From positions 32,001 to 96,000 of the forward strand of contig CALKCF010000004.1 of NCBI GenBank assembly GCA_938083505.1: 64,000 nt of DNA, given 5' to 3'. This document shows positions 1 to 64,000 of this stretch, piece by piece; positions within the stretch are counted from its first letter, which is position 1; each line of letters starts with the position of its first letter. This DNA comes from an uncultured archaeon (GTDB lineage: Archaea; Thermoproteota; Nitrososphaeria_A; Caldarchaeales; Wolframiiraptoraceae). The notes below the pieces were generated by a model. It saw only the letters and a program-made list of their open reading frames with translations, did no database searches and was not told where the DNA came from. Both the position numbers and the translations under genes were made by a program.

Positions 1-323
1 ATGGTATATTTGACGTCACGACAAAGGACGGCTTCCACCTAAGGCTGACAGTTACAGCTTTCTCGGTGAATAGGATAAGACGTGGTAAAGATAGGACCAT
101 AAGGCATATCATGAAAAAAGTGGTGACGAATACTGGAGAAACCTTAACACTGGACCAGCTTTCGCAAGAGATAGTCCTAGGAAAGACGGCATCGGATATA
201 TTTAACTTGGCGAAGAAGATCACAGTCTTGAGACACGTTGGTGTCGTCAAATCTAAGGTACTTAAGGTTCCGGCTTGGGTTTATTCTGGAGAAAAAGCAG
301 AAGAATTAAAGCAGGAGACTTAA
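1..323 (+). CDS. rps3ae: 30S ribosomal protein S3Ae (eS1), 3' part; gene starts before the window
   Basis: The frame is open from position 3 and reads GIFDVTTKDGFHLRLTVTAF...TIRHIM...EIVLGKTASDIFNLAKKI, which matches the eS1 C-terminal half. Confidence 0.9.
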   Translation, partial: GIFDVTTKDGFHLRLTVTAFSVNRIRRGKDRTIRHIMKKVVTNTGETLTLDQLSQEIVLGKTASDIFNLAKKITVLRHVGVVKSKVLKVPAWVYSGEKAEELKQET

Positions 324-379
324 AAAAGTTCCTTCTAAAACGTTAAATTTAATGATTGACACTTTTTTGAAGGCTTGCC

Positions 380-1024
380 TTGAGTAGGAGGCCATTAGAT
401 AGGAGAGAAGGTAGGTTGATGGTAGCAAGGCAGGCGGCCATGCTGTTGTATGAAGGTGTTGTATCCGAGTACAAAGAAGCGAAAGAAGTTGCCGCCGAGA
501 ACCTTAGGATAAAAAGCATGCCTAGTAACTATGAGGTGGCGATGGAACTGAGAAAATATTCTGAAGAGGTTGAAGGGGCAGCATTCGCTGAAAGGCTTAG
601 AACAATGAGGAAGGACGCTTTAGAGGTTATGAAAGCCCTCTCAGCTTTCGCTCCTAGGCTTGTGGGTAGCGTTTGGCGGGGCGTGCTTACACCAAGGAGT
701 GATATAGACATAGAGGTTTACACAGAAGATTTGAACATGGTGCTCTCAAAGCTGAAAGATGTTGTGAGTAAGATATTAGGTTGGGAGGAGATAAAACTAC
801 CTGAGCAGATGAGGCTCGGATCGCTCTATAGGATTAGAGCAAAGTCAAAAGTAGGATATGAGTTAGAAATATTGGTGAAAGAGCCGGGAATGCTTAAAAA
901 GCCCGCTAGGTGTGAAATATTCGGGGACTTAAAGAAGGGCCTAACTATTAATGAGCTGGAGGAGCTACTCATGAAAGACCCGGAAGGTCTCAGGGTTCCG
1001 AAGGGTAGGGTGAAAGCAGGATAA
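380..1024 (+). CDS. Pol-beta superfamily nucleotidyltransferase domain protein
   Basis: hGS-x-DxD motif LVGSVWRG...SDIDIEV. Confidence 0.75.
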   Translation: MSRRPLDRREGRLMVARQAAMLLYEGVVSEYKEAKEVAAENLRIKSMPSNYEVAMELRKYSEEVEGAAFAERLRTMRKDALEVMKALSAFAPRLVGSVWRGVLTPRSDIDIEVYTEDLNMVLSKLKDVVSKILGWEEIKLPEQMRLGSLYRIRAKSKVGYELEILVKEPGMLKKPARCEIFGDLKKGLTINELEELLMKDPEGLRVPKGRVKAG

Positions 1025-1365
1025 TGGGCGAGTTCGATATCGAAGAGTTTAGGAGAATGTTCCCGAATCTTTACAGAGAGATCGTTAAGAAGAATATGTG
1101 CATAAGGATAGATGCTCAAAGGGATTCTGAGAAGAGAGCTGAGGAAGCAATGGATATATTGCATGGTGGCCTACCAGGACCTGTTGACTACATCAGACGT
1201 TGTGATACTGATGACGAAGCTATAAAGCTTGTCGATTACTTGGAGTTGAGGGGAGAAATCACAAAAGAAGAGGCGGATAGGTTGAAGAAGCAGATAAGGG
1301 AGATGGGTGTCAGAAGTTTTGGAACAAAGAAAGAGTTGGGCTACTACTCGAAATTCATCCGTTAG
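1024..1365 (+). CDS. DUF2095-like conserved archaeal protein
   Basis: Motifs FRRMFPNLYREI, PGPVDYIRRCDTDDEA and GVRSFGTKKELGYY. TAATG stop/start overlap with the upstream gene. Confidence 0.7.
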   Translation: MGEFDIEEFRRMFPNLYREIVKKNMCIRIDAQRDSEKRAEEAMDILHGGLPGPVDYIRRCDTDDEAIKLVDYLELRGEITKEEADRLKKQIREMGVRSFGTKKELGYYSKFIR

Positions 1366-2579
1366 CCACGTTTCGTCGTAGCTATGATTGAAATAACGTC
1401 CCTACTCTTAAGCTGGTATTTCTCTCCAAGTCTTAACTTAGTCCTTGCATCTATTGCATAGAGGAATCCTTTGCCAAGCTCGCTATGAATCTTATAAGCG
1501 AGGTCTCTTGCGGTGGAACCTTTAGGAAGAAGGTATACATCAGGCAGAACGTTTCCATCTTTGTCAGATAGTCTTTCGACATCTTCAACCGGATAGACCG
1601 GTATGTAACCAAGCACCTCAAGGTAGGCCATATTTATGAGTTGCTGAACGCCTGTACTCCCCCATCGTGCTAACACGTGAGTCTCTATCATATCAAGTGC
1701 CCTTTTCTGCTGCGGTGTCAGTTTTGAAGAATCTAATACTTTGAACGAAGCGTCACCAGGAGTGTAATTCACGAGTCCTTTTTCTGTGGCTATCCTTAGT
1801 ATTCTTTCTGCCTCTGCGCTGCAAGGTACGACTCTATAACCGGCAGACTTCAATCGTTCAACACCTCTCTCGGCACCCTCTATGTCTACCTTATTCGCAG
1901 CTACGATTATGGGCTTCGAAAGCGCTTGTAGTTCCATTGCTAGGTTGAGCAAATCTCGTTTGTCGAACTTAGACGGTATGTATGGATTAAGTCCTAGGGA
2001 TTGTAGCGCCTGTTCAATTTGGCTAGGGGTTATGCTCAAGCCTGAGAGTTTGCTGGATAATTCCTCAACCAACGTAGATTGTTTGTTTTCAACAGCCCTG
2101 CATATCTTCCCCCAATCCTTCTCGAGTAGTCCAGCAATCCAGAAGATCAGCTCCTCCTCAACGATTTTAACGTCCTCTACTGGGTCATGCGTCCCAGGTT
2201 CTACGAGCCTGCCCTCAGCATCGGTTGCACCAGCCGCGTCGCATACGACTATGAGAGCGCTTGCCTGCCTTATCTCATCCAAGAACTGTAGGCCCAGTCC
2301 TTTTCCAGCATGAGCATCTTTTACTATTCCTGGACAGTCAATTACCTGAATCGGCACGAGCCTCGAGCCGTTAATGCATAACGAGTTTTTCGGGTTGTCA
2401 TTTACACCAAATTCTTTACAAACACAATCTATCCTGAGGTGGGTTATGCCGACGTTCGGCTTGATCGTCGTGAATGGATAGTTGGCTATCTGCACGGGTA
2501 CTAGAGTCATTGCAGAAAAGAGTGTGCTTTTACCCGTGTTTGGTTTGCCGACAATACCCGCTAGCTCCAAATCCCGCAC
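1362..2579 (-). CDS. ychF: Archaeal YchF/Obg-family ATPase with TGS domain
   Basis: GKPNTGKST, ANYPFTTIKPN, DCPG, ANKVD, and a C-terminal TGS domain (GSTARDLAYKIHSELG). Confidence 0.9.
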   Translation of the reverse strand: MRDLELAGIVGKPNTGKSTLFSAMTLVPVQIANYPFTTIKPNVGITHLRIDCVCKEFGVNDNPKNSLCINGSRLVPIQVIDCPGIVKDAHAGKGLGLQFLDEIRQASALIVVCDAAGATDAEGRLVEPGTHDPVEDVKIVEEELIFWIAGLLEKDWGKICRAVENKQSTLVEELSSKLSGLSITPSQIEQALQSLGLNPYIPSKFDKRDLLNLAMELQALSKPIIVAANKVDIEGAERGVERLKSAGYRVVPCSAEAERILRIATEKGLVNYTPGDASFKVLDSSKLTPQQKRALDMIETHVLARWGSTGVQQLINMAYLEVLGYIPVYPVEDVERLSDKDGNVLPDVYLLPKGSTARDLAYKIHSELGKGFLYAIDARTKLRLGEKYQLKSRDVISIIATTKRG

Positions 2580-2642
2580 CTTTTCAGAATCGAATACGTT
2601 TAACGGTTATTCTTGTTGTTTTAAAACATTACTATCGACGTA

Positions 2643-3311
2643 TTAAAGCCCAAGGGCTGTGGATATCGTCATCAGCTCTGGACCTGTAGTCCTAGAACCC
2701 ACGATAGCACCTATCGAGGTCGCTACTATGCCGCTTCTTACGAAGGGCACCCCATCATTTACGGTACATGGTGTGCATGGAACCTTTAGCACATCCTTTA
2801 CGAGCCCCTCATCTTCTTCAGTACATTCTATGTGGATCACCGCACCGGTATTGGTGGCTACGGATATTGAGCCTACGTACGGTCTCCCTGCAAGTCTTGC
2901 CTGTACAACCTCTACATCTAACACGTCCCTGATCTTCGCAACCTCCTCCTTCGTGAATTCTGGGCTTACTATTGCGCCCTTGTCGTTTGTCACTACCAAG
3001 TTTCCGACTGCGGTCAGTTTGCTGTCCAAAACTTCAACCCGTATGCTATTTAGTTCTTTTTTAATAACATCAACTTCTTCTTCGAATGCTATAGGTGAAA
3101 TGAGTATGCCGTTAGAGTTACCAGTAAGAAGGGCACCTATCAAGTAAGTGCCGCCTATCGTGGTAGACACAGCCTTTACGTTTAAAACCTTAGATATCGT
3201 CTCAATCTTCTTCTTTGTTAGTTGAACTGGAACGATCACATACTTCTCGGATGCGAAAGAGAGGACACCGACCTCGGCCGTTCCGAAGAAGTCCTCCATT
3301 ATTATAACCAT
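2643..3311 (-). CDS. eif6: Translation initiation factor 6 (aIF6)
   Basis: Repeated GN/TN..G pentein units and TTGPEL; lies after eL31. Confidence 0.93.
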   Translation of the reverse strand: MVIIMEDFFGTAEVGVLSFASEKYVIVPVQLTKKKIETISKVLNVKAVSTTIGGTYLIGALLTGNSNGILISPIAFEEEVDVIKKELNSIRVEVLDSKLTAVGNLVVTNDKGAIVSPEFTKEEVAKIRDVLDVEVVQARLAGRPYVGSISVATNTGAVIHIECTEEDEGLVKDVLKVPCTPCTVNDGVPFVRSGIVATSIGAIVGSRTTGPELMTISTALGL

Positions 3312-3318
3312 TTCTACC

Positions 3319-3603
3319 TCATTCCGTCCTCTCTTCCTTTGGCAAGGATATCGTCACAACACCATCCTCGTCCTTTTCCATAAGAACCTTTATCCTCCTT
3401 GGAGGCTTTTGTATACTCATTTCCCATATGAGCTCGTTTACTTCCTCGGAAATCTTCACTTTATCCGACTTCATGTGTCTTGTTGCAAAGCTCCTGAGCA
3501 AATTTATCGCCCTTTCTGCCCTCCTCTTTCTGGAAGCCTTCCACGCATCTCTTAACGGTACCGTATATACCCTCGAAACTACGATCTTACTCATATGGAA
3601 CAC
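3319..3603 (-). CDS. rpl31e: 50S ribosomal protein L31e
   Basis: RVYTVPLR, RAERAI, RHMK, VNELIW and PPRRIKV. Confidence 0.95.
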   Translation of the reverse strand: MFHMSKIVVSRVYTVPLRDAWKASRKRRAERAINLLRSFATRHMKSDKVKISEEVNELIWEMSIQKPPRRIKVLMEKDEDGVVTISLPKEERTE

Positions 3604-3667
3604 CGTTTCTTACATAAAAGTTTTCGAAGAATGCTTATATTTAGACTTACTTAAAAATTGACTAAAC

Positions 3668-3817
3668 TTAAGGTTTTATTCTCGAAATTTTCCAGTGCCT
3701 CCTTCTCGCATGTGTCCTAACTTTGCGTGCTGTTCTTAGTATGACCCATGAGGGTACTGGCCAGCTCCTCCTCATAGCCCTTGCCAATCTTTTCTTGAGG
3801 GGCAATGTCTTTACCAT
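3668..3817 (-). CDS. rpl39e: 50S ribosomal protein L39e (49 aa, absent from the ORF track)
   Basis: Manual translation MVKTLPLKKRLARAMRRSWPVPSWVILRTARKVRTHARRRHWKISRIKP; canonical position before L31e. Confidence 0.95.
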   Translation of the reverse strand: MVKTLPLKKRLARAMRRSWPVPSWVILRTARKVRTHARRRHWKISRIKP

Positions 3818-3864
3818 GTCGGGTCAATTCCTAAGCAAGGTTCTATTATTTGTGCATTGCGCTC

Positions 3865-4194
3865 TTATATTCTTTCTATCCTTATTTCTCTCTTTTTCGG
3901 TAATACCTTCTCCAGTATCATCTTTATATCATCATCCGTGATGGGTGTTCTTACCCTACCTTCATTTACGAGTTTTATCAGTAACTCTTCTACGACACCA
4001 ACTACTTCTGGCCTAATTAACTTAAGATTAGCCAGTCTTTGACGCGCCTCTGGTGTCAATATCAGCCTCATGGCTGCTGCCCTTTCTGCCTCTCTTTGCC
4101 TCCTTGCCTGCTCCTCCGCCATCTTCGCTTGGAGCTCAGCCATCTTTTGTTGCCTTATTCGTTCAAGCTCTTCATCATACGACATGACCCTCAC
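3865..4194 (-). CDS. PDCD5/TFAR19-like dsDNA-binding protein
   Basis: DEELERIRQQKMAEL, LTPEARQRLANLKLIRPE and ITDDDIK; conserved eS19-PDCD5-eL39 context. Confidence 0.9.
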   Translation of the reverse strand: MRVMSYDEELERIRQQKMAELQAKMAEEQARRQREAERAAAMRLILTPEARQRLANLKLIRPEVVGVVEELLIKLVNEGRVRTPITDDDIKMILEKVLPKKREIRIERI

Positions 4195-4274
4195 CCCTCT
4201 GGGTTTCTGAAATAAAACTTTAGATCAAGATAACTTAAACATTGCTTTAAAATTCAGAACCTTGAAACTTTTAT

Positions 4275-4694
4275 CTAACCTTTTAGGAGAACTTTTGCCG
4301 CCTCCTCTAGTAACTCCCTACCCTTAGAAGTCGCTACTCTGCCCTTCTTTCCCTCCTTCGTTACAAGACCAGCTGCCTCTAGCTGTTGGAGGGCCTTTCT
4401 GATGATACTACCGCTGCCTTTTGCGAAAGCCGGAGGTCTATGCCCCCTTCTATGCCTGCCACCATATATCGTCCTAAGCCTAGACACCCCTATCGGGCCC
4501 TTTAGGTAGACCTTTCGTAGGATTGCAGCGCACCTAATGTACCACCAATCAGGGTCGGAAGGTGGCCTTTCTTTATGTACGCCCGTCTTAGAGAAGATTG
4601 CCCATGGAGGTGGCTTTACAAGTTGCGCCTCCTTCAGGTATGCGGCCACTCTTTTTATGAGCTTCTCCGGATTCACGGTCAATACTCGCAACAT
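4275..4694 (-). CDS. rps19e: 30S ribosomal protein S19e
   Basis: PPWA..KTGVHKERPP.DPDWWYIRCAAILRKVY and GSGSIIRKALQQLE. Confidence 0.97.
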   Translation of the reverse strand: MLRVLTVNPEKLIKRVAAYLKEAQLVKPPPWAIFSKTGVHKERPPSDPDWWYIRCAAILRKVYLKGPIGVSRLRTIYGGRHRRGHRPPAFAKGSGSIIRKALQQLEAAGLVTKEGKKGRVATSKGRELLEEAAKVLLKG

Positions 4695-4722
4695 CTTATA
4701 ACACCTTTCTCTTAAACTTTCT

Positions 4723-5070
4723 CTAAAGTTTTTGAGCAGTCGACTTTATGTGTTTTTCTTTTTGGGCGGGGTACCTCCTTATCCACCCACACCTCAGACA
4801 CTTTACGACAACGTGTGTAGTCATTCTGTCCCTAACCCTAACGGAGAACGAGCTCGACCCTAGAAATAGGTTACCGCATTTTCTACAAAATAGTAGCTTA
4901 TACGGTTTTGGAATCCTCAATCTAGCCCTTTGGGCTATCCTTCTAGCTATGCTCACAGCTTCCCTCGCAGCCTCTGGATCCGATTGCGCATATGTTCTTG
5001 CGAACTCGAATAGCCTCTCTATCCTTTCACGCGCTATCGCTTTAAGCAAACGGTTTTTCATAAAGGGCAT
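4723..5070 (-). CDS. rnp4: RNase P protein component 4 (Rpp21)
   Basis: IARERIERLF and zinc ribbon CRKC...CLRCGWIRRYP. Confidence 0.92.
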   Translation of the reverse strand: MPFMKNRLLKAIARERIERLFEFARTYAQSDPEAAREAVSIARRIAQRARLRIPKPYKLLFCRKCGNLFLGSSSFSVRVRDRMTTHVVVKCLRCGWIRRYPAQKEKHIKSTAQKL

Positions 5071-5177
5071 TATTAAAACTTTTGCTTTCTTTAATTAAGG
5101 TTATTGTTTGTTTTGAACAACTGAGCAAAAAGTTTTTCAAATCTTCAAATAGATTATAGCGTGCCGGTTGGAAGGTC

Positions 5178-5864
5178 GTGGAGTTCGTAAAACTAACTTT
5201 GGTTTTCGTGGAGGCAGCCCTCGAGCTCGTTCCAAGAGAATGTTGGAATCATAGTGCAGTGGTATCCGATGCGAGGAGGAGAGGTAAAAAACCGGAGCAA
5301 CTATTGCTTGACAGATCATATCATCATGCAGCGATGAAGAGCTTGGTTGATGCACATAAGCGGGGAAGGCCTGACATTGTACATTTTTGCCTACTGACAT
5401 CTTTAAGTTCCATCCTTTCCAAGAAAGGGCTTCTAGAGGTTTATGTGCATACGAGGGATGATAAGTTAATTTGGGTAAATCCTGAAACGAGGTTACCGAG
5501 GGTCTATGAAAGGTTCAAAGGTCTAATTGAGGCCTTGTACGAACAACACATCATAGAATCAGACGGTAAGAAGTTGCTTGAACTTAAAGATGCTACACTG
5601 ACTGATCTGCTGTTCACTTTGAAGCCTGACAAAGTAATCCTCATGAGTGAGAAAGGCAATAGGCTGACCATGAAAGAACTCGGTGAGTTACTGATCTCTT
5701 GTAAGAGGCCCGTCGTTCTCATAGGGGCCTTTCCAAGAGGTGAGCTGGAAGAACGGACTGTTAAAGTATCCGATGCTGTTGTATGCATTCATGAAGAACC
5801 TTTGGATGCATGGAGCGTTACATCATACGTGATATGTTCTCTGGAGTACGCGCTTGGTTACTAA
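5178..5864 (+). CDS. nep1: 16S rRNA m1-pseudouridine methyltransferase Nep1/Emg1 (SPOUT)
   Basis: LELVP, GRPDIVH, RLPRVYERFKGL and IGAFPRG. Confidence 0.93.
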   Translation: MEFVKLTLVFVEAALELVPRECWNHSAVVSDARRRGKKPEQLLLDRSYHHAAMKSLVDAHKRGRPDIVHFCLLTSLSSILSKKGLLEVYVHTRDDKLIWVNPETRLPRVYERFKGLIEALYEQHIIESDGKKLLELKDATLTDLLFTLKPDKVILMSEKGNRLTMKELGELLISCKRPVVLIGAFPRGELEERTVKVSDAVVCIHEEPLDAWSVTSYVICSLEYALGY

Positions 5865-5904
5865 CCATATTGCTTATTTACTTGAAAATTTATGATATGA
5901 TTTT

Positions 5905-6573
5905 ATGATTGGTAGGAAAAAGTTGGCAGGACTGATAGACCACACGAATGTAAGGCCTACGGCTACAAATATTGACATAGAGAGGTTATGCGACGAGGCT
6001 ATTAAATATGGTTTCCACGTCGTGTGCGTTCAACCATGCTTTGTAAGATTAGCATCCAGACTAATTGCTGGCCATAGCAAGGTTAAGGTTTGCACAGTTA
6101 TAGGCTTTCCCTTTGGAACAAACACTACGGATGTAAAAGTTTTCGAGACAAAGAAGGCAATAGAGGATGGTGCGGAAGAGCTGGACGTCGTAATGAACAT
6201 AAGCATGGTAAAATCTGGGAACTACGCCTACATCGAAGATGAATTGAATAGGATTATGAATGTTACGAGAGGTGTTGTTTTCAAGTTAATAATTGAAACG
6301 GGATATCTGACGGTTGAAGAGATGCGCAAGGTGTGTGACATTGCCGTAAGGGTCGGAGTGGATTATGTGAAGACGTGCACGGGCTTTGGACCTAGGGGCG
6401 TATCTTTAGAGGATGTGAGATTGATAAAAGAGTTCACAGGCGGCAAAGTAGGCATAAAGGCCTCAGGAGGTATAAGAACCTACGAGCAGGCGGTTTCGCT
6501 GATTGAGGCGGGTGCCACAAGGCTTGGAACGAGCCATAGCTTGAAAGTGCTGGAAGGCGCACCACCAGAGTAG
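5905..6573 (+). CDS. deoC: Deoxyribose-phosphate aldolase
   Basis: IDHT, VIGFPFG, ELDVVMN, KLIIET, YVKTCTGF, KASGGIR and RLGTS. Confidence 0.95.
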   Translation: MIGRKKLAGLIDHTNVRPTATNIDIERLCDEAIKYGFHVVCVQPCFVRLASRLIAGHSKVKVCTVIGFPFGTNTTDVKVFETKKAIEDGAEELDVVMNISMVKSGNYAYIEDELNRIMNVTRGVVFKLIIETGYLTVEEMRKVCDIAVRVGVDYVKTCTGFGPRGVSLEDVRLIKEFTGGKVGIKASGGIRTYEQAVSLIEAGATRLGTSHSLKVLEGAPPE

Positions 6574-6584
6574 GATGAGTCGGT

Positions 6585-6677
6585 TGCGGCGGCCGGGATT
6601 CGAACCCGGGATTTCAGGCTTGGAAGGCTTTCGCCGAATGTTCGACTGCGTCCTAGTCCAGACTAGACCACCGCCGC
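6585..6677 (-). tRNA. tRNA-Gly(TCC) with a 17-nt intron at 29/30 (6629..6645)
   Basis: Acceptor stem GCGGCGG/CCGCCGC-A and T arm CCGGG-TTCGAAT-CCCGG. The anticodon stem CAGGC/GCCTG forms only after removing TCGAACATTCGGCGAAA. Confidence 0.92.
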
Positions 6678-6818
6678 AGACGACATAAGACCTGCTATTA
6701 TTTATCATTAATAAGAATTAAAGATAATAAAAACTTGATGCCGAACCAACTAGAAGACAAAATACTTAAATAACAACAGGCACTTTATTACGAGCAATAT
6801 AAGAGGTAATGAATAGCT

Positions 6819-7604
6819 TTGAAAGTTAGTTCAGCTTTTTCTAAAACTGTCTTTATTTTGATAGCAGTCGTGTTGTCGGCTGTCGTGATAGCAGGTGTAG
6901 CTTACTATGCGACTATGCCAGTTACAACACCAACAACCTCACCTACTACTACAACAACGACGCCCACGAGCCCTACTACGACTCCAACCATAACGACACA
7001 AACTACTACGACAGAGACACAAACCACGCAGACTCAGACCGAGACGACAACAGTTACTACGACGGGTATCAGCCCTATAGTTAACTTAAGAGTTGGGTCC
7101 TATGTAAAGTACCTTCAGAGGGCCTATATGGATGAGGACATTTTTGAGTCGTACATAACGTTCCATGTTAAGGGTGAGGAGAGATACAATAACGTGAATT
7201 GTTTGCTTTTATCAATGGTTATGGAGGCTCAGCGGAATGGTGTTAGAATGAAGGAAGTTATCACATGGTGGTTATCTAAAATGGAACTAAAGATGATGCA
7301 CGCAAAGATACAGTTCTACCATAACGACGAGCTGATTTATGAGAGTGAGCCCTCACCTTACGAGGTGAGAGAGGAAGAGAGTCCTCCAGAACCTATAGAT
7401 GTGAACTACTTTGTAGGTTATGAGAGTGTAACGGTTCCAGCAGGTACATTTATAAACTGCATTAAGGTTGAGGTCTCCGAAAAAGAATCCCTTATGAAAA
7501 CATGGGCACATCCGAACGTTCCTATATACGGTTTAGTAAAATTTGAGCTATATAAAGCAGGGAGTTTGAAGTCGGTCATGGAGCTAATATCCTACGGCGG
7601 TTAA
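6819..7604 (+). CDS. Membrane-anchored cell-surface protein with a Thr/Pro-rich linker and a beta-rich C-terminal domain
   Basis: N-terminal hydrophobic helix, about 50 aa of T/P/S/Q linker, and an ESVTVPAGTF motif. Confidence 0.75.
   Translation: MKVSSAFSKTVFILIAVVLSAVVIAGVAYYATMPVTTPTTSPTTTTTTPTSPTTTPTITTQTTTTETQTTQTQTETTTVTTTGISPIVNLRVGSYVKYLQRAYMDEDIFESYITFHVKGEERYNNVNCLLLSMVMEAQRNGVRMKEVITWWLSKMELKMMHAKIQFYHNDELIYESEPSPYEVREEESPPEPIDVNYFVGYESVTVPAGTFINCIKVEVSEKESLMKTWAHPNVPIYGLVKFELYKAGSLKSVMELISYGG
6921..7063 (+). repeat. Low-complexity ACN-codon (Thr-rich) tract
   Basis: Encodes VTTPTTSPTTTTTTPTSPTTTPTITTQTTTTETQTTQTQTETTTVTTT. Confidence 0.8.
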
Positions 7605-7701
7605 ACCCTTGGATAATTAATCAAATACACTTAAAAAAATAAACCAAACTTAAAATTCTACCATTTTTTAAACATGAGGATGAGTTAGAGGGGACCACAT
7701 C

Positions 7702-8808
7702 TTGTTGTCGCAACAAAAACTTTACTTTGCTCTAGATGCTGAAGCGTTTGGTAATTTTATTGACGTCTTGAAAGATCTCGGTTACACGGTTTATGGGCCT
7801 GCGGAAAAAGATGGTGCGATTGTCTTCGAAATCCTTGACTCCATTAAGCAGATGCCAAGAGGTTTGTACGACGAGCAATCTCCTGGAAGATATAGGCTTA
7901 CCAAGAAAGATAATCAAAGATACTTCGGTTATGTTGTCGGCCCACAATCCCCGAAATACGTGCTGTACTCGCCCCAGCACTTGCTATTTAAGGTAAGGAA
8001 GGATGGGAGGACATTCATTCCGCAACCAGACGGTAAAAAGATAGCGATCATCGGACTCAGACCGTGCGATTTGAAGGCAATCGAGATACTCGATAACGTC
8101 CTACTTAAGGGACCGTATAAGAGCAATGCATACGAAGCCATCAGAAAAGATGCGCTGTTTATAGCGGTCAACTGCGTTGAGCCTGGTAATAACTGCTTCT
8201 GTACATCCATGAACACTGGTCCGTTTGCGCAATCCGGTTACGATATCTCCATCACCGAGCTTTTAATGAACGGAAGCCACGTCTTTATCCTAGAGACTAT
8301 GACAAACAAGGGCACAGAGATCGTAAGTAGACTTAAATGCAGAAATGCGACAGAGGAGGAGTTAAACGTTGTATCAAAATTGATGGAAGATGCAAAGAAC
8401 AAAATAAGGAAGAAGTTGGACGTCGAGAATCTAAAAGATGACCTTTACAGAAACATCGAACATCCGAATTGGAACGAAATCAATAATAAGTGCTTGGCGT
8501 GCGGGAACTGTACGCTTGTCTGTCCAACGTGCTTCTGCTCTTCCGTGTTTGACAGCTCATCACTCTCGATGGATGTGGCTGAGAGATGGAGGGTATGGGA
8601 TTCCTGCTTCAGCATAGATTACTCATACATTCATGGCGGATCGATAAGACAGTCAATCATGAGTCGATATAGACATTGGTTGATGCATAAGCTTGCTACA
8701 TGGGTCGATCAATTTGGAACGTTTGGCTGCGTAGGTTGCGGAAGGTGCATAACTTGGTGCCCCGTAGGAATAGATATTGTGGAAGAGGCTAGCAAGGTAA
8801 GGGATTGA
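7702..8808 (+). CDS. hydB: Group 3b NiFe (sulf)hydrogenase beta subunit, 2x[4Fe-4S]
   Basis: CLACGNCTLVCPTCFC, CVGCGRCITWCP and RPCD. Confidence 0.9.
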   Translation: MLSQQKLYFALDAEAFGNFIDVLKDLGYTVYGPAEKDGAIVFEILDSIKQMPRGLYDEQSPGRYRLTKKDNQRYFGYVVGPQSPKYVLYSPQHLLFKVRKDGRTFIPQPDGKKIAIIGLRPCDLKAIEILDNVLLKGPYKSNAYEAIRKDALFIAVNCVEPGNNCFCTSMNTGPFAQSGYDISITELLMNGSHVFILETMTNKGTEIVSRLKCRNATEEELNVVSKLMEDAKNKIRKKLDVENLKDDLYRNIEHPNWNEINNKCLACGNCTLVCPTCFCSSVFDSSSLSMDVAERWRVWDSCFSIDYSYIHGGSIRQSIMSRYRHWLMHKLATWVDQFGTFGCVGCGRCITWCPVGIDIVEEASKVRD

Positions 8809-8812
8809 GTTT

Positions 8813-9670
8813 ATGAAGGAAAAGTCCACGTTAGAGACCGCTCAAGAAGTAGAAGTCGAGGTAATGAGGAAGTTTTCAGTCGAAGAAGTCTTCAAGGAGA
8901 CGCCTGATACTTACACGCTATTACTAAAGCCGTTAGATAAGAAAGATTATAGCTTTGTTCCAGGCCAGTTTAACATGCTGTACGCGTTCGGCGTAGGAGA
9001 GGTGCCGATCTCTTTAAGCGGCGATCCAGACGAGAAGTATCTGATCGCCCACACGATTAGGGTCGTTGGTGCCGTGACAAATGCCTTGGTGAATGCAAGG
9101 AAGCCAAAATTCATTGGCCTTAGGGGTCCATTCGGGAATGGATGGCCTTTGGAGAAGACAAAAGGAAAGGACGTGATAATCGTGGCCGGAGGCATAGGTC
9201 TAGCGCCGCTCAGACCAGCAATATATTACATCTTAAAACACAGGAAGGAATATGGTAGGTTCTTCTTCCTTTACGGTGCTAGGACACCTAATGATTTATT
9301 ATACAAGAAGGAATTAAAGGAGTGGAAGAGTAGGTTCGATATGGATGCCTTCATAACTGTGGATGCTGGTGATGAAAAGTGGACAGGAAATATCGGTGTC
9401 GTAACAACTCTTTTCAAACATATAAAGCTCGACCCGAATAACACGTATGCCTTTGTCTGTGGACCAGAGATAATGATGAAGTTTACTGTACTCGAGCTCA
9501 GGAATCAAGGCTTAACTGATGATAAAATATACATCTCGATGGAAAGGAATATGAAGTGCGGCATGGGGCTTTGTGGACGCTGTCAGTTCGGGCCTTACTT
9601 TGTATGCAAGAACGGCCCGATATTTTCGATGGATCAGATAAATAGGTTCTTTGGGAGGCGTGAGGTCTGA
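8813..9670 (+). CDS. hydG: Group 3b hydrogenase gamma subunit (FAD/NAD(P), [2Fe-2S])
   Basis: [31 protein letters not shown] and CGMGLCGRC. Confidence 0.9.
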
Positions 9671-10446
9671 TGGTAGGGAAAATACCTAAGATAGCGGTAT
9701 ACAAGTTCGCATCATGTGATGGTTGTCAGCTAAGCATAGTAGACCTTGAGGATGAGCTTTTGGAGATAAACCAGAAGTTCGAGATAGCTTACTTCATGGA
9801 GGTAACTAGGGCGGCGAAAAGGGGTCCTTACGACGTCGGTTTAGTCGAAGGAAGTATATCCACGCCGCACGCTATCGAACTGATAAAGTCGATAAGGAAG
9901 GACTGCAAGACGCTCGTGGCGATAGGCGCATGCGCGACTGCAGGTGGAATCCAAGCTCTCAGGAACTGGGCGAACGTCGAAGAATTCTCAAAGTACGTCT
10001 ACGCTAAGCCTGAATACATACAGACGCTTGAGAAATCCTCTCCGATCTCAGAGTATGTCCAAGTTGACTTTGAGCTCAGGGGATGTCCTGTGAACAAGTA
10101 CCAGCTCCTTGAGGTTTTGTCCGCATTTCTTGCTGGAAGGAAGCCTAACATACCAACGTACAGCTTGTGCATAGAGTGTAAGAGAAAGGGAAACGTTTGC
10201 GTAACGGTTGCTAAGAGTGTGCCGTGCCTCGGGCCAGTCGTACAAGCAGGTTGTGGTGCACTATGCCCAGCATACTCGAGGGGTTGCTACGGGTGCTTCG
10301 GTCCGATGGAGAGCCCGAACGTGAAGAGCTTAGCAAGCAAATTCATCGAACTTGGAATGGATAAGAAAGATGTGATCCTTAATTTTAGAGGGTTTACAGG
10401 TTGGTCAAAGGAGTTTAGGGAGGTGGATGTGTTAATTGAAGGGTAA
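9670..10446 (+). CDS. hydD: Group 3b hydrogenase delta (small) subunit
   Basis: SCDGCQ, GACA, GCP, CIEC, CLGP, CGALCP and CYGCFGP. Confidence 0.9.
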
Positions 10447-11731
10447 GGCGAAGACGGTAAAGGTAGATTACCTCGCAAGGGTCGAAGGTGAGGGAGCCCT
10501 TTACATAAAGGTAAAGGGCACGGAGGTCCTAGATGTGAAGTTCAAGATATTTGAGGCGCCAAGATTTTTCGAGAGTTTCCTTAGAGGAAGGAAGTACCAC
10601 GAAGTCCCGGACATAACCGCAAGGATATGCGGTATATGCCCAATAGCATACCAGATGAGCTCCGTTCATGCATTAGAGGATGCGTTTGGGGTGAAAGTGG
10701 ACGGCCCTCTAAGAGAGCTCAGGAGGTTCATCTACTGTGGAGAATGGATAGAGAGTCATGCACTCCATGCATTCCTCCTACATGCACCCGACTTCCTTGG
10801 TTATGATGATGCAATGAGGATGGCGAAGGCCCATCCAGACATTGTCAAGAAGGCATTGATGGTGAAGAAGATAGGCAACGAGATCATGGCGAAGCTTGGT
10901 GGAAGGGAGATACATCCAGTATCTGTCTGCGTCGGAGGGTTTTATAAGGTACCGACGAAGAGGCAGATGGAGGCGATGAGAGAGGACCTGAAGAAGGGCA
11001 TGGACCTCAGCGTCGAACTACTCAGATGGGTTGCGGACCTCAAGTTCCCCGACTTCGAGCAGGACTATGAGTTTGTGTCGCTTAGACATCCAGATGAATA
11101 CCCATTAAACGAGGGAAGGATAGTGTCCAATAAGGGCTTGGATATATCGATAAGCGAGTACGAGAACAATTTCGTGGAAGAACATGTACCATACACAAAC
11201 GCCCTTCAATCATACATAAAGGGCAGGGGCTCTTACATGGTAGGGCCTCTTGCAAGGATAAACCTGAATTACGACAAGCTATGGGACCTAACGAAGGACA
11301 TGCTGAAGTCCATAGGCTTCAAGATTCCATGCAGGAACCCATTCAAGAGCATAATAGCGAGGTGTGCTGAGGTGTTGTACTCCTTCGAGGAGGCGCTCAG
11401 GATAATTAATGAGTATAAAGAACCTAACGAGTCAAAGGTTGATTACAAAGTAAAGGCAGGAAGGGGTTATGGTTGCACTGAGGCACCAAGAGGCTCATTA
11501 TACCATAGGTATGATGTAGCCGCCGATGGTACCATAGTTTCGGCAAAAATAGTACCTCCGACTGCGCAGAACCAAAAGCGGATGGAGGATGACCTGAGGG
11601 CGATGGCACCATCTGTCATGAAACTCCCTTATGAGAAGGCTGTCTGGAGGTTCGAGCAGGCCTTAAGGAACTACGATCCGTGCATATCTTGCGCCACACA
11701 CTTCCTGAGGCTAGAGGTAGAGCGCTCCTAG
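10436..11731 (+). CDS. hydA: Group 3b NiFe hydrogenase alpha (large) subunit
   Basis: RVEGEG, L1 motif RICGIC, L2 motif DPCISCATH, then a 9-aa C-terminal extension. Confidence 0.93.
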
Positions 11732-11822
11732 TTGCTGTTTAGCAATACGTGACCTGCAGGGCTTAGAAGGTCGCGAAATACTGTTAAAATTTTTATTTAG
11801 AAGCCAAAATAAGTAAAGCTGG

Positions 11823-11897
11823 GCGGCCGTGGTCTAGCCTGGATAAGACACCAGCCTGCCACGCTGGGGTTCCCGGGTTCAAATCCCGGCGGCCGCA
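11823..11897 (+). tRNA. tRNA-Gly(GCC), no intron
   Basis: GCGGCCG/CGGCCGC-A acceptor, CCAGC-CTGCCAC-GCTGG anticodon arm, TTCAAAT T loop. Confidence 0.96.
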
Positions 11898-11925
11898 TAT
11901 CCTTCAATAACCAAATAGAGCCAAC

Positions 11926-13059
11926 ATGCCCGCGTTCTTTGCAACAATAGTTACAGGGCTAGAAGATGTTGGGGCAAAAGAGGTCGAGTCTATAGTAGGC
12001 TGTAAAGCAAGGCCGGATGCCGGTAAGGTGTTCTTCGAATGCGACATTTATGGTGCTGTATTGCTGAACTTTACCTCTCGTTGTTTACATAAGATTTTCC
12101 TATTACTTGGACACGATACCGTTTCCTCGCTGGAAGATGTTGCACGCCTTGCACGTAGTATAGATTATGCTGAGCTGATCCTACCGTCGCAGTCGTTCGC
12201 CGTTAGGGTCGAGAAACATGGTGAGCATGAGCTTAGAAGCCTCGATATTGCCTCAACTGTAGGCAAGAGTGTCGTAGAGTCTTACCTTGCATCCAAAAAC
12301 GTCAGGCTTGTTGTCAATTTAGACAACCCAGATGTCGAGCTGTATGCTTTGCTGAGGAACAATGAGTTGCTGATTGGCTTGAACATGACTGGGCAATCGC
12401 TTCATAGAAGGTTTTACAAAACATTCTATCATAGAGCGTCGCTCATGCCGACGATAGCTTGCTCCATGATATTGCTGAGCGGTTGGAAACCGGGAGAGAG
12501 TTTGTTAGATCCGATGTGTGGAGGCGGAACGATACCGATAGAGGCGGCACTGATGGCAAGACGCATAGCGCCAGGCTTGAGAAAGGGTAATCTGGCCTTA
12601 GAGAGGCTATTCTTCATCGAAAAAGAGCTTATTGGAGAGATTCGCGACAAGCTTCTCTCAAACGAGACGAATGTTATGGTGGAAATCTACGGCATAGATG
12701 TCTCGCCAAAGAGTGTTGAAGGTGCACTTGTTAACGCAGCCAAGGCGAACGTATTGGATACTGTGTCAATAAAGGTTGGCGACGCATTAAATTTAGTTAA
12801 TTACATAAGCGAGCCGCCCGATCACATCATAACGAATCCGCCCTACGGTATAAGGATGGGTATCAGGAACATAGAAAAGTTCTATGAGAGAATCTTAACG
12901 TCGATTAGACAGGCGGCTCCGCATGCAACTATAACGATAATAACGAGTAAGTCGAACCTTCTCAGAAGGATTGCGGAAGCGCTCAGAATGCAAGTGGTCG
13001 AGGCTAGACAGTTGTTCTACGGAAGGATTCAAGCGAACATAATTAAGCTGTTGCAATAA
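11926..13059 (+). CDS. trm14: THUMP-domain tRNA m2G6 methyltransferase (Trm14-like)
   Basis: THUMP domain, SLHRR, LDPMCGGGTIPIEAA and TNPPYG. Confidence 0.8.
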   Translation: MPAFFATIVTGLEDVGAKEVESIVGCKARPDAGKVFFECDIYGAVLLNFTSRCLHKIFLLLGHDTVSSLEDVARLARSIDYAELILPSQSFAVRVEKHGEHELRSLDIASTVGKSVVESYLASKNVRLVVNLDNPDVELYALLRNNELLIGLNMTGQSLHRRFYKTFYHRASLMPTIACSMILLSGWKPGESLLDPMCGGGTIPIEAALMARRIAPGLRKGNLALERLFFIEKELIGEIRDKLLSNETNVMVEIYGIDVSPKSVEGALVNAAKANVLDTVSIKVGDALNLVNYISEPPDHIITNPPYGIRMGIRNIEKFYERILTSIRQAAPHATITIITSKSNLLRRIAEALRMQVVEARQLFYGRIQANIIKLLQ

Positions 13060-13070
13060 AAATTAACTCT

Positions 13071-14354
13071 TTACTTGCAAAAATTCATCCAGCCTTCCAT
13101 CTTCTCCCATGACCAGCTGTAGCTTGCCGGCACAGCATACCCATAGACTATGCAACCACGCCAAACCGAGTACTGCGGCTCCGATGCCATAGTAACCTCT
13201 ATGTTCTCTATGCCCTTCTCCGCCATCATACGTTTAATCTTCGTAGCAGAATCCACGCAGACGTTCTTCAACTTCTCTGGAACCCTCCAAGAGAAGTTCC
13301 CACCGGATAAGAGTATCTGGCTGTAGAGCAGTGGCTGGAGCTCAACAGGACACTTCTCTACAGCACTTATTATCGCTTCAGCCATGTTAAGCATTCCATA
13401 AAAGACAACATCACCGACCTTTGTGTCCCTTGGTCTCGGCATCCCTCTCTTAAAATAACTCTGAAATATTTCGTGGTTTGGGTTAAAGACGTACTCGCCG
13501 ACTAAAAATCTTGTCCAAGAGTTCTCGGCAAGGTCTATCTTGAGTCTAGTTCCAGGAACCGAATAGACCGTCCTAACAGCATCTGGGTTATTTTTAGCGA
13601 ATGAAATGGCAGAGTTTAAATCAGCAGGCAATAGACCCAGGTTTTCCTTAACCTTTCTCACCAGAGTCTCCTCAGCAGCCAAATCACCATAACCAGCATC
13701 TTTGAGGATTTCTGTCATGATAGCGTTGGCATCGCTCCCTCCCCTATTCAAAGCTATGACAGCACCTCTTATGGGTGCTCTAGAGATTGGTGCGAACTGT
13801 GTATTTCCATGCCCGCTCTCCACCACGACGCAAGATGTCTTCTTGTGAGCTATGGCGACAGCAAGAGGTTGCGAAATTATTGTTGCCGAATGTACGAGGC
13901 CCGCCTCTTTGGCCATGCTCTCAAGCATTTCAAAGAACTTCTCGTACATGTACCTCGGCGCGACGGCTGAGAGTGCGGCCACGACATAAAAACCATTGAA
14001 GCCCCAACCCTTTGGCTTGAACTCCTCTAACGCATGGCGCATCAGCTCCCTCACCACTTTCCATGCTTTTACATCGTCCTTCATGATGATGCCTTCTCTC
14101 ATCGGGTAGATGAGTCGTGTGGCGAGCTCTGCACCGCTCTCCAAGAATAGCGTTATATCCTTTCCGACGATCACTTCACGGTCAACACCCATTATCTGGG
14201 AGAGAATTGTTTTCTCAGGGAAGTAACCCCTGTTTTCTACGACAAGAGGTCTCTCGCCTTGGGTTATTGGCCCGTACTTAAACTCGCTTGTACCGTAATC
14301 CGTTCCGAACACGTAACGCTTTTTGTAATCTTCGTCATGCATCTCCATCAACAA
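13071..14354 (-). CDS. Crenactin (archaeal actin homolog)
   Basis: Phosphate-1 motif FGTDYGTSEFKYGPIT, QPLAVAIA, phosphate-2 motif VESGHGNTQ, ALNRGG, adenosine motif ILLSGGNFSW, and EPQYSVWRG. These align with Pyrobaculum crenactin as I recall it. Confidence 0.93.
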   Translation of the reverse strand: MLMEMHDEDYKKRYVFGTDYGTSEFKYGPITQGERPLVVENRGYFPEKTILSQIMGVDREVIVGKDITLFLESGAELATRLIYPMREGIIMKDDVKAWKVVRELMRHALEEFKPKGWGFNGFYVVAALSAVAPRYMYEKFFEMLESMAKEAGLVHSATIISQPLAVAIAHKKTSCVVVESGHGNTQFAPISRAPIRGAVIALNRGGSDANAIMTEILKDAGYGDLAAEETLVRKVKENLGLLPADLNSAISFAKNNPDAVRTVYSVPGTRLKIDLAENSWTRFLVGEYVFNPNHEIFQSYFKRGMPRPRDTKVGDVVFYGMLNMAEAIISAVEKCPVELQPLLYSQILLSGGNFSWRVPEKLKNVCVDSATKIKRMMAEKGIENIEVTMASEPQYSVWRGCIVYGYAVPASYSWSWEKMEGWMNFCK

Positions 14355-14386
14355 TATCTATAATGCTTATGAATTTAAGCGTTAAA

Positions 14387-15052
14387 CTAACCTTTGCCCG
14401 CTAATATATCGAGCCATGGATTGTCTTTTACGAATGACGGTAACTCAATTTCGGAGTTAAGGTTAGCTATCTTGTCAGGCACATACTGTACTGTAGGTTT
14501 GACGTGCAATGGGCGCATACCCTCAAAACTCAGTAACTTGTTAGAGAGTTCGTTGTATGCTACCTCGAGCCTCTCCAACCTTGCCACCAACGCGTCTATT
14601 TCATTTACCTTATAGACAACCCTCTCCAGCCTCTCTATCCTTTCAAGCACTTGCAAAACTTCCTCGTATTTTATAGGCACGCTACCTTCATTCCCCATCT
14701 CGTCGTGCTTTATGTTCTTTACAATGGGTGGCAACTCCTCTATACCATGCGGTCCATACAACAGAAGACCTATGCCGTGCAACCTGATAACCATGAACTC
14801 ATCCATAGAGCTCATGTTCTTCGGAACCAAGATGTATGGTTTCTCACCTTTGGCCGCCCAGAAAGCAGACTGCAGAGCGGCGGAGATTAACTCCAGCCTA
14901 CCATCGGTATCATCAAGTATCTTGACGACATAAGTAGAACTGTTCCCAACGAACCTCAGCGTATCTTCTTCCACACTACCGCTATCGAACCTCAGGCCCT
15001 GCCTTGACATGTAGCTGATGACATTCCTTTCAAGAATGGTCCGCGGTACCAA
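14387..15052 (-). CDS. Arcadin-2-like crenactin-binding protein
   Basis: Directly upstream of crenactin on the same strand. Globular N-domain, coiled coil, and C-terminal DNPWLDILAGKG, which resembles the arcadin-2 tail helix. Confidence 0.72.
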   Translation of the reverse strand: MVPRTILERNVISYMSRQGLRFDSGSVEEDTLRFVGNSSTYVVKILDDTDGRLELISAALQSAFWAAKGEKPYILVPKNMSSMDEFMVIRLHGIGLLLYGPHGIEELPPIVKNIKHDEMGNEGSVPIKYEEVLQVLERIERLERVVYKVNEIDALVARLERLEVAYNELSNKLLSFEGMRPLHVKPTVQYVPDKIANLNSEIELPSFVKDNPWLDILAGKG

Positions 15053-15140
15053 AATCTGTCAAATTACATAACAAGGCTTTTTCGTTAAAAGGTTATTTGA
15101 GTAAGGTATGGGGAGAGTTTACCGAAAGTGAAGATGAGCT

Positions 15141-16106
15141 TCAGAAGGCCTTAATCGAGACAAGCTCGTTGAGAATATGCTGCGGAGCCCTTGGTCCTCT
15201 GAACAACATGGCAGTCATTATCTGAACGGTGTTTGCACCAGCCCTTAACGCTTCTAAGGCGTCAGCTCCTGTCATTATGCCACCGACTGCGTTTATCTCG
15301 ATTTCTTCGCCCAGCTCCTTTCTAATCTCCCTCACAGTTTCTAGCATTATGCGTGTTAGTGGTCTGCCACTCAAACCACCCCTTCCTAGCGCGAGCTCTG
15401 GTGCATCGACCAAGAGTGTGTTAACGGCCGTTACGCCGTCCATTCCACAATCCATCCATACTTTTACCAACTTACACATCTCATTCATCTCTTCGGAGGT
15501 CGTTGGTGGCGGAATCTTGATGTATGCGGGCTTCAATTTTATCCCCTTCAACATCTCGACAAATTCACGCAAATTTTTTGGTTCCTTCATATATGTGCTA
15601 GCTTCGTTTGTAGGGCATGAGATATTTACCTCAACGGCATCAACGACTTTCTGCAGAGCGGCAAAGCATTCGACAAATTCGTTAATCGTGTTGCCTGTTA
15701 TGCTGGCGACGACCTTGCAACCTTCAACCCTTTTAAAGTTCTTCAAGAACTTCATTATACCAGGGTTGGGCAGACCCATAGCGTTGACGACTGCCTGTTC
15801 CGCTTCCCTGTAAGCTATTCTTGGTTTAGGATGGCCCTTTCTCGGATTTAGCGTAAAGCTGCCCACTACTATGTAGCCGAAGCCAAGCTTGGACAGTGCC
15901 TTGACGTACTTACCGCTTTTATCATAACCTGCCGCGAGACCTAATGGGTTCTTCAATCTACCCATCTTCGTTTCAACCTCTAAGTCTTTTGGAGACTCAA
16001 ACTCCAATGGTAGGTACTTCAAAAGCCTAAGCCAAGTAGCATGCAGGAGTTCTGATCCTAAAATACGCGCCAAGAGTTTTACTGCGGGATTTATCCTAAA
16101 CGACAA
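15141..16106 (-). CDS. pyrD: Dihydroorotate dehydrogenase
   Basis: NPLGLAAGYDK, VNAMGLPN, EVNISCPT, GGLSG and VGGI; divergent from pyrBIC. Confidence 0.9.
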   Translation of the reverse strand: MSFRINPAVKLLARILGSELLHATWLRLLKYLPLEFESPKDLEVETKMGRLKNPLGLAAGYDKSGKYVKALSKLGFGYIVVGSFTLNPRKGHPKPRIAYREAEQAVVNAMGLPNPGIMKFLKNFKRVEGCKVVASITGNTINEFVECFAALQKVVDAVEVNISCPTNEASTYMKEPKNLREFVEMLKGIKLKPAYIKIPPPTTSEEMNEMCKLVKVWMDCGMDGVTAVNTLLVDAPELALGRGGLSGRPLTRIMLETVREIRKELGEEIEINAVGGIMTGADALEALRAGANTVQIMTAMLFRGPRAPQHILNELVSIKAF

Positions 16107-16232
16107 AATGACACCATCCTATATAACCTAAACCAAAATATTATTTTTTGTAAAGTTACACCGGTATTATGGTTGGCCAAAGCCCGTGAGTTCCTTATAT
16201 ATCAGAACAAGGGATTTTCGTAAGGGTCACGA

Positions 16233-17150
16233 GTGTGGAAGTTTAGGGATGTTATATCTATACTGGACTACACCAGGGATGAACTTGAGCACCTTTTTTC
16301 CGTGACCGATAGGGTGCTTGAACGCCCAGTAGATGTTGGAAAGCCGTTGGAGGGTAACATAGTAGCCACAGCATTCATAGAACCAAGCACCAGGACGAGG
16401 CTGAGCTTCGAGACAGCTGCTAAAAGGCTTGGTGCAGAAATCATAAACCTTGAACCTCAGCTGTCATCTATGACTAAGGGTGAGAGTTTAACCGACACGC
16501 TTAGGATGCTAGATGACTATGCCGACCTAATAGTGATAAGGAGCCCATACGAGGGGTCGGCAAAACATGCTGCCGATATCTGCGAGCATCCTGTGATAAA
16601 CGGTGGTGATGGGACGCAGCACCATCCAACTCAGGCAATGATAGACCTGTATACGATAAGGAAGTTAAAGGGTAGGATAGATGGGTTGGAAGTTGGTGTG
16701 GTCGGTGACCTGAAGTACGGTAGGGCCGCTGCATCCTTCATATACGGCCTAACGAAGTTTAACGTTAGAAAGATATGGTTGGTGTCGCCTGAACCTCTTT
16801 CACCAAGACCTGAACTTATGGATAGGCTGAGGAAAATGAGCGTGGACATCGTGAAGACAGAGAACATAGAAGAAGCTGTGGAGAACGTTGACATCCTCTA
16901 CGTAACGAGGATACAAAAGGAGAGATTTCCCGACCTTGCTGAGTATGAGAAGCTAAGAGGTAGCTACGTGATAACGAGGAAGCTCCTCTCAAGGGCACGT
17001 GAGGGTCTAAAGGTCTTGCACCCCCTCCCGAGGGTTGATGAGCTCTCTAATGACGTAGACGATACGCCATACCAAGCGTATTTCGTTCAAGCTAAGCTCG
17101 GAGTTCCCGTCAGGATGGCTCTGATAGGTTTAGTTCTGGGAGTGTTTTAG
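16233..17150 (+). CDS. pyrB: Aspartate carbamoyltransferase catalytic subunit
   Basis: EPSTRTRLSF, HHPTQ, YVTRIQKERF and HPLPR. Confidence 0.97.
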   Translation: MWKFRDVISILDYTRDELEHLFSVTDRVLERPVDVGKPLEGNIVATAFIEPSTRTRLSFETAAKRLGAEIINLEPQLSSMTKGESLTDTLRMLDDYADLIVIRSPYEGSAKHAADICEHPVINGGDGTQHHPTQAMIDLYTIRKLKGRIDGLEVGVVGDLKYGRAAASFIYGLTKFNVRKIWLVSPEPLSPRPELMDRLRKMSVDIVKTENIEEAVENVDILYVTRIQKERFPDLAEYEKLRGSYVITRKLLSRAREGLKVLHPLPRVDELSNDVDDTPYQAYFVQAKLGVPVRMALIGLVLGVF

Positions 17151-17636
17151 ATGTCCCATACGAACGAACAGGAAACTTTACGGGTGAGCAAGATAAAGAA
17201 TGGAACGGTCATAGACCACATACCCGCAGGTAGGGCTTTAGCCGTCCTAAGACTGCTTGGAATAACTGGAGGCGAGGGACACGTTATAACTGTGACGATG
17301 AATGTTAAGAGTGGGAAACTCGGTAAGAAGGACCTAGTAAAGGTCGAGGATCTTGAACTCATGGCTGAGCAGGTCAACAAATTGACACTTATAGCACCTA
17401 CCGCCACGATAAACATAATACGGAATTATGAGGTTGTAGAGAAGAGAGCGGTCAAGCTGCCCGATAGAATAACTGGCATCCTTAGGTGTACAAACCCAGG
17501 TTGTATAACTAGGCAACCCATGGAGCACGTGAGCTCAAAGTTTATTGTAGTCTCGAAGACCCCTCTAAGGCTCGAGTGTGAATACTGCGGTAGATATCTT
17601 GAGGAGGAAGAAGTGCTTAAGCAATTGACACAGTAG
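17151..17636 (+). CDS. pyrI: Aspartate carbamoyltransferase regulatory subunit
   Basis: GTVIDHIPAG, CTNPGCIT and CEYC. Confidence 0.97.
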   Translation: MSHTNEQETLRVSKIKNGTVIDHIPAGRALAVLRLLGITGGEGHVITVTMNVKSGKLGKKDLVKVEDLELMAEQVNKLTLIAPTATINIIRNYEVVEKRAVKLPDRITGILRCTNPGCITRQPMEHVSSKFIVVSKTPLRLECEYCGRYLEEEEVLKQLTQ

Positions 17637-18874
17637 TGAAGACTATGGCGGGTCTGAGAATAGTCGGCAGGGCACTCGTAGACGGTAAGCTCCTAGACGA
17701 AGTTACTGTCGAGATAGATGGCGAGTTCATATCATCCGTGAGCATCGGCGAGAGCGGCTCAGGTCCTAGGCTTTTATTAAGTAAGGGCCAGCTACTCCTA
17801 CCCTCTGCCACGGACCTCCATGTCCACCTCAGGGATTGGGATCAAGCCTACAAGGAGGATGTGTTCACTGGAACATCCGCTGCGGCCGCTGGTGGTATCA
17901 CGACGATAGCGGAGATGCCCAACACCGTGCCGCCAATAAGGAGTCCTGAAGCTCTTAGGGAAAGGCTCAAGCTACTGGCAACGCGCGCCGTCGTGGACTA
18001 TGCGGTTCATATAGGCCCTCTCAAAAAACCCGAGGATGCCAGCAGAGCGTTGGAGTTGGGGGCATGCGGTATGAAGCTCTACCCTGAAGACTTGGAAAGA
18101 CTCGAAGATTATCTTAGGGTTTCAAGGGAGAGCGGTATAAGGCTTGTCGTACACGCAGAATTAAAGGGAGGTGATGAGGTGGAGACTGTAAAGATGCTGT
18201 TATCGTACGTGAAAGCAGGTGACGACATAAGGTTAGCACACATATCGAGGGCTGAGTCTCTGAGGATTATAGAGCTTGCGAAGAAAGAGCTTGGCGCGAG
18301 AATAACGGTAGAAGCAACGCCCCACCATCTCCTTCTATCTTATGAAGAGCTTGATGAGAATTCTAGGAGAATATCGACGGTGAGACCTCCACTCGCCTCC
18401 ATGTCTGATAGGCAGTACATTTTTTCAGGCTTAAAGAGGTGTTCCGTGGATTTCATAGCATCCGACCATGCACCGCATACCTTAGAAGAGAAGCTCTCTG
18501 GAAAAAATGCGCCAGGTTTTCCCGGTTTAGAGATAACATATCCTCTGATGCTGACCGAATGGTTTGAGGACAGGCTTGATATATCAACACTCGTCAAAAA
18601 GCTTTGCAGAGCCCCAGCCGAGTACCTCGGCATACCTAAAGGCGAGATTAAGAAGGGCTTCTACGCCGACCTAGCTGTCTTCGATATGAGAGAGCGGTGG
18701 AGCATAAGCGCGAAGGATTTCTTAAGTAAGGCGAAGTACACGCCCTTCGAGGGTAGAAAACTGTCAGCAAAGCTCATATCGGTCTTCAGGAGGGGCGAGC
18801 TGATATACAACGGCGAACTCATAGCGAAAGGTGGCGGGATCCATGTCAGCGAACTTAGGCAAAAGCACGGATAA
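17636..18874 (+). CDS. pyrC: Dihydroorotase
   Basis: DLHVHLR, AAAGGITT..EMPNT, ATPHHL and ASDHAPH. Confidence 0.93.
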   Translation: MKTMAGLRIVGRALVDGKLLDEVTVEIDGEFISSVSIGESGSGPRLLLSKGQLLLPSATDLHVHLRDWDQAYKEDVFTGTSAAAAGGITTIAEMPNTVPPIRSPEALRERLKLLATRAVVDYAVHIGPLKKPEDASRALELGACGMKLYPEDLERLEDYLRVSRESGIRLVVHAELKGGDEVETVKMLLSYVKAGDDIRLAHISRAESLRIIELAKKELGARITVEATPHHLLLSYEELDENSRRISTVRPPLASMSDRQYIFSGLKRCSVDFIASDHAPHTLEEKLSGKNAPGFPGLEITYPLMLTEWFEDRLDISTLVKKLCRAPAEYLGIPKGEIKKGFYADLAVFDMRERWSISAKDFLSKAKYTPFEGRKLSAKLISVFRRGELIYNGELIAKGGGIHVSELRQKHG

Positions 18875-18906
18875 AGCTTATCCGTAACCTTCTCCAAAAC
18901 CTTGAT

Positions 18907-18961
18907 GGCTATGATGAAGCCCTAAACGTTGAGTCGTGATATTCTCTGGGGTAGCTGAGCC
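18907..18961 (+). ncRNA. Box C/D methylation-guide sRNA (#1)
   Basis: C ATGATGA 18911-17, D' TTGA 18929-32, C' GTGATAT 18936-42, D CTGA 18955-58, with a terminal GGC/GCC stem. Intergenic. Confidence 0.8.
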
Positions 18962-19021
18962 GAAAACTATCGGTAGAATGTTAAAGAAACCTTATAAATT
19001 GTGCAATGAGTCAACAATTCT

Positions 19022-19080
19022 GGCGATGATGAAAGAACGTCGCGACTTACAGAATGCTTATGAGGAGCGGGGTCTGAGCC
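19022..19080 (+). ncRNA. Box C/D methylation-guide sRNA (#2)
   Basis: C ATGATGA 19026-32 and D CTGA 19074-77 with a GGC/GCC terminal stem. Internal boxes are degenerate (CTTA, ATGCTTA). Confidence 0.7.
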
Positions 19081-19184
19081 TCAAAGATTCTTATAACACA
19101 GAAAACGTTACAAACGCTTATTAGTCAACGGACAAAAAATAGTTACATAGGCTTAAAAATACTGAGGTTAAGCCACCGGCATAG

Positions 19185-20190
19185 ATGAGGAAGGTTCTCG
19201 TACTGGTAGTGATAGCGCTTGTCTCAGTAACCTTCTTATTCTCGACGTTTATGCTTGGAAAACCCACCACGAAAGAGTATGAGAACGTGAATGTCGCCAT
19301 AGAATTCAACAACCACGCGGCATACATCGCAAAACATTTTGACTGGTTTAAAGAAACCGGGTTGAACACGGCCACGTTCAATTCGTACGTTACAGGTGTG
19401 GCTTTGATGAATGCTTTGGCTAGAGGTGATGTGGATGCTGCTTATCTTTGCCTCGGTCCTGCACTCATTGTATACTCTAGAGGCTTAGATAGAGTCATAC
19501 TCTCTGGAACCCATATTCATAGGTTTTCTATCATCACAAGAGAGGAAATAACGACTCCTAAGGATCTTGAAGGTAAAAAGGTAGGTGTAGTTGAGGCCGG
19601 CTCCAATTCGGACGTATTTTTCCAAATGTTTGTTAAAAATGCGATCTGAAAACATCGACATTAGAAGGGGAAACCAGCCACTCTTAACAATGCTACTCTG
19701 GATGGGGCAGGTAGATGTTATAATAGTACTGGAACACTGAGCTACCATCGCAGCATCAAAGGATGGATTTCACGTCTTTCTGAGAGGTCAGGATGTTTGG
19801 GATAGTATGCCGGGTAGTGTGCTAATCGTTAGGCGCGCGTTGTTGGAAACGAAGTACGAGATTGTAGAGAAGTTGATAGAGATTACTAAAAGAGGCGTTA
19901 AGTTCATTAATGAGAATAGGAAGCTGGTAGCCAAGATCATCGTGGAAGAGTTGAGTAATGCTTATCCATTGGATGTAGAACCTACGCTGGTGGAAGAAGC
20001 ATCAAGAATGCTTTCACCAAGTTTGATGTTAGAATCTATGAAAAATCTAAACTACACTTCAGAGCTGGATTTGGATACCATCAATCAATATGTAGAGTTT
20101 TTGTACAAGTTGGGCTACATAGAAAAACAAAATCGTTGTTGCGCATCTCTTCCCGAGGAGTTAACATTTAGGGCTTACCCAAAAATTTAA
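19185..20190 (+). pseudogene. ABC substrate-binding protein (NitT/TauT/SsuA-like), disrupted
   Basis: Frameshift near 19645 and an in-frame TGA at 19738-40. Fragments 19185..19649 and 19807..20190 are joined by ENIDIRRGNQ...GQDVWDS. Confidence 0.8.
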
Positions 20191-20199
20191 GAAATTTAG

Positions 20200-20922
20200 T
20201 TGGCTGATACCGATAACAGTCTTGTTGATTCTTGGGAGGTCATAGTCAGAGCACGTTTATTCCCAGAATACTTATTTCTACCTTTCTTGGAAGTCATCCT
20301 TACAGCCTTCCTCCTAGCCGAAAACGGAATATTATGGAAGTATCTTGCGGCCAGCTTGCTGAGAGTATTGACAGGGTTAGCATTGGGTTCAATAACCGGA
20401 ATAGGTTTGGGAATATTAATGAGTTATAGAGAGAAAGTTCATAGGGCGCTCCACCCCATCTTTAGCCTATTAATGCCTATACCCATCCTCGGCTGGCTAC
20501 ATTTATTTGTACTTTGGATTGGGATAAACGAAGCGTTGCCCATATTGCTCATATTTATCTGCTCATTCTTCCCAGTACTTTACAACACGATCTCCGGTAT
20601 TAGAAGTGCGGATAGAAGCTACGTGGAGATCGCTAGGAGTCTTGTAGCTTCTGAGAGGAGGACTTTCTTAGATATAGTCATACCACTGGCTCTGCAGAAT
20701 ATCATTACGGGTATGAGGCTCGAGGCTGGAATGGCTTGGAGAACGATAGTTGCTACGGAGATGATAGCAATATCTGTGGGCATAGGCTTTCTCTTGATAA
20801 ACTCACAATACCTGTTACGTGTAGATGTCATTATGGTCTGTCTTGGTGTGTTAGCAATTATGTCTTTACTATTCGAGAGGATGCTGCTGTGGGTGGAAAG
20901 AAAGAGCACGAAATGGAGGTAA
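20200..20922 (+). CDS. ABC permease (SsuC/TauC-like), open but drifting
   Basis: ASLLRV, PIPILGW, a degenerate EAA loop YVEIARSLVAS, and AWRTIVATEMI. Confidence 0.75.
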   Translation: MADTDNSLVDSWEVIVRARLFPEYLFLPFLEVILTAFLLAENGILWKYLAASLLRVLTGLALGSITGIGLGILMSYREKVHRALHPIFSLLMPIPILGWLHLFVLWIGINEALPILLIFICSFFPVLYNTISGIRSADRSYVEIARSLVASERRTFLDIVIPLALQNIITGMRLEAGMAWRTIVATEMIAISVGIGFLLINSQYLLRVDVIMVCLGVLAIMSLLFERMLLWVERKSTKWR

Positions 20923-20923
20923 T

Positions 20924-21982
20924 GTGTTGACAAGCATACAACTACAGAATGTAAGCAACAAATACATACTAAAAACGTGAATTTAACGATAGCGGATAAA
21001 ACGCTTTTCATGTTAATTGGGCCGTCCGGTGCAGGAAAACAACGCTTCTCAAAGCTATTGCAGTATTAGTAAAGTACACTGGCAGAATATTGTTTAACAG
21101 TGAACTTGTAGATAGTGTACCACCAGAAGGTAGAGGTGTAGGAGATGTGCCGCAGGAGTTTACACTCTTCCCACATATGACCATTGAAGAAAACGTTGCA
21201 TATGGATTAAAGGTTAGAAATATCTTGCACGTAGAGGTTGCGCGTAGGGTGAAAGAGCTACTCGAAATAATGGGAATATATGAGCTGTGTAAACGCTATC
21301 ACAGAGATTTGAGTGGTGGCGAGAAGCAACGTGTGGCGATTGCACGTGCATTAGCCATAAATCCCAAAGTGTTGTTATTAGATGAACCGTTAAGCAACCT
21401 AGATCCAAGGACGGGTAAGTATCTCAGAGAATGGCTTAGGTACATCGTCAAGAAGCTTTCCATAACGACGATTTGGGTAACGCACAAGGTTGAGGATATT
21501 GAAGAACTAAATTGTAAAGTCGACGTAATGCTCGATGGTGCACTCGAGCAGGTTGGGCATTATTATGATATACTCTCCTCTTTAATAAATGATAAGGTTT
21601 CAAAATTCCTAAGTTTGACTAACATATTTGTATGTGACGTAGTTAGCCTCAAAGGATCTTTCGCAGAGGTGAATGTAAACGGTTTAAGGATTATTGTGCC
21701 GTACAATGGAGGAAAAATTAGCAAAATAGTAATTCATCCTCACGGCATAGTTGTCTCCAAAGAGAAGTCTTGGACGTTTGCCGTAAACAATTATAATGGG
21801 GTTTTTAGAAGAAGTTGTGAATGACAGGTACTCTGTAGACCTCAAGATTAAAGTGAATGGTGGAGTGGTCTTTAATGCTGAGCTTCCGGAGGATGTATAC
21901 AAGTCCATGAATTTAAAGGTGGGTGAGAGTATACCTGATGATAAAGCCCAGGTCGATAAAAATTATTTCTTAACGGCGCTTA
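20924..21982 (+). pseudogene. ABC ATPase with TOBE domain (CysA/WtpC/ModC-like), multiple frameshifts
   Basis: Walker A GPSGAGK(TT) is broken by a 1-nt loss in an A run near 21038. LSGGEKQRVAIARAL and LLLDEP are intact. More shifts near 20975, 21800 and 21928. Confidence 0.82.
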
Positions 21983-21995
21983 GAGGTCGCAAGGT

Positions 21996-22449
21996 ATGGA
22001 CTATCTTATGGAGCTCCGTGAAAGGTGGTGGAGTAGGACCATCAAAAATTGTTTAGAGAATAGAGAGATCGTTGTGAAAGCAAGGGCTTTAACGCCCAAG
22101 GAAGCCATTGGCATCCTTTATGGAGATGTAAAAGTGTGCCTTATAGGTTTTCAGCCTGCCATATTGTATGGTCTCTCAAGAAAGTTTAACAACATCAGAA
22201 CAACGGACATGAACGAGAAAAATATTAACAAAAACTATTACGGCATCATCATAGAGTCTTAATCTGAAAACCAAGAGGTGACCGGGGTGGAGTGACATAA
22301 TCTTGGCTACAGGTTCAACAGTTGTGAACAACACGTTACATCGGATATTGGAATGGGCCGGGAATAAGTCAATATATTTTTATGGGGTAACAATCGCTGC
22401 ACTGGCATACGAGTTCAACCTCAGAAGATTGTGCTTCGATTCTTTCTAA
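21996..22449 (+). pseudogene. DUF364/Rossmann-like metal-associated protein remnant
   Basis: ARALTPKEAIG is fused directly to KVCLIGFQPAI (apparent internal deletion). Stop at 22260-62, then DIILATGSTVVNNT and FYGVTIAALA in another frame. Confidence 0.7.
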
Positions 22450-22489
22450 AGAGGTAAAAGGGCAACAGTTATATAACGTTCTGCTCTAC

Positions 22490-22910
22490 ATGATGGTTAA
22501 GATTATGAAGAAACTCGTTAGACCGTTCTTGAGTGAGAAGCAGACGAAGGTTCTGAAGCTAAGAATGACACAGGACCAGATTGCCGAAGTATTAAAAATC
22601 AGTAGAGACGCTGTCGCGAACCTCAAAAAAGAGCTCACATCAATGTTATGAGGGCAAGGCAGACGTTGAAAGTGCCTTGAGGGCATTAACCTTGGCGATG
22701 AGGTCGCTATTTTGGCCGGTATGCCCCTAACAGATGTACCACGAACTGTGCTTGACCGAGCAGATATTCTTGGTATAAAGCTCATGCTTGGGGGCCGAAG
22801 CGATATATCAACTGGTCAAGAGGAGGGCTAAAAAGAGGGGTGGCCATCTCGCAGCGCCAATAAGAATAAAAATCTTCAAAAACGGAAAGATAAAGTTAAT
22901 GCCTTCCTAA
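22490..22910 (+). pseudogene. Tfx-family HTH DNA-binding protein, frameshifted
   Basis: Read across three frameshifts: FLSEKQTKVLKLRMTQDQIAEVLKISRDAVANLKK / RAHINVMRARQTL / ...VPRTVLDRADILGIKL. Confidence 0.72.
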
Positions 22911-22923
22911 AATACTCTGACAT

Positions 22924-23625
22924 CTATTCAATTGTTAACTCACGAGGGCCTATCACCAGCTTGTGCCATCTGCTATCTATTCTTGCAAGATCAAAATGAG
23001 CAACTCTTACGTATCTTTCAATTCCCTCAGGTCTTTCGACAATTTTATACTCGAGTATGCCATCAAATACCGACCTGAGGTAGTTTTCCAACCTCTTTTT
23101 AAGTATCCCCTCATCTAGAGCGAATGCACCTATACACGTCTCTCTTATTCTAGGTATTAGCATATTGAGAAGCCTCACGGCATGCTTGTATCCATAGGTT
23201 ATGAAGATATCGTAGAGGCTGTCTACGTAAACGAAATCTATGGGCTTTATTGTAAGCTCACCGATTAAGATGCTGAACTCCGTCGGGTCTAGACTTTTTA
23301 ATTTTACGATTCCGATACCGTGCTCTTCACATGTCGGATGGGTGCCCATTTTCATAGAATAGTAATCGATAAGTGTGAGAGACCCGTCTTTAATGTAGGG
23401 CTCGACATCCATGCCCCTCTTCTCCATTAACCAAATAAATGTTCTTGGTGAGCGCTTTACGCAAATGTGAGCGCATCTAAAGCCTTGTTTCAGCCGTTCG
23501 TACAACAAATGCATTAAGAGAACATTCTTTCCGCAACCTATCGGACCTATATGAAGGAAGGTAGCATTCGGGTAATCTTCAAGTATTAACTTCTTAACCA
23601 AGTCAAGTCTTTTATGCAACCTCAA
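22924..23625 (-). CDS. KaiC/RAD55-like RecA-superfamily ATPase (single domain)
   Basis: Walker A GPIGCGKN, Walker B VYVDSL, FDGILE and ERYVRV. Start moved to TTG 23625 after GGGGATGG. Confidence 0.78.
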   Translation of the reverse strand: MRLHKRLDLVKKLILEDYPNATFLHIGPIGCGKNVLLMHLLYERLKQGFRCAHICVKRSPRTFIWLMEKRGMDVEPYIKDGSLTLIDYYSMKMGTHPTCEEHGIGIVKLKSLDPTEFSILIGELTIKPIDFVYVDSLYDIFITYGYKHAVRLLNMLIPRIRETCIGAFALDEGILKKRLENYLRSVFDGILEYKIVERPEGIERYVRVAHFDLARIDSRWHKLVIGPRELTIE

Positions 23626-23755
23626 TATACCATCCCCTTTTAAGTGCGTTGTTACAATAACATAGTAATGTAATTTATGTATTATATTGAATATTTTATT
23701 AAATAGATTTTTACAGAAACTAAAACTTAAATTCGGCAAGTATTTCTCGAGGTGC

Positions 23756-24592
23756 GTGAAAAACGAAAGCAACGCGATACTCGTAGTAGGGCTTGGCGAA
23801 GTTGGAAGACCGCTTTATGAAATACTCTACGAAAAGTTTTCAAACGTGTACGGCTACGATTTGGATGGTAATAGAACGGTCGACAATATTGACGAGATAA
23901 GGCCACCACTCGGGATACTTCATATAGCGTACCCGTTCAAGGACCTCGATCAGTTCTTGGATGCCGCGTTGGGTTACATCAACATTTTGAACCCTTCCTT
24001 GGTTATAATCCATTCGACGGTCGCGCTCGGAACGACTAGAGCATTGCAGTCAAAGACTGACACAAAGGTCGTCTACTCGCCGGTAAGGGGCAAGCACCCA
24101 CTGATGAAAGACCACATGGTTTTCTGGACGAAGTGGGTTGCGGCAGTCAAAAGCGCGGCCTTGGAGCACGCAAGAGAGCACCTGGAGCGTGCAGGGTTTA
24201 GGGTAAGGGTTTCACAAACGCCGGAGTCGCTGGAGCTGGCGAAGCTCTGGGAGACGGTATACAGGGCAATCATGATAACATCGTGGCAAGAAGCGCATCG
24301 AATCGCGATGAGGTTCGGAGCTGACATAGAGGTCGTGGCGGAGTTTGTATCCGAGGTGCATGAGGTTCTGAAAGATAGGCCAGTATACTATCCGGACGTT
24401 ATCGGAGGCCACTGTCTGATCCAGAATACGGAGATACTCTTCAAGCAAACGAGCTCTAGGTTGCTTAAACTTGTCTTGGAATCCAACAAGAGGAGGGGCG
24501 AGGAGGTCGTGGATAAGAAGGTGCTCGAGGGTATAGAGAAGCTTAAGGATGTATGGTTGAGACATGCTCTAAGGTCCTACTACAGGCTCTAA
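23756..24592 (+). CDS. Short UDP-glucose/GDP-mannose dehydrogenase family protein
   Basis: VVGLGEVG, HSTV, YSPVRG, ELAKLWET and catalytic IGGHCL. Start moved to GTG 23756 after GAGGTG. Confidence 0.78.
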   Translation: MKNESNAILVVGLGEVGRPLYEILYEKFSNVYGYDLDGNRTVDNIDEIRPPLGILHIAYPFKDLDQFLDAALGYINILNPSLVIIHSTVALGTTRALQSKTDTKVVYSPVRGKHPLMKDHMVFWTKWVAAVKSAALEHAREHLERAGFRVRVSQTPESLELAKLWETVYRAIMITSWQEAHRIAMRFGADIEVVAEFVSEVHEVLKDRPVYYPDVIGGHCLIQNTEILFKQTSSRLLKLVLESNKRRGEEVVDKKVLEGIEKLKDVWLRHALRSYYRL

Positions 24593-24596
24593 TCTT

Positions 24597-24651
24597 GGGT
24601 CAGCACTTAAAACCTATCTCATCCGGTCGTAATCCCCGAGCTCATCATCCC
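24597..24651 (-). ncRNA. Box C/D methylation-guide sRNA (#3)
   Basis: Minus strand reads GGG ATGATGA GCTCGGGGATT ACGA CCGG ATGAGAT AGGTTTTAAGTG CTGA CCC. C at 24642-48, D at 24600-03, GGG/CCC stem. Confidence 0.8.
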
Positions 24652-24717
24652 CATATCTAAAAGTTCAGCGCCACGGAAAAATTTTCCAGCATGCTGAAAT
24701 AATCGGGGGACGCACAA

Positions 24718-25974
24718 CTATGCCGTGGACCTATTGGGCGAATTGGCCTCCCTCAGACTTTCCAATTCGCCCTCCCACATCCTCGCGAATATCGTTCTGA
24801 CATCATCATAGCTAACCTCGCGTGGGTTATTGAGAAGCAGGCGCTGATAGTTAGACATGAGGATGTTTGTTAGCTCAAGTACCGCATCCTTGGGGATTCC
24901 CATCTCTCTTAAGCTGATAGGGAACCCGATCTTTCTCATCAGATCGACCACGGCTCTGACTGCCATCTTAGCCGCCTCAGTAGCCTCAAGACCTCCGACG
25001 TTCAGACCAAAAGAGGCCGCAACGTCCTTTAGCTCCTCAGCACACTCTTGCATGTTGTATTCCATTACGTAAGGTAGGGCAACACCGCAGCCGAGGCCAT
25101 GCGGTATGTGGAAAAGCGTGCTGAGCGCATAGGATATCCCATGGCCAAGAATGACACTCGAGTTGGCAAAGGACACTCCGGCAAGTGTCGCGGCTATCGC
25201 CATCCTGTACCTTGCGTTCACATCTCTACCGTTCTTGTATGCGACCTCTAGACCTTCAGATATCAGTCTTATGCTCTCCCTAGCAAACATCGAGGATATG
25301 AGGTTCGACCTTTTCGAAAGGATGCTCTCAACTGCATGAGTTAGCGCATCTATGCCCGTAATCGCAGTAAGCCTAGGAGGCATCGTTAAAGTCATCATGG
25401 GGTCCACGATCGCCACTTCTGCTATCATCCACCTGCTGAAGATTACTTTCTTGAGGTTGCCCACAGATATAACTGACCCTTTGGTGGCTTCGCTGCCGGA
25501 ACCCGACGTTGTAGGTATCAATATCAGAGGGAGACCAGGTTGCTTTAAGAGCTCATCTCCAAAGTATTCCTCAACATCACCTTCGTTCGTGGCCATTACC
25601 GCTGCAACTTTCGCCATGTCTAGACAGCTGCCACCGCCGACACCGATCACAACGTCATAGCCCCCCTCCCTTGATACCTTTGCGACAACCCTTGCGTTTT
25701 CTATGTCGGGCTCCATTTTTACACCGTCAAACACATAAAATTCTACACCATCAGCGAGTAAAACCTCCAATACTTTGCTTACCAAACCTGCTTTCTTGAC
25801 ACCTTCGTCCGTTACTACGAGTGTCCTATTACCAAACCGTTTTGTCTCCTTACTGACCTGCTTAACAGAGTCCGGTCCGAAGACCAACTTTTTCGGCATC
25901 GAAACGTACTCGCGTATGCTCTCAAAGTATGAAGGAGCCTCTTTTTTCACGGAAACGAAAGCATTGTACTCCAT
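24718..25974 (-). CDS. Iron-containing alcohol dehydrogenase
   Basis: GGGSCLDMAK, IPTTSGSGSE, and metal ligands in DALTH, LGH and PHG. Confidence 0.9.
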   Translation of the reverse strand: MEYNAFVSVKKEAPSYFESIREYVSMPKKLVFGPDSVKQVSKETKRFGNRTLVVTDEGVKKAGLVSKVLEVLLADGVEFYVFDGVKMEPDIENARVVAKVSREGGYDVVIGVGGGSCLDMAKVAAVMATNEGDVEEYFGDELLKQPGLPLILIPTTSGSGSEATKGSVISVGNLKKVIFSRWMIAEVAIVDPMMTLTMPPRLTAITGIDALTHAVESILSKRSNLISSMFARESIRLISEGLEVAYKNGRDVNARYRMAIAATLAGVSFANSSVILGHGISYALSTLFHIPHGLGCGVALPYVMEYNMQECAEELKDVAASFGLNVGGLEATEAAKMAVRAVVDLMRKIGFPISLREMGIPKDAVLELTNILMSNYQRLLLNNPREVSYDDVRTIFARMWEGELESLREANSPNRSTA

Positions 25975-26039
25975 ATAAAAGCTTTGTCCGGCATCTTATT
26001 TGTTCCATGCACAAGTGTAGTCATAGAATAAATAGGTGT

Positions 26040-27029
26040 TCATTCCTCTCTGTAGTAAGGTTTTGCTAACGTTGCCGGAGCGCTCATCTTTTTCCTGAAG
26101 CTCTCAAGGGAGAGCAGGCTTAAGGTAATCACAGCTATCGCGTATGGAAGCATTAAGACGAATTGAGGAGATGTCGCACCCAGTCCAAAGAGCTGTAGCC
26201 TATACTGGAGTACTTCTATACCTCCAAAGAGCAGTGAGCCGAACACTGCCCTTAACGGGTTCCAAGTAGATAGTATGATTAAGGACAGCGTTATGAAGCC
26301 TCTACCCCCTGTCATGCCTTCTATCCAGAATGGTTGGAATCCAAGTATGAGGTATGCGCCGGCTAGGGCTGAGAATGCGCCTGATAATATGCATGTAAGA
26401 TACCTTATCCTGAAGACGTTGATTCCGAGGGCATCCGCCATCCCAGGATTCTCGCCGACACTCCTGATCTTTAGACCTATGCTCGTCCTAAACAGCAAAA
26501 ACCACATCAAAGGCGCTAGTATGAGCGTTATGTAGACGACGATGTTATGGTTAAAGAGCATCGGACCGATTATTGGTATTTCTTTAAGGAACGATAAAGA
26601 AACGGGCGGTAGCATAGGAACGCTTTGAGTTTCAAGGGCTGTGCTCGGAAGCTCTGGATTCAGTGTCTGAAGTACTGTCTTCCTAATAGTCGGGAATGTT
26701 ATGAAGCCGCTTAAGCCTAAGCCAAGCATCGTGATTGCAAGGCCAACGGTTATCTGGTTCAGCCTAAGCGATACCGCGAAGAAGGCGAGCAGTAACCCCA
26801 TCAACATACCAAAAACGCCGGCAAGTAAGAATGCTATTGTGTGTCCCCATGTTATTGTGAATATGAAGGAAGTAGCGGCGCCAATCGCCATAGTGCCCTC
26901 CATACCCAAGTTGAGTATTCCAGACCTTTCCGCGTAGATTTCGCCGAGTGAGCCGAGCAGGTAAACGACACCAATGCTCGTTGTGCTCGCAAGTACCGGC
27001 CCAATCCATTCTATGCTCATTGCTTCCAC
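26040..27029 (-). CDS. Nucleoside/sugar ABC permease 2 (CUT2)
   Basis: ERSGILNLGMEG, GLKIRSVGENP..AD..GINV and GRGFI. Confidence 0.88.
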   Translation of the reverse strand: MEAMSIEWIGPVLASTTSIGVVYLLGSLGEIYAERSGILNLGMEGTMAIGAATSFIFTITWGHTIAFLLAGVFGMLMGLLLAFFAVSLRLNQITVGLAITMLGLGLSGFITFPTIRKTVLQTLNPELPSTALETQSVPMLPPVSLSFLKEIPIIGPMLFNHNIVVYITLILAPLMWFLLFRTSIGLKIRSVGENPGMADALGINVFRIRYLTCILSGAFSALAGAYLILGFQPFWIEGMTGGRGFITLSLIILSTWNPLRAVFGSLLFGGIEVLQYRLQLFGLGATSPQFVLMLPYAIAVITLSLLSLESFRKKMSAPATLAKPYYREE

Positions 27030-28081
27030 CTCTTTAAAACGATTCTATACCTCCTTAAGAACTCGGCTAGCACAATGCAAAGAAAGATCACGGATTGAAA
27101 GACCGTGATGGCTGATGAGGGTAGCCTAAGTAAGGATTGAAGAGCGTCGCCAGCCGTAAGCAAACCTCCGAAGAAGATGCCTGCTGGTAAGATGAGCCAT
27201 GGGTTAAGTTGAGCGAGCATGGTTACTATTATAGCAGTGTAGCCATAACCAGGTGATGCTCTAGGTCTTAGCCTTCCTATCATACCAGATACTACGTAAA
27301 AACCTCCCAAGCCAGCTATACCGCCGCTAATTAGAGAACCTAACAACGTAGCACGTCCAACTGACATACCCGCATATTTGGCAACCTCGCTGCTCTTTCC
27401 AAGAACGTTGAGTACGAAACCAAACTTCGTGTACTTGAACAGAATGTAAACTAGTGTTGCAACTGCGACAGATATTATGATGCCAGCAATAGAAGGATGC
27501 CCACCAAGCGTGAGTGTTGCATAATCAGGAAAGGGTACGGAAAGGGCAAAACCCCAACCTTCTGGATCCCTCCATGGACCATAGACCAAATAGTCCACAA
27601 ATAGCATGGCTATGTAATTTAGCATTAAGGTTGTTAGAATCTCATTAACGCCTAGCTTAGCTTTTAAAGATGCTGGTATGAGGCACCAAGCTCCACCAGC
27701 CAAGAATGAAGCTGCACTCATTACTGCGAGCATTAAGGATACAGGTATAGCCTCATAGAAAACGTGTAAGATAACTATACCGGTTGCGGCCACCATTCCA
27801 AGATACATCTGCCCCTCAGCACCTATATTCCAGAAACCCATTCTAAAAGCAACGACTAAACCCAATGATGCCAGGATTATCGGTATGCTCCTAAAAACAG
27901 CTTGGATAAGAAGGTTTGGTGTAATAAAGACGCTACATATAACTGAGTAAAATTGGATGACGTTCACACCCAAAAAATAGAATAACACGCCCGTCACAAA
28001 AAAGGCAAGCAAGAACGATAAAAATACGATAATACTGGATACCTTCCGGCTTATGTGCATGCGTCTCTCTAACTTAAACAA
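27017..28081 (-). CDS. Nucleoside/sugar ABC permease 1 (CUT2)
   Basis: WNIGAEGQ, GVNEILTTLMLNY and GYGYTAI. Confidence 0.88.
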   Translation of the reverse strand: MFKLERRMHISRKVSSIIVFLSFLLAFFVTGVLFYFLGVNVIQFYSVICSVFITPNLLIQAVFRSIPIILASLGLVVAFRMGFWNIGAEGQMYLGMVAATGIVILHVFYEAIPVSLMLAVMSAASFLAGGAWCLIPASLKAKLGVNEILTTLMLNYIAMLFVDYLVYGPWRDPEGWGFALSVPFPDYATLTLGGHPSIAGIIISVAVATLVYILFKYTKFGFVLNVLGKSSEVAKYAGMSVGRATLLGSLISGGIAGLGGFYVVSGMIGRLRPRASPGYGYTAIIVTMLAQLNPWLILPAGIFFGGLLTAGDALQSLLRLPSSAITVFQSVIFLCIVLAEFLRRYRIVLKRWKQ

Positions 28082-29640
28082 ACCTTCCTGCCACCTAAAG
28101 CCGTGTTACCCTTTACCATCATCATACCAACTTCTTCTACAGTTTTTTCTGTCGGTGAAAACTCACCAACTATTCTTCCTTTAGATATGACCGCTACTCT
28201 ATCGCTCAGCATCATTATCTCCTCCAAGTCCTCGGATAGGAGGATTATGGCAGAACCCAAAGCTCTATACTTTAACAACAAACCTTGAACAAATTCTGTT
28301 GCCGCTACGTCAAGACCCTTAGTCGGATAGGCTGCGAGTATAAGCTTAGGTATCTTGCCATCCTGTGTCGCCGATAGTTCTCTGGCTAGGACAACCTTCT
28401 GCAAGTTTCCACCAGAAAGTATGCCGGCTAATTTCGACGGGCTATGTGTCGCTATATCGTATTCCTCTATGAGCTTCTTTGAAAACTCGAAAAGTTTCCG
28501 CCAATTGATCGTGAGTATATTCGAAAAATTTCTGCTTCTGTACAACTTTAGCGCGATGTTTTCTACAAGCGTCATATCACGAATGAGTGCCCATCTTGTA
28601 CTTTCAGACGGTATATACGCAACACCCTTCTCTATCAGGTACCTTGCACCCTTATTTGTTACATCCTCACCATCTATAAACACCTTACCACTATAAACCT
28701 TTCTTATACCGGCAAGAACCTCCATCAATTCCTCTTGACCGTTTCCGGCAATTCCTGCGATACCGACAATCTCGCCGGAATGAATGCGAAGGTTAACTCC
28801 GTCTAAAGCTAAAACGCCTCTATCACCCATAACCTTGAGGCCTATCGCTTCCAATACCACATCTCCTTTTTTTATCGCAGGTTTCACAAGCTTGAACAAC
28901 ACTGACCTACCTATCATCATGTTTGCAAGCTCTTCCACAGTTACTTCGTTTGTAAGTTTTGTCGCGATAACTCTTCCTTTCCTCATAACTGTGACTCTAT
29001 CACTCACCTCGAATACTTCCTCGAGTTTATGTGTGATGAAAATTACTCCTCTACCCTTTTTCGCCATAATCCTAAGGGCTTTGAATAAGTTCTTAGTTTC
29101 CTGGGGCGTAAGGACAGAAGTTGGCTCGTCCAGAATCAGAACTTCGGCGTTTCTTATCAAAAGCTTCAAAAGCTCAACCTGTTGCTTCTCGCCCACTGAA
29201 AGTTGCCAGACCTTTGCGTTTGGATCGATGTTCCAACCATATTCCTCGCAAACTCTCTTCACCTTCTCAGCAAGCTTCTTCTTGTTAAGGATAAAACCGG
29301 TTTCTTTAAGACCGAGTACGACATTCTCCCAAACCGTGTGGACTGGTATCAGCCTGAAGTTCTGATGCACCATGCCTATTCCTAGCTTTATCGAATCTGC
29401 TGGTGACTTAATTCTTACTTTCTTGCCCTTTACGTATATTTCTCCATCATCAGGATGATAAAACCCATACAGTATATTCATCAGCGTTGTTTTTCCAGCG
29501 GCATTCTCTCCCAAAAGTGCATGGACCTCGCCAGGCATGAGCGAAAAGTCTACATGATCGTTAGCTACAACGTTAGGGAATCTTTTCACTATGCCCTTTA
29601 ATTCGACTAATGGTATAACGGACACATCATGACCCTCCAA
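28069..29640 (-). CDS. CUT2 double-domain ABC ATPase
   Basis: GENAAGKTT, LSVGEKQ, ILDEPT, LSGGNLQK and PTKGLD. Confidence 0.92.
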   Translation of the reverse strand: MEGHDVSVIPLVELKGIVKRFPNVVANDHVDFSLMPGEVHALLGENAAGKTTLMNILYGFYHPDDGEIYVKGKKVRIKSPADSIKLGIGMVHQNFRLIPVHTVWENVVLGLKETGFILNKKKLAEKVKRVCEEYGWNIDPNAKVWQLSVGEKQQVELLKLLIRNAEVLILDEPTSVLTPQETKNLFKALRIMAKKGRGVIFITHKLEEVFEVSDRVTVMRKGRVIATKLTNEVTVEELANMMIGRSVLFKLVKPAIKKGDVVLEAIGLKVMGDRGVLALDGVNLRIHSGEIVGIAGIAGNGQEELMEVLAGIRKVYSGKVFIDGEDVTNKGARYLIEKGVAYIPSESTRWALIRDMTLVENIALKLYRSRNFSNILTINWRKLFEFSKKLIEEYDIATHSPSKLAGILSGGNLQKVVLARELSATQDGKIPKLILAAYPTKGLDVAATEFVQGLLLKYRALGSAIILLSEDLEEIMMLSDRVAVISKGRIVGEFSPTEKTVEEVGMMMVKGNTALGGRKVCLS

Positions 29641-29665
29641 TTAAAAAATAAGGGGTTTACAGCAG

Positions 29666-31006
29666 TCATTTGGGCAGCGGCTCTTCTACATACTCTACTA
29701 ACCAATCCATCGACCATAGCATGTTGCGGTCGGCCCTCTCACCAAACCCTATTTTGACGTCCCCGTCCTGGTCTCTAATAGGCCTCTTTCCATCAGGGTC
29801 GTGCCCCTCAACGCTAAATGGCTCGAAGAGTAGCTCCTTCATCTCCTCATACCTTTGCTTGATTAGGCTGACATATTCGTCTGGTATGACTGGATTCATT
29901 GGTAGCAGATAGACCGTCCCCTCTTCTTTTCCTACAGTGCTCTTCTCGACAGGCCGTCTCCACCTCCAAGGTATGTAGTCACCAACCCTCGCCCAGATGT
30001 CTACACTTTGCCACGTCTTGGTCGCAACCATCTTGTAAAAGTCTAGATATATTGGTCCCCAGTTGGCTACGGGCCCTGTTAGGTGGGCGGTCGGGCCGTA
30101 TTCTCTCATGTCGCTGTAGTGGCTGAAGCTCCATACCTTCTTACCCTTCTTTTGGTAATCTTCGGCGACCATTAGCACCGCTGGCGTATCCTCTGTGTAG
30201 TTAACTACATCGCAGTTCTTATCGTCAATTAGGGCAGAGGCTGCAAGTCTCGCCTGCTCCGGCGCAACCCAATTGAAGATCCACGTTACATGCGCTTTTA
30301 CGTCCTTTCCAGTTCTCTTCTTATATGTATATTGAGCTCCGAGTACGTAGGCATTTATATGTCTGACAACCTCCGGTATCGGATATGCAGCAACGTACCC
30401 TATGACGCCTGTTTGTGTTATCGCGCCTGCAGCAAGTCCGCATAGGTAGTAAAGCTGATAGAATTCCGCGAATGCCGCACTCATGTTCTGTGGCGCGTTC
30501 CCAGCAGCACCGCTCCTGTAACCCGATATGTGAACAAAGTACCTATCGGAGTACTTTTTAGCAGCGTCGGCTGTTGCGTCCATGAAACCAAAGCTCGTCG
30601 TTATTATCAGCTCACAACCTTTTGCTACCAAGTTTTCGATGGCCGGCGTAACTTCAGGCTCCGGAACGCTCTCGATGTAGTAGCTTTCAACGTTCTTGAA
30701 CCTCTCATCGGCCCATCTCCTGCCTCTATCGTGTCCATAGCTCCAACCGTAATCGCCGACTGGTCCAACGTACACGTATCCTACCTTAATCGGCTTTAGC
30801 TCTTTTACTGGTAATGTGTAGGTGACAGTTCTTGTGACCTCGACTTCCTCCGGCACCCTAGCAAGATAACCTGCAGCACCGCCTGCAATGCCTGCGGCGA
30901 TTATGCCGCTGATCGCCGCGGCCTTTGTGATGCCAAGAAACTCCCTTCTGGAAATCTTTTTTTCATTTACTGCATTTTTGTTCATATTTACTGCATATTC
31001 GAACAT
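29666..31006 (-). CDS. BMP/PnrA-family substrate-binding protein with a Tat signal
   Basis: SRREFL twin-arginine motif, GPVGDYGW, TSFGFMD and PIPEVVRHINAY. Confidence 0.88.
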   Translation of the reverse strand: MFEYAVNMNKNAVNEKKISRREFLGITKAAAISGIIAAGIAGGAAGYLARVPEEVEVTRTVTYTLPVKELKPIKVGYVYVGPVGDYGWSYGHDRGRRWADERFKNVESYYIESVPEPEVTPAIENLVAKGCELIITTSFGFMDATADAAKKYSDRYFVHISGYRSGAAGNAPQNMSAAFAEFYQLYYLCGLAAGAITQTGVIGYVAAYPIPEVVRHINAYVLGAQYTYKKRTGKDVKAHVTWIFNWVAPEQARLAASALIDDKNCDVVNYTEDTPAVLMVAEDYQKKGKKVWSFSHYSDMREYGPTAHLTGPVANWGPIYLDFYKMVATKTWQSVDIWARVGDYIPWRWRRPVEKSTVGKEEGTVYLLPMNPVIPDEYVSLIKQRYEEMKELLFEPFSVEGHDPDGKRPIRDQDGDVKIGFGERADRNMLWSMDWLVEYVEEPLPK

Positions 31007-31114
31007 TTATTTAAGAATATTTTTACACAAATATGTCAATTTGACACCCCTTGGAACACCAGCTGAACGTTGTAAAAAACGTTTATATCGTCGACGAATA
31101 ATTGAAGTCACAAG

Positions 31115-32338
31115 GTGGTCGGGCTAGTCAGGACGATAAAGCTTGTATGTAGGGATTGCTCCGAGGAATACGAGCCCCACCTTCTCTATATGTGCCCGAA
31201 GTGTCTAAGTGCCCTAGAGGTAAAGTATGAGATATCCGGCGTTTCGAGGTCGACTTTTGAGAAGAACGATAGATCCATCTGGAAATACTTCGAACTGCTA
31301 CCCATAGAGGATCCGAGCAACATCGTCAACATAGGCTCCGGTAACACACCGTTAGTAAAGGCCGACAGACTCGGTGAGGAGCTCGGAATAAGAAAGCTCT
31401 ACATAAAGAACGACACAACGAACCCGACGTTCTCATTTAAGGACAGACCGGCTTCGGTGGCTGTCTCTAAGGCGAAGGAGTTTAAGCTAAGCGCTGTCGG
31501 TTGTGCCTCGACCGGGAACCTTGCGTCTGCGACCGCGGCGCATGCTAGCAAAGCAAAGCTTCCCTGCTACGTCTTCATGCCTTCAAACGTTGAGCGGAAC
31601 AAAATACTGCAGGCAATACAATATGGTGCAGAGGTGGTACTCGTGGACGGTACTTATGACGATGTGAACAGGCTCGCACACATATCTTGCGACCTATACA
31701 ACGTGGGCATGGTTAACGTGAACCTCAGGCCTTACTACGTTGAGGGGTCAAAGACTATGATGTTCGAAATAGTCGAGCAGTTGGGTTGGAGGGCTCCTGA
31801 CCACGTCATAGTTCCCATGGCGAGCGGCGCACTCCTTTGCGCTCTTTACAAAGGTTTGATGGAGCTTGAGGAGCTTAACATCGTGAAAGGTCATACTAGG
31901 GTGTCAGGCGCTCAGCCTGAAGGTTGCTCACCGATAGTTCATGCGTTTAAGAAAGGCCTGAATCATGTCGTACCAGTTGAGAAGCCTAAGACTATCGTCA
32001 AAAGCCTCGCGATAGGCATGCCCGGTGACGGTACCTTTGCGCTCATGACTGTTAGGAAGAGCGGTGGTGTATGCGAATCAGTAACGGACGAGGAGATCTT
32101 GGATTCCGTTAGGCTTTTGGCGAAGACGGAGGGGATTTTTGCAGAGCCTGGCGGGGCGATAAGCGTCGCGGTCTTAAAGAAGCTGCTGGAAGATGGCAAG
32201 GTCGACAGGTCGGAGGAAGTGGTCTGCTGCGTGACGGGTGCAGGTTTCAAGACGATCGAGATGATTTCCCAGCAAGATGTTAAGACAAAGTTAATATTAC
32301 CCAAGACTGAAATGCTCGATATGGTATTCGCTCGGTGA
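31115..32338 (+). CDS. thrC: Threonine synthase-like PLP enzyme with an N-terminal zinc ribbon
   Basis: CRDC...CPKC, PLP lysine in NPTFSFKDR, ASTGNLA, EGSKT and VTGAGFK. The reaction may not be threonine synthesis (see findings). Confidence 0.82.
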   Translation: MVGLVRTIKLVCRDCSEEYEPHLLYMCPKCLSALEVKYEISGVSRSTFEKNDRSIWKYFELLPIEDPSNIVNIGSGNTPLVKADRLGEELGIRKLYIKNDTTNPTFSFKDRPASVAVSKAKEFKLSAVGCASTGNLASATAAHASKAKLPCYVFMPSNVERNKILQAIQYGAEVVLVDGTYDDVNRLAHISCDLYNVGMVNVNLRPYYVEGSKTMMFEIVEQLGWRAPDHVIVPMASGALLCALYKGLMELEELNIVKGHTRVSGAQPEGCSPIVHAFKKGLNHVVPVEKPKTIVKSLAIGMPGDGTFALMTVRKSGGVCESVTDEEILDSVRLLAKTEGIFAEPGGAISVAVLKKLLEDGKVDRSEEVVCCVTGAGFKTIEMISQQDVKTKLILPKTEMLDMVFAR

Positions 32339-32344
32339 GGTTTT

Positions 32345-32659
32345 ATGGCGAAGGTTAAGCTCATCATGACAAGCGCGTTGGCCATGTACCTGAGCAGTGA
32401 GCGAGAACTTTACGTCGAGGCGTCAAGCGTTCGGGAGTTACTTAACCGGCTCTCTGAGAGGTTTGGTGATGCGTTCAGGCAGAGGGTCTTTAATGCTGAC
32501 GGAAATCTGAAGAGCTTCGTGGTCTTATACCTTAACGGAAAGAACATAGAATTCGCAGGAGGACTCGATGCAAAGCTCGAAGATGGTGACGAAGTGCTGA
32601 TACTTCCGGCGATAGGCGGAGGTACCGCAAACATTAACACGGGCCTTCAGGCTGCTTGA
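32345..32659 (+). CDS. MoaD/ThiS/SAMP ubiquitin-like sulfur carrier with a C-terminal extension
   Basis: YLNGKNI and LEDGDEVLILPAIGG, followed by GTANINTGLQAA. Confidence 0.88.
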   Translation: MAKVKLIMTSALAMYLSSERELYVEASSVRELLNRLSERFGDAFRQRVFNADGNLKSFVVLYLNGKNIEFAGGLDAKLEDGDEVLILPAIGGGTANINTGLQAA

Positions 32660-32923
32660 ATAGAGCGGTGCAATAAGCATTATCCGTATATCAAAAAATT
32701 ATGTAACTTCGCTGGAGTTTATAAAGCAACGAGCAAAAAGCGCATAAGCGAGAAGTTAAAGGTATAAGATGGCTTAATCCCCTCGCTATAACACTGAACC
32801 CCAAAAAGAGAATTGAAAGTTGATTTCTTAGCAGAGACTTTTTATAAAGTAACACTCATCAGACTCGGTCTCGGAATAATACTCATACACAAGTGACATA
32901 AATAGGTAGAAGGGATCATTGAT

Positions 32924-33855
32924 CTATAATGGGAGAAAAATGAGTTTTTCTGGTGGTAGTATTTTGTTTATTTTGTTGGCTACGAGCATAAGTAGTCCTC
33001 CTTTGAGCATGTTTAGAGATGATAAGCTTTTTTCGAGTTCGTCGTTTGACGAGAACCTTTTCATCTGTTTTTTGCATTCGCCTCTGCCTTTTTTTACAAC
33101 TTTTTTCATTAGATTTTCGTATACCTTTGTAACTTCTAAGCCTTCTTCTTCAGCCTTCGTTATGGCTTTTATTGCCAAGCGTCCGCTTAGAGCAGCATTA
33201 TCCATTCTAACACCTCGGTATAAATCAACTAAACCCGCAGCATCCCCAACCAGCATTTTATAGAACATGTAAAGCGTGTTTGGATCTAAATTCATATCTC
33301 TGACAAAATAATAATTTACAGTCGCTCCTGATTCTTTTCTCTCAAAATCTTGTGGCCGCAATTTCCATCTGATACGTGAAAGCATTCCATCAGCGCCAAT
33401 AAGATAACGAGCCTTTAACCTCCTTATACTCGCCTTCCGCTGACATCTTAATGATTATTTTTACCATTTTTATTTTCAACAAAATCAACTAGTGATGTGT
33501 TCTCGCTAAAATCTGCACCAGCATCCACTGCCAACAAGTTGAGCCAACTGTCAAAGGTGGATCTCTAAAAGTTTAGCATCCTCATCTTGCCTCGTAAAAC
33601 CTTGTCCTTCGGAGTTATCATCTCAACCTTAAAAAGTTCATTTTTACAAAGCTTATCTCTAGGTATCTTCTCACCAATAAGTTTCTCAAAATATAAAAAC
33701 TGAATCCCAGAACAAGGCTTGTTCCTAGGGGTCTTAAACTTCTCAATAACCAATGTCTTAAAACCACTTTTTGCCGCAAACCTTGCAGCAACAGAACCAG
33801 CCACACCCCCACCCACAACAACCACATCATACTCTTCCAAGAAACTCATCCCCAA
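32924..33855 (-). pseudogene. Geranylgeranyl-reductase-family FAD oxidoreductase, decayed
   Basis: YDVVVVGGGVAG...KPC, in-frame TAG at 33565-67, then RSTFDSWL. ARYLIGADG and LVGDAAG follow in shifted frames, and the middle of the protein appears deleted. Confidence 0.8.
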
Positions 33856-34100
33856 ATTAACATGTATTTTACCTTTTTATATTTGCAGAAATTTATGATT
33901 TTCTGTTAAGAGACATTAAAAGCCATGTTTACTCTGCGCTAAATTAACTCTAAATATTGTGGACTCTTGTCCGTTCTAGGTGTCGTGAATGTAAAGTTGT
34001 ACGTAAGGATGAGTTTACCTTGCAGGTATTTTTAGGTCCTCTTCGAGTTTATAACAAGTTTCAATATAAAAACCGAACCAAGGGTGGGTTTTGCTAACGC

Positions 34101-34592
34101 CTAGGATTTTAGAACACGAGCCTCCATATAGTAGTCTCCGGTATAATGGAGTAGTGGGTTGAACTCTCTCCTTCTCACGTGCTCCTCTACTACCTTTCCT
34201 ACAAGAAGATAGTGGTCACCGAATAGTTCCATGTGTACAATAACGCATTCAAGCGTTATCGGTGACTCGGCGATGCCAGGGGGTCTAATCTTCTTGGAGG
34301 GAACCTTCGTTAGCATCACCATGCTGAACTTATCGACGTCCCTACCCGAGTAGCTACCGCAAACTTTAACCTGGTCGAGCATCTCTAAGGTCGCCACATT
34401 CGCCGTGAATTCGCCAACCTCCTTGAGGTTCGAGAAGGTCTGTCTCTCCGGCGCTATAGCGATTGCTACATACTTAGGGCTGAAGCTGACTGGCATCACG
34501 AAGCTAGCCGGCATGATGTTCTCCCTACCCCTGCCGTCAACACTCACCACCAGCAAAACTGGTCTTGGGAATATTTGCTGAGATATGCGCAT
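34101..34592 (-). CDS. Flavin reductase family (DIM6/NTAB) protein
   Basis: FPRPVLLV, GEFTAN, SGRDVDKF, LEC and GDHYLLVG. Confidence 0.88.
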   Translation of the reverse strand: MRISQQIFPRPVLLVVSVDGRGRENIMPASFVMPVSFSPKYVAIAIAPERQTFSNLKEVGEFTANVATLEMLDQVKVCGSYSGRDVDKFSMVMLTKVPSKKIRPPGIAESPITLECVIVHMELFGDHYLLVGKVVEEHVRRREFNPLLHYTGDYYMEARVLKS

Positions 34593-34830
34593 ACCCTCAA
34601 CGTAATTTTTTTACATTAAAATTTATTTAAATTTTTAGAGATTTTTAAAATAATTTTGTACTGGCAAATGCTCTGGACTCAATGTACCAAGCATAACTTT
34701 TACCAACGACCCTATTGTATAGGTCAAGCTTGCAGCACTAAGAGTTATGTCAACAACATCTTAAGCCAAACCAACATACCGTGATAGCATTCCTTAAACA
34801 TTCAAAACTCGGAGTTATGCTCATGCTCCC

Positions 34831-37716
34831 CTAAAAATTCATACTAGAAATCTGTATGCGCTTTTTACATTTGTACAATTTATTGACCATGCTTTCATAA
34901 AGGCACGAATCAGTGTATTCATTCCTGTAAACTTCGATTACGGAGTCTACCTTTTCTCCATAAATATTATGTTTAAGTGCTTTTTGAAACCTCAGCTCAG
35001 ATTCGGGTATCAGGAAGTTTGGCACCACACGCTTCACTAGTTCAAACTCAGCAAATGGTAGGGCTGCAGCTAACGTCAAAGTAACAAAATCTTGGGGTGA
35101 AAGTGGCACCAGCTGGAAGAAGCTCCTTAGGCCTTCCAAGCCGACTATCATGCACAATAAGAAAGCTTCCCATAAGATAGCAAGCAGTAGCCACTTATGC
35201 GGCTTAACCCTGCTTATCGGATGCCTTATCGAGCATAGGTTTAACGCGAGAGAAAGCTCAATTACGACAAAGGACAAGAAGAGGATAGTCCTAGCAACCT
35301 CGATGCCCCTGCTCATGTTCGATAGGAAGAGCCAGATTAGGAATGGTGTATGGATTAAAGTTATCAGAACTAGTAGGAACCTAACCTCACGCGAGAATAT
35401 CGACTCTTTTGGATCTCTTGGTGGGCGACTCATGAGTCCAGGTTCAGGAGGTGTTAAGCCGAGAGCGATCGCAGGAAGTCCGTCCGTTGCCAAGTTTATG
35501 TATAGTATGTGTACCGGTAGTAAAGGAAGCGGAAACCCTAGGAGCACGAGTATTCCTATGCTCACCACCTCAACTATGTTGCTCTCGAGTAGGTAGAGCA
35601 AAAACTTCTTGATGTTATCATATATCCACCTGCCCAGCTCTATCGCCTTCACGATCGTCGCAAAATTATCATCGGATAAGACCATATCCGCCGCTTCCTT
35701 AGAGACCTCCGTCCCTGTTATGCCCATGGCGATGCCTATGTCGGACTGCTTCAGCGCTGGTGCATCATTCACTCCGTCACCAGTCATTGCAACGATCTTG
35801 CCTTTTCGCTTCCAAGCCCTAACTATCTTCAACTTATCTAGGGGAGAAACTCTTGCGTAAACCGTAACTTTCTCGCACACCTCGTCAAGCTTGGCATCGT
35901 CCATCACTTCCAGCTCTTGCCCCGTTAATATAATATCACCTTCTTCGTAGATATTCATGCTTTTTGCTATAGCTACGGCTGTCTGTTTGTGGTCACCAGT
36001 GATCATCACAGGCTTTATCTGAACCTGTTTACATGTCTTGATAGCCTCTATGGCATCCTCCCTAGGCGGGTCTATCATGCCAAATAGGCCGATTAGCACA
36101 AAGTCTCTTTCTAGCCTTTTGGCATCCGCACACTCTTCACGTTCAACTTTTCTGTAGGCAACTGCTAAGACCCTGAGGCTTTTTGTTGCCATCTCGTTAT
36201 TCACCGCTAGCACCTTTGACCTTAACTCCTCCGATAGCTTTACCACTTCTCCGTCCAAGAGTACTCGATTGCAAGAATCCAGGACTACCTCGACGGCCCC
36301 CTTCATGTACGCAATCAAAGAACCGTCAGGTGTACTGTGGACCGTCGTCATTTTCTTCCTCTCCGAGCTGAACGGTACCTCGAAGACCCTCGGGTTTGTC
36401 CTCCTAAGCTCTAACTCGTCGATTCCGGCCTTCCTGGCAACTACCACAAGCGCACCTTCTGTCGGGTCTCCTATAACGCCCCATCCTCTATTAGTGTTTA
36501 CGAGTTGCGCATCGTTGCAGAGAACGCCTGCTTTGAGAAGCAAATAAATCGAAGCATCAGGCTCTATGACTTCTTCATCCTTAAAAAACTCCCCCTTCGG
36601 TTCGTAACCTACACCTGAGATCTTTATGCTCTTTCCTGAAACGAATAGCTGAACGACAGTCATCTCGCCCTTCGTGAGCGTCCCGGTCTTATCAGAACAT
36701 ATAACCTGAGTGCAACCGAGCGTCTCTACTGTAGACATTCTTCTAACTAGGGCGTTGTGCTTAGCCATAACGTACATACCTATTGCCAAAGTGCCCGTAA
36801 CTACCGCCGGTAGCGCCTCCGGAACGACCGCTACCGCTAGGGCTACCGTGAACATCATCATCTCAATGACGAAGCCAACCGTCAGACTACCGTGCAGAAA
36901 CAACTCCTCAAGGATGCCCGCGATAGCTATCAAGCTTATGACACTCAACACAACCCTTATGAGAAAGCTGCCTATCTCCTTCGTCTTCCTCTCGAGCGGT
37001 GTTTCTTCCTTTTCGATTGTTGCCACAGTTTTTGCTATCTTACCTAGCTCGGTATTCATGCCTGTGGCAACGACTATGCATTTGCCCCTGCCATACGTAA
37101 CTGTAGTACCTGCGAATACCATACAACGTCTATCGCTGATGCCCGCATCCATTGGCGAGGGTTCAACTTGCTTCAAAACCGGTACGGATTCGCCAGTAAG
37201 GGCCGCCTCGTTAACCTGCAGGTTAACGACGTGGACGAGCCGTGCGTCGGCAGGCACCTTATCGCCCGCCTCGAGAAGTAGCACATCACCAGGAACAACT
37301 TCTCTGGTTGATATGTTAACAGCTTTACCATCCCGGATGACGTTGACCCTTGGACTTAGCATCCTCTTTAGAGCTTCGAGTGCCCTCTCCGCCCTTAGTT
37401 CTTGGATGAATCCCAGGATTGTCGCCGCCATCACTATTATGAATATCAGTACGGAGTCGATGAACTCGCCTAAAATTGCAGAGATAAGTATGGCGACGAG
37501 CAATAGCAAAATCAGGACATTCTTAAACTGTCTGACGAATATCTTTAGACCTGAAACCTTCTTCGGCTTCTCGATTTCATTCGGACCTACTACTGAGAGT
37601 CTATTCATCGCTTCATCGTTGGTAAGTCCTTTTTCCGGGTCGGTTCTGAGCCTAGCTACGACCTCTTCGACACTCATCGAGTGCCAATTTTCAACCTTAG
37701 GCTTGCCACCTTCCAT
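34831..37716 (-). CDS. P2A-type cation (Ca2+-like) P-type ATPase
   Basis: TGES, VPEALP, phosphorylation motif SDKTGTLT, KGA, TGD, GDGVNDAPAL and INLATDGLPA. Confidence 0.93.
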   Translation of the reverse strand: MEGGKPKVENWHSMSVEEVVARLRTDPEKGLTNDEAMNRLSVVGPNEIEKPKKVSGLKIFVRQFKNVLILLLLVAILISAILGEFIDSVLIFIIVMAATILGFIQELRAERALEALKRMLSPRVNVIRDGKAVNISTREVVPGDVLLLEAGDKVPADARLVHVVNLQVNEAALTGESVPVLKQVEPSPMDAGISDRRCMVFAGTTVTYGRGKCIVVATGMNTELGKIAKTVATIEKEETPLERKTKEIGSFLIRVVLSVISLIAIAGILEELFLHGSLTVGFVIEMMMFTVALAVAVVPEALPAVVTGTLAIGMYVMAKHNALVRRMSTVETLGCTQVICSDKTGTLTKGEMTVVQLFVSGKSIKISGVGYEPKGEFFKDEEVIEPDASIYLLLKAGVLCNDAQLVNTNRGWGVIGDPTEGALVVVARKAGIDELELRRTNPRVFEVPFSSERKKMTTVHSTPDGSLIAYMKGAVEVVLDSCNRVLLDGEVVKLSEELRSKVLAVNNEMATKSLRVLAVAYRKVEREECADAKRLERDFVLIGLFGMIDPPREDAIEAIKTCKQVQIKPVMITGDHKQTAVAIAKSMNIYEEGDIILTGQELEVMDDAKLDEVCEKVTVYARVSPLDKLKIVRAWKRKGKIVAMTGDGVNDAPALKQSDIGIAMGITGTEVSKEAADMVLSDDNFATIVKAIELGRWIYDNIKKFLLYLLESNIVEVVSIGILVLLGFPLPLLPVHILYINLATDGLPAIALGLTPPEPGLMSRPPRDPKESIFSREVRFLLVLITLIHTPFLIWLFLSNMSRGIEVARTILFLSFVVIELSLALNLCSIRHPISRVKPHKWLLLAILWEAFLLCMIVGLEGLRSFFQLVPLSPQDFVTLTLAAALPFAEFELVKRVVPNFLIPESELRFQKALKHNIYGEKVDSVIEVYRNEYTDSCLYESMVNKLYKCKKRIQISSMNF

Positions 37717-37774
37717 TTTACTATGGCAGAAATCGCTTAAAGATACTATAAAGGGTTATTTGTGTTGCTTAAAG

Positions 37775-38398
37775 TTAAGCAACCCTTTTTCTGACGGATA
37801 TTCCAACGGGCATAACGTACATCGGCCTCTCTTCTCCTGATACTCCCAAAACTTCTCCGACCTTATCATCGTAGAACGCTCCAACGGCAACTGTTCCCAA
37901 ACCCATGGCCGTTGCTTGGAGGTATATGTTCTGGCTCACGTGGCCAACCTCTATATGCACATACCTCTCCCCCCTCGTTCCATACCTTCTTGCAGTTCTA
38001 GTGTATATCGCGGTTATGACAATGTTCAGTGGAGCATCCTTTACCCAACTCTGTCCGAGGCAGGCTGACGCTAGTTCTTCATTAAAATCACCTCTTCTTA
38101 TAAGCTCTAGAGAATGATCTTCCGGTTGGTAGTGGTACACGCCAGCTTCCAGGCCTTCCACACCGCCACTCCTCACGACCACGTAAACCTCAAGCGGATA
38201 TGTGGCGCCTGCGGATGGCGCAGCTCTTAACATATTCCTGTGATCCGTTATACCTTGCGCACACCACACTAGTTGCGAAACATGCTCTAGCATGAGCTTA
38301 CTTGATGTATATCTTCTCTCAGACCTGCGCCAGTGTATTGCCTCCTCGACGGACACGTTACCCCTTAAGGATGGACTAGGAAGCACCACCTTTCTCAT
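37775..38398 (-). CDS. SagB/ThcOx-type nitroreductase family protein
   Basis: RRSERRY, RAAPSAGATYPLE and EVGHVSQNIYLQATAMGLG. Start moved to ATG 38398. Confidence 0.88.
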   Translation of the reverse strand: MRKVVLPSPSLRGNVSVEEAIHWRRSERRYTSSKLMLEHVSQLVWCAQGITDHRNMLRAAPSAGATYPLEVYVVVRSGGVEGLEAGVYHYQPEDHSLELIRRGDFNEELASACLGQSWVKDAPLNIVITAIYTRTARRYGTRGERYVHIEVGHVSQNIYLQATAMGLGTVAVGAFYDDKVGEVLGVSGEERPMYVMPVGISVRKRVA

Positions 38399-38529
38399 AG
38401 GCTTTAGCGGCAATGTATGGTCACCAAGTATTTTAAGATTTGTATAAATAAGCTTATGGATTATGTGAAGCATCAACCAAAAAATAAAAAATTAAACTTT
38501 TTTAAGGTGTTGTTTTTCTGGTATTTGCA

Positions 38530-40425
38530 ATGAAAGTTAGTATTAGAGATTTAGGATATTGGTACAGAGTATGTTTTGTTAACTTATCCGATGGTTCCGT
38601 GAAATATTTCGACCCTGGTAAAGACGTGTACAGGAATTTCATAGGTGGGAAGGGTTTGGGTGCAAAGTTACTATTCGACAACACGGAACCTAGAATAGAC
38701 CCGCTCTCGCCAGACAACGTTATTGTTTTCTCCGTAGGGCCGATAGAAGGTCTTGCCTTATCAAGCGCTGCTAGGATGGCTGCATGCTTTAAGTCGCCAC
38801 TCACAAATCTTTTCGGCGAAAGCTACAGCGGCGGTTACATAGGCACGGAAATGGGTAAAGCAGGGCTTGATGCCATCGTGGTAAAAGGTGCTTCAAATAA
38901 ACCAGTATATCTCTATGTTGAGGACGGTGAGGTCCAAATACGTGATGCATCCGCTCTTTGGGGTCTGAACACATTGGAGACCGAGAAGGCTCTCTGGAAA
39001 GAGCACGGCGATGAGGTCCAAACAGCCGTTATAGGACAGGCGGGCGAGAACTTAGTCAAGTTCGCATGTATAGTCCATGGTATATACCAACACAAAGTTA
39101 GGGGGTTGAGGGGCGGCTTCTTCGGCAGGACCGGAGGGGGTGCTGTTATGGGAAGCAAAAAGTTAAAAGCCATCGTGATAAGGGGAACGCTCGAGGTTGC
39201 CCCAGCTGATGAGAAAGCGTATGAGGAGTTAAAGAGGGATGTGTCGGAGAAAGCTCGGAACACATTAACCACACTCGCGAAGTATGGCACTTCAGGCATA
39301 ATGGCCCTTACGCAAAGCACGGGTTCCTTATCAACTAGATATTATCAGGGTGGGAGCTTTGAGGGTTACGAGAAGGTCGGACCGGAGACGATGAACAGCA
39401 CCATAGTGAAGAAACACATAACCTGTTTTGCGTGTCCAGTAGCTTGTGGTAGGCACACAGTCGTAGATTACGGAGGTAGAACCATAGTCTTAGAGGGGCC
39501 CGAGTACGAAACACTGTACGCGCTGAGCCCATTGTGTGGAATCGATGATCTAGCTGCAGTTGCGGCGGCCAACGAGTTCGCAAACCTGTACGGGCTGGAC
39601 ACGATAACGCTCGGGAACGTTGTAGGCTTCGCTATGTACTTAGTTGAACGAGGACTTCTCAAAGAAAACGACATAGGCTTGAAGTTCGGGGACGGAGCTT
39701 CACTCGTTAGGGCAGTGGAGGCTATAGCTTTCAAGAGGGGTCTTGGAAAGATACTCGCCGAGGGTGTGAGGAACGCCGCAAACATTCTAGGCGTTCCTGA
39801 ATTAGCGGTCCATGTGAAAGGGTTGGAGTTCCCAGGATACGATCCGAGGGGCTTGAAAGGTGTCGCTCTTGCATATGCTGTCTCACAAAGGGGGGCGTGC
39901 CATCTAAGACATGTAGCTTACAGGCCGAACTTGACGGAAAGGCATCCGTTCAAACCGGATGTTGCGGTTAACAGATTATCCTATGAAGGTCATGCCGAGT
40001 ACGTAGCAGAGCAGGAGGACTTCTACGCAGTTATCGATAGCCTGATAATGTGCAAGTTTTACTCCTTGCCAACGATCGGTCCAATGTTATGGGATGGCGT
40101 AACGGCAATATACAACATGGCTACTGGAGCAAGTATAAACGCGGTAGAGCTCAGAAGAATAGGTGAAAGGATCAACAATCTCATCAGGCTCTATAACATC
40201 AGAGAGGGTTTAACGAAGAATGATGATTACCTCCCAGAGAGAATGTACAAAGATCCGCTAACCTCCGGCGCGTCGAAAGGTGAGGTCGTAGATAGAGAAA
40301 GATTCGAGCAAATGTTAGATGAATTCTACAGTATAAGATGGTGGACAAAAGAAGGCAAGCCTAAGCTGGAAAAGCTTGCCGAGTTGGGGTTGACAGAATA
40401 CGCAAAGAAGATAGGCCTAGTGTAA
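38530..40425 (+). CDS. aor: Aldehyde:ferredoxin oxidoreductase (tungsten family)
   Basis: IGGKGLG, KSPLT, GRTGGGAVMGSKKLKA, CFACPVAC, GPEYET, GLDTI, RGACH and DSLIMCKF. Confidence 0.92.
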   Translation: MKVSIRDLGYWYRVCFVNLSDGSVKYFDPGKDVYRNFIGGKGLGAKLLFDNTEPRIDPLSPDNVIVFSVGPIEGLALSSAARMAACFKSPLTNLFGESYSGGYIGTEMGKAGLDAIVVKGASNKPVYLYVEDGEVQIRDASALWGLNTLETEKALWKEHGDEVQTAVIGQAGENLVKFACIVHGIYQHKVRGLRGGFFGRTGGGAVMGSKKLKAIVIRGTLEVAPADEKAYEELKRDVSEKARNTLTTLAKYGTSGIMALTQSTGSLSTRYYQGGSFEGYEKVGPETMNSTIVKKHITCFACPVACGRHTVVDYGGRTIVLEGPEYETLYALSPLCGIDDLAAVAAANEFANLYGLDTITLGNVVGFAMYLVERGLLKENDIGLKFGDGASLVRAVEAIAFKRGLGKILAEGVRNAANILGVPELAVHVKGLEFPGYDPRGLKGVALAYAVSQRGACHLRHVAYRPNLTERHPFKPDVAVNRLSYEGHAEYVAEQEDFYAVIDSLIMCKFYSLPTIGPMLWDGVTAIYNMATGASINAVELRRIGERINNLIRLYNIREGLTKNDDYLPERMYKDPLTSGASKGEVVDRERFEQMLDEFYSIRWWTKEGKPKLEKLAELGLTEYAKKIGLV

Positions 40426-40515
40426 GCTGTCTTTAGGAGTATTAAACCCGAAATTCTTAAATGTCGCTGCCCACTCAAGGGAAAGCGGAAAACTTATACC
40501 TATATTGAAAGAGGG

Positions 40516-40809
40516 GTGGTGTTCTACGTGTCAGAATCTAAGCACTCATGGGAAGAGAAAAGACAACAAATAGTTCAGATACTTGAGACTATAGCGAACG
40601 ACACAAGTACGCCTAGAAACATAAGGAGGGCGGCCAAATCTGCAAGCGACGTCCTCTTCGACGAAAGGTTCATACCTGCCGTTAGGGCGGCAAATGCTAT
40701 CGAGATCATCGATGAGATAATCTCAGATCCCAATATGCCGCCCTTCACTAGGACACAGCTCTGGATGGTGATGTCTTTGTTAGAGACGATAAGGGCTGCC
40801 CAACAATGA
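40516..40809 (+). CDS. UPF0147 family protein
   Basis: DTSTPRNIRRAA, RAANAI and DPNMPPFTRTQLW. Confidence 0.9.
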   Translation: MVFYVSESKHSWEEKRQQIVQILETIANDTSTPRNIRRAAKSASDVLFDERFIPAVRAANAIEIIDEIISDPNMPPFTRTQLWMVMSLLETIRAAQQ

Positions 40810-40895
40810 GGTGCCAGCAAGTACCAATAGCTGCTATGACATTAGCACGTACGAGGGTTATATCAATTGCTATCCAATTAACGGTGAGTAGATGA

Positions 40896-41855
40896 TTGAA
40901 GGTTATGGTGAGGGGGATATATTCCACTGCGCTACTAAGGCTCATTTTAAAGAATGGACATGAAATATCCTTACCTACGGTCTCCCAGAAAGAAAGGTTC
41001 GGTGTATGGTCTACAGAATCGCCTGATGTGATAGTAAGCGACACCCAAGATAAACATGCAATCAAGATCTTAGGAAGGAGAGAACACGTTGAGGATTTTG
41101 TTAAGATACTAAAGAAAGGCGTCCCATCTACAATACTCGTTGGCAAAGCAAGACAATTGGAGAATTCTCAAGATAGTATCCAAATTATCGCGGCATTCCC
41201 GTTGGAAGCTAAGTTGGAGCTTGATGTGCTTAGGAGCGAGGTAACATATACTGTACCTTGGCACCATTTTTGTAGGGCTGGTGGCGAAAGCCTTTCGTTA
41301 GTGGTGTCTTTCGCAGAACAATTGCTCGAGGAGGGTTTGCTCCAACCAGACAAAGTTTATGCGATGTTTAAAGAGTATATGTCAAAGTTGACGCCTAGAT
41401 TGGGTAGCACTATACGTATCGTCCACTCAAAGCTGAACGGAAAGAACATACTCATGGGCCCAGCTAAGGTCATATGGAGAAGAGAGGGTGTCGTTAAAGT
41501 TCGAAGATCGATTCTTGGGGGTGGTGTCTACGACGGTCTTAACGTGCCGAAGTCGCCGGGAGATTATGCCATAACGGAGCTTAAGAAAGAGCGCATGTAT
41601 ACTTTAACAAGGTATTACTCCATAAACGGTAGCCTTAAAGGTGAATATTATAACATCTGCACATCGGTAGAGATGTATGACACGTATGTTAGGTACGTGG
41701 ACCTAGGTGTGGATGTCGTGAGACCTTTCGGTAAAGAGCCGAGTATTATAGATCAAGATGAGCCAAGAGAAGCGTGCGCTACTGGTCAGCTACCGGAGCA
41801 CATAATGAAAAAAGCACTCGATGTGGTAAAGGAAATCGTGAAACAGTTGGTCTAA
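40896..41855 (+). CDS. FAU-1-like / DUF402 RNA-binding ribonuclease family protein (short form)
   Basis: N-terminal VRGIYSTAL, GVYDGL, GEYYNICT and YVDLGVDVV. Confidence 0.78.
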   Translation: MKVMVRGIYSTALLRLILKNGHEISLPTVSQKERFGVWSTESPDVIVSDTQDKHAIKILGRREHVEDFVKILKKGVPSTILVGKARQLENSQDSIQIIAAFPLEAKLELDVLRSEVTYTVPWHHFCRAGGESLSLVVSFAEQLLEEGLLQPDKVYAMFKEYMSKLTPRLGSTIRIVHSKLNGKNILMGPAKVIWRREGVVKVRRSILGGGVYDGLNVPKSPGDYAITELKKERMYTLTRYYSINGSLKGEYYNICTSVEMYDTYVRYVDLGVDVVRPFGKEPSIIDQDEPREACATGQLPEHIMKKALDVVKEIVKQLV

Positions 41856-41890
41856 ACGGGTATGGCTATTATTCTCGTCAAGGTTAAAGG

Positions 41891-42304
41891 TTACTTAGCA
41901 ACGACGGCAAGCTTGAGCTGCTTTACACCTTTCTCCATCATCATACTCTCCATGAGCTCCTTTATCCTTCCCGACTCTCCCTTCACCGCGATTATCTCTA
42001 AGCAGTTATTCTCGTCAAGGTGCACATGCATCGTGGACGTTATTATGTTGCCGTATTCGTGCTGTATGTCGGTCAGAGACTCCTCTATGCCCCTACTCTT
42101 GTGATCGTATAGCAGTATTAATGCGCCAGCAATATCGCCAGACTCATGAGTCCACCTGTAATCCGTCAGGAAGTTTCTTATCGCCATCTGTATAACTTTT
42201 GACCTGTCGTAACCTGATTTCTCGATAAAGTTGTCCAACTCTTTTAGCAAGTCAGGCGGTATGGATATACTGATTCTGGTTACGCCCCCAGACATGTCTG
42301 ACAA
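41891..42304 (-). CDS. nikR: Nickel-responsive regulator NikR
   Basis: RHH strand RISISIP and RSKVI; Ni ligands in QH...HVH...NCLE. Confidence 0.88.
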   Translation of the reverse strand: MSDMSGGVTRISISIPPDLLKELDNFIEKSGYDRSKVIQMAIRNFLTDYRWTHESGDIAGALILLYDHKSRGIEESLTDIQHEYGNIITSTMHVHLDENNCLEIIAVKGESGRIKELMESMMMEKGVKQLKLAVVAK

Positions 42305-42326
42305 ATTAAAGATGCGCTGTGCTTAT

Positions 42327-43034
42327 TTATGAGCTATTGTTCGCTGAATCGCCCATCCTTCTCATGAAATCCCCCATCCAAGAGTTGCCAGCCATCTTGA
42401 CAAAAGCACCCACTTTTTCTATCCTCTGCACAATAATGGCTAGCGGTATTAAAGAGAGAACTACATGGCCTACGTTGTAGGCCGACGTAAGGGCCATGAT
42501 AAGCAAAATCAGCTCTAGCTCGGAGCCTAAACTCAGACCCAGCACCGTCGAGAGCAAGTAGTTAACAAAGATAAGTGACTCGGGCACTAATATCACCAGG
42601 ATTGCGTAGTTCATTGCGCCCATGACACTAACCCTAGTCAAAGTAGCCAATATGGCCATGCGCAGCAGGAGTGAGCCGAAACTACGTTCCTTACGTTTTG
42701 CTAATGTTTTGCAGCCCAGCCATATGCCTGCAAATGTGGAGACAATTGCCAAGAACTTCATGAATGGGCCTATCGGCCAGAGCCATTCTCCCATCGTTAC
42801 AATGGTCAGCACCATCCAATATGTCAGCGACGTTACGAGACCTAACAAGGGCCCGAATGCTAGGAAAGAAAAAATAACAGGAAGCTCCGCCAAATCAAAC
42901 CTAAGGTACGGCAGCGGCGGAAATGGAAAGCTGAGCTTGAGCATTGCGATTGTTGCGGAGATACCTCCGAATACCGCCGCAACGGCCACCAGCAAACTCT
43001 TTGACGGCTCTTCACGTTCCAAGGCTGCCACCAA
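42327..43034 (-). CDS. ECF transporter S component (RibU-like motif)
   Basis: About 6 TM helices; PYLRFDLAELPVIFSFLAFGPLLG. Confidence 0.75.
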   Translation of the reverse strand: MVAALEREEPSKSLLVAVAAVFGGISATIAMLKLSFPFPPLPYLRFDLAELPVIFSFLAFGPLLGLVTSLTYWMVLTIVTMGEWLWPIGPFMKFLAIVSTFAGIWLGCKTLAKRKERSFGSLLLRMAILATLTRVSVMGAMNYAILVILVPESLIFVNYLLSTVLGLSLGSELELILLIMALTSAYNVGHVVLSLIPLAIIVQRIEKVGAFVKMAGNSWMGDFMRRMGDSANNSS

Positions 43035-43111
43035 CTTCTTAAAACATATACTTAAACTTTTACTTAAATTTTAGTTTCTACCAATTTTTGAGTAAAAATT
43101 AATGGGTATTG

Positions 43112-43696
43112 CTAAGTTTTTCTGACGGGTAACATCGTAGGATTCAGGAAGGAGAGTATTTGACTCTTAAAACCATTGTGACCTGCAAGGGCTGCCGTGA
43201 AGAATCCCATAACAAATATCTCGAAAGTCCCTTTCAAAAGTATCGGAGCCCACAGACCCGGCAGAAAAGCTGGCGCTGCTGGTAGGAAAAGCGGTACCAT
43301 TACCACGAACACAAGGTATATCCATAAAGCCTCAGGTAGGAATGCTAGAAGGACTACCGGAATGTAAAGCCAAGTCCTCGAGTCGAGCCATTTCTTAAAG
43401 GCTCTAGAAAGCAAACCTACCATGATTCCCATAATGGCCTTTCCGATACTTGCCGTGATACCTAAAGGGCCAAGATTCCCAAGAGGTCCGAACCATATTG
43501 ACGGAAGGATTCCTGCTATGAAGCCTGTCAAGCCGCCTAGTGCCCAGCCTCCATATATTCCCGCTATGATCGCCGAAAGTAAAGAGAAGTCGAGCGCAAC
43601 TTGCTGAACCATCGTAGGTATGACCGTCAAGGCTGCCAAGGCGTTTCCTAAAGCTCCCATCATGACTGCAAAGGCCCAGTGCCTTGAGTTCAACAC
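43112..43696 (-). CDS. ECF transporter S component
   Basis: Hydrophobic, 194 aa; ALDFSLLSAIIAGIYGGWALGGLTGFIAG. Confidence 0.72.
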   Translation of the reverse strand: MLNSRHWAFAVMMGALGNALAALTVIPTMVQQVALDFSLLSAIIAGIYGGWALGGLTGFIAGILPSIWFGPLGNLGPLGITASIGKAIMGIMVGLLSRAFKKWLDSRTWLYIPVVLLAFLPEALWIYLVFVVMVPLFLPAAPAFLPGLWAPILLKGTFEIFVMGFFTAALAGHNGFKSQILSFLNPTMLPVRKT

Positions 43697-43737
43697 AAGA
43701 CCGCCCCTTCTTAATTTATTTTATCATGCTTGTTTTG

Positions 43738-43769
43738 GTTATAAAAATTTTACGTAAAATTATTATGAC
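43738..43769. promoter_or_regulatory. 32-bp inverted repeat (candidate operator) over the promoter of the ECF S genes
   Basis: GTTATAAA-AATTTTACGTAAAATT-ATTATGAC. Perfect 16-bp core at 43746-61 and 28 of 32 positions symmetric; overlaps a minus-strand TTTTTATA box. Confidence 0.6.
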
Positions 43770-43781
43770 AATTTTTACAAA

Positions 43782-44108
43782 TTATTGTTTGATTTGTGAA
43801 AACTTATCTAACCGAATGACTTCAATTGTTTTAAGAAGTAGTTCCATAAACCTATCTTGATCCTTAAGCGACAAAACCCTAGACCTTCCAACTTCGTAAA
43901 TTTCTACTATGCCAGCCCCCTCTAGCACCTTTACATGCCTATATGTGGCTGCATAGTCCATTTTCAGGCTCTTGGCGACGGCCTTTATATGGAGCGGCCT
44001 CTTGGTATCAGCCACCATTAGCAGTATTTTTAGCCTTGTCTTATTACCCAGGGCCTCAAAGAGCATGGAAACACGCTCTAACAGCTCTTCAGTAAACAAA
44101 TTTGACAT
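43782..44108 (-). CDS. ArsR/SmtB-family wHTH regulator
   Basis: FEALGNKTRLKIL and YRHVKVLEGAGIV. Confidence 0.85.
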   Translation of the reverse strand: MSNLFTEELLERVSMLFEALGNKTRLKILLMVADTKRPLHIKAVAKSLKMDYAATYRHVKVLEGAGIVEIYEVGRSRVLSLKDQDRFMELLLKTIEVIRLDKFSQIKQ

Positions 44109-44305
44109 TATATACTAACAATCAGAGATTAATATATAAACTTTAAAAACTCGAACTTATGATGTTTATTGCGTTATAGTTTTTTGAGACATTCATAACT
44201 TTGTAACTCTCTTAGAAGCATCTAAAGCTGCTCACAGCTCGTATACTCAGCCTTGGAATAACGAACCGAAGGGCGCTTTACTTAAAAAGCCTTTTAGTAG
44301 GTAAC

Positions 44306-44917
44306 ATGTATCGGGTTTGTTGCATGAATAAGGGGCTCTTGGTGGCACTTGAGGGCGTAGACGGTGCGGGCAAGACAACACAGTCGAAAGCCATAGTCAG
44401 ATGGCTTAAGAAAAACGGTTATGCAGCGAAATACACGAGCGAGCCAACATCTGTCGGTGCAGGAAAATTGCTGAGCAAGCCCGGCTTTACAGCATCGCCA
44501 GCTTTGGAGGCACTTCTCTTCGCAGCAGATAGGATAGGGCATGTGAAAAGGGTCATAGAGCCCGGCCTTAGGAAGGGCTACGTGATAGTCTCCGATAGGT
44601 ATACGTACTCTTCGATAGCATACCAAGGTGTTATACTCGGGGATGTTGAGTGGGTAAGGACAATCAATAAGTTTGCGCCAAAACCAGACGTTGCTTTCCT
44701 CTTAGACGTGGAGCCAAGGCTTGCACTCTCTAGGATAAAGAGGCCGAGGAGCAGGTTCGAGAAGCTCGGACTCTTAGAGGCTGTTAGAAAGATATACTTA
44801 GATATGGTGGCGGCTGGCGAGTTGATAGTCGTAGACGGCACGAAGCCGCCGAAGCAAGTTACCGAAGAGCTCTTAGCCAAGCTTAGGCCTTTCTTACCCA
44901 ATCCAAGGTGCAGATAA
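44306..44917 (+). CDS. tmk: Thymidylate kinase
   Basis: EGVDGAGKTT, LLFAADR and SDRYTYSSIAYQ. Likely start is ATG 44324. Confidence 0.95.
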   Translation: MYRVCCMNKGLLVALEGVDGAGKTTQSKAIVRWLKKNGYAAKYTSEPTSVGAGKLLSKPGFTASPALEALLFAADRIGHVKRVIEPGLRKGYVIVSDRYTYSSIAYQGVILGDVEWVRTINKFAPKPDVAFLLDVEPRLALSRIKRPRSRFEKLGLLEAVRKIYLDMVAAGELIVVDGTKPPKQVTEELLAKLRPFLPNPRCR

Positions 44918-45447
44918 CTATGAGTAGCATAGGCGAGGTTTACAGAAGGCTTAGGGGGCTTTTGCTTGAGAGGCCCTACAACTTCAGCTGGGTCGATAGC
45001 ATGCTTGCAGCCTGTGGTAGGCCTGTATCGAGATCTCAGATTATGTGGTTATATGAGCAGGGTATAAGGGCACTGCTTAGCCTAACCGAGAGCCCGCTTC
45101 CAAAAGAGTGGTTGGAATCGACAGACCTCCTTTATATGCACGTGCCCATGAAGGACCACGAACCTCCGAGCGTTGAAGACCTCGAGAAGTGCGTCGAGTT
45201 CATACTTTCCAATATCAAGGCTGGCAGGCCAACAGCAGTTCACTGCGCTGCAGGCTTAGGAAGAACTGGGGCGGTCATCGCAGCATACTTCATCACCTCG
45301 GAGAAAATTTATCCGAACGAAGCGATAGAAAAGATCAGAAGACTAAGACCCGGCTCCGTCGAAGCATTGCAGGAGGTTTCGGTGTACGCTTTCGCAGAGA
45401 AGGTATTTAACGAGCTTGAGGACGTGCACCACTCCCATAATCCATAA
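44908..45447 (+). CDS. Dual-specificity protein phosphatase (CX5R)
   Basis: NFSWV, DHEPP, VHCAAGLGRTG and RRLRPGSVE..Q. Confidence 0.9.
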   Translation: MQITMSSIGEVYRRLRGLLLERPYNFSWVDSMLAACGRPVSRSQIMWLYEQGIRALLSLTESPLPKEWLESTDLLYMHVPMKDHEPPSVEDLEKCVEFILSNIKAGRPTAVHCAAGLGRTGAVIAAYFITSEKIYPNEAIEKIRRLRPGSVEALQEVSVYAFAEKVFNELEDVHHSHNP

Positions 45448-45471
45448 ATATAGCAAAGCCAAATCTTACGA

Positions 45472-45527
45472 GCGATGATGATGTTGAGGTACGCTGAATG
45501 TATGATGAGGGTTGCAGTAGCTGAATA
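45472..45527 (+). ncRNA. Box C/D methylation-guide sRNA (#4), all four boxes perfect
   Basis: C ATGATGA 45475-81, 12-nt guide, D' CTGA 45494-97, C' ATGATGA 45502-08, 12-nt guide, D CTGA 45521-24. Confidence 0.92.
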
Positions 45528-45585
45528 ATATAACTATCTATACATAGTACGCTAACGATTAGTTCAGTAATTCGTTAAACTAATT

Positions 45586-47757
45586 TTAAGGAATCTCACT
45601 TAGCTGCTCCTTTATCCTGCGCGCTATCTGCGGCCCTATTCCCGGCACGGACATCAACGACTCGATGTCCGCCTTCTTCAAGTCCTCTATGTTCTTGAAG
45701 CCCCTGCTGTAGAGCGCCCTAGCCCTAACCCTACCTATGCCCTCGAGCCTCGCCAGCGGTATAAGCTCCTCCTTTATCCCGTGCTTTAGCCTCTCAGTCA
45801 TCACACGGAGTGGGTTTATGAAATCCACAGCCTTTATGACGTTCGCTATCTGATGGGCCGAGTAGCAGACCCACTCGGCCTTCTCCCTAAGGGCCGCGAG
45901 GTCGCCCGGCTCGACGCCAAGCTTCTCGTATATGTCACCTTCGCTCACCTCGTTTATCCATGCCTCCAAAACCATCACGTTCTTTAACGCTTCAAGATAT
46001 GCCTCGTAAGCTTCCGGTTCCTCATCGGGGTCTGGCGGTTTGACGAGTAGCTCATCCTTGTACCTCTCGTAGTAGTTTGCAAGCCTCTCGAGCGGAACCC
46101 TGGCCATCGGTATGGACGGAACGTCCGGGGTGATGCAGAGCATCTGAAGGAGTGTTACTGTCGTTATCTCCCTCACCTCTGCCTTCATAGCCTCTATAAG
46201 CCTAACAGCGGTCAGCGGGTCGATGTAAAGTTCCGATACTCTCCTGCCGAGTTTCGTTGCGCTCAACTTACCCTCAACGACCTCCACCATGCCGTGCCTG
46301 TCCAAGAATTCTATGGCCCTCACTATCTTGTCCTTCACGCCTACAACACTATACTGATATCCGAAGAAAGTCTTCTCGAAGAAGCTAATCAGCTCCTTCA
46401 TGCTTTCCGCGGCCCTCGTGGCTATCAATGCCAAAGTCTGAATCCTGATGTGTCTCTCATTCGAAAGCCTAGAATAAATTTTTTCTGGCAACCCGAGTAT
46501 ATACCTGCTGAATATCATCTCGCGCTCCACATCTTTTCTTGCTATGCTGACAGCGTAACCTACATCGTCGTACTTCGGCCTTCCCGCCCTTCCCGAAAAT
46601 TGTTTGTATTCCATAACAGATATATACTGCATACCGTACATCGGCTCGTACCTCCAAAGCTCAGGAATTATCACAGTCCTTGCCGGAAGGTTCACGCCGG
46701 CAGCGAGCGTCGGCGTGGCGCAGAGTATCTTCAGGCACCTGCTCCTGAAGGCCTCCTCAATTATCTGTCTGTGTTTGTAGCCGAGACCGGCATGATGAAA
46801 GGCGCTTCCCCTAACCATAAGCTTGACGAGCCTCTCCGTGAAGCTGGAGCGCTCGCTTTCGCTCATCATCTCCTCAGCGAACCTTCTCAACGTTTCCGCC
46901 TCCTCGTAGCTGATGCACTCTATGTGTCTGCCTAAAGCGGCTGCCGCCTTTTCTGCCAGGCTTTCTGCTTTCCGCCTGGATAGCGCAAATATCAGCGCCT
47001 GTCCGCCTTCCATAACTGTCCAAATAGCCACGTTCAATGTTGGGTCTGGCTCATAGTTCCTCAACTTGATGACGCCGTCGTTGAACTCCAGCTTACCGTC
47101 GAAGTAGACTGCTTCCTTGAGCGGGACCGGCCTCCACTCACTTATCACATAATCGCAACCTAACCAGTCCGCTAACTCTTCGGCGTTCCTTATCGTCGCG
47201 CTGAGCGAAAGGACCTGTGCCTTAGGTGCCATGTTCCTGAGCCTCGTTAGGACGACCTCGAGCGTAGGACCTCTCTCCGGCTCACCTATGACGTGAACTT
47301 CATCGACGATTAATAATGAGACGTCCCTTACCCATTCTGCACCGTGTCTTAGGAGGCTGTCGGCCTTTTCGTTTGTGCAAATTACGACGTCGTAGTCAGC
47401 AAGCCATTTGTCTTCGCTGTCATAGTCACCCGATGTTGCAGCCACCTTTATCCTTCCGCCCTCTCTAGAGGCCAGCAACTCCTTAAACTCGTGTAGCTTC
47501 TCTGACGTCAAGGCTCTGAGCGGTGTAAGGTACATCACCTTGCCGCCTTTTGTGAGGTGAATAGAGGCGGCGAGAATGGCTACTAGGGTCTTTCCACTAG
47601 CAGTCGGTGTCGCCAGTATGAGGTTCTTTCCCTCAAGGACGTTCTTCCTTATCGCATCAACCTGAGGAGGGTATAGCTCCCTTATTCCGGCTTTCAAGAG
47701 GTTTGACTTAAGATAATCTGGTATCGGAAGGTCTGTTATGAGCATGGATGGCACCAA
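45586..47757 (-). CDS. hel308: Hel308/Hjm SF2 DNA helicase
   Basis: LYPPQ, PTASGKT, DEVH, SAT, FHHAGL, TPTLAAGVNLPA, GRAGRP and C-terminal HhH with RAR. Confidence 0.95.
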   Translation of the reverse strand: MVPSMLITDLPIPDYLKSNLLKAGIRELYPPQVDAIRKNVLEGKNLILATPTASGKTLVAILAASIHLTKGGKVMYLTPLRALTSEKLHEFKELLASREGGRIKVAATSGDYDSEDKWLADYDVVICTNEKADSLLRHGAEWVRDVSLLIVDEVHVIGEPERGPTLEVVLTRLRNMAPKAQVLSLSATIRNAEELADWLGCDYVISEWRPVPLKEAVYFDGKLEFNDGVIKLRNYEPDPTLNVAIWTVMEGGQALIFALSRRKAESLAEKAAAALGRHIECISYEEAETLRRFAEEMMSESERSSFTERLVKLMVRGSAFHHAGLGYKHRQIIEEAFRSRCLKILCATPTLAAGVNLPARTVIIPELWRYEPMYGMQYISVMEYKQFSGRAGRPKYDDVGYAVSIARKDVEREMIFSRYILGLPEKIYSRLSNERHIRIQTLALIATRAAESMKELISFFEKTFFGYQYSVVGVKDKIVRAIEFLDRHGMVEVVEGKLSATKLGRRVSELYIDPLTAVRLIEAMKAEVREITTVTLLQMLCITPDVPSIPMARVPLERLANYYERYKDELLVKPPDPDEEPEAYEAYLEALKNVMVLEAWINEVSEGDIYEKLGVEPGDLAALREKAEWVCYSAHQIANVIKAVDFINPLRVMTERLKHGIKEELIPLARLEGIGRVRARALYSRGFKNIEDLKKADIESLMSVPGIGPQIARRIKEQLSEIP

Positions 47758-47761
47758 AATC

Positions 47762-49780
47762 TCATGCGACTTTATAACAACCCGGCTTCGGTGTATAAAC
47801 CTTACCTTCCGTTATCAGCCAGCTCAGTATCCTATTTATCTCGAGCTCGCTCAACCCGTTCTCCAGTAGTGCGGCCTTAAGCTCCTCTTCCTCCGCTACT
47901 CCCTTTCTTTCCTCGAACTCCTTTATCATGTTCAGAACTATTGCAAGCTTATCCCTAACGCTCTTCGGCTTCCCCGTCATAATGACGTCTATGTCCGGCT
48001 TTCCAGTCTTGACATCGATACCAACCTCCTGCAAGCCCCTCTTCATTAAGAGGACTACGGCACCAGCATCCTCCTCCGTCACCTTATCCCTCAGCGCCAC
48101 CCTTGCCCTTGCTTCAGCTAACCTTATCAAGGATTCTAACTGTCTTGCGGTTATCGTGACCGTAGAGGTCTTTTCGTAAACTGACCTCATCTGTAGGTAA
48201 AAATCTTCTAAGATCTTCAGCGCTCCAGGCGTGAGTTCAGGGTTCACCCTTTTTGCATACGCTATGTACTTCTTTAGTATCTCCGGTTTTATCGGCGGCA
48301 CCACGGTAGGGCTACCTGTCGAATGGAGTGCGAGTATATGGGAAGATACTTTCCTATCTTGCTCTACGTTCGGCTCATCCCTCAACACGAATATGAGGTC
48401 GAACCTGGACAGCAAGGTTACTGGCAGGTTAACGTTGTCCGTGAAAGACATATATGGGTCGTACCTACCGAGCGCAGGGTTTGCGGCCGCCAAGATCGAT
48501 GTTCTGGCATTTAGCGTTGCCACTATGCCACCCTTTGCGATGCTCACTGTCTGTTGTGCCATAACTTCATGTAGAGCTACCCTATCTTCAGGTTTCATCT
48601 TATCTATCTCATCTATACAACATACTCCCATGTCAGCTAGGACCGTTGCACCGGCCTCCAGCACCATACCGCCGCCCTGCTCCCTAATGACGGCAGCGGT
48701 CAAGCCAGCGGCCGTTGTACCTCTTCCTGATGTGTATAGACCTCTTGGTGCTATGTTGGCTACATATTGCAGTAGGGCGCTCTTTGCAGTACCTGGATCT
48801 CCGACCAGTAAGATGTTCACGTCGCCCCTGACTTTCACACCATCCGGAAAGACCTTCGTCCTGCCGCCGAAGAGCAGCAGCATTATTGCCTCCTTTACAT
48901 GCTCAAGCCCGTAGATGCTTGGCGCTAACGAGTCTATTATTTTATTGTAGATCAGCGAGTCTTGTGCCATCTGCTTGAACAGCTCTTCCTCCTCCGGAGT
49001 TATTTGGAGGGACTCGGGCTCTTTGCTGACAGTCTCGACCCAGACTGCGTCCAGGTACGACCTGAAAGTCCTTAGGGGTGCATCGCCCGTCCTCTCTTGT
49101 GCTGAAAGCAGTGTGCTAGTTATTAGAACCCTATCTCCCGGCCTTGCCCTATCGACCAAGTCATCTCGTAACCTTACGTCGATAACCCTTGGTAGCTGAC
49201 CAGGTGGTAAATCCTCAGGTTTCTCTTGAACACCGATCACTTGGTAGTCCACGAACTCCGATTCTTCCTGAATGAGGTCAAAAGCTGGTCTCCTTCCCCT
49301 GCACTGGGGGCTTGTGCACCTTTCTGGCTGCCTTAGTCTAGGTGCGTTATTCTGCTCGATTTTATACTTTTCACCGCAGTATCTACACTGAAAGACACCC
49401 CTATCCAACATCGGTTTGACCACAGTCGCCCTTACGACGATACCGTCCACCATTATCAACTTTCCTAGATGCGCGGACCTTATCTCGCGTATTGGTGTGA
49501 TGATTGGTAGGTTATGTACCCTCGCATAGAAGTTCGTTATTTTCGCGGCGTATTCTGGGCCCTCTATTTGGAGCTGCCTGTATGCTGCTCTGCTGAGCAA
49601 TGGTAGGTATTTCAAAGGCTCGTTAACAACTTCATGGGATAATTCTTCGTCGAATGCTATTAAATCGTTAAAGTCGACCGGTATAGACCTCTGGTTTGTG
49701 AGTGCGGCCTTTGCTAGCAGGGCTCTATATTTATCGCTCTTGAACAACTCCACGAGCCTTTCTTCAATCGGAACGCTCAA
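47762..49780 (-). CDS. mcm: Replicative helicase MCM (no intein)
   Basis: Zinc finger CRYC...C...C, GDPGTAKS, IDEIDKM and LLSRFDLIF. Confidence 0.97.
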   Translation of the reverse strand: MSVPIEERLVELFKSDKYRALLAKAALTNQRSIPVDFNDLIAFDEELSHEVVNEPLKYLPLLSRAAYRQLQIEGPEYAAKITNFYARVHNLPIITPIREIRSAHLGKLIMVDGIVVRATVVKPMLDRGVFQCRYCGEKYKIEQNNAPRLRQPERCTSPQCRGRRPAFDLIQEESEFVDYQVIGVQEKPEDLPPGQLPRVIDVRLRDDLVDRARPGDRVLITSTLLSAQERTGDAPLRTFRSYLDAVWVETVSKEPESLQITPEEEELFKQMAQDSLIYNKIIDSLAPSIYGLEHVKEAIMLLLFGGRTKVFPDGVKVRGDVNILLVGDPGTAKSALLQYVANIAPRGLYTSGRGTTAAGLTAAVIREQGGGMVLEAGATVLADMGVCCIDEIDKMKPEDRVALHEVMAQQTVSIAKGGIVATLNARTSILAAANPALGRYDPYMSFTDNVNLPVTLLSRFDLIFVLRDEPNVEQDRKVSSHILALHSTGSPTVVPPIKPEILKKYIAYAKRVNPELTPGALKILEDFYLQMRSVYEKTSTVTITARQLESLIRLAEARARVALRDKVTEEDAGAVVLLMKRGLQEVGIDVKTGKPDIDVIMTGKPKSVRDKLAIVLNMIKEFEERKGVAEEEELKAALLENGLSELEINRILSWLITEGKVYTPKPGCYKVA

Positions 49781-50331
49781 ACTTCAGCACCCCCTTTCGG
49801 GCAGACGTGGTAGACCCATTCGTTAATGAGCCTCATCACCAGCTCAAAGAGTATGTTTTCTTCCGATGTCATCCTGTCGGATGTTGCAAGCTTGACTCTC
49901 TTCGCCGCATATGAAAACAGCTTCAGTAACCTGAGTGAGATTATGTCCATCAACTTCCGCCTGATTTCGTCGGCCTTTTCTTTGTTCGTCTTAGAAGTCT
50001 CCTCTATCAAACTTTTCACCTCCATGTAAAAGTACTTCGGCAACTCCTGGATTTCTGCAATGTTCTTCTCCTTCCACAGAAGCTGTGATAGGTAGTTTAG
50101 GTCGATGGTAGTCTCCGCCCATTTCGCTATGCCTGCCTCAACAAGCTTGTTAGCAACCCACCTCCTGAGCTGTAAAACATTTCCCTGCTTCAGATTCTCC
50201 ATAACGGCACCTGGCACTTCTAACCTTGGCACATCTTTCAGCAAAACTACCTTACAGTAAGCGTTCATGTATTCGAATTCGACCTCTTTTAGCAACTCGC
50301 TGAGGGGCGGAGGCTCTAGGTACGCACTCAT
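49777..50331 (-). CDS. GINS23 (Psf2/Psf3-like) subunit
   Basis: B-A domain order, RRWVANKL, LPKYFY, RLLKL and MTSEE; overlaps the mcm start. Start moved to ATG 50331. Confidence 0.8.
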   Translation of the reverse strand: MSAYLEPPPLSELLKEVEFEYMNAYCKVVLLKDVPRLEVPGAVMENLKQGNVLQLRRWVANKLVEAGIAKWAETTIDLNYLSQLLWKEKNIAEIQELPKYFYMEVKSLIEETSKTNKEKADEIRRKLMDIISLRLLKLFSYAAKRVKLATSDRMTSEENILFELVMRLINEWVYHVCPKGGAEV

Positions 50332-50486
50332 TTTACATGCAAACATCTGTATTTTGAACATGACTTAAAAAAGGTTAACTTCCAGAGAGTTAGCCGAAAG
50401 TGGAATGAATTACCAGAATATTTGCTCCGTCCCAATTTCTAAATATTTAAAAATAGGCTCCATAGAAGCTAACATGAACAGAAAGC

Positions 50487-51626
50487 ATGATAGACGAGCT
50501 CTTCCTAAATCGGTTAATGGGGTTCGAAGATGCAGGACTGGGGACGCTAGTGTGGCTAATATGGCTTGGCCTTATGATGCTGTTCCTGTTCTACCCTACG
50601 ATGAGTCAGAGGATACAGCTCAGCTATATGTTGAGGGATGTTGAAAGAAAGCTAGCAAGACTTAAGCTAGTTAAGGACGAGGTCAGGGAGAGGACTATAG
50701 AGACCATAAAGAGGGTTGGAAAGCCCGAGAAAGACCCCACACAGGATATAGATAAACTCCTGGAGTTCTTCGTGATAGAGCCTGAATCTATGGACCCATA
50801 CGGCATAGTCTACAAGCTTGAGCACATACTAGAGACCGGTGAGTCGAAGTTTGAGGAGGAAATCAGGAAGCTTAGCCCAGCCGCTGAAGAGTACAAAGTT
50901 AAGACTCTGGCAAACCTAATGGAAGTTGCTAGGACAACCAACTACTTGTACCGTATAGTTAGACACTACTATTTGCTTGGAAAGAAGACATCTAATATTT
51001 ACCTGATACTCCAGCTGCAGATGCTGATACCTCAGCTCATGGAGATAACGGAGGCGTTAAGACTTGCTAGCTATGCGTTTGCTTACGGTCAACCGATAGG
51101 CGATGGTGTTGGTGTGTTGGCAGCGGCTAAGCTAGCATATGGTAAGGAGAAAGTGCGATATGAGATAGTAAAGGATACGACGGTGTCTGAGATAGAATTC
51201 GAGAATAGAAGGGTTCTGATAGTGAGGGCGACCGGTCCAGGAGGAACGGTCGGCAGACCGGGCGAGGGTGTGAAAAGGCTCATCGAAAGAGAGGGGGACA
51301 ACGTGAAGCTAATAATAACGATAGATGCTGGTTTAAGACTTGAGGGCGATGAGTCAGGTAAAATGGTGGAAGGAGTAGGTGTTGCCATCGGAGGGCCTGG
51401 AGTCGATAAGTACAAGATAGAAGAGATAGCGAAGGAAAGGCAAATACCGTTGTATGCCTTCGTTATCTACGAATCGATAGTTGAGGCGATAACGCCGATG
51501 AGGGAGGTGATAGCGAAAGCAGCAGACATAGTTGTCGAGAAGGTAAAAAGCGTTCTATTAGAGAAGGTTCCAGCTGGCTCGACCGCAATAGTTGCTGGAA
51601 TAGGGAACACAGTAGGCATCGGTTAA
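50487..51626 (+). CDS. DUF1512-family membrane-anchored protein
   Basis: N-terminal TM helix, PESMDPYGIV.K, PIGDGVG, GPGGTVG, ITIDAGL.LEG and GIGNTVGIG. Confidence 0.8.
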   Translation: MIDELFLNRLMGFEDAGLGTLVWLIWLGLMMLFLFYPTMSQRIQLSYMLRDVERKLARLKLVKDEVRERTIETIKRVGKPEKDPTQDIDKLLEFFVIEPESMDPYGIVYKLEHILETGESKFEEEIRKLSPAAEEYKVKTLANLMEVARTTNYLYRIVRHYYLLGKKTSNIYLILQLQMLIPQLMEITEALRLASYAFAYGQPIGDGVGVLAAAKLAYGKEKVRYEIVKDTTVSEIEFENRRVLIVRATGPGGTVGRPGEGVKRLIEREGDNVKLIITIDAGLRLEGDESGKMVEGVGVAIGGPGVDKYKIEEIAKERQIPLYAFVIYESIVEAITPMREVIAKAADIVVEKVKSVLLEKVPAGSTAIVAGIGNTVGIG

Positions 51627-51679
51627 GCTAAGAAAATGTATAATAAAAAGCATAAAGCCCCAATAGTTGGGTGTGATTA

Positions 51680-51895
51680 ATGGAAAGTTTTCCGTCCTCT
51701 AAAATGATGCTAAGGTATGTACCGCCGCTAACGTTCCTAAAATGTACCTCATGCGGTACGGAGAATTCTCGGACGTTTAAAGAAGAAGATTACGTCTTTA
51801 AGAAGACGAACGAGGCATGTCCCAAGTGTAGCAACAACGAGATGCTGATTGTGGGAATATACGTTAAGGAAAGGGAGAAGAAATCATCAAGTTAA
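51680..51895 (+). CDS. Small zinc-ribbon protein
   Basis: CTSC...RTFKEEDYVFK...CPKC...IVGIY. Confidence 0.75.
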   Translation: MESFPSSKMMLRYVPPLTFLKCTSCGTENSRTFKEEDYVFKKTNEACPKCSNNEMLIVGIYVKEREKKSSS

Positions 51896-52789
51896 GATCT
51901 TGCAACCATCCTCTTCTACATACACTGTATGCTCTGCTTGCGCCACTGGCTGTCTTTTCTTCTCAATCAACACTGGGTACTTATGTACCCTGCCGGTTTT
52001 GACGAGCTTCTCATGGATGCTTAAAGGATCGGAGACCTTCGAGGCATACAACCATCTTGGCGAATACGGTAGTCCCTTAAAGCTCTCATTTATATACTCG
52101 ACGAGAGCCCTTTCCTCGGGCTTCAACTTCATCACCGGGGCCTTCTTACTATCCAACCTGAATATGGTCGAGGTGTCCGCATTTACTACCTCGCCGGCGG
52201 AGTTCGCGAAGCTTACAAAAGGCTCTATCGCATAGACGGCTCCCTTAGTCACCCTCCTTACGTCCGGTATCGCGATGTTTGGTATAGATGCTCCACCGTG
52301 AAGGTTGTACCTCAATATCTCGTGGCCTGTAAGGTTCTTGATGGGTTTGAACCCAGCCTTCTGTATGGTGTTTTGAATTACGGCACCTATCTCACCCAAC
52401 CTCGTGCCCGCTCTAATGAACTTCACAGCAGCCCGTAATGCTTCTTCGGCCACGGTTACGAGCGGTTGCTTTTCTTTCGAGAGCGACACGCTTACGGCCG
52501 TGTCGACTATGTAGCCGTCAATATGCACACCTAGATCTACTTTGACGAGTGCATTCGGGGGTACTGTGGTTTGGTCGTCTGGTAACGGCGAGTAGTGGGC
52601 TGCGACCTCGTCCACGCAAACGTTGCAAGGAAATGCAGGCTTTCCACCTTCGGATTCTATCATCATCTCAACAGCCTCACAAATCTCTATCAACTTAACA
52701 CCTTCCTTTACTAAGCTGTACGCCCTTTCTTTTACGCGGGCAGCTATCCTTCCGGCTTGGAACAGCAGCTCAAGAACTTCTTCGTTCAT
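51887..52789 (-). CDS. map: Methionine aminopeptidase type II
   Basis: AFPCN, AAHY, KVDLGVHIDGYIVDTA, NLTGH, AIEPF and QAEHT. Confidence 0.96.
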   Translation of the reverse strand: MNEEVLELLFQAGRIAARVKERAYSLVKEGVKLIEICEAVEMMIESEGGKPAFPCNVCVDEVAAHYSPLPDDQTTVPPNALVKVDLGVHIDGYIVDTAVSVSLSKEKQPLVTVAEEALRAAVKFIRAGTRLGEIGAVIQNTIQKAGFKPIKNLTGHEILRYNLHGGASIPNIAIPDVRRVTKGAVYAIEPFVSFANSAGEVVNADTSTIFRLDSKKAPVMKLKPEERALVEYINESFKGLPYSPRWLYASKVSDPLSIHEKLVKTGRVHKYPVLIEKKRQPVAQAEHTVYVEEDGCKILT

Positions 52790-53889
52790 CGTTCACCCTC
52801 TAGTTTGCTTCTTGCAAGATCCATGAAGCCCTCCCTTTTTTGCTGGTGTCTCATCAAGAAATTAGAGACGATGTCCGCAAGTTGAGACTTACAATCACCA
52901 CATATTCTGCTACCGGTCCTGCATTCCCAGTAAACCCCCCTCAGCTCATCATCATCGTCAATAAAGTGGTTGCTCATGAGCTCGAAGACAACACACTTCT
53001 CAGGCTCGCCACCAAGTCTTCGTTGTTCTTCAACTGTACCCCTACCGCCAGTAAGGGCTGACCAGACTTTTCTTTCAGCTAGCTTCGGGTCGTCTGACAG
53101 TGTCATGACACTCATCGGGTTCCTCTTCGACATCTTCTCCTCACCCAATAATGATCTCGTCAACTTATGGAAGACAGCGCTTGGTGGTACGAACCTAAAC
53201 TTCTTGGCTATGTCCCTAGAGAGTCTGATGTGTGGATCTTGGTCAATACCTACAGGCACGAGGACGGGCTTAGGACCGCCATGCTCCCCGGTTTGTGGTA
53301 ACATTATGTCTCCGACCTGTACCAAGGCGGATAGATAGTATTTGATCTGCTTAGGGCCATAGATCGCCTCTAACGTGTTAAACGTCACAGCCGTCGAGAA
53401 AATGAACGCCATCTTCTGGACTAGTTTTTCCTCGGACTGCTTGTATATGTAAGCCCTCTTATAGTCCAAACCAAGTGCAAGTAAGTCTGCGACATTTCCC
53501 ACAGCTATCTCATGTGATTCCTCAAGGGGTATGCCGTTATCAGCGAGCGCCTCGAGGTCCGCTATGCAGTAGTAAGCCGTTGCTTTATTTGAGAGACTCT
53601 GGTAAAATATGATCTCCTCGGCGGTCATCATCGTGCCAAGATGGAACTCGCCTGTCGGCTTTATCCCACTCATCACAGCATACGCTTCATTCCTTCTTAT
53701 ACTATCCAATATCCTCAAAAGGTCTCTATGACCAAACTCGACTTTTCTCCTTAGGAGCCTATGCGTTGACGGAAATGCTGAGATAAGCTCGTCGGTCATA
53801 GGCTCTATACCAAATTCCCTCATCAGGGTCTCATAATCCGCCGGGAGAGTCGAGTTCCATGGGTCTATCGGCATTTTGCCGTCCGACAA
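52786..53889 (-). CDS. trpS: Tryptophanyl-tRNA synthetase
   Basis: IDPW, GIKPTGEFHLG, PVGIDQDPHIRL, KMSK and CGDCK. Confidence 0.93.
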   Translation of the reverse strand: MSDGKMPIDPWNSTLPADYETLMREFGIEPMTDELISAFPSTHRLLRRKVEFGHRDLLRILDSIRRNEAYAVMSGIKPTGEFHLGTMMTAEEIIFYQSLSNKATAYYCIADLEALADNGIPLEESHEIAVGNVADLLALGLDYKRAYIYKQSEEKLVQKMAFIFSTAVTFNTLEAIYGPKQIKYYLSALVQVGDIMLPQTGEHGGPKPVLVPVGIDQDPHIRLSRDIAKKFRFVPPSAVFHKLTRSLLGEEKMSKRNPMSVMTLSDDPKLAERKVWSALTGGRGTVEEQRRLGGEPEKCVVFELMSNHFIDDDDELRGVYWECRTGSRICGDCKSQLADIVSNFLMRHQQKREGFMDLARSKLEGER

Positions 53890-54020
53890 TCTTTTGCACC
53901 TTTAAAGAGGACTTTCAAACCTAAAAATATAAGCATATAGCTAGAACTTAAAGATGCGTAGAAATAAGGGTAAGTTCTTCTTGAACTGGAAACTGCAATA
54001 TACCTTTCAACCTTTATCTC

Positions 54021-54840
54021 GTGCTACGCGATCTTTACTCTGAGTTGGTAAGCGGGATAAAGAGGTTGAAGACAGGAATCACAGGGATCGATGAGCTGTT
54101 AGATGGTGGAATCCCAGAAGATTTCTTCGTAGCCATAACAGGAGAGCCCGGTTGTGGAAAGACAATATTCTGCATACACTTCATTAACCAGGGAATAATT
54201 GAGGATGACAAATGTATATACGTAACGACTGAGGAAAGCAAGGAGTCGATAATAAGACAAGCATCGCAGTTTAACATGAAGTTTACGGAGGCGATAAACA
54301 AGGGGGAAATTGATAATAATAGATGCGCTGATGGGTAAGGAAGAGAAATGGAGCCTCCAAAACCTTGAATTAGAATCACTCGTCAGCAAGATAATTGAAG
54401 CGAAGAAAGAACTTGGCTATGGTAGGGCAAGGGTGGTGATAGACAGTCTATCGGTCTTCTGGCTCGACAAGCCTGTAATGGCTAGGAGATACAGCTACTT
54501 CATGAAGAAGGTATTATCAAAATGGAACTTCACGATGTTGGCGGTCAGCCAGTACGCGATAACGACCGCAGAGAGTTTTGGTTGGGGAATTGAACATATA
54601 GCGGATGGGATAATCAGGTTCAGGAGGCTCTTGAGGAGTGGCGAGCTGAAGAGGTTCGTGATAATCGAGAAAATGAGGCAGACGAACCACAACAGGTACC
54701 TACATGAGATAGACATCAAGCCCGACATAGGCATGGTCGTTCTGCGTAGGGTGGATATGAGAGTGGAGGATTACAAGCTTCCGACTGACTTTGTGAGAAA
54801 GATGCTTGAGGCGAAGAGGAAATCAGAAGATGTTCTTTGA
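54021..54840 (+). pseudogene. Archaeal KaiC-domain ATPase split by one extra G (GGGGG at 54302-06)
   Basis: Walker A GEPGCGKT and TTEE are in ORF 54021..54338. Walker B VVIDS, EHIADGII and IEKMR are in ORF 54310..54840. Removing one G restores NKGKLIIIDA. Confidence 0.75.
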
Positions 54841-54904
54841 TGTGTTGTACCGGTAAAACCAAAGTATTGTTAGACTTAAATTGAACGTTCGCGTTTCATG
54901 TCTT

Positions 54905-55414
54905 ATGTGTAATGAAGCAAAGAGGTTAGTGGACAGGGCAGCAAAACTTACCAAAATGTTTGGTGAAGAGTTTAGCGGATGTTCGCAGATGACCTTGAAG
55001 GCCCTTCAAGAAACTTTTGGTGTAGTGGACTAGAGCGTTTTCATGGCAGCAACGCCGCTTGCTGGTGGTGTGGCGAGGGGCGGAGAGGTATGCGGTGCAT
55101 TGCTCAGAGCCATGATGTTCGTCGGCATGCTTTATGGCAGGAGAAAGTTAGAAAAGACGAGCGAATCAGAAGACTACTCGAAGTGCATGGACTTGGCGAT
55201 CATGATATACGATGAGTTTAATAAGACTTATGGAAGCGTTAGATGCAAAGATATACATCCGAGACTTTTTCGGTAGAATTTATGATTTAAGAAACCCTGC
55301 GGATTTGAAGTTTTTGCTGAATCCGAAGCAATGAACAAGTGCGCCGATGTGATGGCAAAGGTTGCCGAGATAACCACGAAGCACATCTTACGTACAGAAC
55401 GACCGGGCAGTTAA
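54905..55414 (+). pseudogene. C-GCAxxG-C-C family redox protein, disrupted
   Basis: GCSQ, in-frame TAG at 55031-33, LAGG...CGALL and GSVRCKDI; frameshifts near 55270 and 55310, then NKCADV. Confidence 0.78.
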
Positions 55415-55543
55415 ATTTCTAAAGAGCTCATAAAGATTCAGGAGAAGCAATACCGCCTGCTATACGAGTTTTCGTAAAATTCATGAAGCAAGCAGTTTAT
55501 AAAGTAGCACGAATAGACTGACAAACAAGGTAAGCGTGCCTTA

Positions 55544-55636
55544 GCCGGGGTGCCCTAGCCCGGTAGGTCTGCCGAAGGGGCCGGTCTGCTAAACCGGTGG
55601 CCTATGGCCGCGCGGGTTCAAATCCCGCCCCCGGCG
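55544..55636 (+). tRNA. tRNA-Ser(GCT) with a 10-nt D-arm insertion/intron (best fit 22/23, 55567..55576)
   Basis: GCCGGGG/CCCCGGC-G acceptor, CCGGT-CTGCTAA-ACCGG anticodon arm, variable arm TGGCC-TAT-GGCCG. The D arm is 10 nt too long. Confidence 0.88.
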
Positions 55637-55665
55637 CCTCGGTAAGTCTCAAAAAGTTACCTGCG

Positions 55666-57039
55666 TTAAGACCGCAGCTTACCTCTCGCTAAAGACGCGA
55701 AGATTCCTGCAAAGCAGAGTACTGAAAAAACTATGAACGCCAGATTAGCGCTTTTTAGGAAAATCGGATAGGATTCTGGAGTTATTTGAATCCTGCCCAT
55801 GTATACGGCGAATATCGTCGTTACTATGCCCATGCTCAACATCTGTCCAACAGAGCGCATGGTTGCAAGTGTCGCTGACGCAATTCCGTAAAACCTCTTC
55901 TTGACGGAGCTCATGACGGCATTCGTATTAGGAGATGAAAAGAGTCCAAACCCGAGCCCTATCAAGAGCAAGTTAGCTGTTATGAAGCTCATGGGCGTTT
56001 TATCGCCTAGGGAGGTGAATAGGAAGAGCGATACAGTGGTTAGTGCCATGCCGGCTGATGCGAGAACCCTCGGCTCAATCTTATCAGAAAGCCTGCCCGC
56101 GATCGGTGAGAAGATGGACATCACGGCGGGTTGGATGAGCAAAACCATACCAGCATCCTGGGGACTAAGTCCTTTCACGTTCTGTAAGTAAAGGCTAAGT
56201 AGGTAACCTACGGCAAACGTTGCGCTGTAGTTTATCAGTGCTGCCAAATTGGAGAACGCAAATGTAACGTTTTTTCTGAACAAGCTAATGTCGAGCACAG
56301 GACTTTTTATCCTAGATTCCCAAACGATGAACGCTACGAGACCTAAAGCGCCTAAGGTTGTTAAAAGCAACCCCAAATCATGTGGAAACAAAGAGATACC
56401 GTACATCAGGATAACGAGTGCTAACCCGTAAGTTACGGAGCCGATCAGGTCGAATTTTTCACCCTTAGCCTCAGCCCACTCACCATTTAACTTCCAAAAA
56501 ACAATGAGAATGGCTACTAGGCCGATAAGTGCATTAAAGATGAAAAGACTCCTCCAACTGAGGTTTTGGGTCATTAAGCCACCCAATGACGGGCCCAACG
56601 AAAGCCCCAGGTAGATTGAAGCCGCGTTTATACCGAGAACCTTTCCTCTCTCAACAAGAGGAAATACCGATGTCAGTATGGCTGCGGCAGTAGCAAATAT
56701 CATCGCGCTCCCAATACCCTGGAACGCCCGATAGAGGATTATCAGAATAGGAGAAGCGGACGTGGCCGAGAGCAGCGAAGAAACAACGTAAACTATTAAG
56801 CCATATACGAAGACCCTCTTTCTTCCGTAAAGGTCCGCGACTCTTCCAAACGGTACAAGGGAAGCCGCGGCCGTTAGAAGAAACGACATGGCGACCCAGT
56901 TCATGAGAATAACGTCCATCGCGAATTCTTTTGCTATGGATGGTAAGGCAACGTTTATCGAGGAGCCCATGAATGGTGTGAGAAAAGACCCGAGCGTAGT
57001 TACGAGCAATGCACCCCTCTTCTTAGAGTAGTTATTCAT
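55666..57039 (-). CDS. MFS transporter, DHA2 (EmrB/QacA-like, 14 TM)
   Basis: INVALPSI, FGRVADLYGRKR, GPSLGG, WRSLF and SSPNTNAVMS. Start moved to ATG 57039. Confidence 0.9.
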   Translation of the reverse strand: MNNYSKKRGALLVTTLGSFLTPFMGSSINVALPSIAKEFAMDVILMNWVAMSFLLTAAASLVPFGRVADLYGRKRVFVYGLIVYVVSSLLSATSASPILIILYRAFQGIGSAMIFATAAAILTSVFPLVERGKVLGINAASIYLGLSLGPSLGGLMTQNLSWRSLFIFNALIGLVAILIVFWKLNGEWAEAKGEKFDLIGSVTYGLALVILMYGISLFPHDLGLLLTTLGALGLVAFIVWESRIKSPVLDISLFRKNVTFAFSNLAALINYSATFAVGYLLSLYLQNVKGLSPQDAGMVLLIQPAVMSIFSPIAGRLSDKIEPRVLASAGMALTTVSLFLFTSLGDKTPMSFITANLLLIGLGFGLFSSPNTNAVMSSVKKRFYGIASATLATMRSVGQMLSMGIVTTIFAVYMGRIQITPESYPIFLKSANLAFIVFSVLCFAGIFASLARGKLRS

Positions 57040-57184
57040 TTCAAGCCGAAAGAATGTTTCTGTAACTATGTAAATATTTATTGTTCGAAATATGGGAAAA
57101 CTTTTTACAAATAGAGGAAGAATGAGTGCACAAAATAATCCTAAAGTTAGAGCGTTGTGCAGGAGTATGGTATGGTGAGCGAGG

Positions 57185-57649
57185 GTGCTGGTGGGCATAG
57201 TGTCTGATACCCACGACAATCTGGATAGGATAAGAAGGTCGGTTCAGGTCTTTAAGGAGCGAAAAGTCGAGATTGTTATACACTGCGGAGACTGGGTAGC
57301 GCCGTTCTCAGTTAAGGAGTTTAAGGAGTTAAGGGTAATGTCCGTGCTCGGTAACAACGACGGAGACCTACTCTTACTGGAGAAAACTTTAAGAGAGATG
57401 GGCTCAAGCTTAGAGGGCAGGTTTGCCTCGCTTAGCTTAAACGGTAAGAGGGTAGCCGTAATTCACGGCGAATATCCCGAGCTTGTAGAAGCACTCGTGA
57501 AGAGCGGTATGTACGACGTCGTAATCCACGGGCACACGCATAAGCGTAGATGCGAAAGGCTCAGTGGTACTTTGATACTCAACCCGGGATGGGATTCCGT
57601 TATAATCTACGATGAATCAACGGACACGGCAGATTTTGTCGAAACGTAA
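57185..57649 (+). CDS. YfcE/MJ0936-type metallophosphoesterase
   Basis: SDTHDN, HCGD, GNND, IHG, GHTH and NPG. Confidence 0.92.
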   Translation: MLVGIVSDTHDNLDRIRRSVQVFKERKVEIVIHCGDWVAPFSVKEFKELRVMSVLGNNDGDLLLLEKTLREMGSSLEGRFASLSLNGKRVAVIHGEYPELVEALVKSGMYDVVIHGHTHKRRCERLSGTLILNPGWDSVIIYDESTDTADFVET

Positions 57650-57663
57650 GTCGAAAGACTTAA

Positions 57664-58098
57664 ATGCTATTAAAGTTACAAAAATTTATGCAAAGAGAAA
57701 GGCCTTTTGGTGTAACGGTTATAGCGATACTTGAAATTATAGGTGGTTTAGTCCTCATCGGCCTGGGAGCATTTTTTGCTGCGGTTGGGATGGCGGCGGG
57801 TGTGATTCCTTTCTTTGGTTTGCCTATCAGTATAGTATATATCGGCTTAGCCATCATACTCATAATCCTAGGTTTGATCGCCTTCGCGATAGCCTACGGT
57901 TTATGGACTGGTAAGGGATGGGCTTGGACCGTTGCATTAGTTTTTTCAATAATCGGTATAATAATCGGCCTCTTAAACCTTCCTGGGGGTATAATAAACA
58001 TAATCATCAATGCCATCATAATCTACTACTTAACGCGTCCACATGTCAAAGAGTTCTTCGGGAAAGCACCACCTATGCCTCCACCGCCGCCACCTTAG
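57664..58098 (+). CDS. Small 4-TM membrane protein with a poly-Pro tail
   Basis: RPFGVTVIAIL, YGLWTGKGWAW, YYLTRPHVKEFFG and PPMPPPPPP. Likely start is 57688. Confidence 0.78.
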   Translation: MLLKLQKFMQRERPFGVTVIAILEIIGGLVLIGLGAFFAAVGMAAGVIPFFGLPISIVYIGLAIILIILGLIAFAIAYGLWTGKGWAWTVALVFSIIGIIIGLLNLPGGIINIIINAIIIYYLTRPHVKEFFGKAPPMPPPPPP

Positions 58099-58247
58099 AT
58101 AAGCGGCCTGCCGAGTTTCTGAATGTACTGATAAAGCTCCTTAGCGTAGTTAGACAGAGCGTCAACCTTTTTCGATAATTCCTCTATCTTGGCCTCCAAC
58201 TTTGCGACCTTTTCCCTTAGCTCTACAAGCTCCTTATCTATACTCAT
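58095..58247 (-). CDS. 50-aa coiled-coil protein (absent from the ORF track)
   Basis: MSIDKELVELREKVAKLEAKIEELSKKVDALSNYAKELYQYIQKLGRPLI; heptad pattern and purine-rich coding style. Confidence 0.75.
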   Translation of the reverse strand: MSIDKELVELREKVAKLEAKIEELSKKVDALSNYAKELYQYIQKLGRPLI

Positions 58248-58346
58248 GGATATTCAAAAGAAGGTTAAACGATAATCTTTTACTTAAACTTTTTTTAACC
58301 AAATGCGTATTCCATCGCGGGTTGCTGTATCTCGTTGCTTTTGCAA

Positions 58347-59810
58347 CTAAATGCCTATCTGACCACTCACAGCCCTTCCTATTATGCTGAGTATCGGAGC
58401 ATTAATGAATCCTAAAGTTATGACTAACAGTAGTAGGATACTCATGGAGAACAACATACTAATCGGTACCTCCTTTACCTCTTTATACTTCAATTCCAAG
58501 AAGAAGATGGCTCTGATCATTCTAAGGTAGTATGCTGCCGTGATAGCGGTCACAAAGATCGCGATAGCTGTCAAAAGCGTCGCGCCAGATGCGAAAGCCC
58601 CGGAGAATACCATCCATTCGCTTGCGAAGCCTCCAAGCGGCGGCGTCCCGGCTATCGATAGCCCAGCTACAAGCATCGTTATGGCCGTTACGGGCATCTT
58701 GGATGCTAAGCCGCCAAGCTTCGTCAAGTCCCTTTCCTTGACCTCATGTATTAAGGCTCCGGCACACATGAAGAGTAGCCCTTTAGCAAAGCCGTGATTC
58801 AGGACATGAAATAAGCCACCAGAGGCGCCTATTGGTATAAGCGACGAGAGGCCGAAGAGTATGTAGCCCATCTGACTGATGCTGCTGTAAGCCAAAAGCC
58901 TCTTAACGTCGTTCTGAACCAGGGCCATGAGACCTCCCCAGAGCATGGTTACGACCGCGAGGGGCATAAGCCATGCCGACATCTCGGAGACCGCTGCTGG
59001 CATGAGATCAAGTATCAGCCTTGAAAAGGCATAAGCACCCGTCTTTATCATAACACCGCTCAGGAGGACACTTATAGGCGTTGGCGCCTCAGCATGAGCA
59101 TCTGGAAGCCATGTATGGAACGGAAACACTGCCATCTTAACGGCTGCTCCTATGAATATCAATGTCGCTACACCTAGCAATGACATTCTGTGGATTTCAT
59201 AACTACGAGGAACGTTTTCTAAGAGTAGCGACATGTCCATGCTACCGAACATGGAGTTCAACCAAGCTATGCCAAGGAGCATGCAAAGGGCGCCAGCATG
59301 AGTGAAGATGAAGTACTTAAAGCCTATGAGTCTCGGGTTTCCAGTTCCCCAGTACGCTATGAGGAAGTAAGATGGAATGAGCATGATTTCCCAGAATATA
59401 TAGAGCATAAATAGGTTCCAAGAAAGGACGACGCCCATCATGCCCGTTTGGAATATTTGCAACAAAGGATAGTAGACTTCCAACTTGTTTTCGTGCTCCA
59501 TGTACCTGTGCGAGTAAACGCTAGCCAAGAAACCCATTAGGGATATGAGCAGGGCGAACGGATAGCTTAGGCTGTCCAACATGAAGTTTAGGTTGAGGCC
59601 GAATGCCGGTATCCAACTGTACGTCTCGTACAGCTGCTTGCCAGCCATTATTATTGGTGCATGGTATAAGATTATCAGGAACGGTATAAGACATGAGATG
59701 TGACATAGTATGGCTCCGTATGTCCACGAATGTCTTCCCAATAAGTAGGTGAAGGGTGAAGCAAGTAGGGGCAGCAACACACTGATGAAAAGCAAGTAAT
59801 TCATCATCAT
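58347..59810 (-). CDS. nuoM: Complex I antiporter-like subunit NuoM
   Basis: YIFWEIMLIPSY, KMAVFPFHTWLPDAHAEAPTPISVLLSGVMIK and LAYSSISQMG. Confidence 0.85.
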   Translation of the reverse strand: MMMNYLLFISVLLPLLASPFTYLLGRHSWTYGAILCHISCLIPFLIILYHAPIIMAGKQLYETYSWIPAFGLNLNFMLDSLSYPFALLISLMGFLASVYSHRYMEHENKLEVYYPLLQIFQTGMMGVVLSWNLFMLYIFWEIMLIPSYFLIAYWGTGNPRLIGFKYFIFTHAGALCMLLGIAWLNSMFGSMDMSLLLENVPRSYEIHRMSLLGVATLIFIGAAVKMAVFPFHTWLPDAHAEAPTPISVLLSGVMIKTGAYAFSRLILDLMPAAVSEMSAWLMPLAVVTMLWGGLMALVQNDVKRLLAYSSISQMGYILFGLSSLIPIGASGGLFHVLNHGFAKGLLFMCAGALIHEVKERDLTKLGGLASKMPVTAITMLVAGLSIAGTPPLGGFASEWMVFSGAFASGATLLTAIAIFVTAITAAYYLRMIRAIFFLELKYKEVKEVPISMLFSMSILLLLVITLGFINAPILSIIGRAVSGQIGI

Positions 59811-61747
59811 ATACGAAGACCTCCGAAAAGCAATATTAAGAATATAACCAAGAGTATCGCGATTCCTAAAGCATACGCGCTTATATTGATGTTGCTGCTG
59901 CCGGTCTGTAAGTACCTGAAAGCCTGAATGAATGATTGTGTCACCCTAGCCAGCGCGTAGTTGAAACCATCTATGACCTTCTCCTCTATATACCTCCTGA
60001 CTTTTGATGAGAACCATAGCGTTCCATCTACGAAAACCTTGTAGTATACGTGGTCGACGTAGTATCTGTTAACCAGAAGTTTGTGGAGCGCCGAACCCAG
60101 CCCACTCGTCCTAATACTAACAGGGTTTATGAGCGGTGCGCCTCTTAACGTTGCGGATAAGTAAAAAGCATAGGCAAGCAGTAGGCCGAATATGAGTATA
60201 GCCGCTGACGTTGCGTATGTTAGCAAGCTGGGCTTAAAATGGTGATGTAGACCGAAGTAGCTCGTGAAAGGTTCTTCGAAGAAGCCGACTAGCAAGCTTA
60301 GTGCGGCGAGTATGAGTAGCGGTATTGTCATGACCTTCGGAGCCTCATGCGCATGGGACGATTCTGGGTTTGAGGAAGCCAAGAATATCTTATAAATCCA
60401 CCTCATGATGTACGTAACTGTTAAGATCGATGTGAGGACGATGAGTAGGTAAATTACAGCGTTGCTAATCTCGAGCGCCGCCTCTATTATCAGGTCTTTG
60501 CTGAAGAAACCACTGAATGGAGGTATACCGGAGAGCGCAAGCGCGCCAAAGAGTGATGCGATGAAAGTGAGCGGCATCTTTCTTGCCAGCCCACCCATCC
60601 TATCGATGTCGTTCGTATGAACAACATGTATCACCGCTCCGGCCGAAAGGAATAGTAAGGCTTTGAATATACTGTGGCTGAGAACGTGGAATTGGCTGGA
60701 GAACCATCCAAGCTCAGAGGCTAAGCCGAGGGCGGCAAACATCAGCCCAAGTTGACTTATCGTGGAGTACGCCACGACCCTCTTTATATCGTTCATCACC
60801 AAGCCCATCGTGGCAGCCAAGAAAGCCGTTACCGCCCCTATTATTGCTATGGTTTCGTACCAAGGGGTCAGAATTTTCCCAAAGGATTCCAGCGGAACAA
60901 TTGTGAATGCTGTCCTAGCAACAAGATAAACACCTGCCTTTACCATGGTTGCCGCGTGGATGAGAGCGCTGACTGGTGTTGGGCCTTCCATGGCGTCAGG
61001 CAGCCATACATGTAAGGGAAATTGAGCCGACTTCCCCATCGCGCCACCAAATATTAACAGCATACATGTGATAACGAAGCCCTGAGCACCCGGGTCTTTT
61101 GAAAGCAACTCTTCCAGACCTATTGATACTTCGCGCATACTAAATGTGCCAAGAGAGATGTAAAGCAAGAGTATGCCGATTAAGAATACTACGTCGCCCA
61201 CTCTTGTAGTGACGAACGCTTTTATTCCTGCATGCGCCGCGGACGGTCTCCTGTACCAAAAGCCGATTAGCGCGTAAGAACACAACCCGACTATTTCCCA
61301 GAATATGTATGTTTGTAAGAGGTTGTTGGAAAGCACGAGACCTACCATCGCACCAACGAAGAAGAGCATGAAGAAATAGTATCTCGGGAGCCCCTCTTCA
61401 TGTTCCATGTAACCTATAGAGTAAAGGATTATGAGTGTACCAAGAAACGATGCGATGGATGCAAACAGCACCGATAACGGGTCTGCCAGGACGCCTGCTT
61501 CGATCCAGCTACCGTCTGGCAGGGGTATCCACTTTATCTTTTCTTCTATAACCTTACCTCCCCATACACTAGGCACCATGGAGAGTGAGAAAATAGCGGA
61601 AATCGATGTAATAATGACCGGGTACGTTTCGCCTGCCTTCTTACCTAGCCTGAAGATAGCAGGAGCGAACACGGAGCCAACAATAGGTATCAACCACGAA
61701 AGCCATGCTGCGAACGGCAACATGTTAAAAATAGAACTTTTTGGCAA
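59807..61747 (-). CDS. nuoL: Complex I antiporter-like subunit NuoL
   Basis: FWEIVGLCSYALIGFW, KSAQFPLHVWLPDAMEGPTPVSALIHAATMV, and the transverse helix plus final TM (YYVD..Y, IDG, QTG). Likely start is 61723. Confidence 0.9.
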   Translation of the reverse strand: MPKSSIFNMLPFAAWLSWLIPIVGSVFAPAIFRLGKKAGETYPVIITSISAIFSLSMVPSVWGGKVIEEKIKWIPLPDGSWIEAGVLADPLSVLFASIASFLGTLIILYSIGYMEHEEGLPRYYFFMLFFVGAMVGLVLSNNLLQTYIFWEIVGLCSYALIGFWYRRPSAAHAGIKAFVTTRVGDVVFLIGILLLYISLGTFSMREVSIGLEELLSKDPGAQGFVITCMLLIFGGAMGKSAQFPLHVWLPDAMEGPTPVSALIHAATMVKAGVYLVARTAFTIVPLESFGKILTPWYETIAIIGAVTAFLAATMGLVMNDIKRVVAYSTISQLGLMFAALGLASELGWFSSQFHVLSHSIFKALLFLSAGAVIHVVHTNDIDRMGGLARKMPLTFIASLFGALALSGIPPFSGFFSKDLIIEAALEISNAVIYLLIVLTSILTVTYIMRWIYKIFLASSNPESSHAHEAPKVMTIPLLILAALSLLVGFFEEPFTSYFGLHHHFKPSLLTYATSAAILIFGLLLAYAFYLSATLRGAPLINPVSIRTSGLGSALHKLLVNRYYVDHVYYKVFVDGTLWFSSKVRRYIEEKVIDGFNYALARVTQSFIQAFRYLQTGSSNINISAYALGIAILLVIFLILLFGGLRI

Positions 61748-61834
61748 TCATTTAAACGTTGAGCTAAATATGGATTCCTCGCACTAATTGTCGTTAATAG
61801 ATATGGATTTATAGGGTTATTTACATCATAATGG

Positions 61835-62137
61835 TTGGTGGTTAAGCTGGAGCTCGTGTTAAAAGTAAGCTCAGAAAATGTCGATAAAGCAAGAAACGTC
61901 TTGTTAAGCGACGAGATCGTGTCGAGGGCCAATGTTCTGTTTAGAGATGCAAAGATAATAGGAGAAGAAGGCTACTACGTTCGAATAATAGGAACTGACG
62001 AACAGTGTTATAGGGCTTTGGAGCTAGCTAGAGATTTTGCGAAAGAGGTTAAAAGTGAAGAGAGGGAGAGGGTGCTTTCGAAGTTCGAGGAAGAAGGCGA
62101 AGCTGCACTTGAAGGATTTGGAAGAATTTTTAGATAA
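61835..62137 (+). CDS. Hypothetical small alpha/beta protein
   Basis: Clean 100-aa ORF with coding-like composition; C-terminal ALEGFGRIF. Confidence 0.65.
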   Translation: MVVKLELVLKVSSENVDKARNVLLSDEIVSRANVLFRDAKIIGEEGYYVRIIGTDEQCYRALELARDFAKEVKSEERERVLSKFEEEGEAALEGFGRIFR

Positions 62138-62227
62138 TTAACCCAACTTTATCGGAAACGTTGGGTGATGTTTAAATATTTTTTAAATTTACTACATAAT
62201 AACTAAGACGTATTTAACGGTGGTCGC

Positions 62228-63817
62228 ATGGGTAGGCGGATAGTTCTAACTTGTGATAGAACATTGACAAGTGAGTATAGGCATGTACCGCTTTTGGATT
62301 TCCTCCCATGCGCGCCCTCAGAAAAAGTTCCTGAGTTTCTCTTCAAATTTTTAGCACCCCAAATACCGGCTGTGGATGGTGTGCTGCCCTATGCACCTTA
62401 TGGTCTTAGGAAGATTGAAGCATCTTTGCGTAGGGATTATAGCGAGAAGGACGTAGTAGTTGCACACCCAGATTACGTTGAAAATTTCATCGGTGAGGAA
62501 ACGAAGGTTGTTGGAATATACGAGATGGACCCACTCGGCTTAGGTCCTTTAAGCCTCGCATTTACGACTGGAAAATTTACGTCGTTCTCAAAGAAATACT
62601 TTGTAGAACTTATTAACAAACTTAACACAATTAGGAAGTCTTATGGCTTTAAGTTCAAAATTGTCGTGGGAGGTCCTGGCGCGTGGTATCTTGATGTAAG
62701 ACCTCAGATAAGGAAGGAGCTGAACATAGACCACATAGTGATAGGTGAGGCTGACCACGTTGCGCCGATTTTATTCCACGAGTTTGAGGAGGGCGATCCG
62801 CCGGAGACCATAAAGATTACGAATCCGCCAAGGTTGGAAGACATACCATTGATAGTTAATCCGAGCATACATGGCCTCGTGGAGGTCATGAGGGGTTGCG
62901 GTAGAAATTGCCAGTTCTGCGACCCGACGCTGAGGGTTGCGAGGTATGTACCGGTAGAGAACGTACTAGAAGAGATCAAAGTTAACACGAAGCACGAAAT
63001 CCATAATGCATGGACTCATAGTGAAGACATCTTCCTGTATAAGGTTGAAGATAAGAAGAATTTCTATCCAAATAGGGACGCACTCATCGAACTCTTCTCA
63101 GCGGTGATGTCAACCCCAGGTATAAGGCACAGCAACCCGACACACGGGACCGTAGCGCCTGCGGCCGCCGACCCGTTACTCATACATCAGCTCTCTAAGA
63201 TATTGAGAAGTTCACCAGAACATTGGATAGGCATACAGTGCGGAATGGAGACAGGCTCCGGAACTCTGCTTGCTAGGTACATGCCGTTGAAGGCTAAGCC
63301 CTTTAACCCTGAAGAATGGCCAGAAGTTGTGATAAATGGAACGGCGGTCTTCAACATGAATTATTGGTTTCCGGGCTACACGTTGCTGATAGGGCTTCCG
63401 ACAGAGACCGACGACGATTTATGGGACACCGTAAGGTTGCTGGATGCAATGGAAATTATTCTGCCCGAGAAGATAGGCGAGAAGGCTCATTTCACAGCTA
63501 CACCGCTCTTCTTCGTACCTATGGGTGTATTGAGCGGTGAGGAGTTCTTCGACGCGAGTAAGCTGACAGAGGCGCAGATGTGTGTTATATACAGAGCATG
63601 GAGACACATACTCATAGAGCTGAATAGACTCCCGACTCGGATGATAAGGCTGAACCCGTTACTGAAGCTAGCGTTCAATATAATAGCGCACTTCGGTGCC
63701 AACTTAGTAGTAAAGGTCATAGAGAAGTCTGCGAAGTCTATGGGTTATGACGTCTCGAAGGCTCTGAGAGTCAGCCCGATAGAGGTAAAGATCAGCCTGC
63801 CCCAGACCCCAGCTTAG
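62228..63817 (+). CDS. Radical SAM protein with an N-terminal B12-binding-like domain
   Basis: APYGLRKIEA, MDPLGLGP, VGGPGAW, GEAD, EVMRGCGRNCQFC (CX3CX2C) and GMETGS. Confidence 0.88.
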   Translation: MGRRIVLTCDRTLTSEYRHVPLLDFLPCAPSEKVPEFLFKFLAPQIPAVDGVLPYAPYGLRKIEASLRRDYSEKDVVVAHPDYVENFIGEETKVVGIYEMDPLGLGPLSLAFTTGKFTSFSKKYFVELINKLNTIRKSYGFKFKIVVGGPGAWYLDVRPQIRKELNIDHIVIGEADHVAPILFHEFEEGDPPETIKITNPPRLEDIPLIVNPSIHGLVEVMRGCGRNCQFCDPTLRVARYVPVENVLEEIKVNTKHEIHNAWTHSEDIFLYKVEDKKNFYPNRDALIELFSAVMSTPGIRHSNPTHGTVAPAAADPLLIHQLSKILRSSPEHWIGIQCGMETGSGTLLARYMPLKAKPFNPEEWPEVVINGTAVFNMNYWFPGYTLLIGLPTETDDDLWDTVRLLDAMEIILPEKIGEKAHFTATPLFFVPMGVLSGEEFFDASKLTEAQMCVIYRAWRHILIELNRLPTRMIRLNPLLKLAFNIIAHFGANLVVKVIEKSAKSMGYDVSKALRVSPIEVKISLPQTPA

Positions 63818-63872
63818 ATGCAAAAAATTCAATAAGCCCTATGTTGTATAAATATACTGGCCGGGGTAAAAG

Positions 63873-63962
63873 GCCGGGGTTGGCGAAAAGCCACCGAAGG
63901 CCGAGCAGCTAGGCGGCGGCCTGCAGAGCCGCTCCACTCGGGTGCAAATCCCGACCCCGGCT
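63873..63962 (+). tRNA. tRNA-Cys(GCA) with an 18-nt intron at 8/9 (63881..63898)
   Basis: GCCGGGG/CCCCGGC-T acceptor and GCGGC-CTGCAGA-GCCGC anticodon arm. Removing TGGCGAAAAGCCACCGAA gives GCCGGGGTGGCCGAGCAGCTAGGC. TATA-like TATAAATA at 63847-54. Confidence 0.88.
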
Positions 63963-64000
63963 TTATATATAATGAATACGTCGTGCAAATTCTGCGACTC

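Follow-up and report, generated by a model that had tools for sequence, protein, structure and literature searches.

tRNA genes and introns of the window

The stretch of DNA analysed here (64,000 nucleotides, hereafter the window) belongs to the hot-spring archaeon Candidatus Terraquivivens (Caldarchaeales, formerly Aigarchaeota) and carries four tRNA genes, three of them interrupted. The features are as follows, the vertical bar marking the 3' cut.

6585..6677, minus strand: tRNA-Gly(UCC) gene (5' exon 6677..6646, 3' exon 6628..6585)
6629..6645, minus strand: Gly(UCC) intron, 17 nt, position 29/30, ending GGCGAAA|G
11823..11897, plus strand: tRNA-Gly(GCC), no intron (Rfam 64.5 bits, full model; ARAGORN 124.1)
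55544..55636, plus strand: tRNA-Ser(GCU) gene, found by the BHB and ARAGORN scan
55567..55576, plus strand: Ser(GCU) intron, 10 nt, position 22/23, ending GCCGAA|G
63859..63867, plus strand: leader copy GGCCGGGGU of the Cys 5' acceptor strand, located 4 nt upstream of the true one
63873..63962, plus strand: tRNA-Cys(GCA) gene, with U73 and the unusual A18 and G55
63881..63898, plus strand: Cys(GCA) intron, 18 nt, position 8/9, ending ACCGAA|G

All four genes were recovered by our own scan, in which bulge-helix-bulge (BHB) candidates are scored by ARAGORN; ARAGORN and Rfam recovered two or three of them. An earlier note on this DNA had proposed these three introns, with lengths of 17 nt (at 29/30), 10 nt (at 22/23) and 18 nt (at 8/9) and all with imperfect motifs, and both the scan and the colinearity of orthologues confirm them. 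Splicing restores a standard cloverleaf in each case, and the intron-less orthologues of related genera are colinear across all three junctions, so the splice points are independently fixed. The motifs are indeed imperfect, and the strict hBHBh' form, in which a helix flanks the motif on either side, is seen in none of the three introns.

The tRNA-Gly(UCC) gene, the sole UCC gene found in the genome, gives an Rfam tRNA match of 44 bits with a 28-nt insert, and its ARAGORN score rises from 107 to 124.6 after splicing. The central helix of its intron (ACGC/GCGA) has three of four pairs and an A.A mismatch, flanked by a 5' bulge AG|U and a 3' bulge AA|G, with CGA-ACAU-UCG as inner hairpin. The intron calls made by ARAGORN itself, which read this gene as Val(AAC) and Val(GAC) as Phe (Phe-GAA), were rejected, since they leave the anticodon loop lacking U33 or put the splice points off the helix-bulge geometry.

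Regarding tRNA-Ser(GCU), the only gene found in the genome for AGY codons, intron removal raises the ARAGORN score from 102 to 122.4. Its intron is a bulge-helix-loop (BHL) structure, with a fully paired helix (CGGU/GCCG, 4/4), a 3' bulge AA|G and an outer helix of 2 bp only; there is no inner helix, and the 5' cut lies inside a 6-nt loop. This motif is minimal, and in the unspliced RNA the D stem could formally persist. The 10-nt insert lies at the D-loop edge.

The tRNA-Cys(GCA) gene, again the only one found for its anticodon, has no Rfam match and no ARAGORN match unspliced, and scores 114.2 once spliced; its orthologues throughout the order align across the 3' exon. The intron helix (CGGG/ACCG) has three of four pairs and a G.A mismatch, a 5' bulge GU|U, a 3' bulge AA|G and an inner hairpin GGC-GAAAA-GCC. 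The leader copy accompanies all seven intron-bearing orthologues and none of the 23 intron-less ones. A reading in which this upstream GCCGGGG copy is the true 5' exon, with a 31-nt intron, was rejected because no inner helix would adjoin the 5' cut.

tRNA introns across the genome

The scan identified 43 tRNA genes in the genome, 22 of them interrupted, with a total of 27 introns of 10-32 nt (0.63 per tRNA gene). Eight introns are at the canonical site and 19 are not, so that short non-canonical introns are strongly enriched beyond the window too, as had been expected from its genes. All 27 obey one rule, in which exon bases -6 to -3 pair with intron bases L-5 to L-2 in a 4-bp helix with at least three pairs, flanked by a 3-nt bulge or loop, and each cut follows the second bulge base. 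After intron removal the interrupted tRNAs have ARAGORN scores of 114-128. When the introns were folded locally for minimum energy, the central helix appeared in only 7 of the 27 and was missed even in textbook canonical cases; this folding is uninformative and carries no weight here.

Genes for Tyr-GUA, Leu-GAG and a third CAU tRNA were not found in the assembly by T-arm, acceptor-stem and anticodon-arm scans, and a low-threshold ARAGORN run gave noise and none of the missing tRNAs. Using the T. tengchongensis genes as BLAST queries against the assembly, the Tyr gene had no match, and the third CAU and Leu(GAG) genes matched other tRNAs only (Ile(GAU), 77%, and Leu(UAG), 95%, respectively). 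The orthologues of these three genes probably lie in assembly gaps.

Splicing enzymes

Two paralogous EndA loci match PF01974 and PF02778, and one of them has the catalytic triad. The alpha subunit (C3:217365-217934) aligns over 175 residues with 3P1Z_B, the catalytic subunit of the A. pernix enzyme (E = 2e-50), and in this alignment retains the Tyr/His/Lys triad. It also has the Crenarchaea-specific loop, with Lys at the positions of K44, whose role in the A. pernix EndA loop has been described (PMC3241643), and R46 (A. pernix numbering). In the beta subunit (C2:44923-45474) the catalytic Tyr and His are replaced by Phe and Ala, and it is predicted from these replacements to be catalytically dead. 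The arrangement resembles the (alpha-beta)2 EndA of A. pernix (PDB 3P1Z; PMC3241643) in its triad subunit, its loop Lys at K44 and its separate non-catalytic subunit; the beta subunit, however, shows more sequence similarity to the EndA of M. jannaschii and to the fusion protein of M. kandleri (5X89) than to its crenarchaeal beta counterparts. An RtcB ligase gene is at C1:39071-40384. Known (alpha-beta)2 enzymes accept relaxed motifs (PMC3241643), and an (alpha-beta)2 EndA carrying the specific loop has been described as a conserved feature of Aigarchaeota (PMC5829648). The permissive splicing system suggested earlier thus agrees with the endA typing, which points to a broad-specificity type known already.

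The shared 3' junction

The common 3' ending of the three introns is real as letters. It is not special to them, since it represents a consensus found across the genome and the order. Position 1 of the 3' bulge is A in 25 of the 27 introns and position 2 is a purine in 24; the combination A-R|N occurs in 22, the eight canonical introns have the same consensus, and the base preceding the 5' cut is a purine in 23. AA|G itself is present in 6 of the 27 introns of the whole genome. It counts against a mere consensus that three of the six are in this window; a random draw would give this with a probability of about 0.7%, in a test made post hoc. Three further genomes of this order show the A-R preference as well, and it extends to another family of the order. 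For Candidatus Caldiarchaeum subterraneum the 3' bulge starts with A in 9/9 introns and continues with a purine in 8/9, where counts for relatives are lower bounds with a few mis-solved genes, the scan allowing at most two introns and needing an intact acceptor stem. The CG preceding AA|G is explained by pairing, because the intron strand must pair with a G+C-rich exon.

The strength of this consensus (25/27 and 24/27 in the 3' bulge, 23/27 before the 5' cut) and its repetition in the three other genomes raise the question of whether an A-purine before the 3' cut is a true requirement of the endonuclease or the ligase, making splicing partly sequence-specific and not purely structure-specific. 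The separate Thaumarchaeota intron model that tRNAscan-SE 2.0 needed, with a differing consensus (PMC8450103), is in line with this idea. However, exceptions exist both in the source genome (AU, AC, CA, GG) and in a related genome, G010 (UA, UG, UU, GA), and the preference may instead reflect bulge stability or descent, or may be archaea-wide. Our literature search gave no structural paper with base-specific bulge contacts. We regard a true sequence requirement as possible, though on balance doubtful.

Conservation and origin of the three introns

Within the genus all three introns are conserved, and each recurs at one and the same site in 5-7 genomes. The Ser 22/23 intron is present in 7/7, one of which has a G-to-A change in the helix (U.G to U-A) and AG for AA in the bulge; the 23 orthologues from other genera are all intron-less. 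The Gly 29/30 intron is at the same site in six genomes, five of them with a perfect GCGU strand and a varying inner hairpin, and was absent from the orthologues of other genera examined. The Cys 8/9 intron occurs in the source genome and four more Terraquivivens genomes, and as a 23-nt version ending CCCGAC|G in two genomes of another family; it is missing in one Terraquivivens genome and in all other orthologues examined. The Ser and Gly introns are thus confined to Terraquivivens, and the Cys intron to Terraquivivens and one genus of another family.

This distribution marks all three as recent gains, as would be expected if they were copies of one mobile micro-intron with CGAA|G as its conserved part and CCGG-type exon sites as its targets. 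The Ser, Cys and Asp 68/69 introns do end in (G/A)CCGAA|G, three bases past an exon CCGG, and tRNA intron transposition is an accepted proposal, made for Thermoproteales (Fujishima 2010, summarised in PMC4090602). Nevertheless, once the bases dictated by pairing and the general A-R bulge are left aside, the similarity is at shuffle level: in an all-against-all comparison of the 27 introns, those of the window score 4-7 against each other, and for shuffled sequences the top pair has a mean score of 8.8. Similar introns occur only in the pairs Gln CUG/UUG and Arg GCG/UCG, which are paralogous tRNAs interrupted at one shared site. Very similar introns in tRNAs of different identity were not found among the 27, in contrast to Thermoproteales, where near-identical introns in unrelated tRNAs are the base of the transposition model. 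The 27 exon helix strands have no motif in common, the Gly ending is one base out of register with those of Ser and Cys, and AA and AG are exchanged between the orthologous introns of sister species. With 10-18 nt, too few bases are free to prove or exclude homology. We consider a mobile intron very unlikely. Likewise, the lineage-wide family of related micro-introns that the earlier note had inferred finds no support, as the introns are no more alike than shuffles, AA and AG swap, and the consensus is order-wide.

Least credible of all is that the inserts are not introns and represent decaying pseudogenes, tolerated expanded loops or assembly errors: all three genes are under-scored or missed by Rfam and the Ser insert does sit at the edge of the D loop, but identical insert sites recur in 5-7 independently assembled genomes with changes that preserve the helix, a second gene for any of the three anticodons was not found in the genome scan, and the exons are as well conserved as in intron-less orthologues.

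Proposed explanation and comparison with known systems

From these sequence comparisons, the three inserts are very probably tRNA introns of an ordinary archaeal type, spliced by proteins, with relaxed BHB/BHL motifs and cleaved by an enzyme of known, broad specificity. Four exon bases shortly upstream of the 5' cut would pair with four intron bases shortly upstream of the 3' cut, and each cut would fall after the second base of the 3-nt bulge (or loop) flanking this central helix. The cuts would be made by a heterotetrameric (alpha-beta)2 EndA whose catalytic subunit has the Crenarchaea-specific loop and its lysine, and RtcB would join the exons. The ending CG-AA|G would then have two unrelated causes, the order-wide preference for A followed by a purine and the pairing to a G+C-rich exon. 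The three introns would have been gained recently, as part of a fast intron turnover in the order.

Much of this has precedents. In Crenarchaeota, the Thermoproteales included (Marck and Grosjean 2003; Sugahara 2008; PMC4090602), there are likewise short, protein-spliced non-canonical BHB/BHL introns with relaxed motifs at many positions, including 22/23, 29/30, 30/31 and 59/60, and some genes with several introns; 22/23 and 29/30 are listed tRNA intron positions (PMC4090602). The Thermoproteales load of 0.84 introns per tRNA gene, against 0.21 for archaea overall (PMC8450103), is comparable to that of Terraquivivens in that both are high, although Terraquivivens belongs to another lineage (Caldarchaeales, class Nitrososphaeria). 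In C. subterraneum (PMC3082918, PMC3293823), a member of the same order, introns lie at 37/38 and also in the D, V and T arms, the endonuclease is heterotetrameric, there is evidence that introns were gained recently within populations, and, in our own reading of the genome, the 3' bulge is again A-R. Thirteen intron-bearing tRNAs are reported there, compared with 22/43 in Terraquivivens, and among the orthologues recovered a same-site counterpart exists only for Ser(CGA) and Trp, in both cases at 37/38. The first Aigarchaeota genome, published in 2011, already described non-canonical BHB introns and a heterotetrameric endonuclease (PMC3082918; see also PMC5829648 for the enzyme), and the suggestion of undescribed biology in the window is not borne out. 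The data give no indication of a new mechanism. What they add, modestly, is a fast intron turnover specific to Terraquivivens and a conserved 10-nt bulge-helix-loop intron.

Implications

The main import of these results is for annotation, as standard tools miss or misname several tRNA genes here. The Cys tRNA is missed entirely, Gly(UCC) is called Val(AAC), and the Phe tRNA is missed because of its T-loop intron; a MAG (metagenome-assembled genome) from this lineage would therefore seem to be without essential tRNAs. Terraquivivens also provides a second lineage, beyond Thermoproteales, that is heavily loaded with non-canonical introns, and in which introns are seen to be gained, lost and shifted to other sites when sister genera, or even sister species, are compared. 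With its conserved 10-nt intron, it offers a handy case for testing how small a substrate the splicing endonuclease can take. More tentatively, Terraquivivens may have gone through a recent burst of turnover, in which 37/38 introns of the sister genus were replaced by introns at 29/30, 30/31, 22-24, 9/10 and 59/60, yielding the 10-nt Ser(GCU) intron, which may equal or undercut the shortest tRNA intron recorded in archaea, with the A-purine before both cuts as a real sequence preference of the splicing enzymes of this order; we see this combined scenario as conceivable but rather unlikely. If the burst and the A-purine preference were true, these introns would form a natural series for defining the minimal (alpha-beta)2 substrate and for dating intron gain.

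tRNA genes of the window

ARAGORN identified three tRNA genes in the window and Rfam two above threshold, with an extra weak match on the Ser gene in a permissive Rfam run. Four genes were found by reading the sequence and by a procedure in which all position pairs able to form a helix-bulge splice motif were listed, each candidate was removed and the remainder was scored by ARAGORN:

6677..6585, minus strand: tRNA-Gly(UCC), 17-nt intron at 29/30 (6645..6629)
11823-11897: tRNA-Gly(GCC), without intron
55544-55636: tRNA-Ser(GCU), 10-nt intron at 22/23 (55567-55576)
63873-63962: tRNA-Cys(GCA), 18-nt intron at 8/9 (63881-63898)

The introns end in GGCGAAA|G in Gly(UCC), GCCGAA|G in Ser(GCU) and ACCGAA|G in Cys(GCA), and this independent reading agrees letter for letter with the earlier note. 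Every motif had been called imperfect there, and all three are indeed relaxed: the 4-bp central helix has one mismatch in the Gly(UCC) intron and one in the Cys intron, and the Ser(GCU) intron lacks an inner helix, so that its 5' cut falls within a 6-nt loop. Each of these three anticodons has, as far as found, a single gene in the genome.

Conservation of the three introns

Each of the three intron-bearing window genes was used as query against 60 related genomes, and the recovered loci were analysed. The Ser(GCU) 22/23 intron occupies the same site in 7/7 genus genomes; one species has three substitutions, of which one turns a helix U.G into U-A and another the bulge AA into AG. None of the 23 orthologues in other genera has the intron, and every one aligns colinearly through the junction. 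The Gly(UCC) 29/30 intron was found in six genus genomes; in five of them the helix is perfect (GCGU facing ACGC) and the inner hairpin varies. The A.A mismatch is therefore private to the genome under study. Outside the genus, this gene is intron-less or has an intron at 37/38. The Cys 8/9 intron is present here and in four further genus genomes, is absent from another genus member (G001), and occurs in two genomes from a different family of the order, where its hairpin is longer and it ends in CCCGAC|G; it is absent from all remaining orthologues recovered from the 60 genomes. Because conservation with helix-preserving change is combined with single-copy genes and an exact colinear match to intron-less orthologues, splicing is the only reasonable reading of these predicted introns.

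tRNA-Cys loops, leader copies and candidate sRNAs

The 18-55 tertiary pair is almost universal in tRNAs. In tRNA-Cys (3' exon at window 63899-63962; loci L005-L034) the 17 loci of the genus and of family f4 have the D loop AGCAGCUA and the T loop UGCAAAU (A18, G55), and in the remaining 13 orthologues of the order these loops are AGCGGCUA and UUCRAAU (G18, U55), a perfect covariation over these 17 + 13 loci. G55 means no pseudouridine 55, and the A18/G55 loops partly account for the failure of Rfam to detect the gene. The tRNA-Cys leader (window 63859-63867) contains a copy of the 5' acceptor strand; this copy is found in 7/7 intron-bearing and 0/23 intron-less orthologues. The tRNA-His leader copy (contig 2 of the genome, about 162700) is kept in T. 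tengchongensis (locus L152), whose His gene is without the 9/10 intron, so a leader copy can arise before the intron or persist after it. Two matches to archaeal C/D-box sRNA families below the Rfam threshold, at window 45471-45527 and 19022-19079 (28.3 and 23.7 bits), are possibly unannotated guide RNAs.

Genome-wide tRNA set and intron load

In the genome (G000), 43 different tRNA genes were found. The 10-contig assembly yielded no Tyr-GUA, no Leu-GAG and one CAU gene too few; the three probably lie in assembly gaps, since T. tengchongensis has them all and BLAST gave no orthologous match for any of them in that assembly. A total of 27 introns, 10-32 nt long (median 20), are spread across 22 genes.

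Table. Introns per site in the tRNA genes of the genome
8/9: 1
9/10: 1
15/16: 3
22/23: 2
23/24: 1
25/26: 1
29/30: 3
30/31: 3
36/37: 2
37/38: 8
59/60: 1
68/69: 1

The load amounts to 0.63 introns per gene, and 70% of the introns are at non-canonical sites, so the proposed enrichment extends to the rest of the tRNA set. Published loads are 0.84 introns per gene in Thermoproteales and 0.21 across all archaea, in which about 70% of the tRNA introns are canonical (PMC8450103).

Regarding individual genes, tRNA-Phe(GAA) (G000:C8:4397-4491), with a 22-nt T-loop intron at 59/60, escaped Rfam and ARAGORN alike and was recovered by the acceptor-stem scan alone. The introns of tRNA-Val(GAC) and Val(CAC) (C8:2996-3089 and C8:33370-33477) lie at 36/37, one base 5' of the canonical site, and are common to the sister genus (loci L188, L194); ARAGORN misreads Val(GAC) as Phe(GAA), and the Val(CAC) intron may alternatively be read at 37/38 with a 4-nt bulge. 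tRNA-Gln(UUG) (C2:12346-12458) has two introns and, once both are removed, a 7-nt D loop that differs from that of its paralogue Gln(CUG). Contigs 1 and 3 probably abut, because the same tRNA-Lys(UUU) gene is at the start of one (C1:11-106) and the end of the other (C3:221444-221539).

Splicing enzymes

The catalytic tRNA splicing endonuclease (EndA) shares 85-92% identity with those of named Candidatus Terraquivivens species, a genus of Caldarchaeales (formerly Aigarchaeota) (PMC9246946). The genome encodes the ligase RtcB and two EndA paralogues. The first matches the Aeropyrum pernix catalytic subunit (3P1Z_B, E = 2e-50), keeps the Tyr/His/Lys triad and has Lys at both the K44 and R46 positions of the Crenarchaea-specific loop, K44 being the residue demonstrated to give broad specificity (PMC3241643). 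In the second, Phe and Ala replace the catalytic Tyr and His, as expected for a putative structural beta subunit. The predicted enzyme falls in the (alpha-beta)2 class, described as conserved across Thaumarchaeota, Crenarchaeota and Aigarchaeota (PMC5829648); with it present, the genome is not limited to a strict EndA, the finding that would have refuted the proposal of the earlier note.

The shared 3' junction

In the 3' bulge, 25/27 introns have A at the first base and 24/27 a purine at the second (A 12, G 12); G is the first exon base after the 3' cut in 13/27, and a purine precedes the 5' cut in 23/27. The intron-finding procedure made no use of bulge base identity, so this consensus does not follow from the way in which the introns were found. 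The bulge rule also covers the eight canonical introns, the C. subterraneum introns recovered (A in 9/9, purine in 8/9) and the majority of sister-genus introns. The Gln(UUG) 15/16 intron alone has a GG|G bulge, and the rule may misplace its 3' cut.

The CG preceding AA is the end of the exon-pairing intron strand (GCCG opposite CGGU, ACCG opposite CGGG) and is therefore fixed by the G+C-rich tRNA sequence; in Gly(UCC) it is one base out of register relative to the Ser and Cys introns. Between this genome and T. tengchongensis, AG becomes AA in the orthologous Asn, Ile and Arg(UCG) introns and AU in Arg(GCG). Of the genome's six AA|G introns, three lie in the window, which is mildly unlikely by chance (about 0.7%); the test is post hoc, and the AA/AG state is labile. 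All-against-all alignment confined similarity to same-site introns of paralogues (Gln CUG/UUG, Arg GCG/UCG), and the window introns score 4-7 against each other, compared with an average of 8.8 for the top-scoring pair in shuffled sets. We concluded that the shared ending is splice-site consensus plus pairing constraint, not evidence of common descent; the 3-12 unconstrained bases per intron leave common descent a small probability. The permissive enzyme and the genome-wide enrichment put forward in the earlier note are supported; the related micro-intron family is not, nor is the suggestion of new biology, as non-canonical introns and a heterotetrameric endonuclease were already reported for Aigarchaeota (PMC3082918).

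Intron turnover in the order

That first Aigarchaeota genome paper described 13 intron-bearing tRNAs with BHB (bulge-helix-bulge) motifs and introns in the D, V and T arms (PMC3082918). Sites 22/23, 29/30, 30/31 and 59/60 are among the listed non-canonical positions, and the proposal that introns transpose in Thermoproteales is an established one (PMC4090602, PMC4033280). Recent intron gain has been described in a Caldiarchaeum population (PMC3293823), and tRNAscan-SE 2.0 has a clade-specific model for the introns of Thaumarchaeota owing to their differing consensus (PMC8450103). Our literature search found no paper on Terraquivivens tRNA introns.

The tRNA loci of T. tengchongensis, the sister genus and C. 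subterraneum were put through the same intron procedure, the resulting counts being lower bounds. Most introns of the genome, the His 9/10 intron excepted, have a T. tengchongensis counterpart at the same site. The sister genus has 20 of its 27 introns (a lower-bound count) at 37/38. Gly(UCC), Arg(GCG), Arg(UCG), Lys(UUU), Pro(GGG), His and Phe have their sister-genus intron at this position, and in Terraquivivens they have it instead at 29/30, 30/31, 23/24, 9/10 or 59/60. The two genera have in common only the introns of Val at 36/37 and those of Ser(CGA), Leu(CAG) and Gln(CUG) at 37/38. Intron-rich tRNA sets are thus a feature of the whole order, and the dominance of non-canonical sites is a trait of the genus.

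What the first reader, a model, noticed from the sequence alone, without database searches (positions are those of the whole stretch)
13071..15052. Minimal archaeal actin module: crenactin plus an arcadin-2-like regulator only
Seen: a two-gene unit between trm14 and pyrD, with an intact actin-fold ATPase and an upstream protein ending in LPSFVKDNPWLDILAGKG. Known: in Thermoproteales crenactin sits in a five-gene arcade cluster, and the C-terminal helix of arcadin-2 binds the hydrophobic groove and blocks polymerisation, like a WH2 helix. Inference: this lineage keeps only a filament plus inhibitor core at this locus, with no arcadin-1/3/4 beside it. That predicts a rod or filament cell shape and offers a minimal model of actin regulation.
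Basis: partly seen in the sequence, partly recalled or inferred. Interest (0 to 1): 0.7.

Follow-up and report, generated by a model that had tools for sequence, protein, structure and literature searches.

The report
Crenactin with its arcadin-2 partner gene
A hot-spring archaeon (Candidatus Terraquivivens) carries the known archaeal actin, crenactin, next to a true but divergent arcadin-2 regulator, and the supposedly "minimal" set is most likely an artefact, because a third partner gene, arcadin-1, lies elsewhere in all sister genomes and falls in an assembly gap here.

Summary
Window 13071-14354(-) encodes an intact crenactin (PDB 4cj7, E 2e-112). Window 14387-15052(-) encodes a 221-aa protein ending LPSFVKDNPWLDILAGKG. 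Standard libraries give this protein no name, but profile comparison shows it is an arcadin-2 orthologue (99.6%, E 1e-23; 90% with the C-terminal tail removed). The motif LPSFxxDNPW[LVI]xxL sits beside crenactin across the phylum. A co-fold places W213 and L217 in the crenactin hydrophobic groove (score 0.88, best control 0.00), but a similar complex is already solved (5LY3).

The "minimal module" reading is not supported.
- Arcadin-1 is present and unlinked in 6 of 6 congeners and in 66 of 76 genomes of the order.
- Its syntenic place falls between the ends of two contigs of this assembly.
- The source run holds a 55-kb contig colinear with that region, at the divergence expected for this organism.

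Published surveys already give Caldarchaeales crenactin, arcadin-1 and arcadin-2.

Smaller new points:
- Arcadin-2 lies upstream of crenactin here, and downstream in most lineages.
- Its N-terminal domain has a PD-(D/E)XK-like fold and lacks the catalytic acid.
- A conserved promoter-like element lies between the two genes.

The parts
13071..14354 (-). Crenactin (archaeal actin). The ORF is 427 aa from the TTG at 14354. The conserved ATG at 14342 would give 423 aa.
   Evidence: PDB 4cj7/5ly3, E 2.2e-112 over residues 8-423. NCBIfam crenactin 558.5 bits. ATP-site residues invariant in 56 homologues. Sits in a 100/100 clade of six Terraquivivens crenactins. Start codon from the alignment.
14373..14386 (-). 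Conserved TTTAACG-CTTAAAT element directly after the arcadin-2 stop codon, about 28-34 nt before the crenactin ATGs. It may be crenactin's own BRE/TATA-type promoter (inference).
   Evidence: Invariant in 5 congeners while the neighbouring bases vary. No transcript data.
14387..15052 (-). Arcadin-2 orthologue, 221 aa.
   Evidence: hhalign against Thermoproteales arcadin-2: 99.6%, E 1.1e-23, 188 columns. With tails removed and only Pyrobaculum/Thermoproteus rows: 90%, E 1.5e-6. Homologues in 39 of 41 relatives. No Pfam, NCBIfam or PDB sequence hit.
14723..15052 (-). Arcadin-2 N-terminal alpha/beta domain (aa 1-110), with a restriction-endonuclease-like fold that is probably not catalytic.
   Evidence: AF2 block pLDDT 81-91, topology a-b-b-b-a-b-a-b-b. 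Foldseek top hits are splicing endonuclease, PaqCI, XisH and Hjc. VIA Z 10.7, rmsd 3.4, 105 aligned (2okf); Z 10.0 (8em1). The middle acid of (D/E)xK is hydrophobic in all 38 sequences.
14519..14671 (-). Arcadin-2 long helix (aa 128-178), a putative coiled coil.
   Evidence: Single 51-residue helix in the model, block pLDDT mostly 80-91 and lower at its C-terminal end. Heptad-like LERxxxL repeats in alignment A1. Oligomeric state not tested.
14396..14440 (-). Arcadin-2 C-terminal crenactin-binding helix (aa 205-219, PSFVKDNPWLDILAG), after a disordered linker (aa 180-200).
   Evidence: N211, W213 and L217 are invariant in 38 homologues across the phylum. The same motif occurs next to crenactin in Thermofilum-like, Vulcanisaeta-like and Pyrobaculum loci. 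The co-fold puts W213/L217 against crenactin 167-173 and 399-412.
15083..15097 (-). Conserved AATAACCTTTTAACG element 31-45 nt upstream of the arcadin-2 TTG start. Promoter-like (inference).
   Evidence: Invariant, apart from one C/T position, in 6 congeners.
11926..13059 (+). Flank: THUMP-domain RNA methyltransferase (Trm14/RlmL-like).
   Evidence: Pfam UPF0020 4.8e-44, THUMP 1.1e-11.
15141..16106 (-). Flank: dihydroorotate dehydrogenase (pyrD).
   Evidence: Pfam DHO_dh 1.9e-62.

Best explanation
The locus is the crenactin/arcadin-2 pair of a Candidatus Terraquivivens genome (Wolframiiraptoraceae, Caldarchaeales, formerly Aigarchaeota). Crenactin is an ATP-dependent, filament-forming actin homologue. 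The 221-aa upstream gene is a divergent orthologue of arcadin-2 with four parts: an N-terminal PD-(D/E)XK-like domain that lacks the catalytic acid, a long helix (probable coiled coil), a disordered linker, and a short C-terminal amphipathic helix (DNPWLDIL). By homology with the P. calidifontis pair, this helix inserts W213 and L217 into the hydrophobic groove between crenactin subdomains IA and IIA. There it competes with the D-loop of the next subunit, so it sequesters monomers or depolymerises filaments. The pair is not a self-sufficient minimal system. The genus also has arcadin-1 at an unlinked locus, and that locus is simply missing from this assembly. The genome also encodes FtsZ and ESCRT-III. 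Shown here: the homology, the conserved motif, the synteny and the assembly gap. Inferred: binding, inhibition of polymerisation, separate promoters and loss of nuclease activity.
For: Identity of the two genes
- Crenactin.
- Arcadin-2 homology: profile-profile 99.6%, E 1.1e-23 over 188 columns. The N-terminal domain alone, against Pyrobaculum/Thermoproteus arcadin-2 only: 90%, E 1.5e-6. With Thermofilum-like and Vulcanisaeta-like rows added: 98.3%, E 1.7e-14.
- P. calidifontis arcadin-2 was identified by NCBIfam Rkd2 at 298.6 bits, above its cut-off. It ends GENEWVKILRSKR.
- The motif LPSFxxDNPW[LVI]xxL ends an ORF directly beside crenactin in 23 of the 30 loci examined across the phylum.
- N211, W213 and L217 are invariant in 38 sequences.

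Binding
- Published biochemistry: the last 17 residues of arcadin-2 bind the crenactin groove and depolymerise filaments. The full-length complex has a Kd of 31 nM, and a tryptophan is the key contact (PMC5173319).
- Co-fold of crenactin with aa 182-221: score 0.88, best of 3 controls 0.00. That mark was reached by 58 of 80 solved complexes and 2 of 110 mismatched pairs. The runs agree in at least 72% of their contacts, and the partner's pLDDT is at least 63. A similar complex (5LY3) is solved, so this shows likeness, not that this copy binds.
- Groove residues V166, A167, I168, G400 and P409 are invariant.

Not minimal.

Genus name.

The literature already lists crenactin, arcadin-1 and arcadin-2 for Caldarchaeales (bioRxiv 10.1101/2022.04.06.487207).
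Against: - Pairwise BLASTP to P. calidifontis arcadin-2 is not significant, and the NCBIfam Rkd2 equivalog model gives no hit. Membership therefore rests on profile comparison and the motif.
- Crenactin scores 558.5 bits, below the 630-bit equivalog cut-off.
- Nothing here measures binding or polymerisation.
- Arcadin-1 is not in the assembly itself.
- Gene order differs from Pyrobaculum: arcadin-2 is upstream here.
Confidence: 0.82

Rival explanations
1. The module is truly minimal. This species has lost arcadin-1, and with it about 20 kb of neighbouring DNA, and runs crenactin with arcadin-2 alone.
For: PF18653 has no match at E <= 1 in a 98.5%-complete assembly. tblastn with the congener's arcadin-1 gives nothing. 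Three of the four genomes of family f3 in the order also lack a hit.
Against: All 6 congeners have arcadin-1. The missing stretch lies exactly between two contig ends, not at a joined deletion. It also carries pyrF-pyrE, although pyrB, pyrI, pyrC and pyrD are present in the window. The source run holds a 55-kb colinear contig at the expected divergence.
Confidence: 0.07
2. Arcadin-2 here is mainly an adaptor or capping factor rather than a monomer sequesterer. A coiled-coil dimer would present two groove-binding helices, as ParR does for ParM, and would tether the groove end of crenactin filaments to whatever the nuclease-like N-terminal domain binds.
For: Domain layout from the model. PD-(D/E)XK-like fold. 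PMC5173319 notes that the arcadin-2 peptide has the same orientation in the groove as ParR in ParM. The Culexarchaeia preprint (bioRxiv 10.1101/2022.04.06.487207, read) recounts that immunostaining in P. calidifontis placed arcadin-2 at mid-cell between segregated nucleoids. The N-terminal domain is conserved across the phylum, which a pure sequestering peptide would not need.
Against: The N-terminal domains are acidic (median pI 5.25, net charge -3), which argues against plain DNA binding. In vitro the full-length Pyrobaculum protein and the peptide depolymerise filaments alike, and the truncated protein lacking the C-terminus does nothing. Dimerisation was not tested here.
Confidence: 0.12
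3. The upstream ORF is an unrelated hypothetical protein, and its terminal resemblance to arcadin-2 is chance.
For: No Pfam, NCBIfam or PDB sequence hit. Pairwise BLASTP is not significant.
Against: Profile-profile E 1.1e-23, and E 1.5e-6 without the tail. The gene keeps its place next to crenactin across many families.
Confidence: 0.01

Closest known systems
Pyrobaculum calidifontis crenactin with arcadin-2 (arcade cluster; PDB 4CJ7, 5LY3, 5LY4; Izore et al. 2016, PMC5173319)
   Same: Same two protein families next to each other on one strand. The actin fold has conserved ATP-site residues. Arcadin-2 has the same layout: an alpha/beta N-terminal domain, a helical middle, a non-conserved linker and a short conserved C-terminal helix with the key Trp. 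The groove contact is predicted to be the same.
   Different: - Crenactin is only about 45% identical.
- Arcadin-2 is about 15% identical to the Pyrobaculum protein in the wider alignment and is not recognised by the curated Rkd2 model.
- The motif is DNPWLDIL rather than ENEWVKIL.
- Arcadin-2 is upstream, not downstream, of crenactin.
- Arcadin-1 is not adjacent, and arcadin-3 and -4 were not found.
- The host also has FtsZ and ESCRT-III, which Thermoproteales are reported to lack.
Caldarchaeales (Aigarchaeota) cytoskeletal gene set as published: FtsZ2, CdvBC, crenactin, arcadin-1, arcadin-2 (cited in bioRxiv 10.1101/2022.04.06.487207 / PMC9723716)
   Same: The gene set found here and in relatives is the same: crenactin and arcadin-2, arcadin-1 in relatives, and FtsZ and Snf7.
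   Different: In this one assembly arcadin-1 falls in a gap. Gene order and linkage of arcadin-2 vary within the order. I did not see this described in the papers I read.
Groove-binding actin regulators: WH2/thymosin beta-4 on actin, ParR on ParM
   Same: A short amphipathic helix binds the hydrophobic groove between subdomains IA and IIA (1 and 3) and blocks the longitudinal D-loop contact.
   Different: There is no sequence relationship. The thymosin helix is oriented the other way round; the ParR orientation is the same (PMC5173319). This is an analogy of mechanism, not family membership.
PD-(D/E)XK (restriction-endonuclease-like) fold proteins, e.g. XisH 2okf, the PaqCI N-terminal domain, Hjc
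   Same: The N-terminal 110 residues have the same fold topology, with VIA Z 10.7 to 6.8 and Foldseek E 7.6e-4 to 1e-2.
   Different: Sequence identity is 6-16%. The central acidic residue of (D/E)xK is hydrophobic in all 38 homologues. The domain is acidic. No nuclease activity is implied.

Membership tests
Crenactin (NCBIfam NF053560; actin superfamily) | Full-length sequence similarity to experimentally characterised crenactin | tested here: met
   4cj7/5ly3, E 2.2e-112, query residues 8-423 against 6-428. About 45% identity to the P. calidifontis protein.
Crenactin (NCBIfam NF053560; actin superfamily) | Score above the curated equivalog cut-off (630 bits) | tested here: inconclusive
   558.5 bits, below the cut-off but about 500 bits above the next family, MamK at 50.5. 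In the tree the protein lies inside the crenactin clade of Thermoproteota.
Crenactin (NCBIfam NF053560; actin superfamily) | Conserved nucleotide-binding and catalytic residues (phosphate loops; Gln equivalent to Q164) | tested here: met
   D19, G21, T22, Q162, E179, G181, H182, G183, G351 and G352 are invariant in 56 sequences. Q164 is named in PMC5173319.
Crenactin (NCBIfam NF053560; actin superfamily) | ATP-dependent assembly into double-helical filaments | not testable with these tools
   Needs purified protein, light scattering and EM.
Arcadin-2 (Rkd2, NCBIfam NF053561) | Gene directly adjacent to crenactin on the same strand | tested here: met
   32-nt gap. Adjacent in the genus and in family f4; downstream in most other lineages; unlinked in family f2 genera g6 and g9.
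Arcadin-2 (Rkd2, NCBIfam NF053561) | Conserved C-terminal helix with Trp, after a non-conserved linker | tested here: met
   N211, W213 and L217 invariant in 38 sequences. Linker aa 180-200 has pLDDT below 50. The motif compares with P. calidifontis ENEWVKIL.
Arcadin-2 (Rkd2, NCBIfam NF053561) | Homology of the N-terminal core, independent of the tail | tested here: met
   hhalign 90%, E 1.5e-6 (Pyrobaculum/Thermoproteus rows only, tails removed). 98.3%, E 1.7e-14 with further Thermoproteales rows.
Arcadin-2 (Rkd2, NCBIfam NF053561) | Hit to the curated equivalog model (cut-off 290 bits) | tested here: not met
   No hit at E <= 0.01 for the protein and none at E <= 10 in the genome. P. calidifontis arcadin-2 itself clears the cut-off only narrowly (298.6 against 290 bits), so I read the model as narrow. 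I therefore file this as a divergent orthologue, not an equivalog by NCBI's threshold.
Arcadin-2 (Rkd2, NCBIfam NF053561) | Binds the crenactin hydrophobic groove and depolymerises filaments | not testable with these tools
   A co-fold supports the pose (0.88 against control 0.00), but a similar complex is solved, so it may come from the model's memory.
Five-gene arcade cluster (crenactin with arcadin-1 to -4, Thermoproteaceae) | Arcadin-1 adjacent to crenactin | tested here: not met
   None lies in the window beside the pair. PF18653 is absent from the assembly. It is unlinked in congeners, for example on other contigs, or 16-60 kb away in family f4.
Five-gene arcade cluster (crenactin with arcadin-1 to -4, Thermoproteaceae) | Arcadin-4 (SMC/Rad50-like) downstream of arcadin-2 | tested here: not met
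   The best Rkd4 hit in the genome is Rad50, next to Mre11. 0 of 76 genomes of the order reach the cut-off, and none in the genus reaches E 1e-30.
Five-gene arcade cluster (crenactin with arcadin-1 to -4, Thermoproteaceae) | Arcadin-3 (small protein) | tested here: inconclusive
   The best Rkd3 hit has E 0.1. The 56-position model also matches 11 of 14 control genomes at this level.
PD-(D/E)XK nuclease superfamily (N-terminal domain of arcadin-2) | a-b-b-b-a-b core fold | tested here: met
   Model topology. VIA Z 10.7, rmsd 3.4, 105 aligned (2okf); Z 10.0 (8em1). Most of the top 50 are nucleases of this fold. Foldseek agrees.
PD-(D/E)XK nuclease superfamily (N-terminal domain of arcadin-2) | Catalytic D...(D/E)xK residues | tested here: not met
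   The residue at the (D/E) position of beta-3 (window V42) is V, A, I, F, Y or L in all 38 sequences. Only a partly conserved acid (position 29, 27 of 38) and base (position 44, 28 of 38) remain. The mapping rests on the predicted strands.

The most novel reading that the evidence does not exclude
The crenactin/arcadin-2 pair, and not the five-gene arcade cluster, is the ancestral and widespread core of the Thermoproteota actin system. Arcadin-2 is then more than a sequestering peptide: it is a coiled-coil dimer built on a catalytically dead nuclease fold that docks crenactin subunits or filament ends, much as ParR docks ParM, onto an unknown cellular partner.
Probability: 0.15. Interest if true: 0.6.

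Novelty: new member of a known kind. Interest (0 to 1): 0.25.

Why it matters
As a discovery it matters little. Crenactin, arcadin-1 and arcadin-2 are already reported for Caldarchaeales, and the "minimal" character is best explained by an assembly gap plus unlinked genes. Three points are still useful.
- Current curated models (Pfam, NCBIfam Rkd2) do not recognise arcadin-2 outside Thermoproteales. The motif LPSFxxDNPW[LVI]xxL and the profiles built here do recognise it.
- The groove-binding helix is conserved across the phylum next to crenactin, which makes crenactin/arcadin-2 the conserved unit for studying actin regulation in archaea.
- The nuclease-like N-terminal domain gives a starting point for asking what arcadin-2 does besides binding crenactin.

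Tried and rejected
- Sequence searches of the 221-aa protein against Pfam, NCBIfam and the PDB gave no family. The only PDB rows were weak matches to a lectin repeat and other noise.
- Pairwise BLASTP against P. calidifontis arcadin-2 was not significant.
- NCBIfam Rkd2, Rkd3 and Rkd4 and Pfam Arcadin_1 were searched in the window's own genome. There was no Rkd2 or Arcadin_1 hit. The Rkd3 hit is noise. The Rkd4 hits are Rad50 and SMC.
- I checked whether rRNA explains the gap. The congener's region holds only two tRNAs and no rRNA.
- No RNA holder is listed for this stretch, so there is no expression evidence either way.
The decisive overlap test with C6 and C7 could not be run.
- The heptamer TTTAACG, shared by both upstream regions, is only modestly enriched in the window: 17 against 8.5 expected, and 1 of 100 shuffles reached 17. 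I treat it as a generic promoter-like word, not a dedicated operator.
- I considered DNA binding by the N-terminal domain, but the domains are acidic.
- Papers on cultivated Caldarchaeales gave no statement on Terraquivivens cell shape.
Full report
**Observation**

Two ORFs lie on the minus strand at the stated coordinates.

The first, 13071-14354, is 427 aa.
- It matches Pfam Actin.
- It aligns over residues 8-423 with Pyrobaculum calidifontis crenactin (PDB 4cj7, 5ly3, 5mw1) at E 2.2e-112.
- It scores 558.5 bits on NCBIfam crenactin. That is below the 630-bit equivalog cut-off but far above any other family.
- In an alignment of 56 crenactins the phosphate-loop and catalytic residues are invariant: D19, G21, T22, Q162, G181-H182-G183, G351-G352.

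The second, 14387-15052, is 221 aa and ends LPSFVKDNPWLDILAGKG.

The flanks are a THUMP methyltransferase and pyrD.

**Organism**

The window is contig C4 of a 1.15-Mb assembly of 10 contigs, estimated 98.5% complete. The closest named records are Candidatus Terraquivivens species. This genus belongs to the Wolframiiraptoraceae, Caldarchaeales (PMC9246946).

**Identity of the upstream protein**

Pfam, NCBIfam and the PDB give no sequence hit. BLASTP against P. calidifontis arcadin-2 is not significant.

I took the true arcade cluster from a 2,009,313-bp genome (locus L043). Its parts were identified as follows:
- arcadin-1 by PDB 5ly5 and Pfam PF18653;
- arcadin-2 by NCBIfam Rkd2, above its cut-off;
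- arcadin-4 by NCBIfam Rkd4.

P. calidifontis arcadin-2 ends GENEWVKILRSKR.

I then scanned 30 crenactin loci from across the phylum. In 23 of them an ORF of about 190-280 aa lies directly beside crenactin and ends with [DEN][NDE]xW[VLIM]x[ILVM][LIM]. In most lineages the fuller form is LPSFxxDNPW[LVI]xxL. Examples are LPSFIQDNPWLRILS in a Thermofilum-like genome and LPDYLSNNPWIEVLR in a Vulcanisaeta-like one.

Profile-profile comparison gave these results:
- 18 Caldarchaeales sequences against 10 Thermoproteales arcadin-2 sequences: 99.6% probability, E 1.1e-23, 188 aligned columns.
- C-terminal 25 residues removed, only Pyrobaculum/Thermoproteus rows kept: the N-terminal domains still align at 90%, E 1.5e-6.
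- The same, with the other Thermoproteales rows added: 98.3%, E 1.7e-14.

The protein is therefore an arcadin-2 orthologue that the curated models miss.

**How it probably works**

An AlphaFold2 model (mean pLDDT 76) shows four parts:
- an alpha/beta domain, aa 1-110;
- one long helix, aa 128-178;
- a disordered linker, aa 180-200;
- a short terminal helix, aa 206-219.

N211, W213 and L217 are invariant in 38 homologues.

[quoted passage not shown] They depolymerise filaments as well as the full-length protein does. The full-length complex has a Kd of 31 nM, and a tryptophan is the main contact (PMC5173319).

A co-fold of the window's crenactin with aa 182-221 scored 0.88, against 0.00 for the best of three controls. 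That mark was reached by 58 of 80 solved complexes and 2 of 110 mismatched pairs. The runs agree in at least 72% of contacts, and the partner's pLDDT is at least 63. W213 and L217 touch crenactin residues 167-173 and 399-412. Because 5LY3 is a solved complex of the same kind, this pass shows likeness and does not prove that this copy binds. The groove residues are invariant in the family.

I conclude, by homology, that the C-terminal helix competes with the D-loop and sequesters monomers or depolymerises filaments.

**N-terminal domain**

Foldseek ranks splicing endonuclease, PaqCI, XisH, AF2093 and Hjc first, at E 7.6e-4 to 1e-2. VIA-align against 48,161 chains gives:
- Z 10.7 (2okf; rmsd 3.4, 105 aligned);
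- Z 10.0 (8em1);
- Z 9.8 (2ph7);
- Z 9.6 (1y88).

Most of the list is PD-(D/E)XK nucleases. The position that should carry the acid of (D/E)xK is hydrophobic in all 38 sequences. The domains are acidic, with a median pI of 5.25. So the fold is nuclease-like, but I expect neither catalysis nor plain DNA binding. An earlier first-reader note in this scan proposed the same fold; my test supports it.

**Is the module minimal?**

Nothing else lies at the locus, but the wider claim fails for arcadin-1.
- Pfam Arcadin_1 finds a gene in 66 of 76 genomes of the order and in all 6 congeners. It is never next to crenactin. This genome is the exception, with no hit.
- I mapped the congener G004's contig onto this assembly. 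G004 positions 120-162 kb match contig C3. Positions 166-172 kb match the last 10 kb of C6. Positions 192 kb onward match C7 from its base 50. The 20 kb in between, with arcadin-1 at 183.7 kb, have no counterpart.
- That stretch is conserved in four congeners. It holds ordinary genes: two ADP-forming acetyl-CoA synthetases, glycine-cleavage protein H, TldD and a pyrF-pyrE fusion. This assembly has no OMP decarboxylase at all, although pyrB, pyrI, pyrC and pyrD lie in the window.
- The run that holds 99% of the window's words, and is probably its source, contains one 55,178-nt contig. It is colinear with the G004 arcadin-1 region at 83.1% identity over 11.1 kb, and it covers the arcadin-1 gene. 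Syntenic DNA of this genome and G004 is 80.7-82.5% identical.

The most likely reading is that arcadin-1 exists in this organism and was lost at assembly or binning.

Arcadin-4 was not found. The best hit is Rad50 beside Mre11, and no genome of the order reaches the Rkd4 cut-off. The arcadin-3 search is uninformative.

FtsZ and an ESCRT-III homologue are present. This is the gene set already published for Caldarchaeales: FtsZ2, CdvBC, crenactin, arcadin-1 and arcadin-2.

**Wider pattern**
- Crenactin was found in 139 of 401 sampled genomes of the phylum.
- Arcadin-2 lies directly downstream of crenactin in Thermoproteales and most other lineages.
- It lies directly upstream in Terraquivivens, in family f4 (which includes the 1,680,938-bp genome G030) and in genus g15.
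- It is unlinked in family f2 genera g6 and g9.
- Arcadin-4 follows arcadin-2 in 17 of the 30 crenactin loci examined, Thermoproteales and some others.
- Arcadin-1 lies within a few kb of crenactin in 12 of those 30 loci.
- Several lineages, like this one, show only the pair. A two-gene locus is therefore common, not special to this lineage.

**Regulatory hints (inference only)**

Directly after the arcadin-2 stop codon, TTTAACG-CTTAAAT is invariant in five congeners. AATAACCTTTTAACG is invariant 31-45 nt upstream of the arcadin-2 start in six. These look like archaeal BRE/TATA elements, which would allow the two genes to be transcribed separately. The heptamer itself is only about twice as frequent as expected in the window.

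**Verdict**

This is a correctly spotted crenactin/arcadin-2 pair and a new member of a known system in a lineage already reported to have it. The "minimal module" interpretation is very probably an artefact. Interest is low to moderate.

Noticed in passing
G000 contigs C6 (end, about 182,888-183,046) and C7 (start, about 1-50), compared with locus L071 (G004:C2:177000-191000): About 20 kb that is conserved in four congeners is missing from this assembly between two contig ends. It carries arcadin-1, two ADP-forming acetyl-CoA synthetases, gcvH, TldD and a pyrF-pyrE fusion. The assembly therefore lacks OMP decarboxylase despite an estimated completeness of 98.5%.
   Followed up: yes
window 14387-15052 (aa 1-14): The protein collection lists the window's own protein at 207 aa, covering 94% of the query (P0001). 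The first 14 residues (MVPRTILERNVISY), read from the TTG at 15052, are conserved across the order, with R4 nearly invariant. The longer reading is therefore the likelier one.
   Followed up: partly
crenactin tree; loci L013, L041 against L014-L040: Terraquivivens crenactins (family f1, genus g1) group at 100/100 support with those of families f2 and f4, apart from the two other f1 genera sampled (g4, g5). Arcadin-2 shows the same pattern: 34% identity to an f4 genome against 29-30% to f1 genera. The upstream gene order is also shared with f4. This could reflect transfer of the pair, unequal rates or the family delimitation. It was not tested against a species tree.
   Followed up: partly
window 15098-15140 (minus strand, between the pyrD stop and the arcadin-2 promoter-like element): A second conserved intergenic word, TTCACTTTCG, is invariant in six congeners just downstream of the pyrD stop codon. 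Its function is unknown.
   Followed up: no
window 16233-18874: pyrB, pyrI and a dihydroorotase-like gene (by my reading of the ORF translations; not scanned against a family library) lie on the opposite strand from pyrD. The actin pair is therefore embedded in a pyrimidine-biosynthesis neighbourhood.
   Followed up: no
loci L110-L113 (G415, G023, G021, G364; family f1, genus g2): A few Caldarchaeales genomes carry SMC-like proteins of about 800 aa that align end to end with the arcadin-4 model at 105-139 bits, far below the cut-off. They could be distant arcadin-4-like proteins or another Rad50 paralogue. None occurs in Terraquivivens.
   Followed up: no
run X1: The run that holds 99% of the window's words is labelled 'marine metagenome', whereas the named congeners come from terrestrial hot springs (Tengchong, Yellowstone, Tikitere).
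   Followed up: no

Follow-up and report, generated by a model that had tools for sequence, protein, structure and literature searches.

Non-canonical introns of archaeal tRNA genes have been reported at sites ranging from 20/21 to 59/60, with 3/4 named as the extreme (review PMC4090602), and the tolerance of archaeal tRNA genes to introns is thought to extend wherever a BHB motif can form. In previous descriptions (Marck and Grosjean 2003; Sugahara 2008; PMC4090602; PMC3082918), these introns are short, lie outside position 37/38, present two 3-nt bulges and a 4-bp helix, and are processed by a two-subunit, broad-specificity EndA and by RtcB. The intron described here, in the tRNA-Cys gene of a hot-spring archaeon, resembles them in length, position and motif, and the genome encodes both RtcB and a predicted two-subunit EndA. 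It differs from the described introns in two respects: its motif consumes the 5' strand of the acceptor stem as well as the 5' strand of the D stem, and it is accompanied by a leader copy of the acceptor strand, which is unmentioned in those papers. When an intron lies eight bases from the 5' end, the splice motif and the acceptor stem compete for one strand; moreover, the cut 5' exon in the 8/9 case is too short to stay bound at high temperature.

Extra pairing elements are known from the split tRNAs of Nanoarchaeum equitans and Caldivirga and from permuted tRNAs, in which additional leader and trailer pairs hold the pieces together and present the BHB (PMC4090602, PMC3218864, PMC3978253). 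A similar function is proposed here for the tRNA-Cys leader. In split and permuted tRNAs, however, the helper strands form pairs among themselves and are lost through cleavage at the BHB, whereas the tRNA-Cys helper would pair with the mature 3' acceptor strand, mimicking another part of the mature molecule, and would not be removed by EndA but be displaced later and cut off by RNase P. The Caldarchaeales also provide a described example of an intron-bearing tRNA gene with a directly repeated tRNA 5' fragment upstream of it (Sugahara et al. 2012; PMC3293823). There the repeated fragment sits at a distance of 1.8 kb or over 500 kb and a recombinase gene intervenes, whereas the copy described here is 4-6 nt away in tRNA-Cys (8 nt in the tRNA-His of the related genome G035), is 7 nt long, lies at the predicted transcript start and is conserved across genera. 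We did not find 8/9 or 9/10 stated as an intron site in the literature, in which site numbers written with a slash escape text search, nor did we find a paper mentioning a leader copy of the acceptor strand.

Gene identity and splice junction

The window analysed is a 64,000-nt stretch of DNA (G000:C4:32001-96000) from a genome of Ca. Terraquivivens (Caldarchaeales, formerly Aigarchaeota), a hot-spring archaeon; the assembly comprises 1.15 Mb in 10 contigs and is 98.5% complete. Positions 63873-63962 of the window, on the plus strand, contain a tRNA-Cys(GCA) gene in which 18 nt (63881-63898) are inserted between U8 and G9. Exon 1 (GCCGGGGT; 63873-63880) corresponds to G1-G7 and U8 and is identical to the 5' end of an intronless ortholog from the same genus (G001, L002). 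The intron (TGGCGAAAAGCCACCGAA; 63881-63898), located at 8/9 and missing at exactly that point in the G001 ortholog, is made up of a bulge base U, the hairpin GGC-GAAAA-GCC, the central-helix strand ACCG and the bulge bases AA. Exon 2 (63899-63962; 64 nt) extends from G9 to C72 (63961) and the discriminator base U73 (63962), with no encoded CCA; it comprises the D arm, the anticodon arm, the T arm and CCCCGGC-U. Its landmarks are the anticodon GCA (63923-63925, in the loop CUGCAGA), A18 (63907), G55 (63944) and the 3' acceptor strand (63955-63961). The gene possesses both a GCA anticodon and a U73 discriminator, which are the identity elements of CysRS.

When the insert was removed in silico, ARAGORN called a 72-nt tRNA-Cys(gca), with a predicted spliced junction reading GGGGUGGCCGAG. 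In the G001 ortholog, GCCGGGGT is directly joined to GGCCGAG, and this intronless gene scored 51.6 bits on the Rfam tRNA model RF00005 (cut-off 29 bits); it differs from the spliced G000 tRNA-Cys by one base, in the variable loop. A one-base shift of either splice site alters the product, so that the junction is fixed at 8/9. Indeed, cutting after the second bulge base on both sides reproduces the ortholog junction GGGGU/GGCCG (slash at the point of joining), and no other register does so. The identity of the gene, the site of the intron and the normal 5' end left by its removal, all put forward in the original prediction, are therefore borne out by ARAGORN on the spliced sequence and by the uninterrupted gene of the same genus.

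The same prediction held that standard tools may miss this gene, and this proved to be the case. The unspliced gene gave no ARAGORN call, with or without intron mode; no Rfam match at the gathering score, nor at E ≤ 10 on a 301-nt stretch; and no hit at E ≤ 1 when the complete assembly was searched with the Infernal tRNA model. In tRNAscan-SE 2.0, candidates are extended by 60 nt to catch introns near their ends (PMC8450103).

Splice motif and distribution of the intron

The outer (h) helix of the tRNA-Cys motif pairs 63872-63874 with 63900-63902; its first base is G(-1) (63872), at the end of the spacer, which pairs with C12. The central helix pairs 63875-63878 with 63893-63896 (CGGG/ACCG; three pairs and one G.A), and the bulges lie at 63879-63881 (GU/U) and 63897-63899 (AA/G). 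With two 3-nt bulges on opposite strands, a 4-bp helix between them and flanking helices on both sides, the structure conforms to the hBHBh' definition, with one G.A mismatch. The exon helix, central helix, bulges and hairpin GGC-GAAAA-GCC were thus all placed correctly in the original prediction, and the formation of a BHB from G(-1) and the 5' acceptor strand is reinforced by the same register being perfect in Pelearchaeum. Overall, the splice motif uses G(-1), the 5' acceptor strand, the first three bases of the D stem and the intron, and it excludes a normal acceptor or D stem; the clash with a formed acceptor stem had been anticipated on the same grounds.

To describe the distribution of the intron, we searched 40 relatives with exon 2 and then compared the flanks. 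Four other Terraquivivens genomes proved to have the same 18-nt insert, its loop differing by A versus G. Two Pelearchaeum genomes, from another family, carry a 23-nt insert at the same 8/9 site but with a different hairpin. Their inner helix reads GGCUCC/GGAGCC in one genome and GGCUCU/AGAGCC in the other, which constitutes a compensatory change, and their register is a perfect hBHBh' (CGGG/CCCG, bulges GU/U and AC/G, 6-bp inner helix). Among the 76 genomes of the order searched, the 8/9 insert was observed in Terraquivivens and Pelearchaeum only. A scan of genome contigs returned at least 100 stretches, most of them chance matches in high-GC bacteria, with five tRNA-Cys among the matches listed; a metagenome scan added one further contig with the insert, and a hot-spring run added one more variant. 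Besides G000, the insert site was seen in seven further genomes or contigs, with another hairpin in Pelearchaeum, which is more than chance would produce. Two natural intron losses were also identified within the genus, in the tRNA-Cys of G001 and in the tRNA-His of G004.

A copy of the acceptor strand in the leader

The heptamer GCCGGGG (63860-63866, plus strand) lies upstream of exon 1 and is complementary at 7/7 positions to the 3' acceptor strand (63955-63961). It is separated from the gene by the spacer UAAAAG (63867-63872), which ends in G(-1); in relatives this spacer is 4 nt long (AAAG, GAAG, TAGG or CAAG). A leader copy complementary at all seven positions was present in 6/6 of the intron-bearing tRNA-Cys loci tabulated, as well as in G051 and in one hot-spring contig, so that the intron-bearing genes with a copy comprise five from Terraquivivens, two from Pelearchaeum and one from the hot-spring contig, with a spacer of 4-6 nt. 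By comparison, none of the 18 intronless tRNA-Cys orthologs carries a 7/7 copy, the best match being 5/7. The intronless gene of G001 retains GTCGGGA (L002, about 1480-1492), with two mismatches, 24 nt after the promoter box. The 7-mer GCCGGGG does not vary between loci that differ in their flanks and in the intron hairpin.

Within the G000 genome, an upstream copy of the gene's own acceptor strand was found for tRNA-Cys and tRNA-His only, every tRNA with a recognisable T arm being considered, and these two are also the only tRNAs of G000 with an intron before position 11. A genome-wide search for a tandem GC-rich 7-mer with a downstream complement returned the same two loci and one unrelated match.

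Judged from its sequence and conservation, the leader copy looks functional. We hold with moderate confidence that it serves as a stand-in for the real 5' strand: it would hold the 3' acceptor strand, tether the 8-nt exon and free the real strand for the BHB. This bears on an earlier argument that splicing should precede RNase P processing and release an 8-nt 5' exon plus leader. The first part agrees with the order proposed below; the second needs amending, since the copy at 63860-63866 could act as a tether. With the copy present, a stem resembling the acceptor stem is possible while splicing is under way, and the short 5' exon would not just be set free.

tRNA-His genes with the same arrangement

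The tRNA-His(GUG) gene of the same genome (G000:C2:162614-162731, minus; L128:165-270) reads GGCCGCGG-UU-GGCCGCGGUG, followed by a 21-nt insert and then AGGUAGC. Intronless orthologs place the insert at 9/10. The Infernal tRNA model matched positions 9-63 of this gene only. Its BHB is shifted by one in register: the outer helix pairs G1C2C3 with G11G12U13, the central helix pairs G4C5G6G7 with ACGC and is closed by G.A, and the bulges are UG/G and AG/A. The combination of leader copy and 9/10 intron was found in five Terraquivivens genomes, whereas a 7/7 leader was found in none of the 19 orthologs without an insert at 9/10, this comparison being limited to the BLAST set of relatives, with 36 other genomes of the order lying outside it. 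In G004, the tRNA-His gene (L132) has no intron and keeps GACCGCGG, with one mismatch and the same UU spacer.

A tRNA-His gene from a third family (G035, L171:1485-1590) has a 16-nt intron at 9/10 and a relaxed motif without a real inner helix. Its leader heptamer, GCCGCAG, located 8 nt upstream of G(-1), forms Watson-Crick pairs with the whole of the 3' strand CUGCGGC, whereas the helix made by the real 5' strand, GCCGCGG, includes a G.U pair. This leader thus tracks the 3' strand rather than the exon. If this leader were used in the BHB, it would leave an A.C mismatch in the central helix. The genomes sharing these arrangements are kin, and the independent events perhaps number three or four, not fourteen.

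These observations bear on the possibility that, although the gene and its intron are genuine, the copy upstream has no function and is a scar left by integration, along the lines of the model proposed for the tRNA-Thr of Caldiarchaeum (PMC3293823). Elements that integrate into tRNA genes leave tRNA fragments behind as direct repeats, and such integration has been proposed to deliver introns in a member of this order (PMC3293823); the patchy spread of the intron, over two genera from two families, would also fit a lateral arrival. However, only 2-8 nt separate the copies, the repeats do not flank an inserted element, and no integrase adjoins the tRNA-Cys gene, which is flanked by genes for a radical SAM protein and a glycosyltransferase. 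A scar would also have to account for a 7-mer that does not vary where its surroundings do, for the same design in a second tRNA with its own sequence, for the G035 leader complementing the 3' strand rather than copying the exon, and for copies that are mismatched where the intron has been lost. We therefore regard a scar as unlikely.

Probable promoter and transcript start

An A/T box, AAAAAATTCAATAA (63822-63835, plus strand), lies 24 nt before the leader copy and is conserved in all six Terraquivivens loci, among which the next 23-24 nt vary. The distance from box to leader copy is 23-25 nt in the tRNA-Cys genes of Terraquivivens and Pelearchaeum and in the tRNA-His gene of G035, while the DNA between varies. 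Many tRNA genes of G000 have a similar box about 20-26 nt before G1, which is the commonest spacing there. On this comparative basis, the AAAAAATTCAATAA box is probably the BRE/TATA promoter of the tRNA-Cys transcript; given its conservation and fixed spacing, the transcript probably starts at the leader copy. This spacing, the G035 leader and the mismatched copies that follow intron loss together favour function over accident, as far as can be read from sequence. A weak C/D-box-like match (SNORD57, 21 bits versus a 47-bit cut-off) was also observed at 63780-63844 of the window, overlapping both the promoter box and the last part of the gene before it, and is probably due to chance.

A second candidate, the TATA-like word TGTATAAATA (TATAAATA; 63845-63854, plus strand), has its end 18 nt short of G1 and 5 nt short of the leader copy. 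If this word directed the start, transcription would begin at exon 1 or within it, and the copy would not be transcribed. On such a reading, transcription would begin near G(-1) from TATAAATA, the BHB would form without a stand-in, and the copy would act at most as DNA. The word is the best match in this species of a crude promoter matrix; as this matrix gave a noisy spread of distances, we relied on conservation and spacing instead. Both point the other way: neither Pelearchaeum nor the four other Terraquivivens loci preserve TGTATAAATA, whereas both keep the upstream box and its 23-25 nt distance, and the 18 nt from TGTATAAATA to G1 compare with the commonest 20-26 nt. The word is thus probably not the promoter in use, and an untranscribed copy appears quite unlikely, the more so in view of the folding results below.

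Precursor folding and processing enzymes

The precursor was folded with ViennaRNA from the leader copy onwards. The copy paired with the 3' acceptor strand with a probability of about 1.0 at 37 °C and 0.8 at 60 °C, and the real 5' strand and the intron formed an arm that replaced the D arm. The outer BHB helix had the same probabilities at both temperatures. In a transcript starting at G(-1), without the leader, the real strand was taken up in the acceptor stem and the outer BHB helix had a probability of 0, which argues against a copy that is never transcribed. In the tRNA-His precursor, the leader took the 3' strand with a probability of about 1.0 up to 75 °C.

The nearest-neighbour model preferred a neighbouring register with 2-nt bulges, so that the canonical central helix of tRNA-Cys had a probability of at most 0.16; the outer and central helices of tRNA-His reached at most 0.11. 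A hand-built splice-competent fold and a native-like fold had about equal energy. The modelling thus supports the idea that the leader frees the real strand, but stops short of demonstrating the BHB itself.

The sequence GGCCGGGGT occurs twice, at 63859-63867 and 63872-63880, and either occurrence could give the 5' half of a BHB. The upstream copy might accordingly be the true exon 1 in this species, with a 31-nt intron (63868-63898) and the same tRNA product. In four of the six loci tabulated, though, the first copy is followed by A, G or C, which would yield a tRNA without U8 (U follows in the other two), and there is no inner helix beside that bulge. Even then the intron would retain a strand able to hold the 3' acceptor strand. 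We consider this arrangement very unlikely.

The G000 genome encodes the enzymes that processing would call for. Two paralogs of the tRNA_int_endo family (EndA) were found, in open frames of 189 and 192 aa located around C3:217650 and C2:45181, and their sequences fit the two-subunit type, which has been reported for Caldiarchaeum subterraneum (PMC3082918). RtcB (578 bits) and the RNase P RNA (155 bits) are also present. Sequence and comparison establish the gene, the intron site, the motif, the strict association of leader copy and intron, and the presence of these enzymes.

Proposed order of processing

Where the transcript begins, whether the leader pairs as proposed in vivo and in which order the steps follow one another are inferred; processing may proceed as follows. 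Transcription would start at the upstream GCCGGGG copy, so that the RNA emerges with the leader copy, the real strand and the intron ahead of the rest, and the BHB arm is able to fold. Once the 3' strand CCCCGGC has been made, the leader copy would be its free partner, and this stand-in would keep the 3' strand from drawing the real 5' strand out of the BHB arm. The two-subunit EndA would then cut after U8 and before G9. At this stage the 7-bp helix of the stand-in would tether the 21-nt piece formed by leader and exon 1, which would otherwise be held by 3 bp only, until RtcB joins U8 to G9. Once the intron is gone, the D stem could form and the real strand displace the stand-in; RNase P would act last, trimming off the 13-nt leader.

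If this reading is true, the stand-in strand solves both problems raised by an intron so close to the 5' end, namely the competition for one strand and the loss of a short exon, and explains how such early sites exist; it also imposes an order on splicing and RNase P cleavage. The leader copy would, in addition, provide a simple annotation signature for tRNA genes that common tools miss. More tentatively, and with slightly less than even confidence, we suggest that the leader stand-in is a general and required cis-helper wherever an archaeal BHB borrows the acceptor strand, with an obligatory sequence of splicing, strand exchange and RNase P cleavage; that it decays after intron loss; and that it represents an undescribed class of pre-tRNA element.

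tRNA-Cys complement of the genome and additional observations

Exon 2 has one match in the G000 genome, and a scan of this genome for a GCA anticodon arm followed by a T loop found this locus only. The gene at 63873-63962 is the only tRNA-Cys detected in the 98.5% complete genome; that it should be the sole one had been set as a check on the original prediction, and no second credible candidate emerged from the ARAGORN, Infernal, exon-2 or anticodon-arm searches. A gene missed by the tools used here is thus the sole one detected for an amino acid. A second ARAGORN call of 'tRNA-Cys', at about C5:11942-12032 (minus; L129), was rejected: it has A73, and its acceptor stem is identical to that of tRNA-Gly(GCC). 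This Gly-like gene encodes CCA, a Gly(ccc) call is also possible, and neither reading has U33. In this gene, 21 nt are enclosed by the anticodon stem, and the spliced loop would be G-C-CCC-G-G or G-G-GCA-A-G, both without U33.

A run from an RNA library yielded one 482-nt contig of the T. tengchongensis type, which is unspliced, includes the flanks and is equal to a DNA contig from another run. That the gene is disabled and keeps its insert, cysteine being decoded by another tRNA, could be argued from the absence of spliced RNA in this single contig and from the 10-contig state of the assembly, but is extremely improbable, as no other candidate was found at this level of completeness, CysRS is present, the tRNA-Cys exons are 97-98% identical across the five other Terraquivivens genomes with the gene, the Pelearchaeum stems differ by compensatory pairs, and the insert keeps its BHB in both genera.

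The T loop of the G000 gene reads TGCAAAT (63943-63949) and includes G55, an unusual feature that had been pointed out before. Among the tRNA genes of G000 listed, G55 was seen in tRNA-Cys only. The canonical G18-U55 elbow contact is not available in this tRNA, which has A18 and G55. In 25 orthologs from across the order (L001-L025), positions 18 and 55 covary: 12 loci combine A18 with G55, the other 13 combine G18 with U55, and mixed pairs do not occur. This covariation suggests that the A18/G55 combination probably replaces, and may not simply lose, the usual contact between G18 and pseudouridine 55.

Two further intron-bearing tRNA genes of the genome were noted. In tRNA-Asp (G000:C2:145717-145791 and downstream, minus), a 29-nt insert lies within the 3' acceptor strand, at 68/69; inspection of this locus revealed no obvious mirror-image copy that could act as a stand-in. 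The other lies in the window at 6582-6678 (minus) and was called by ARAGORN as Val(aac) in plain mode and as Gly(tcc) in intron mode.
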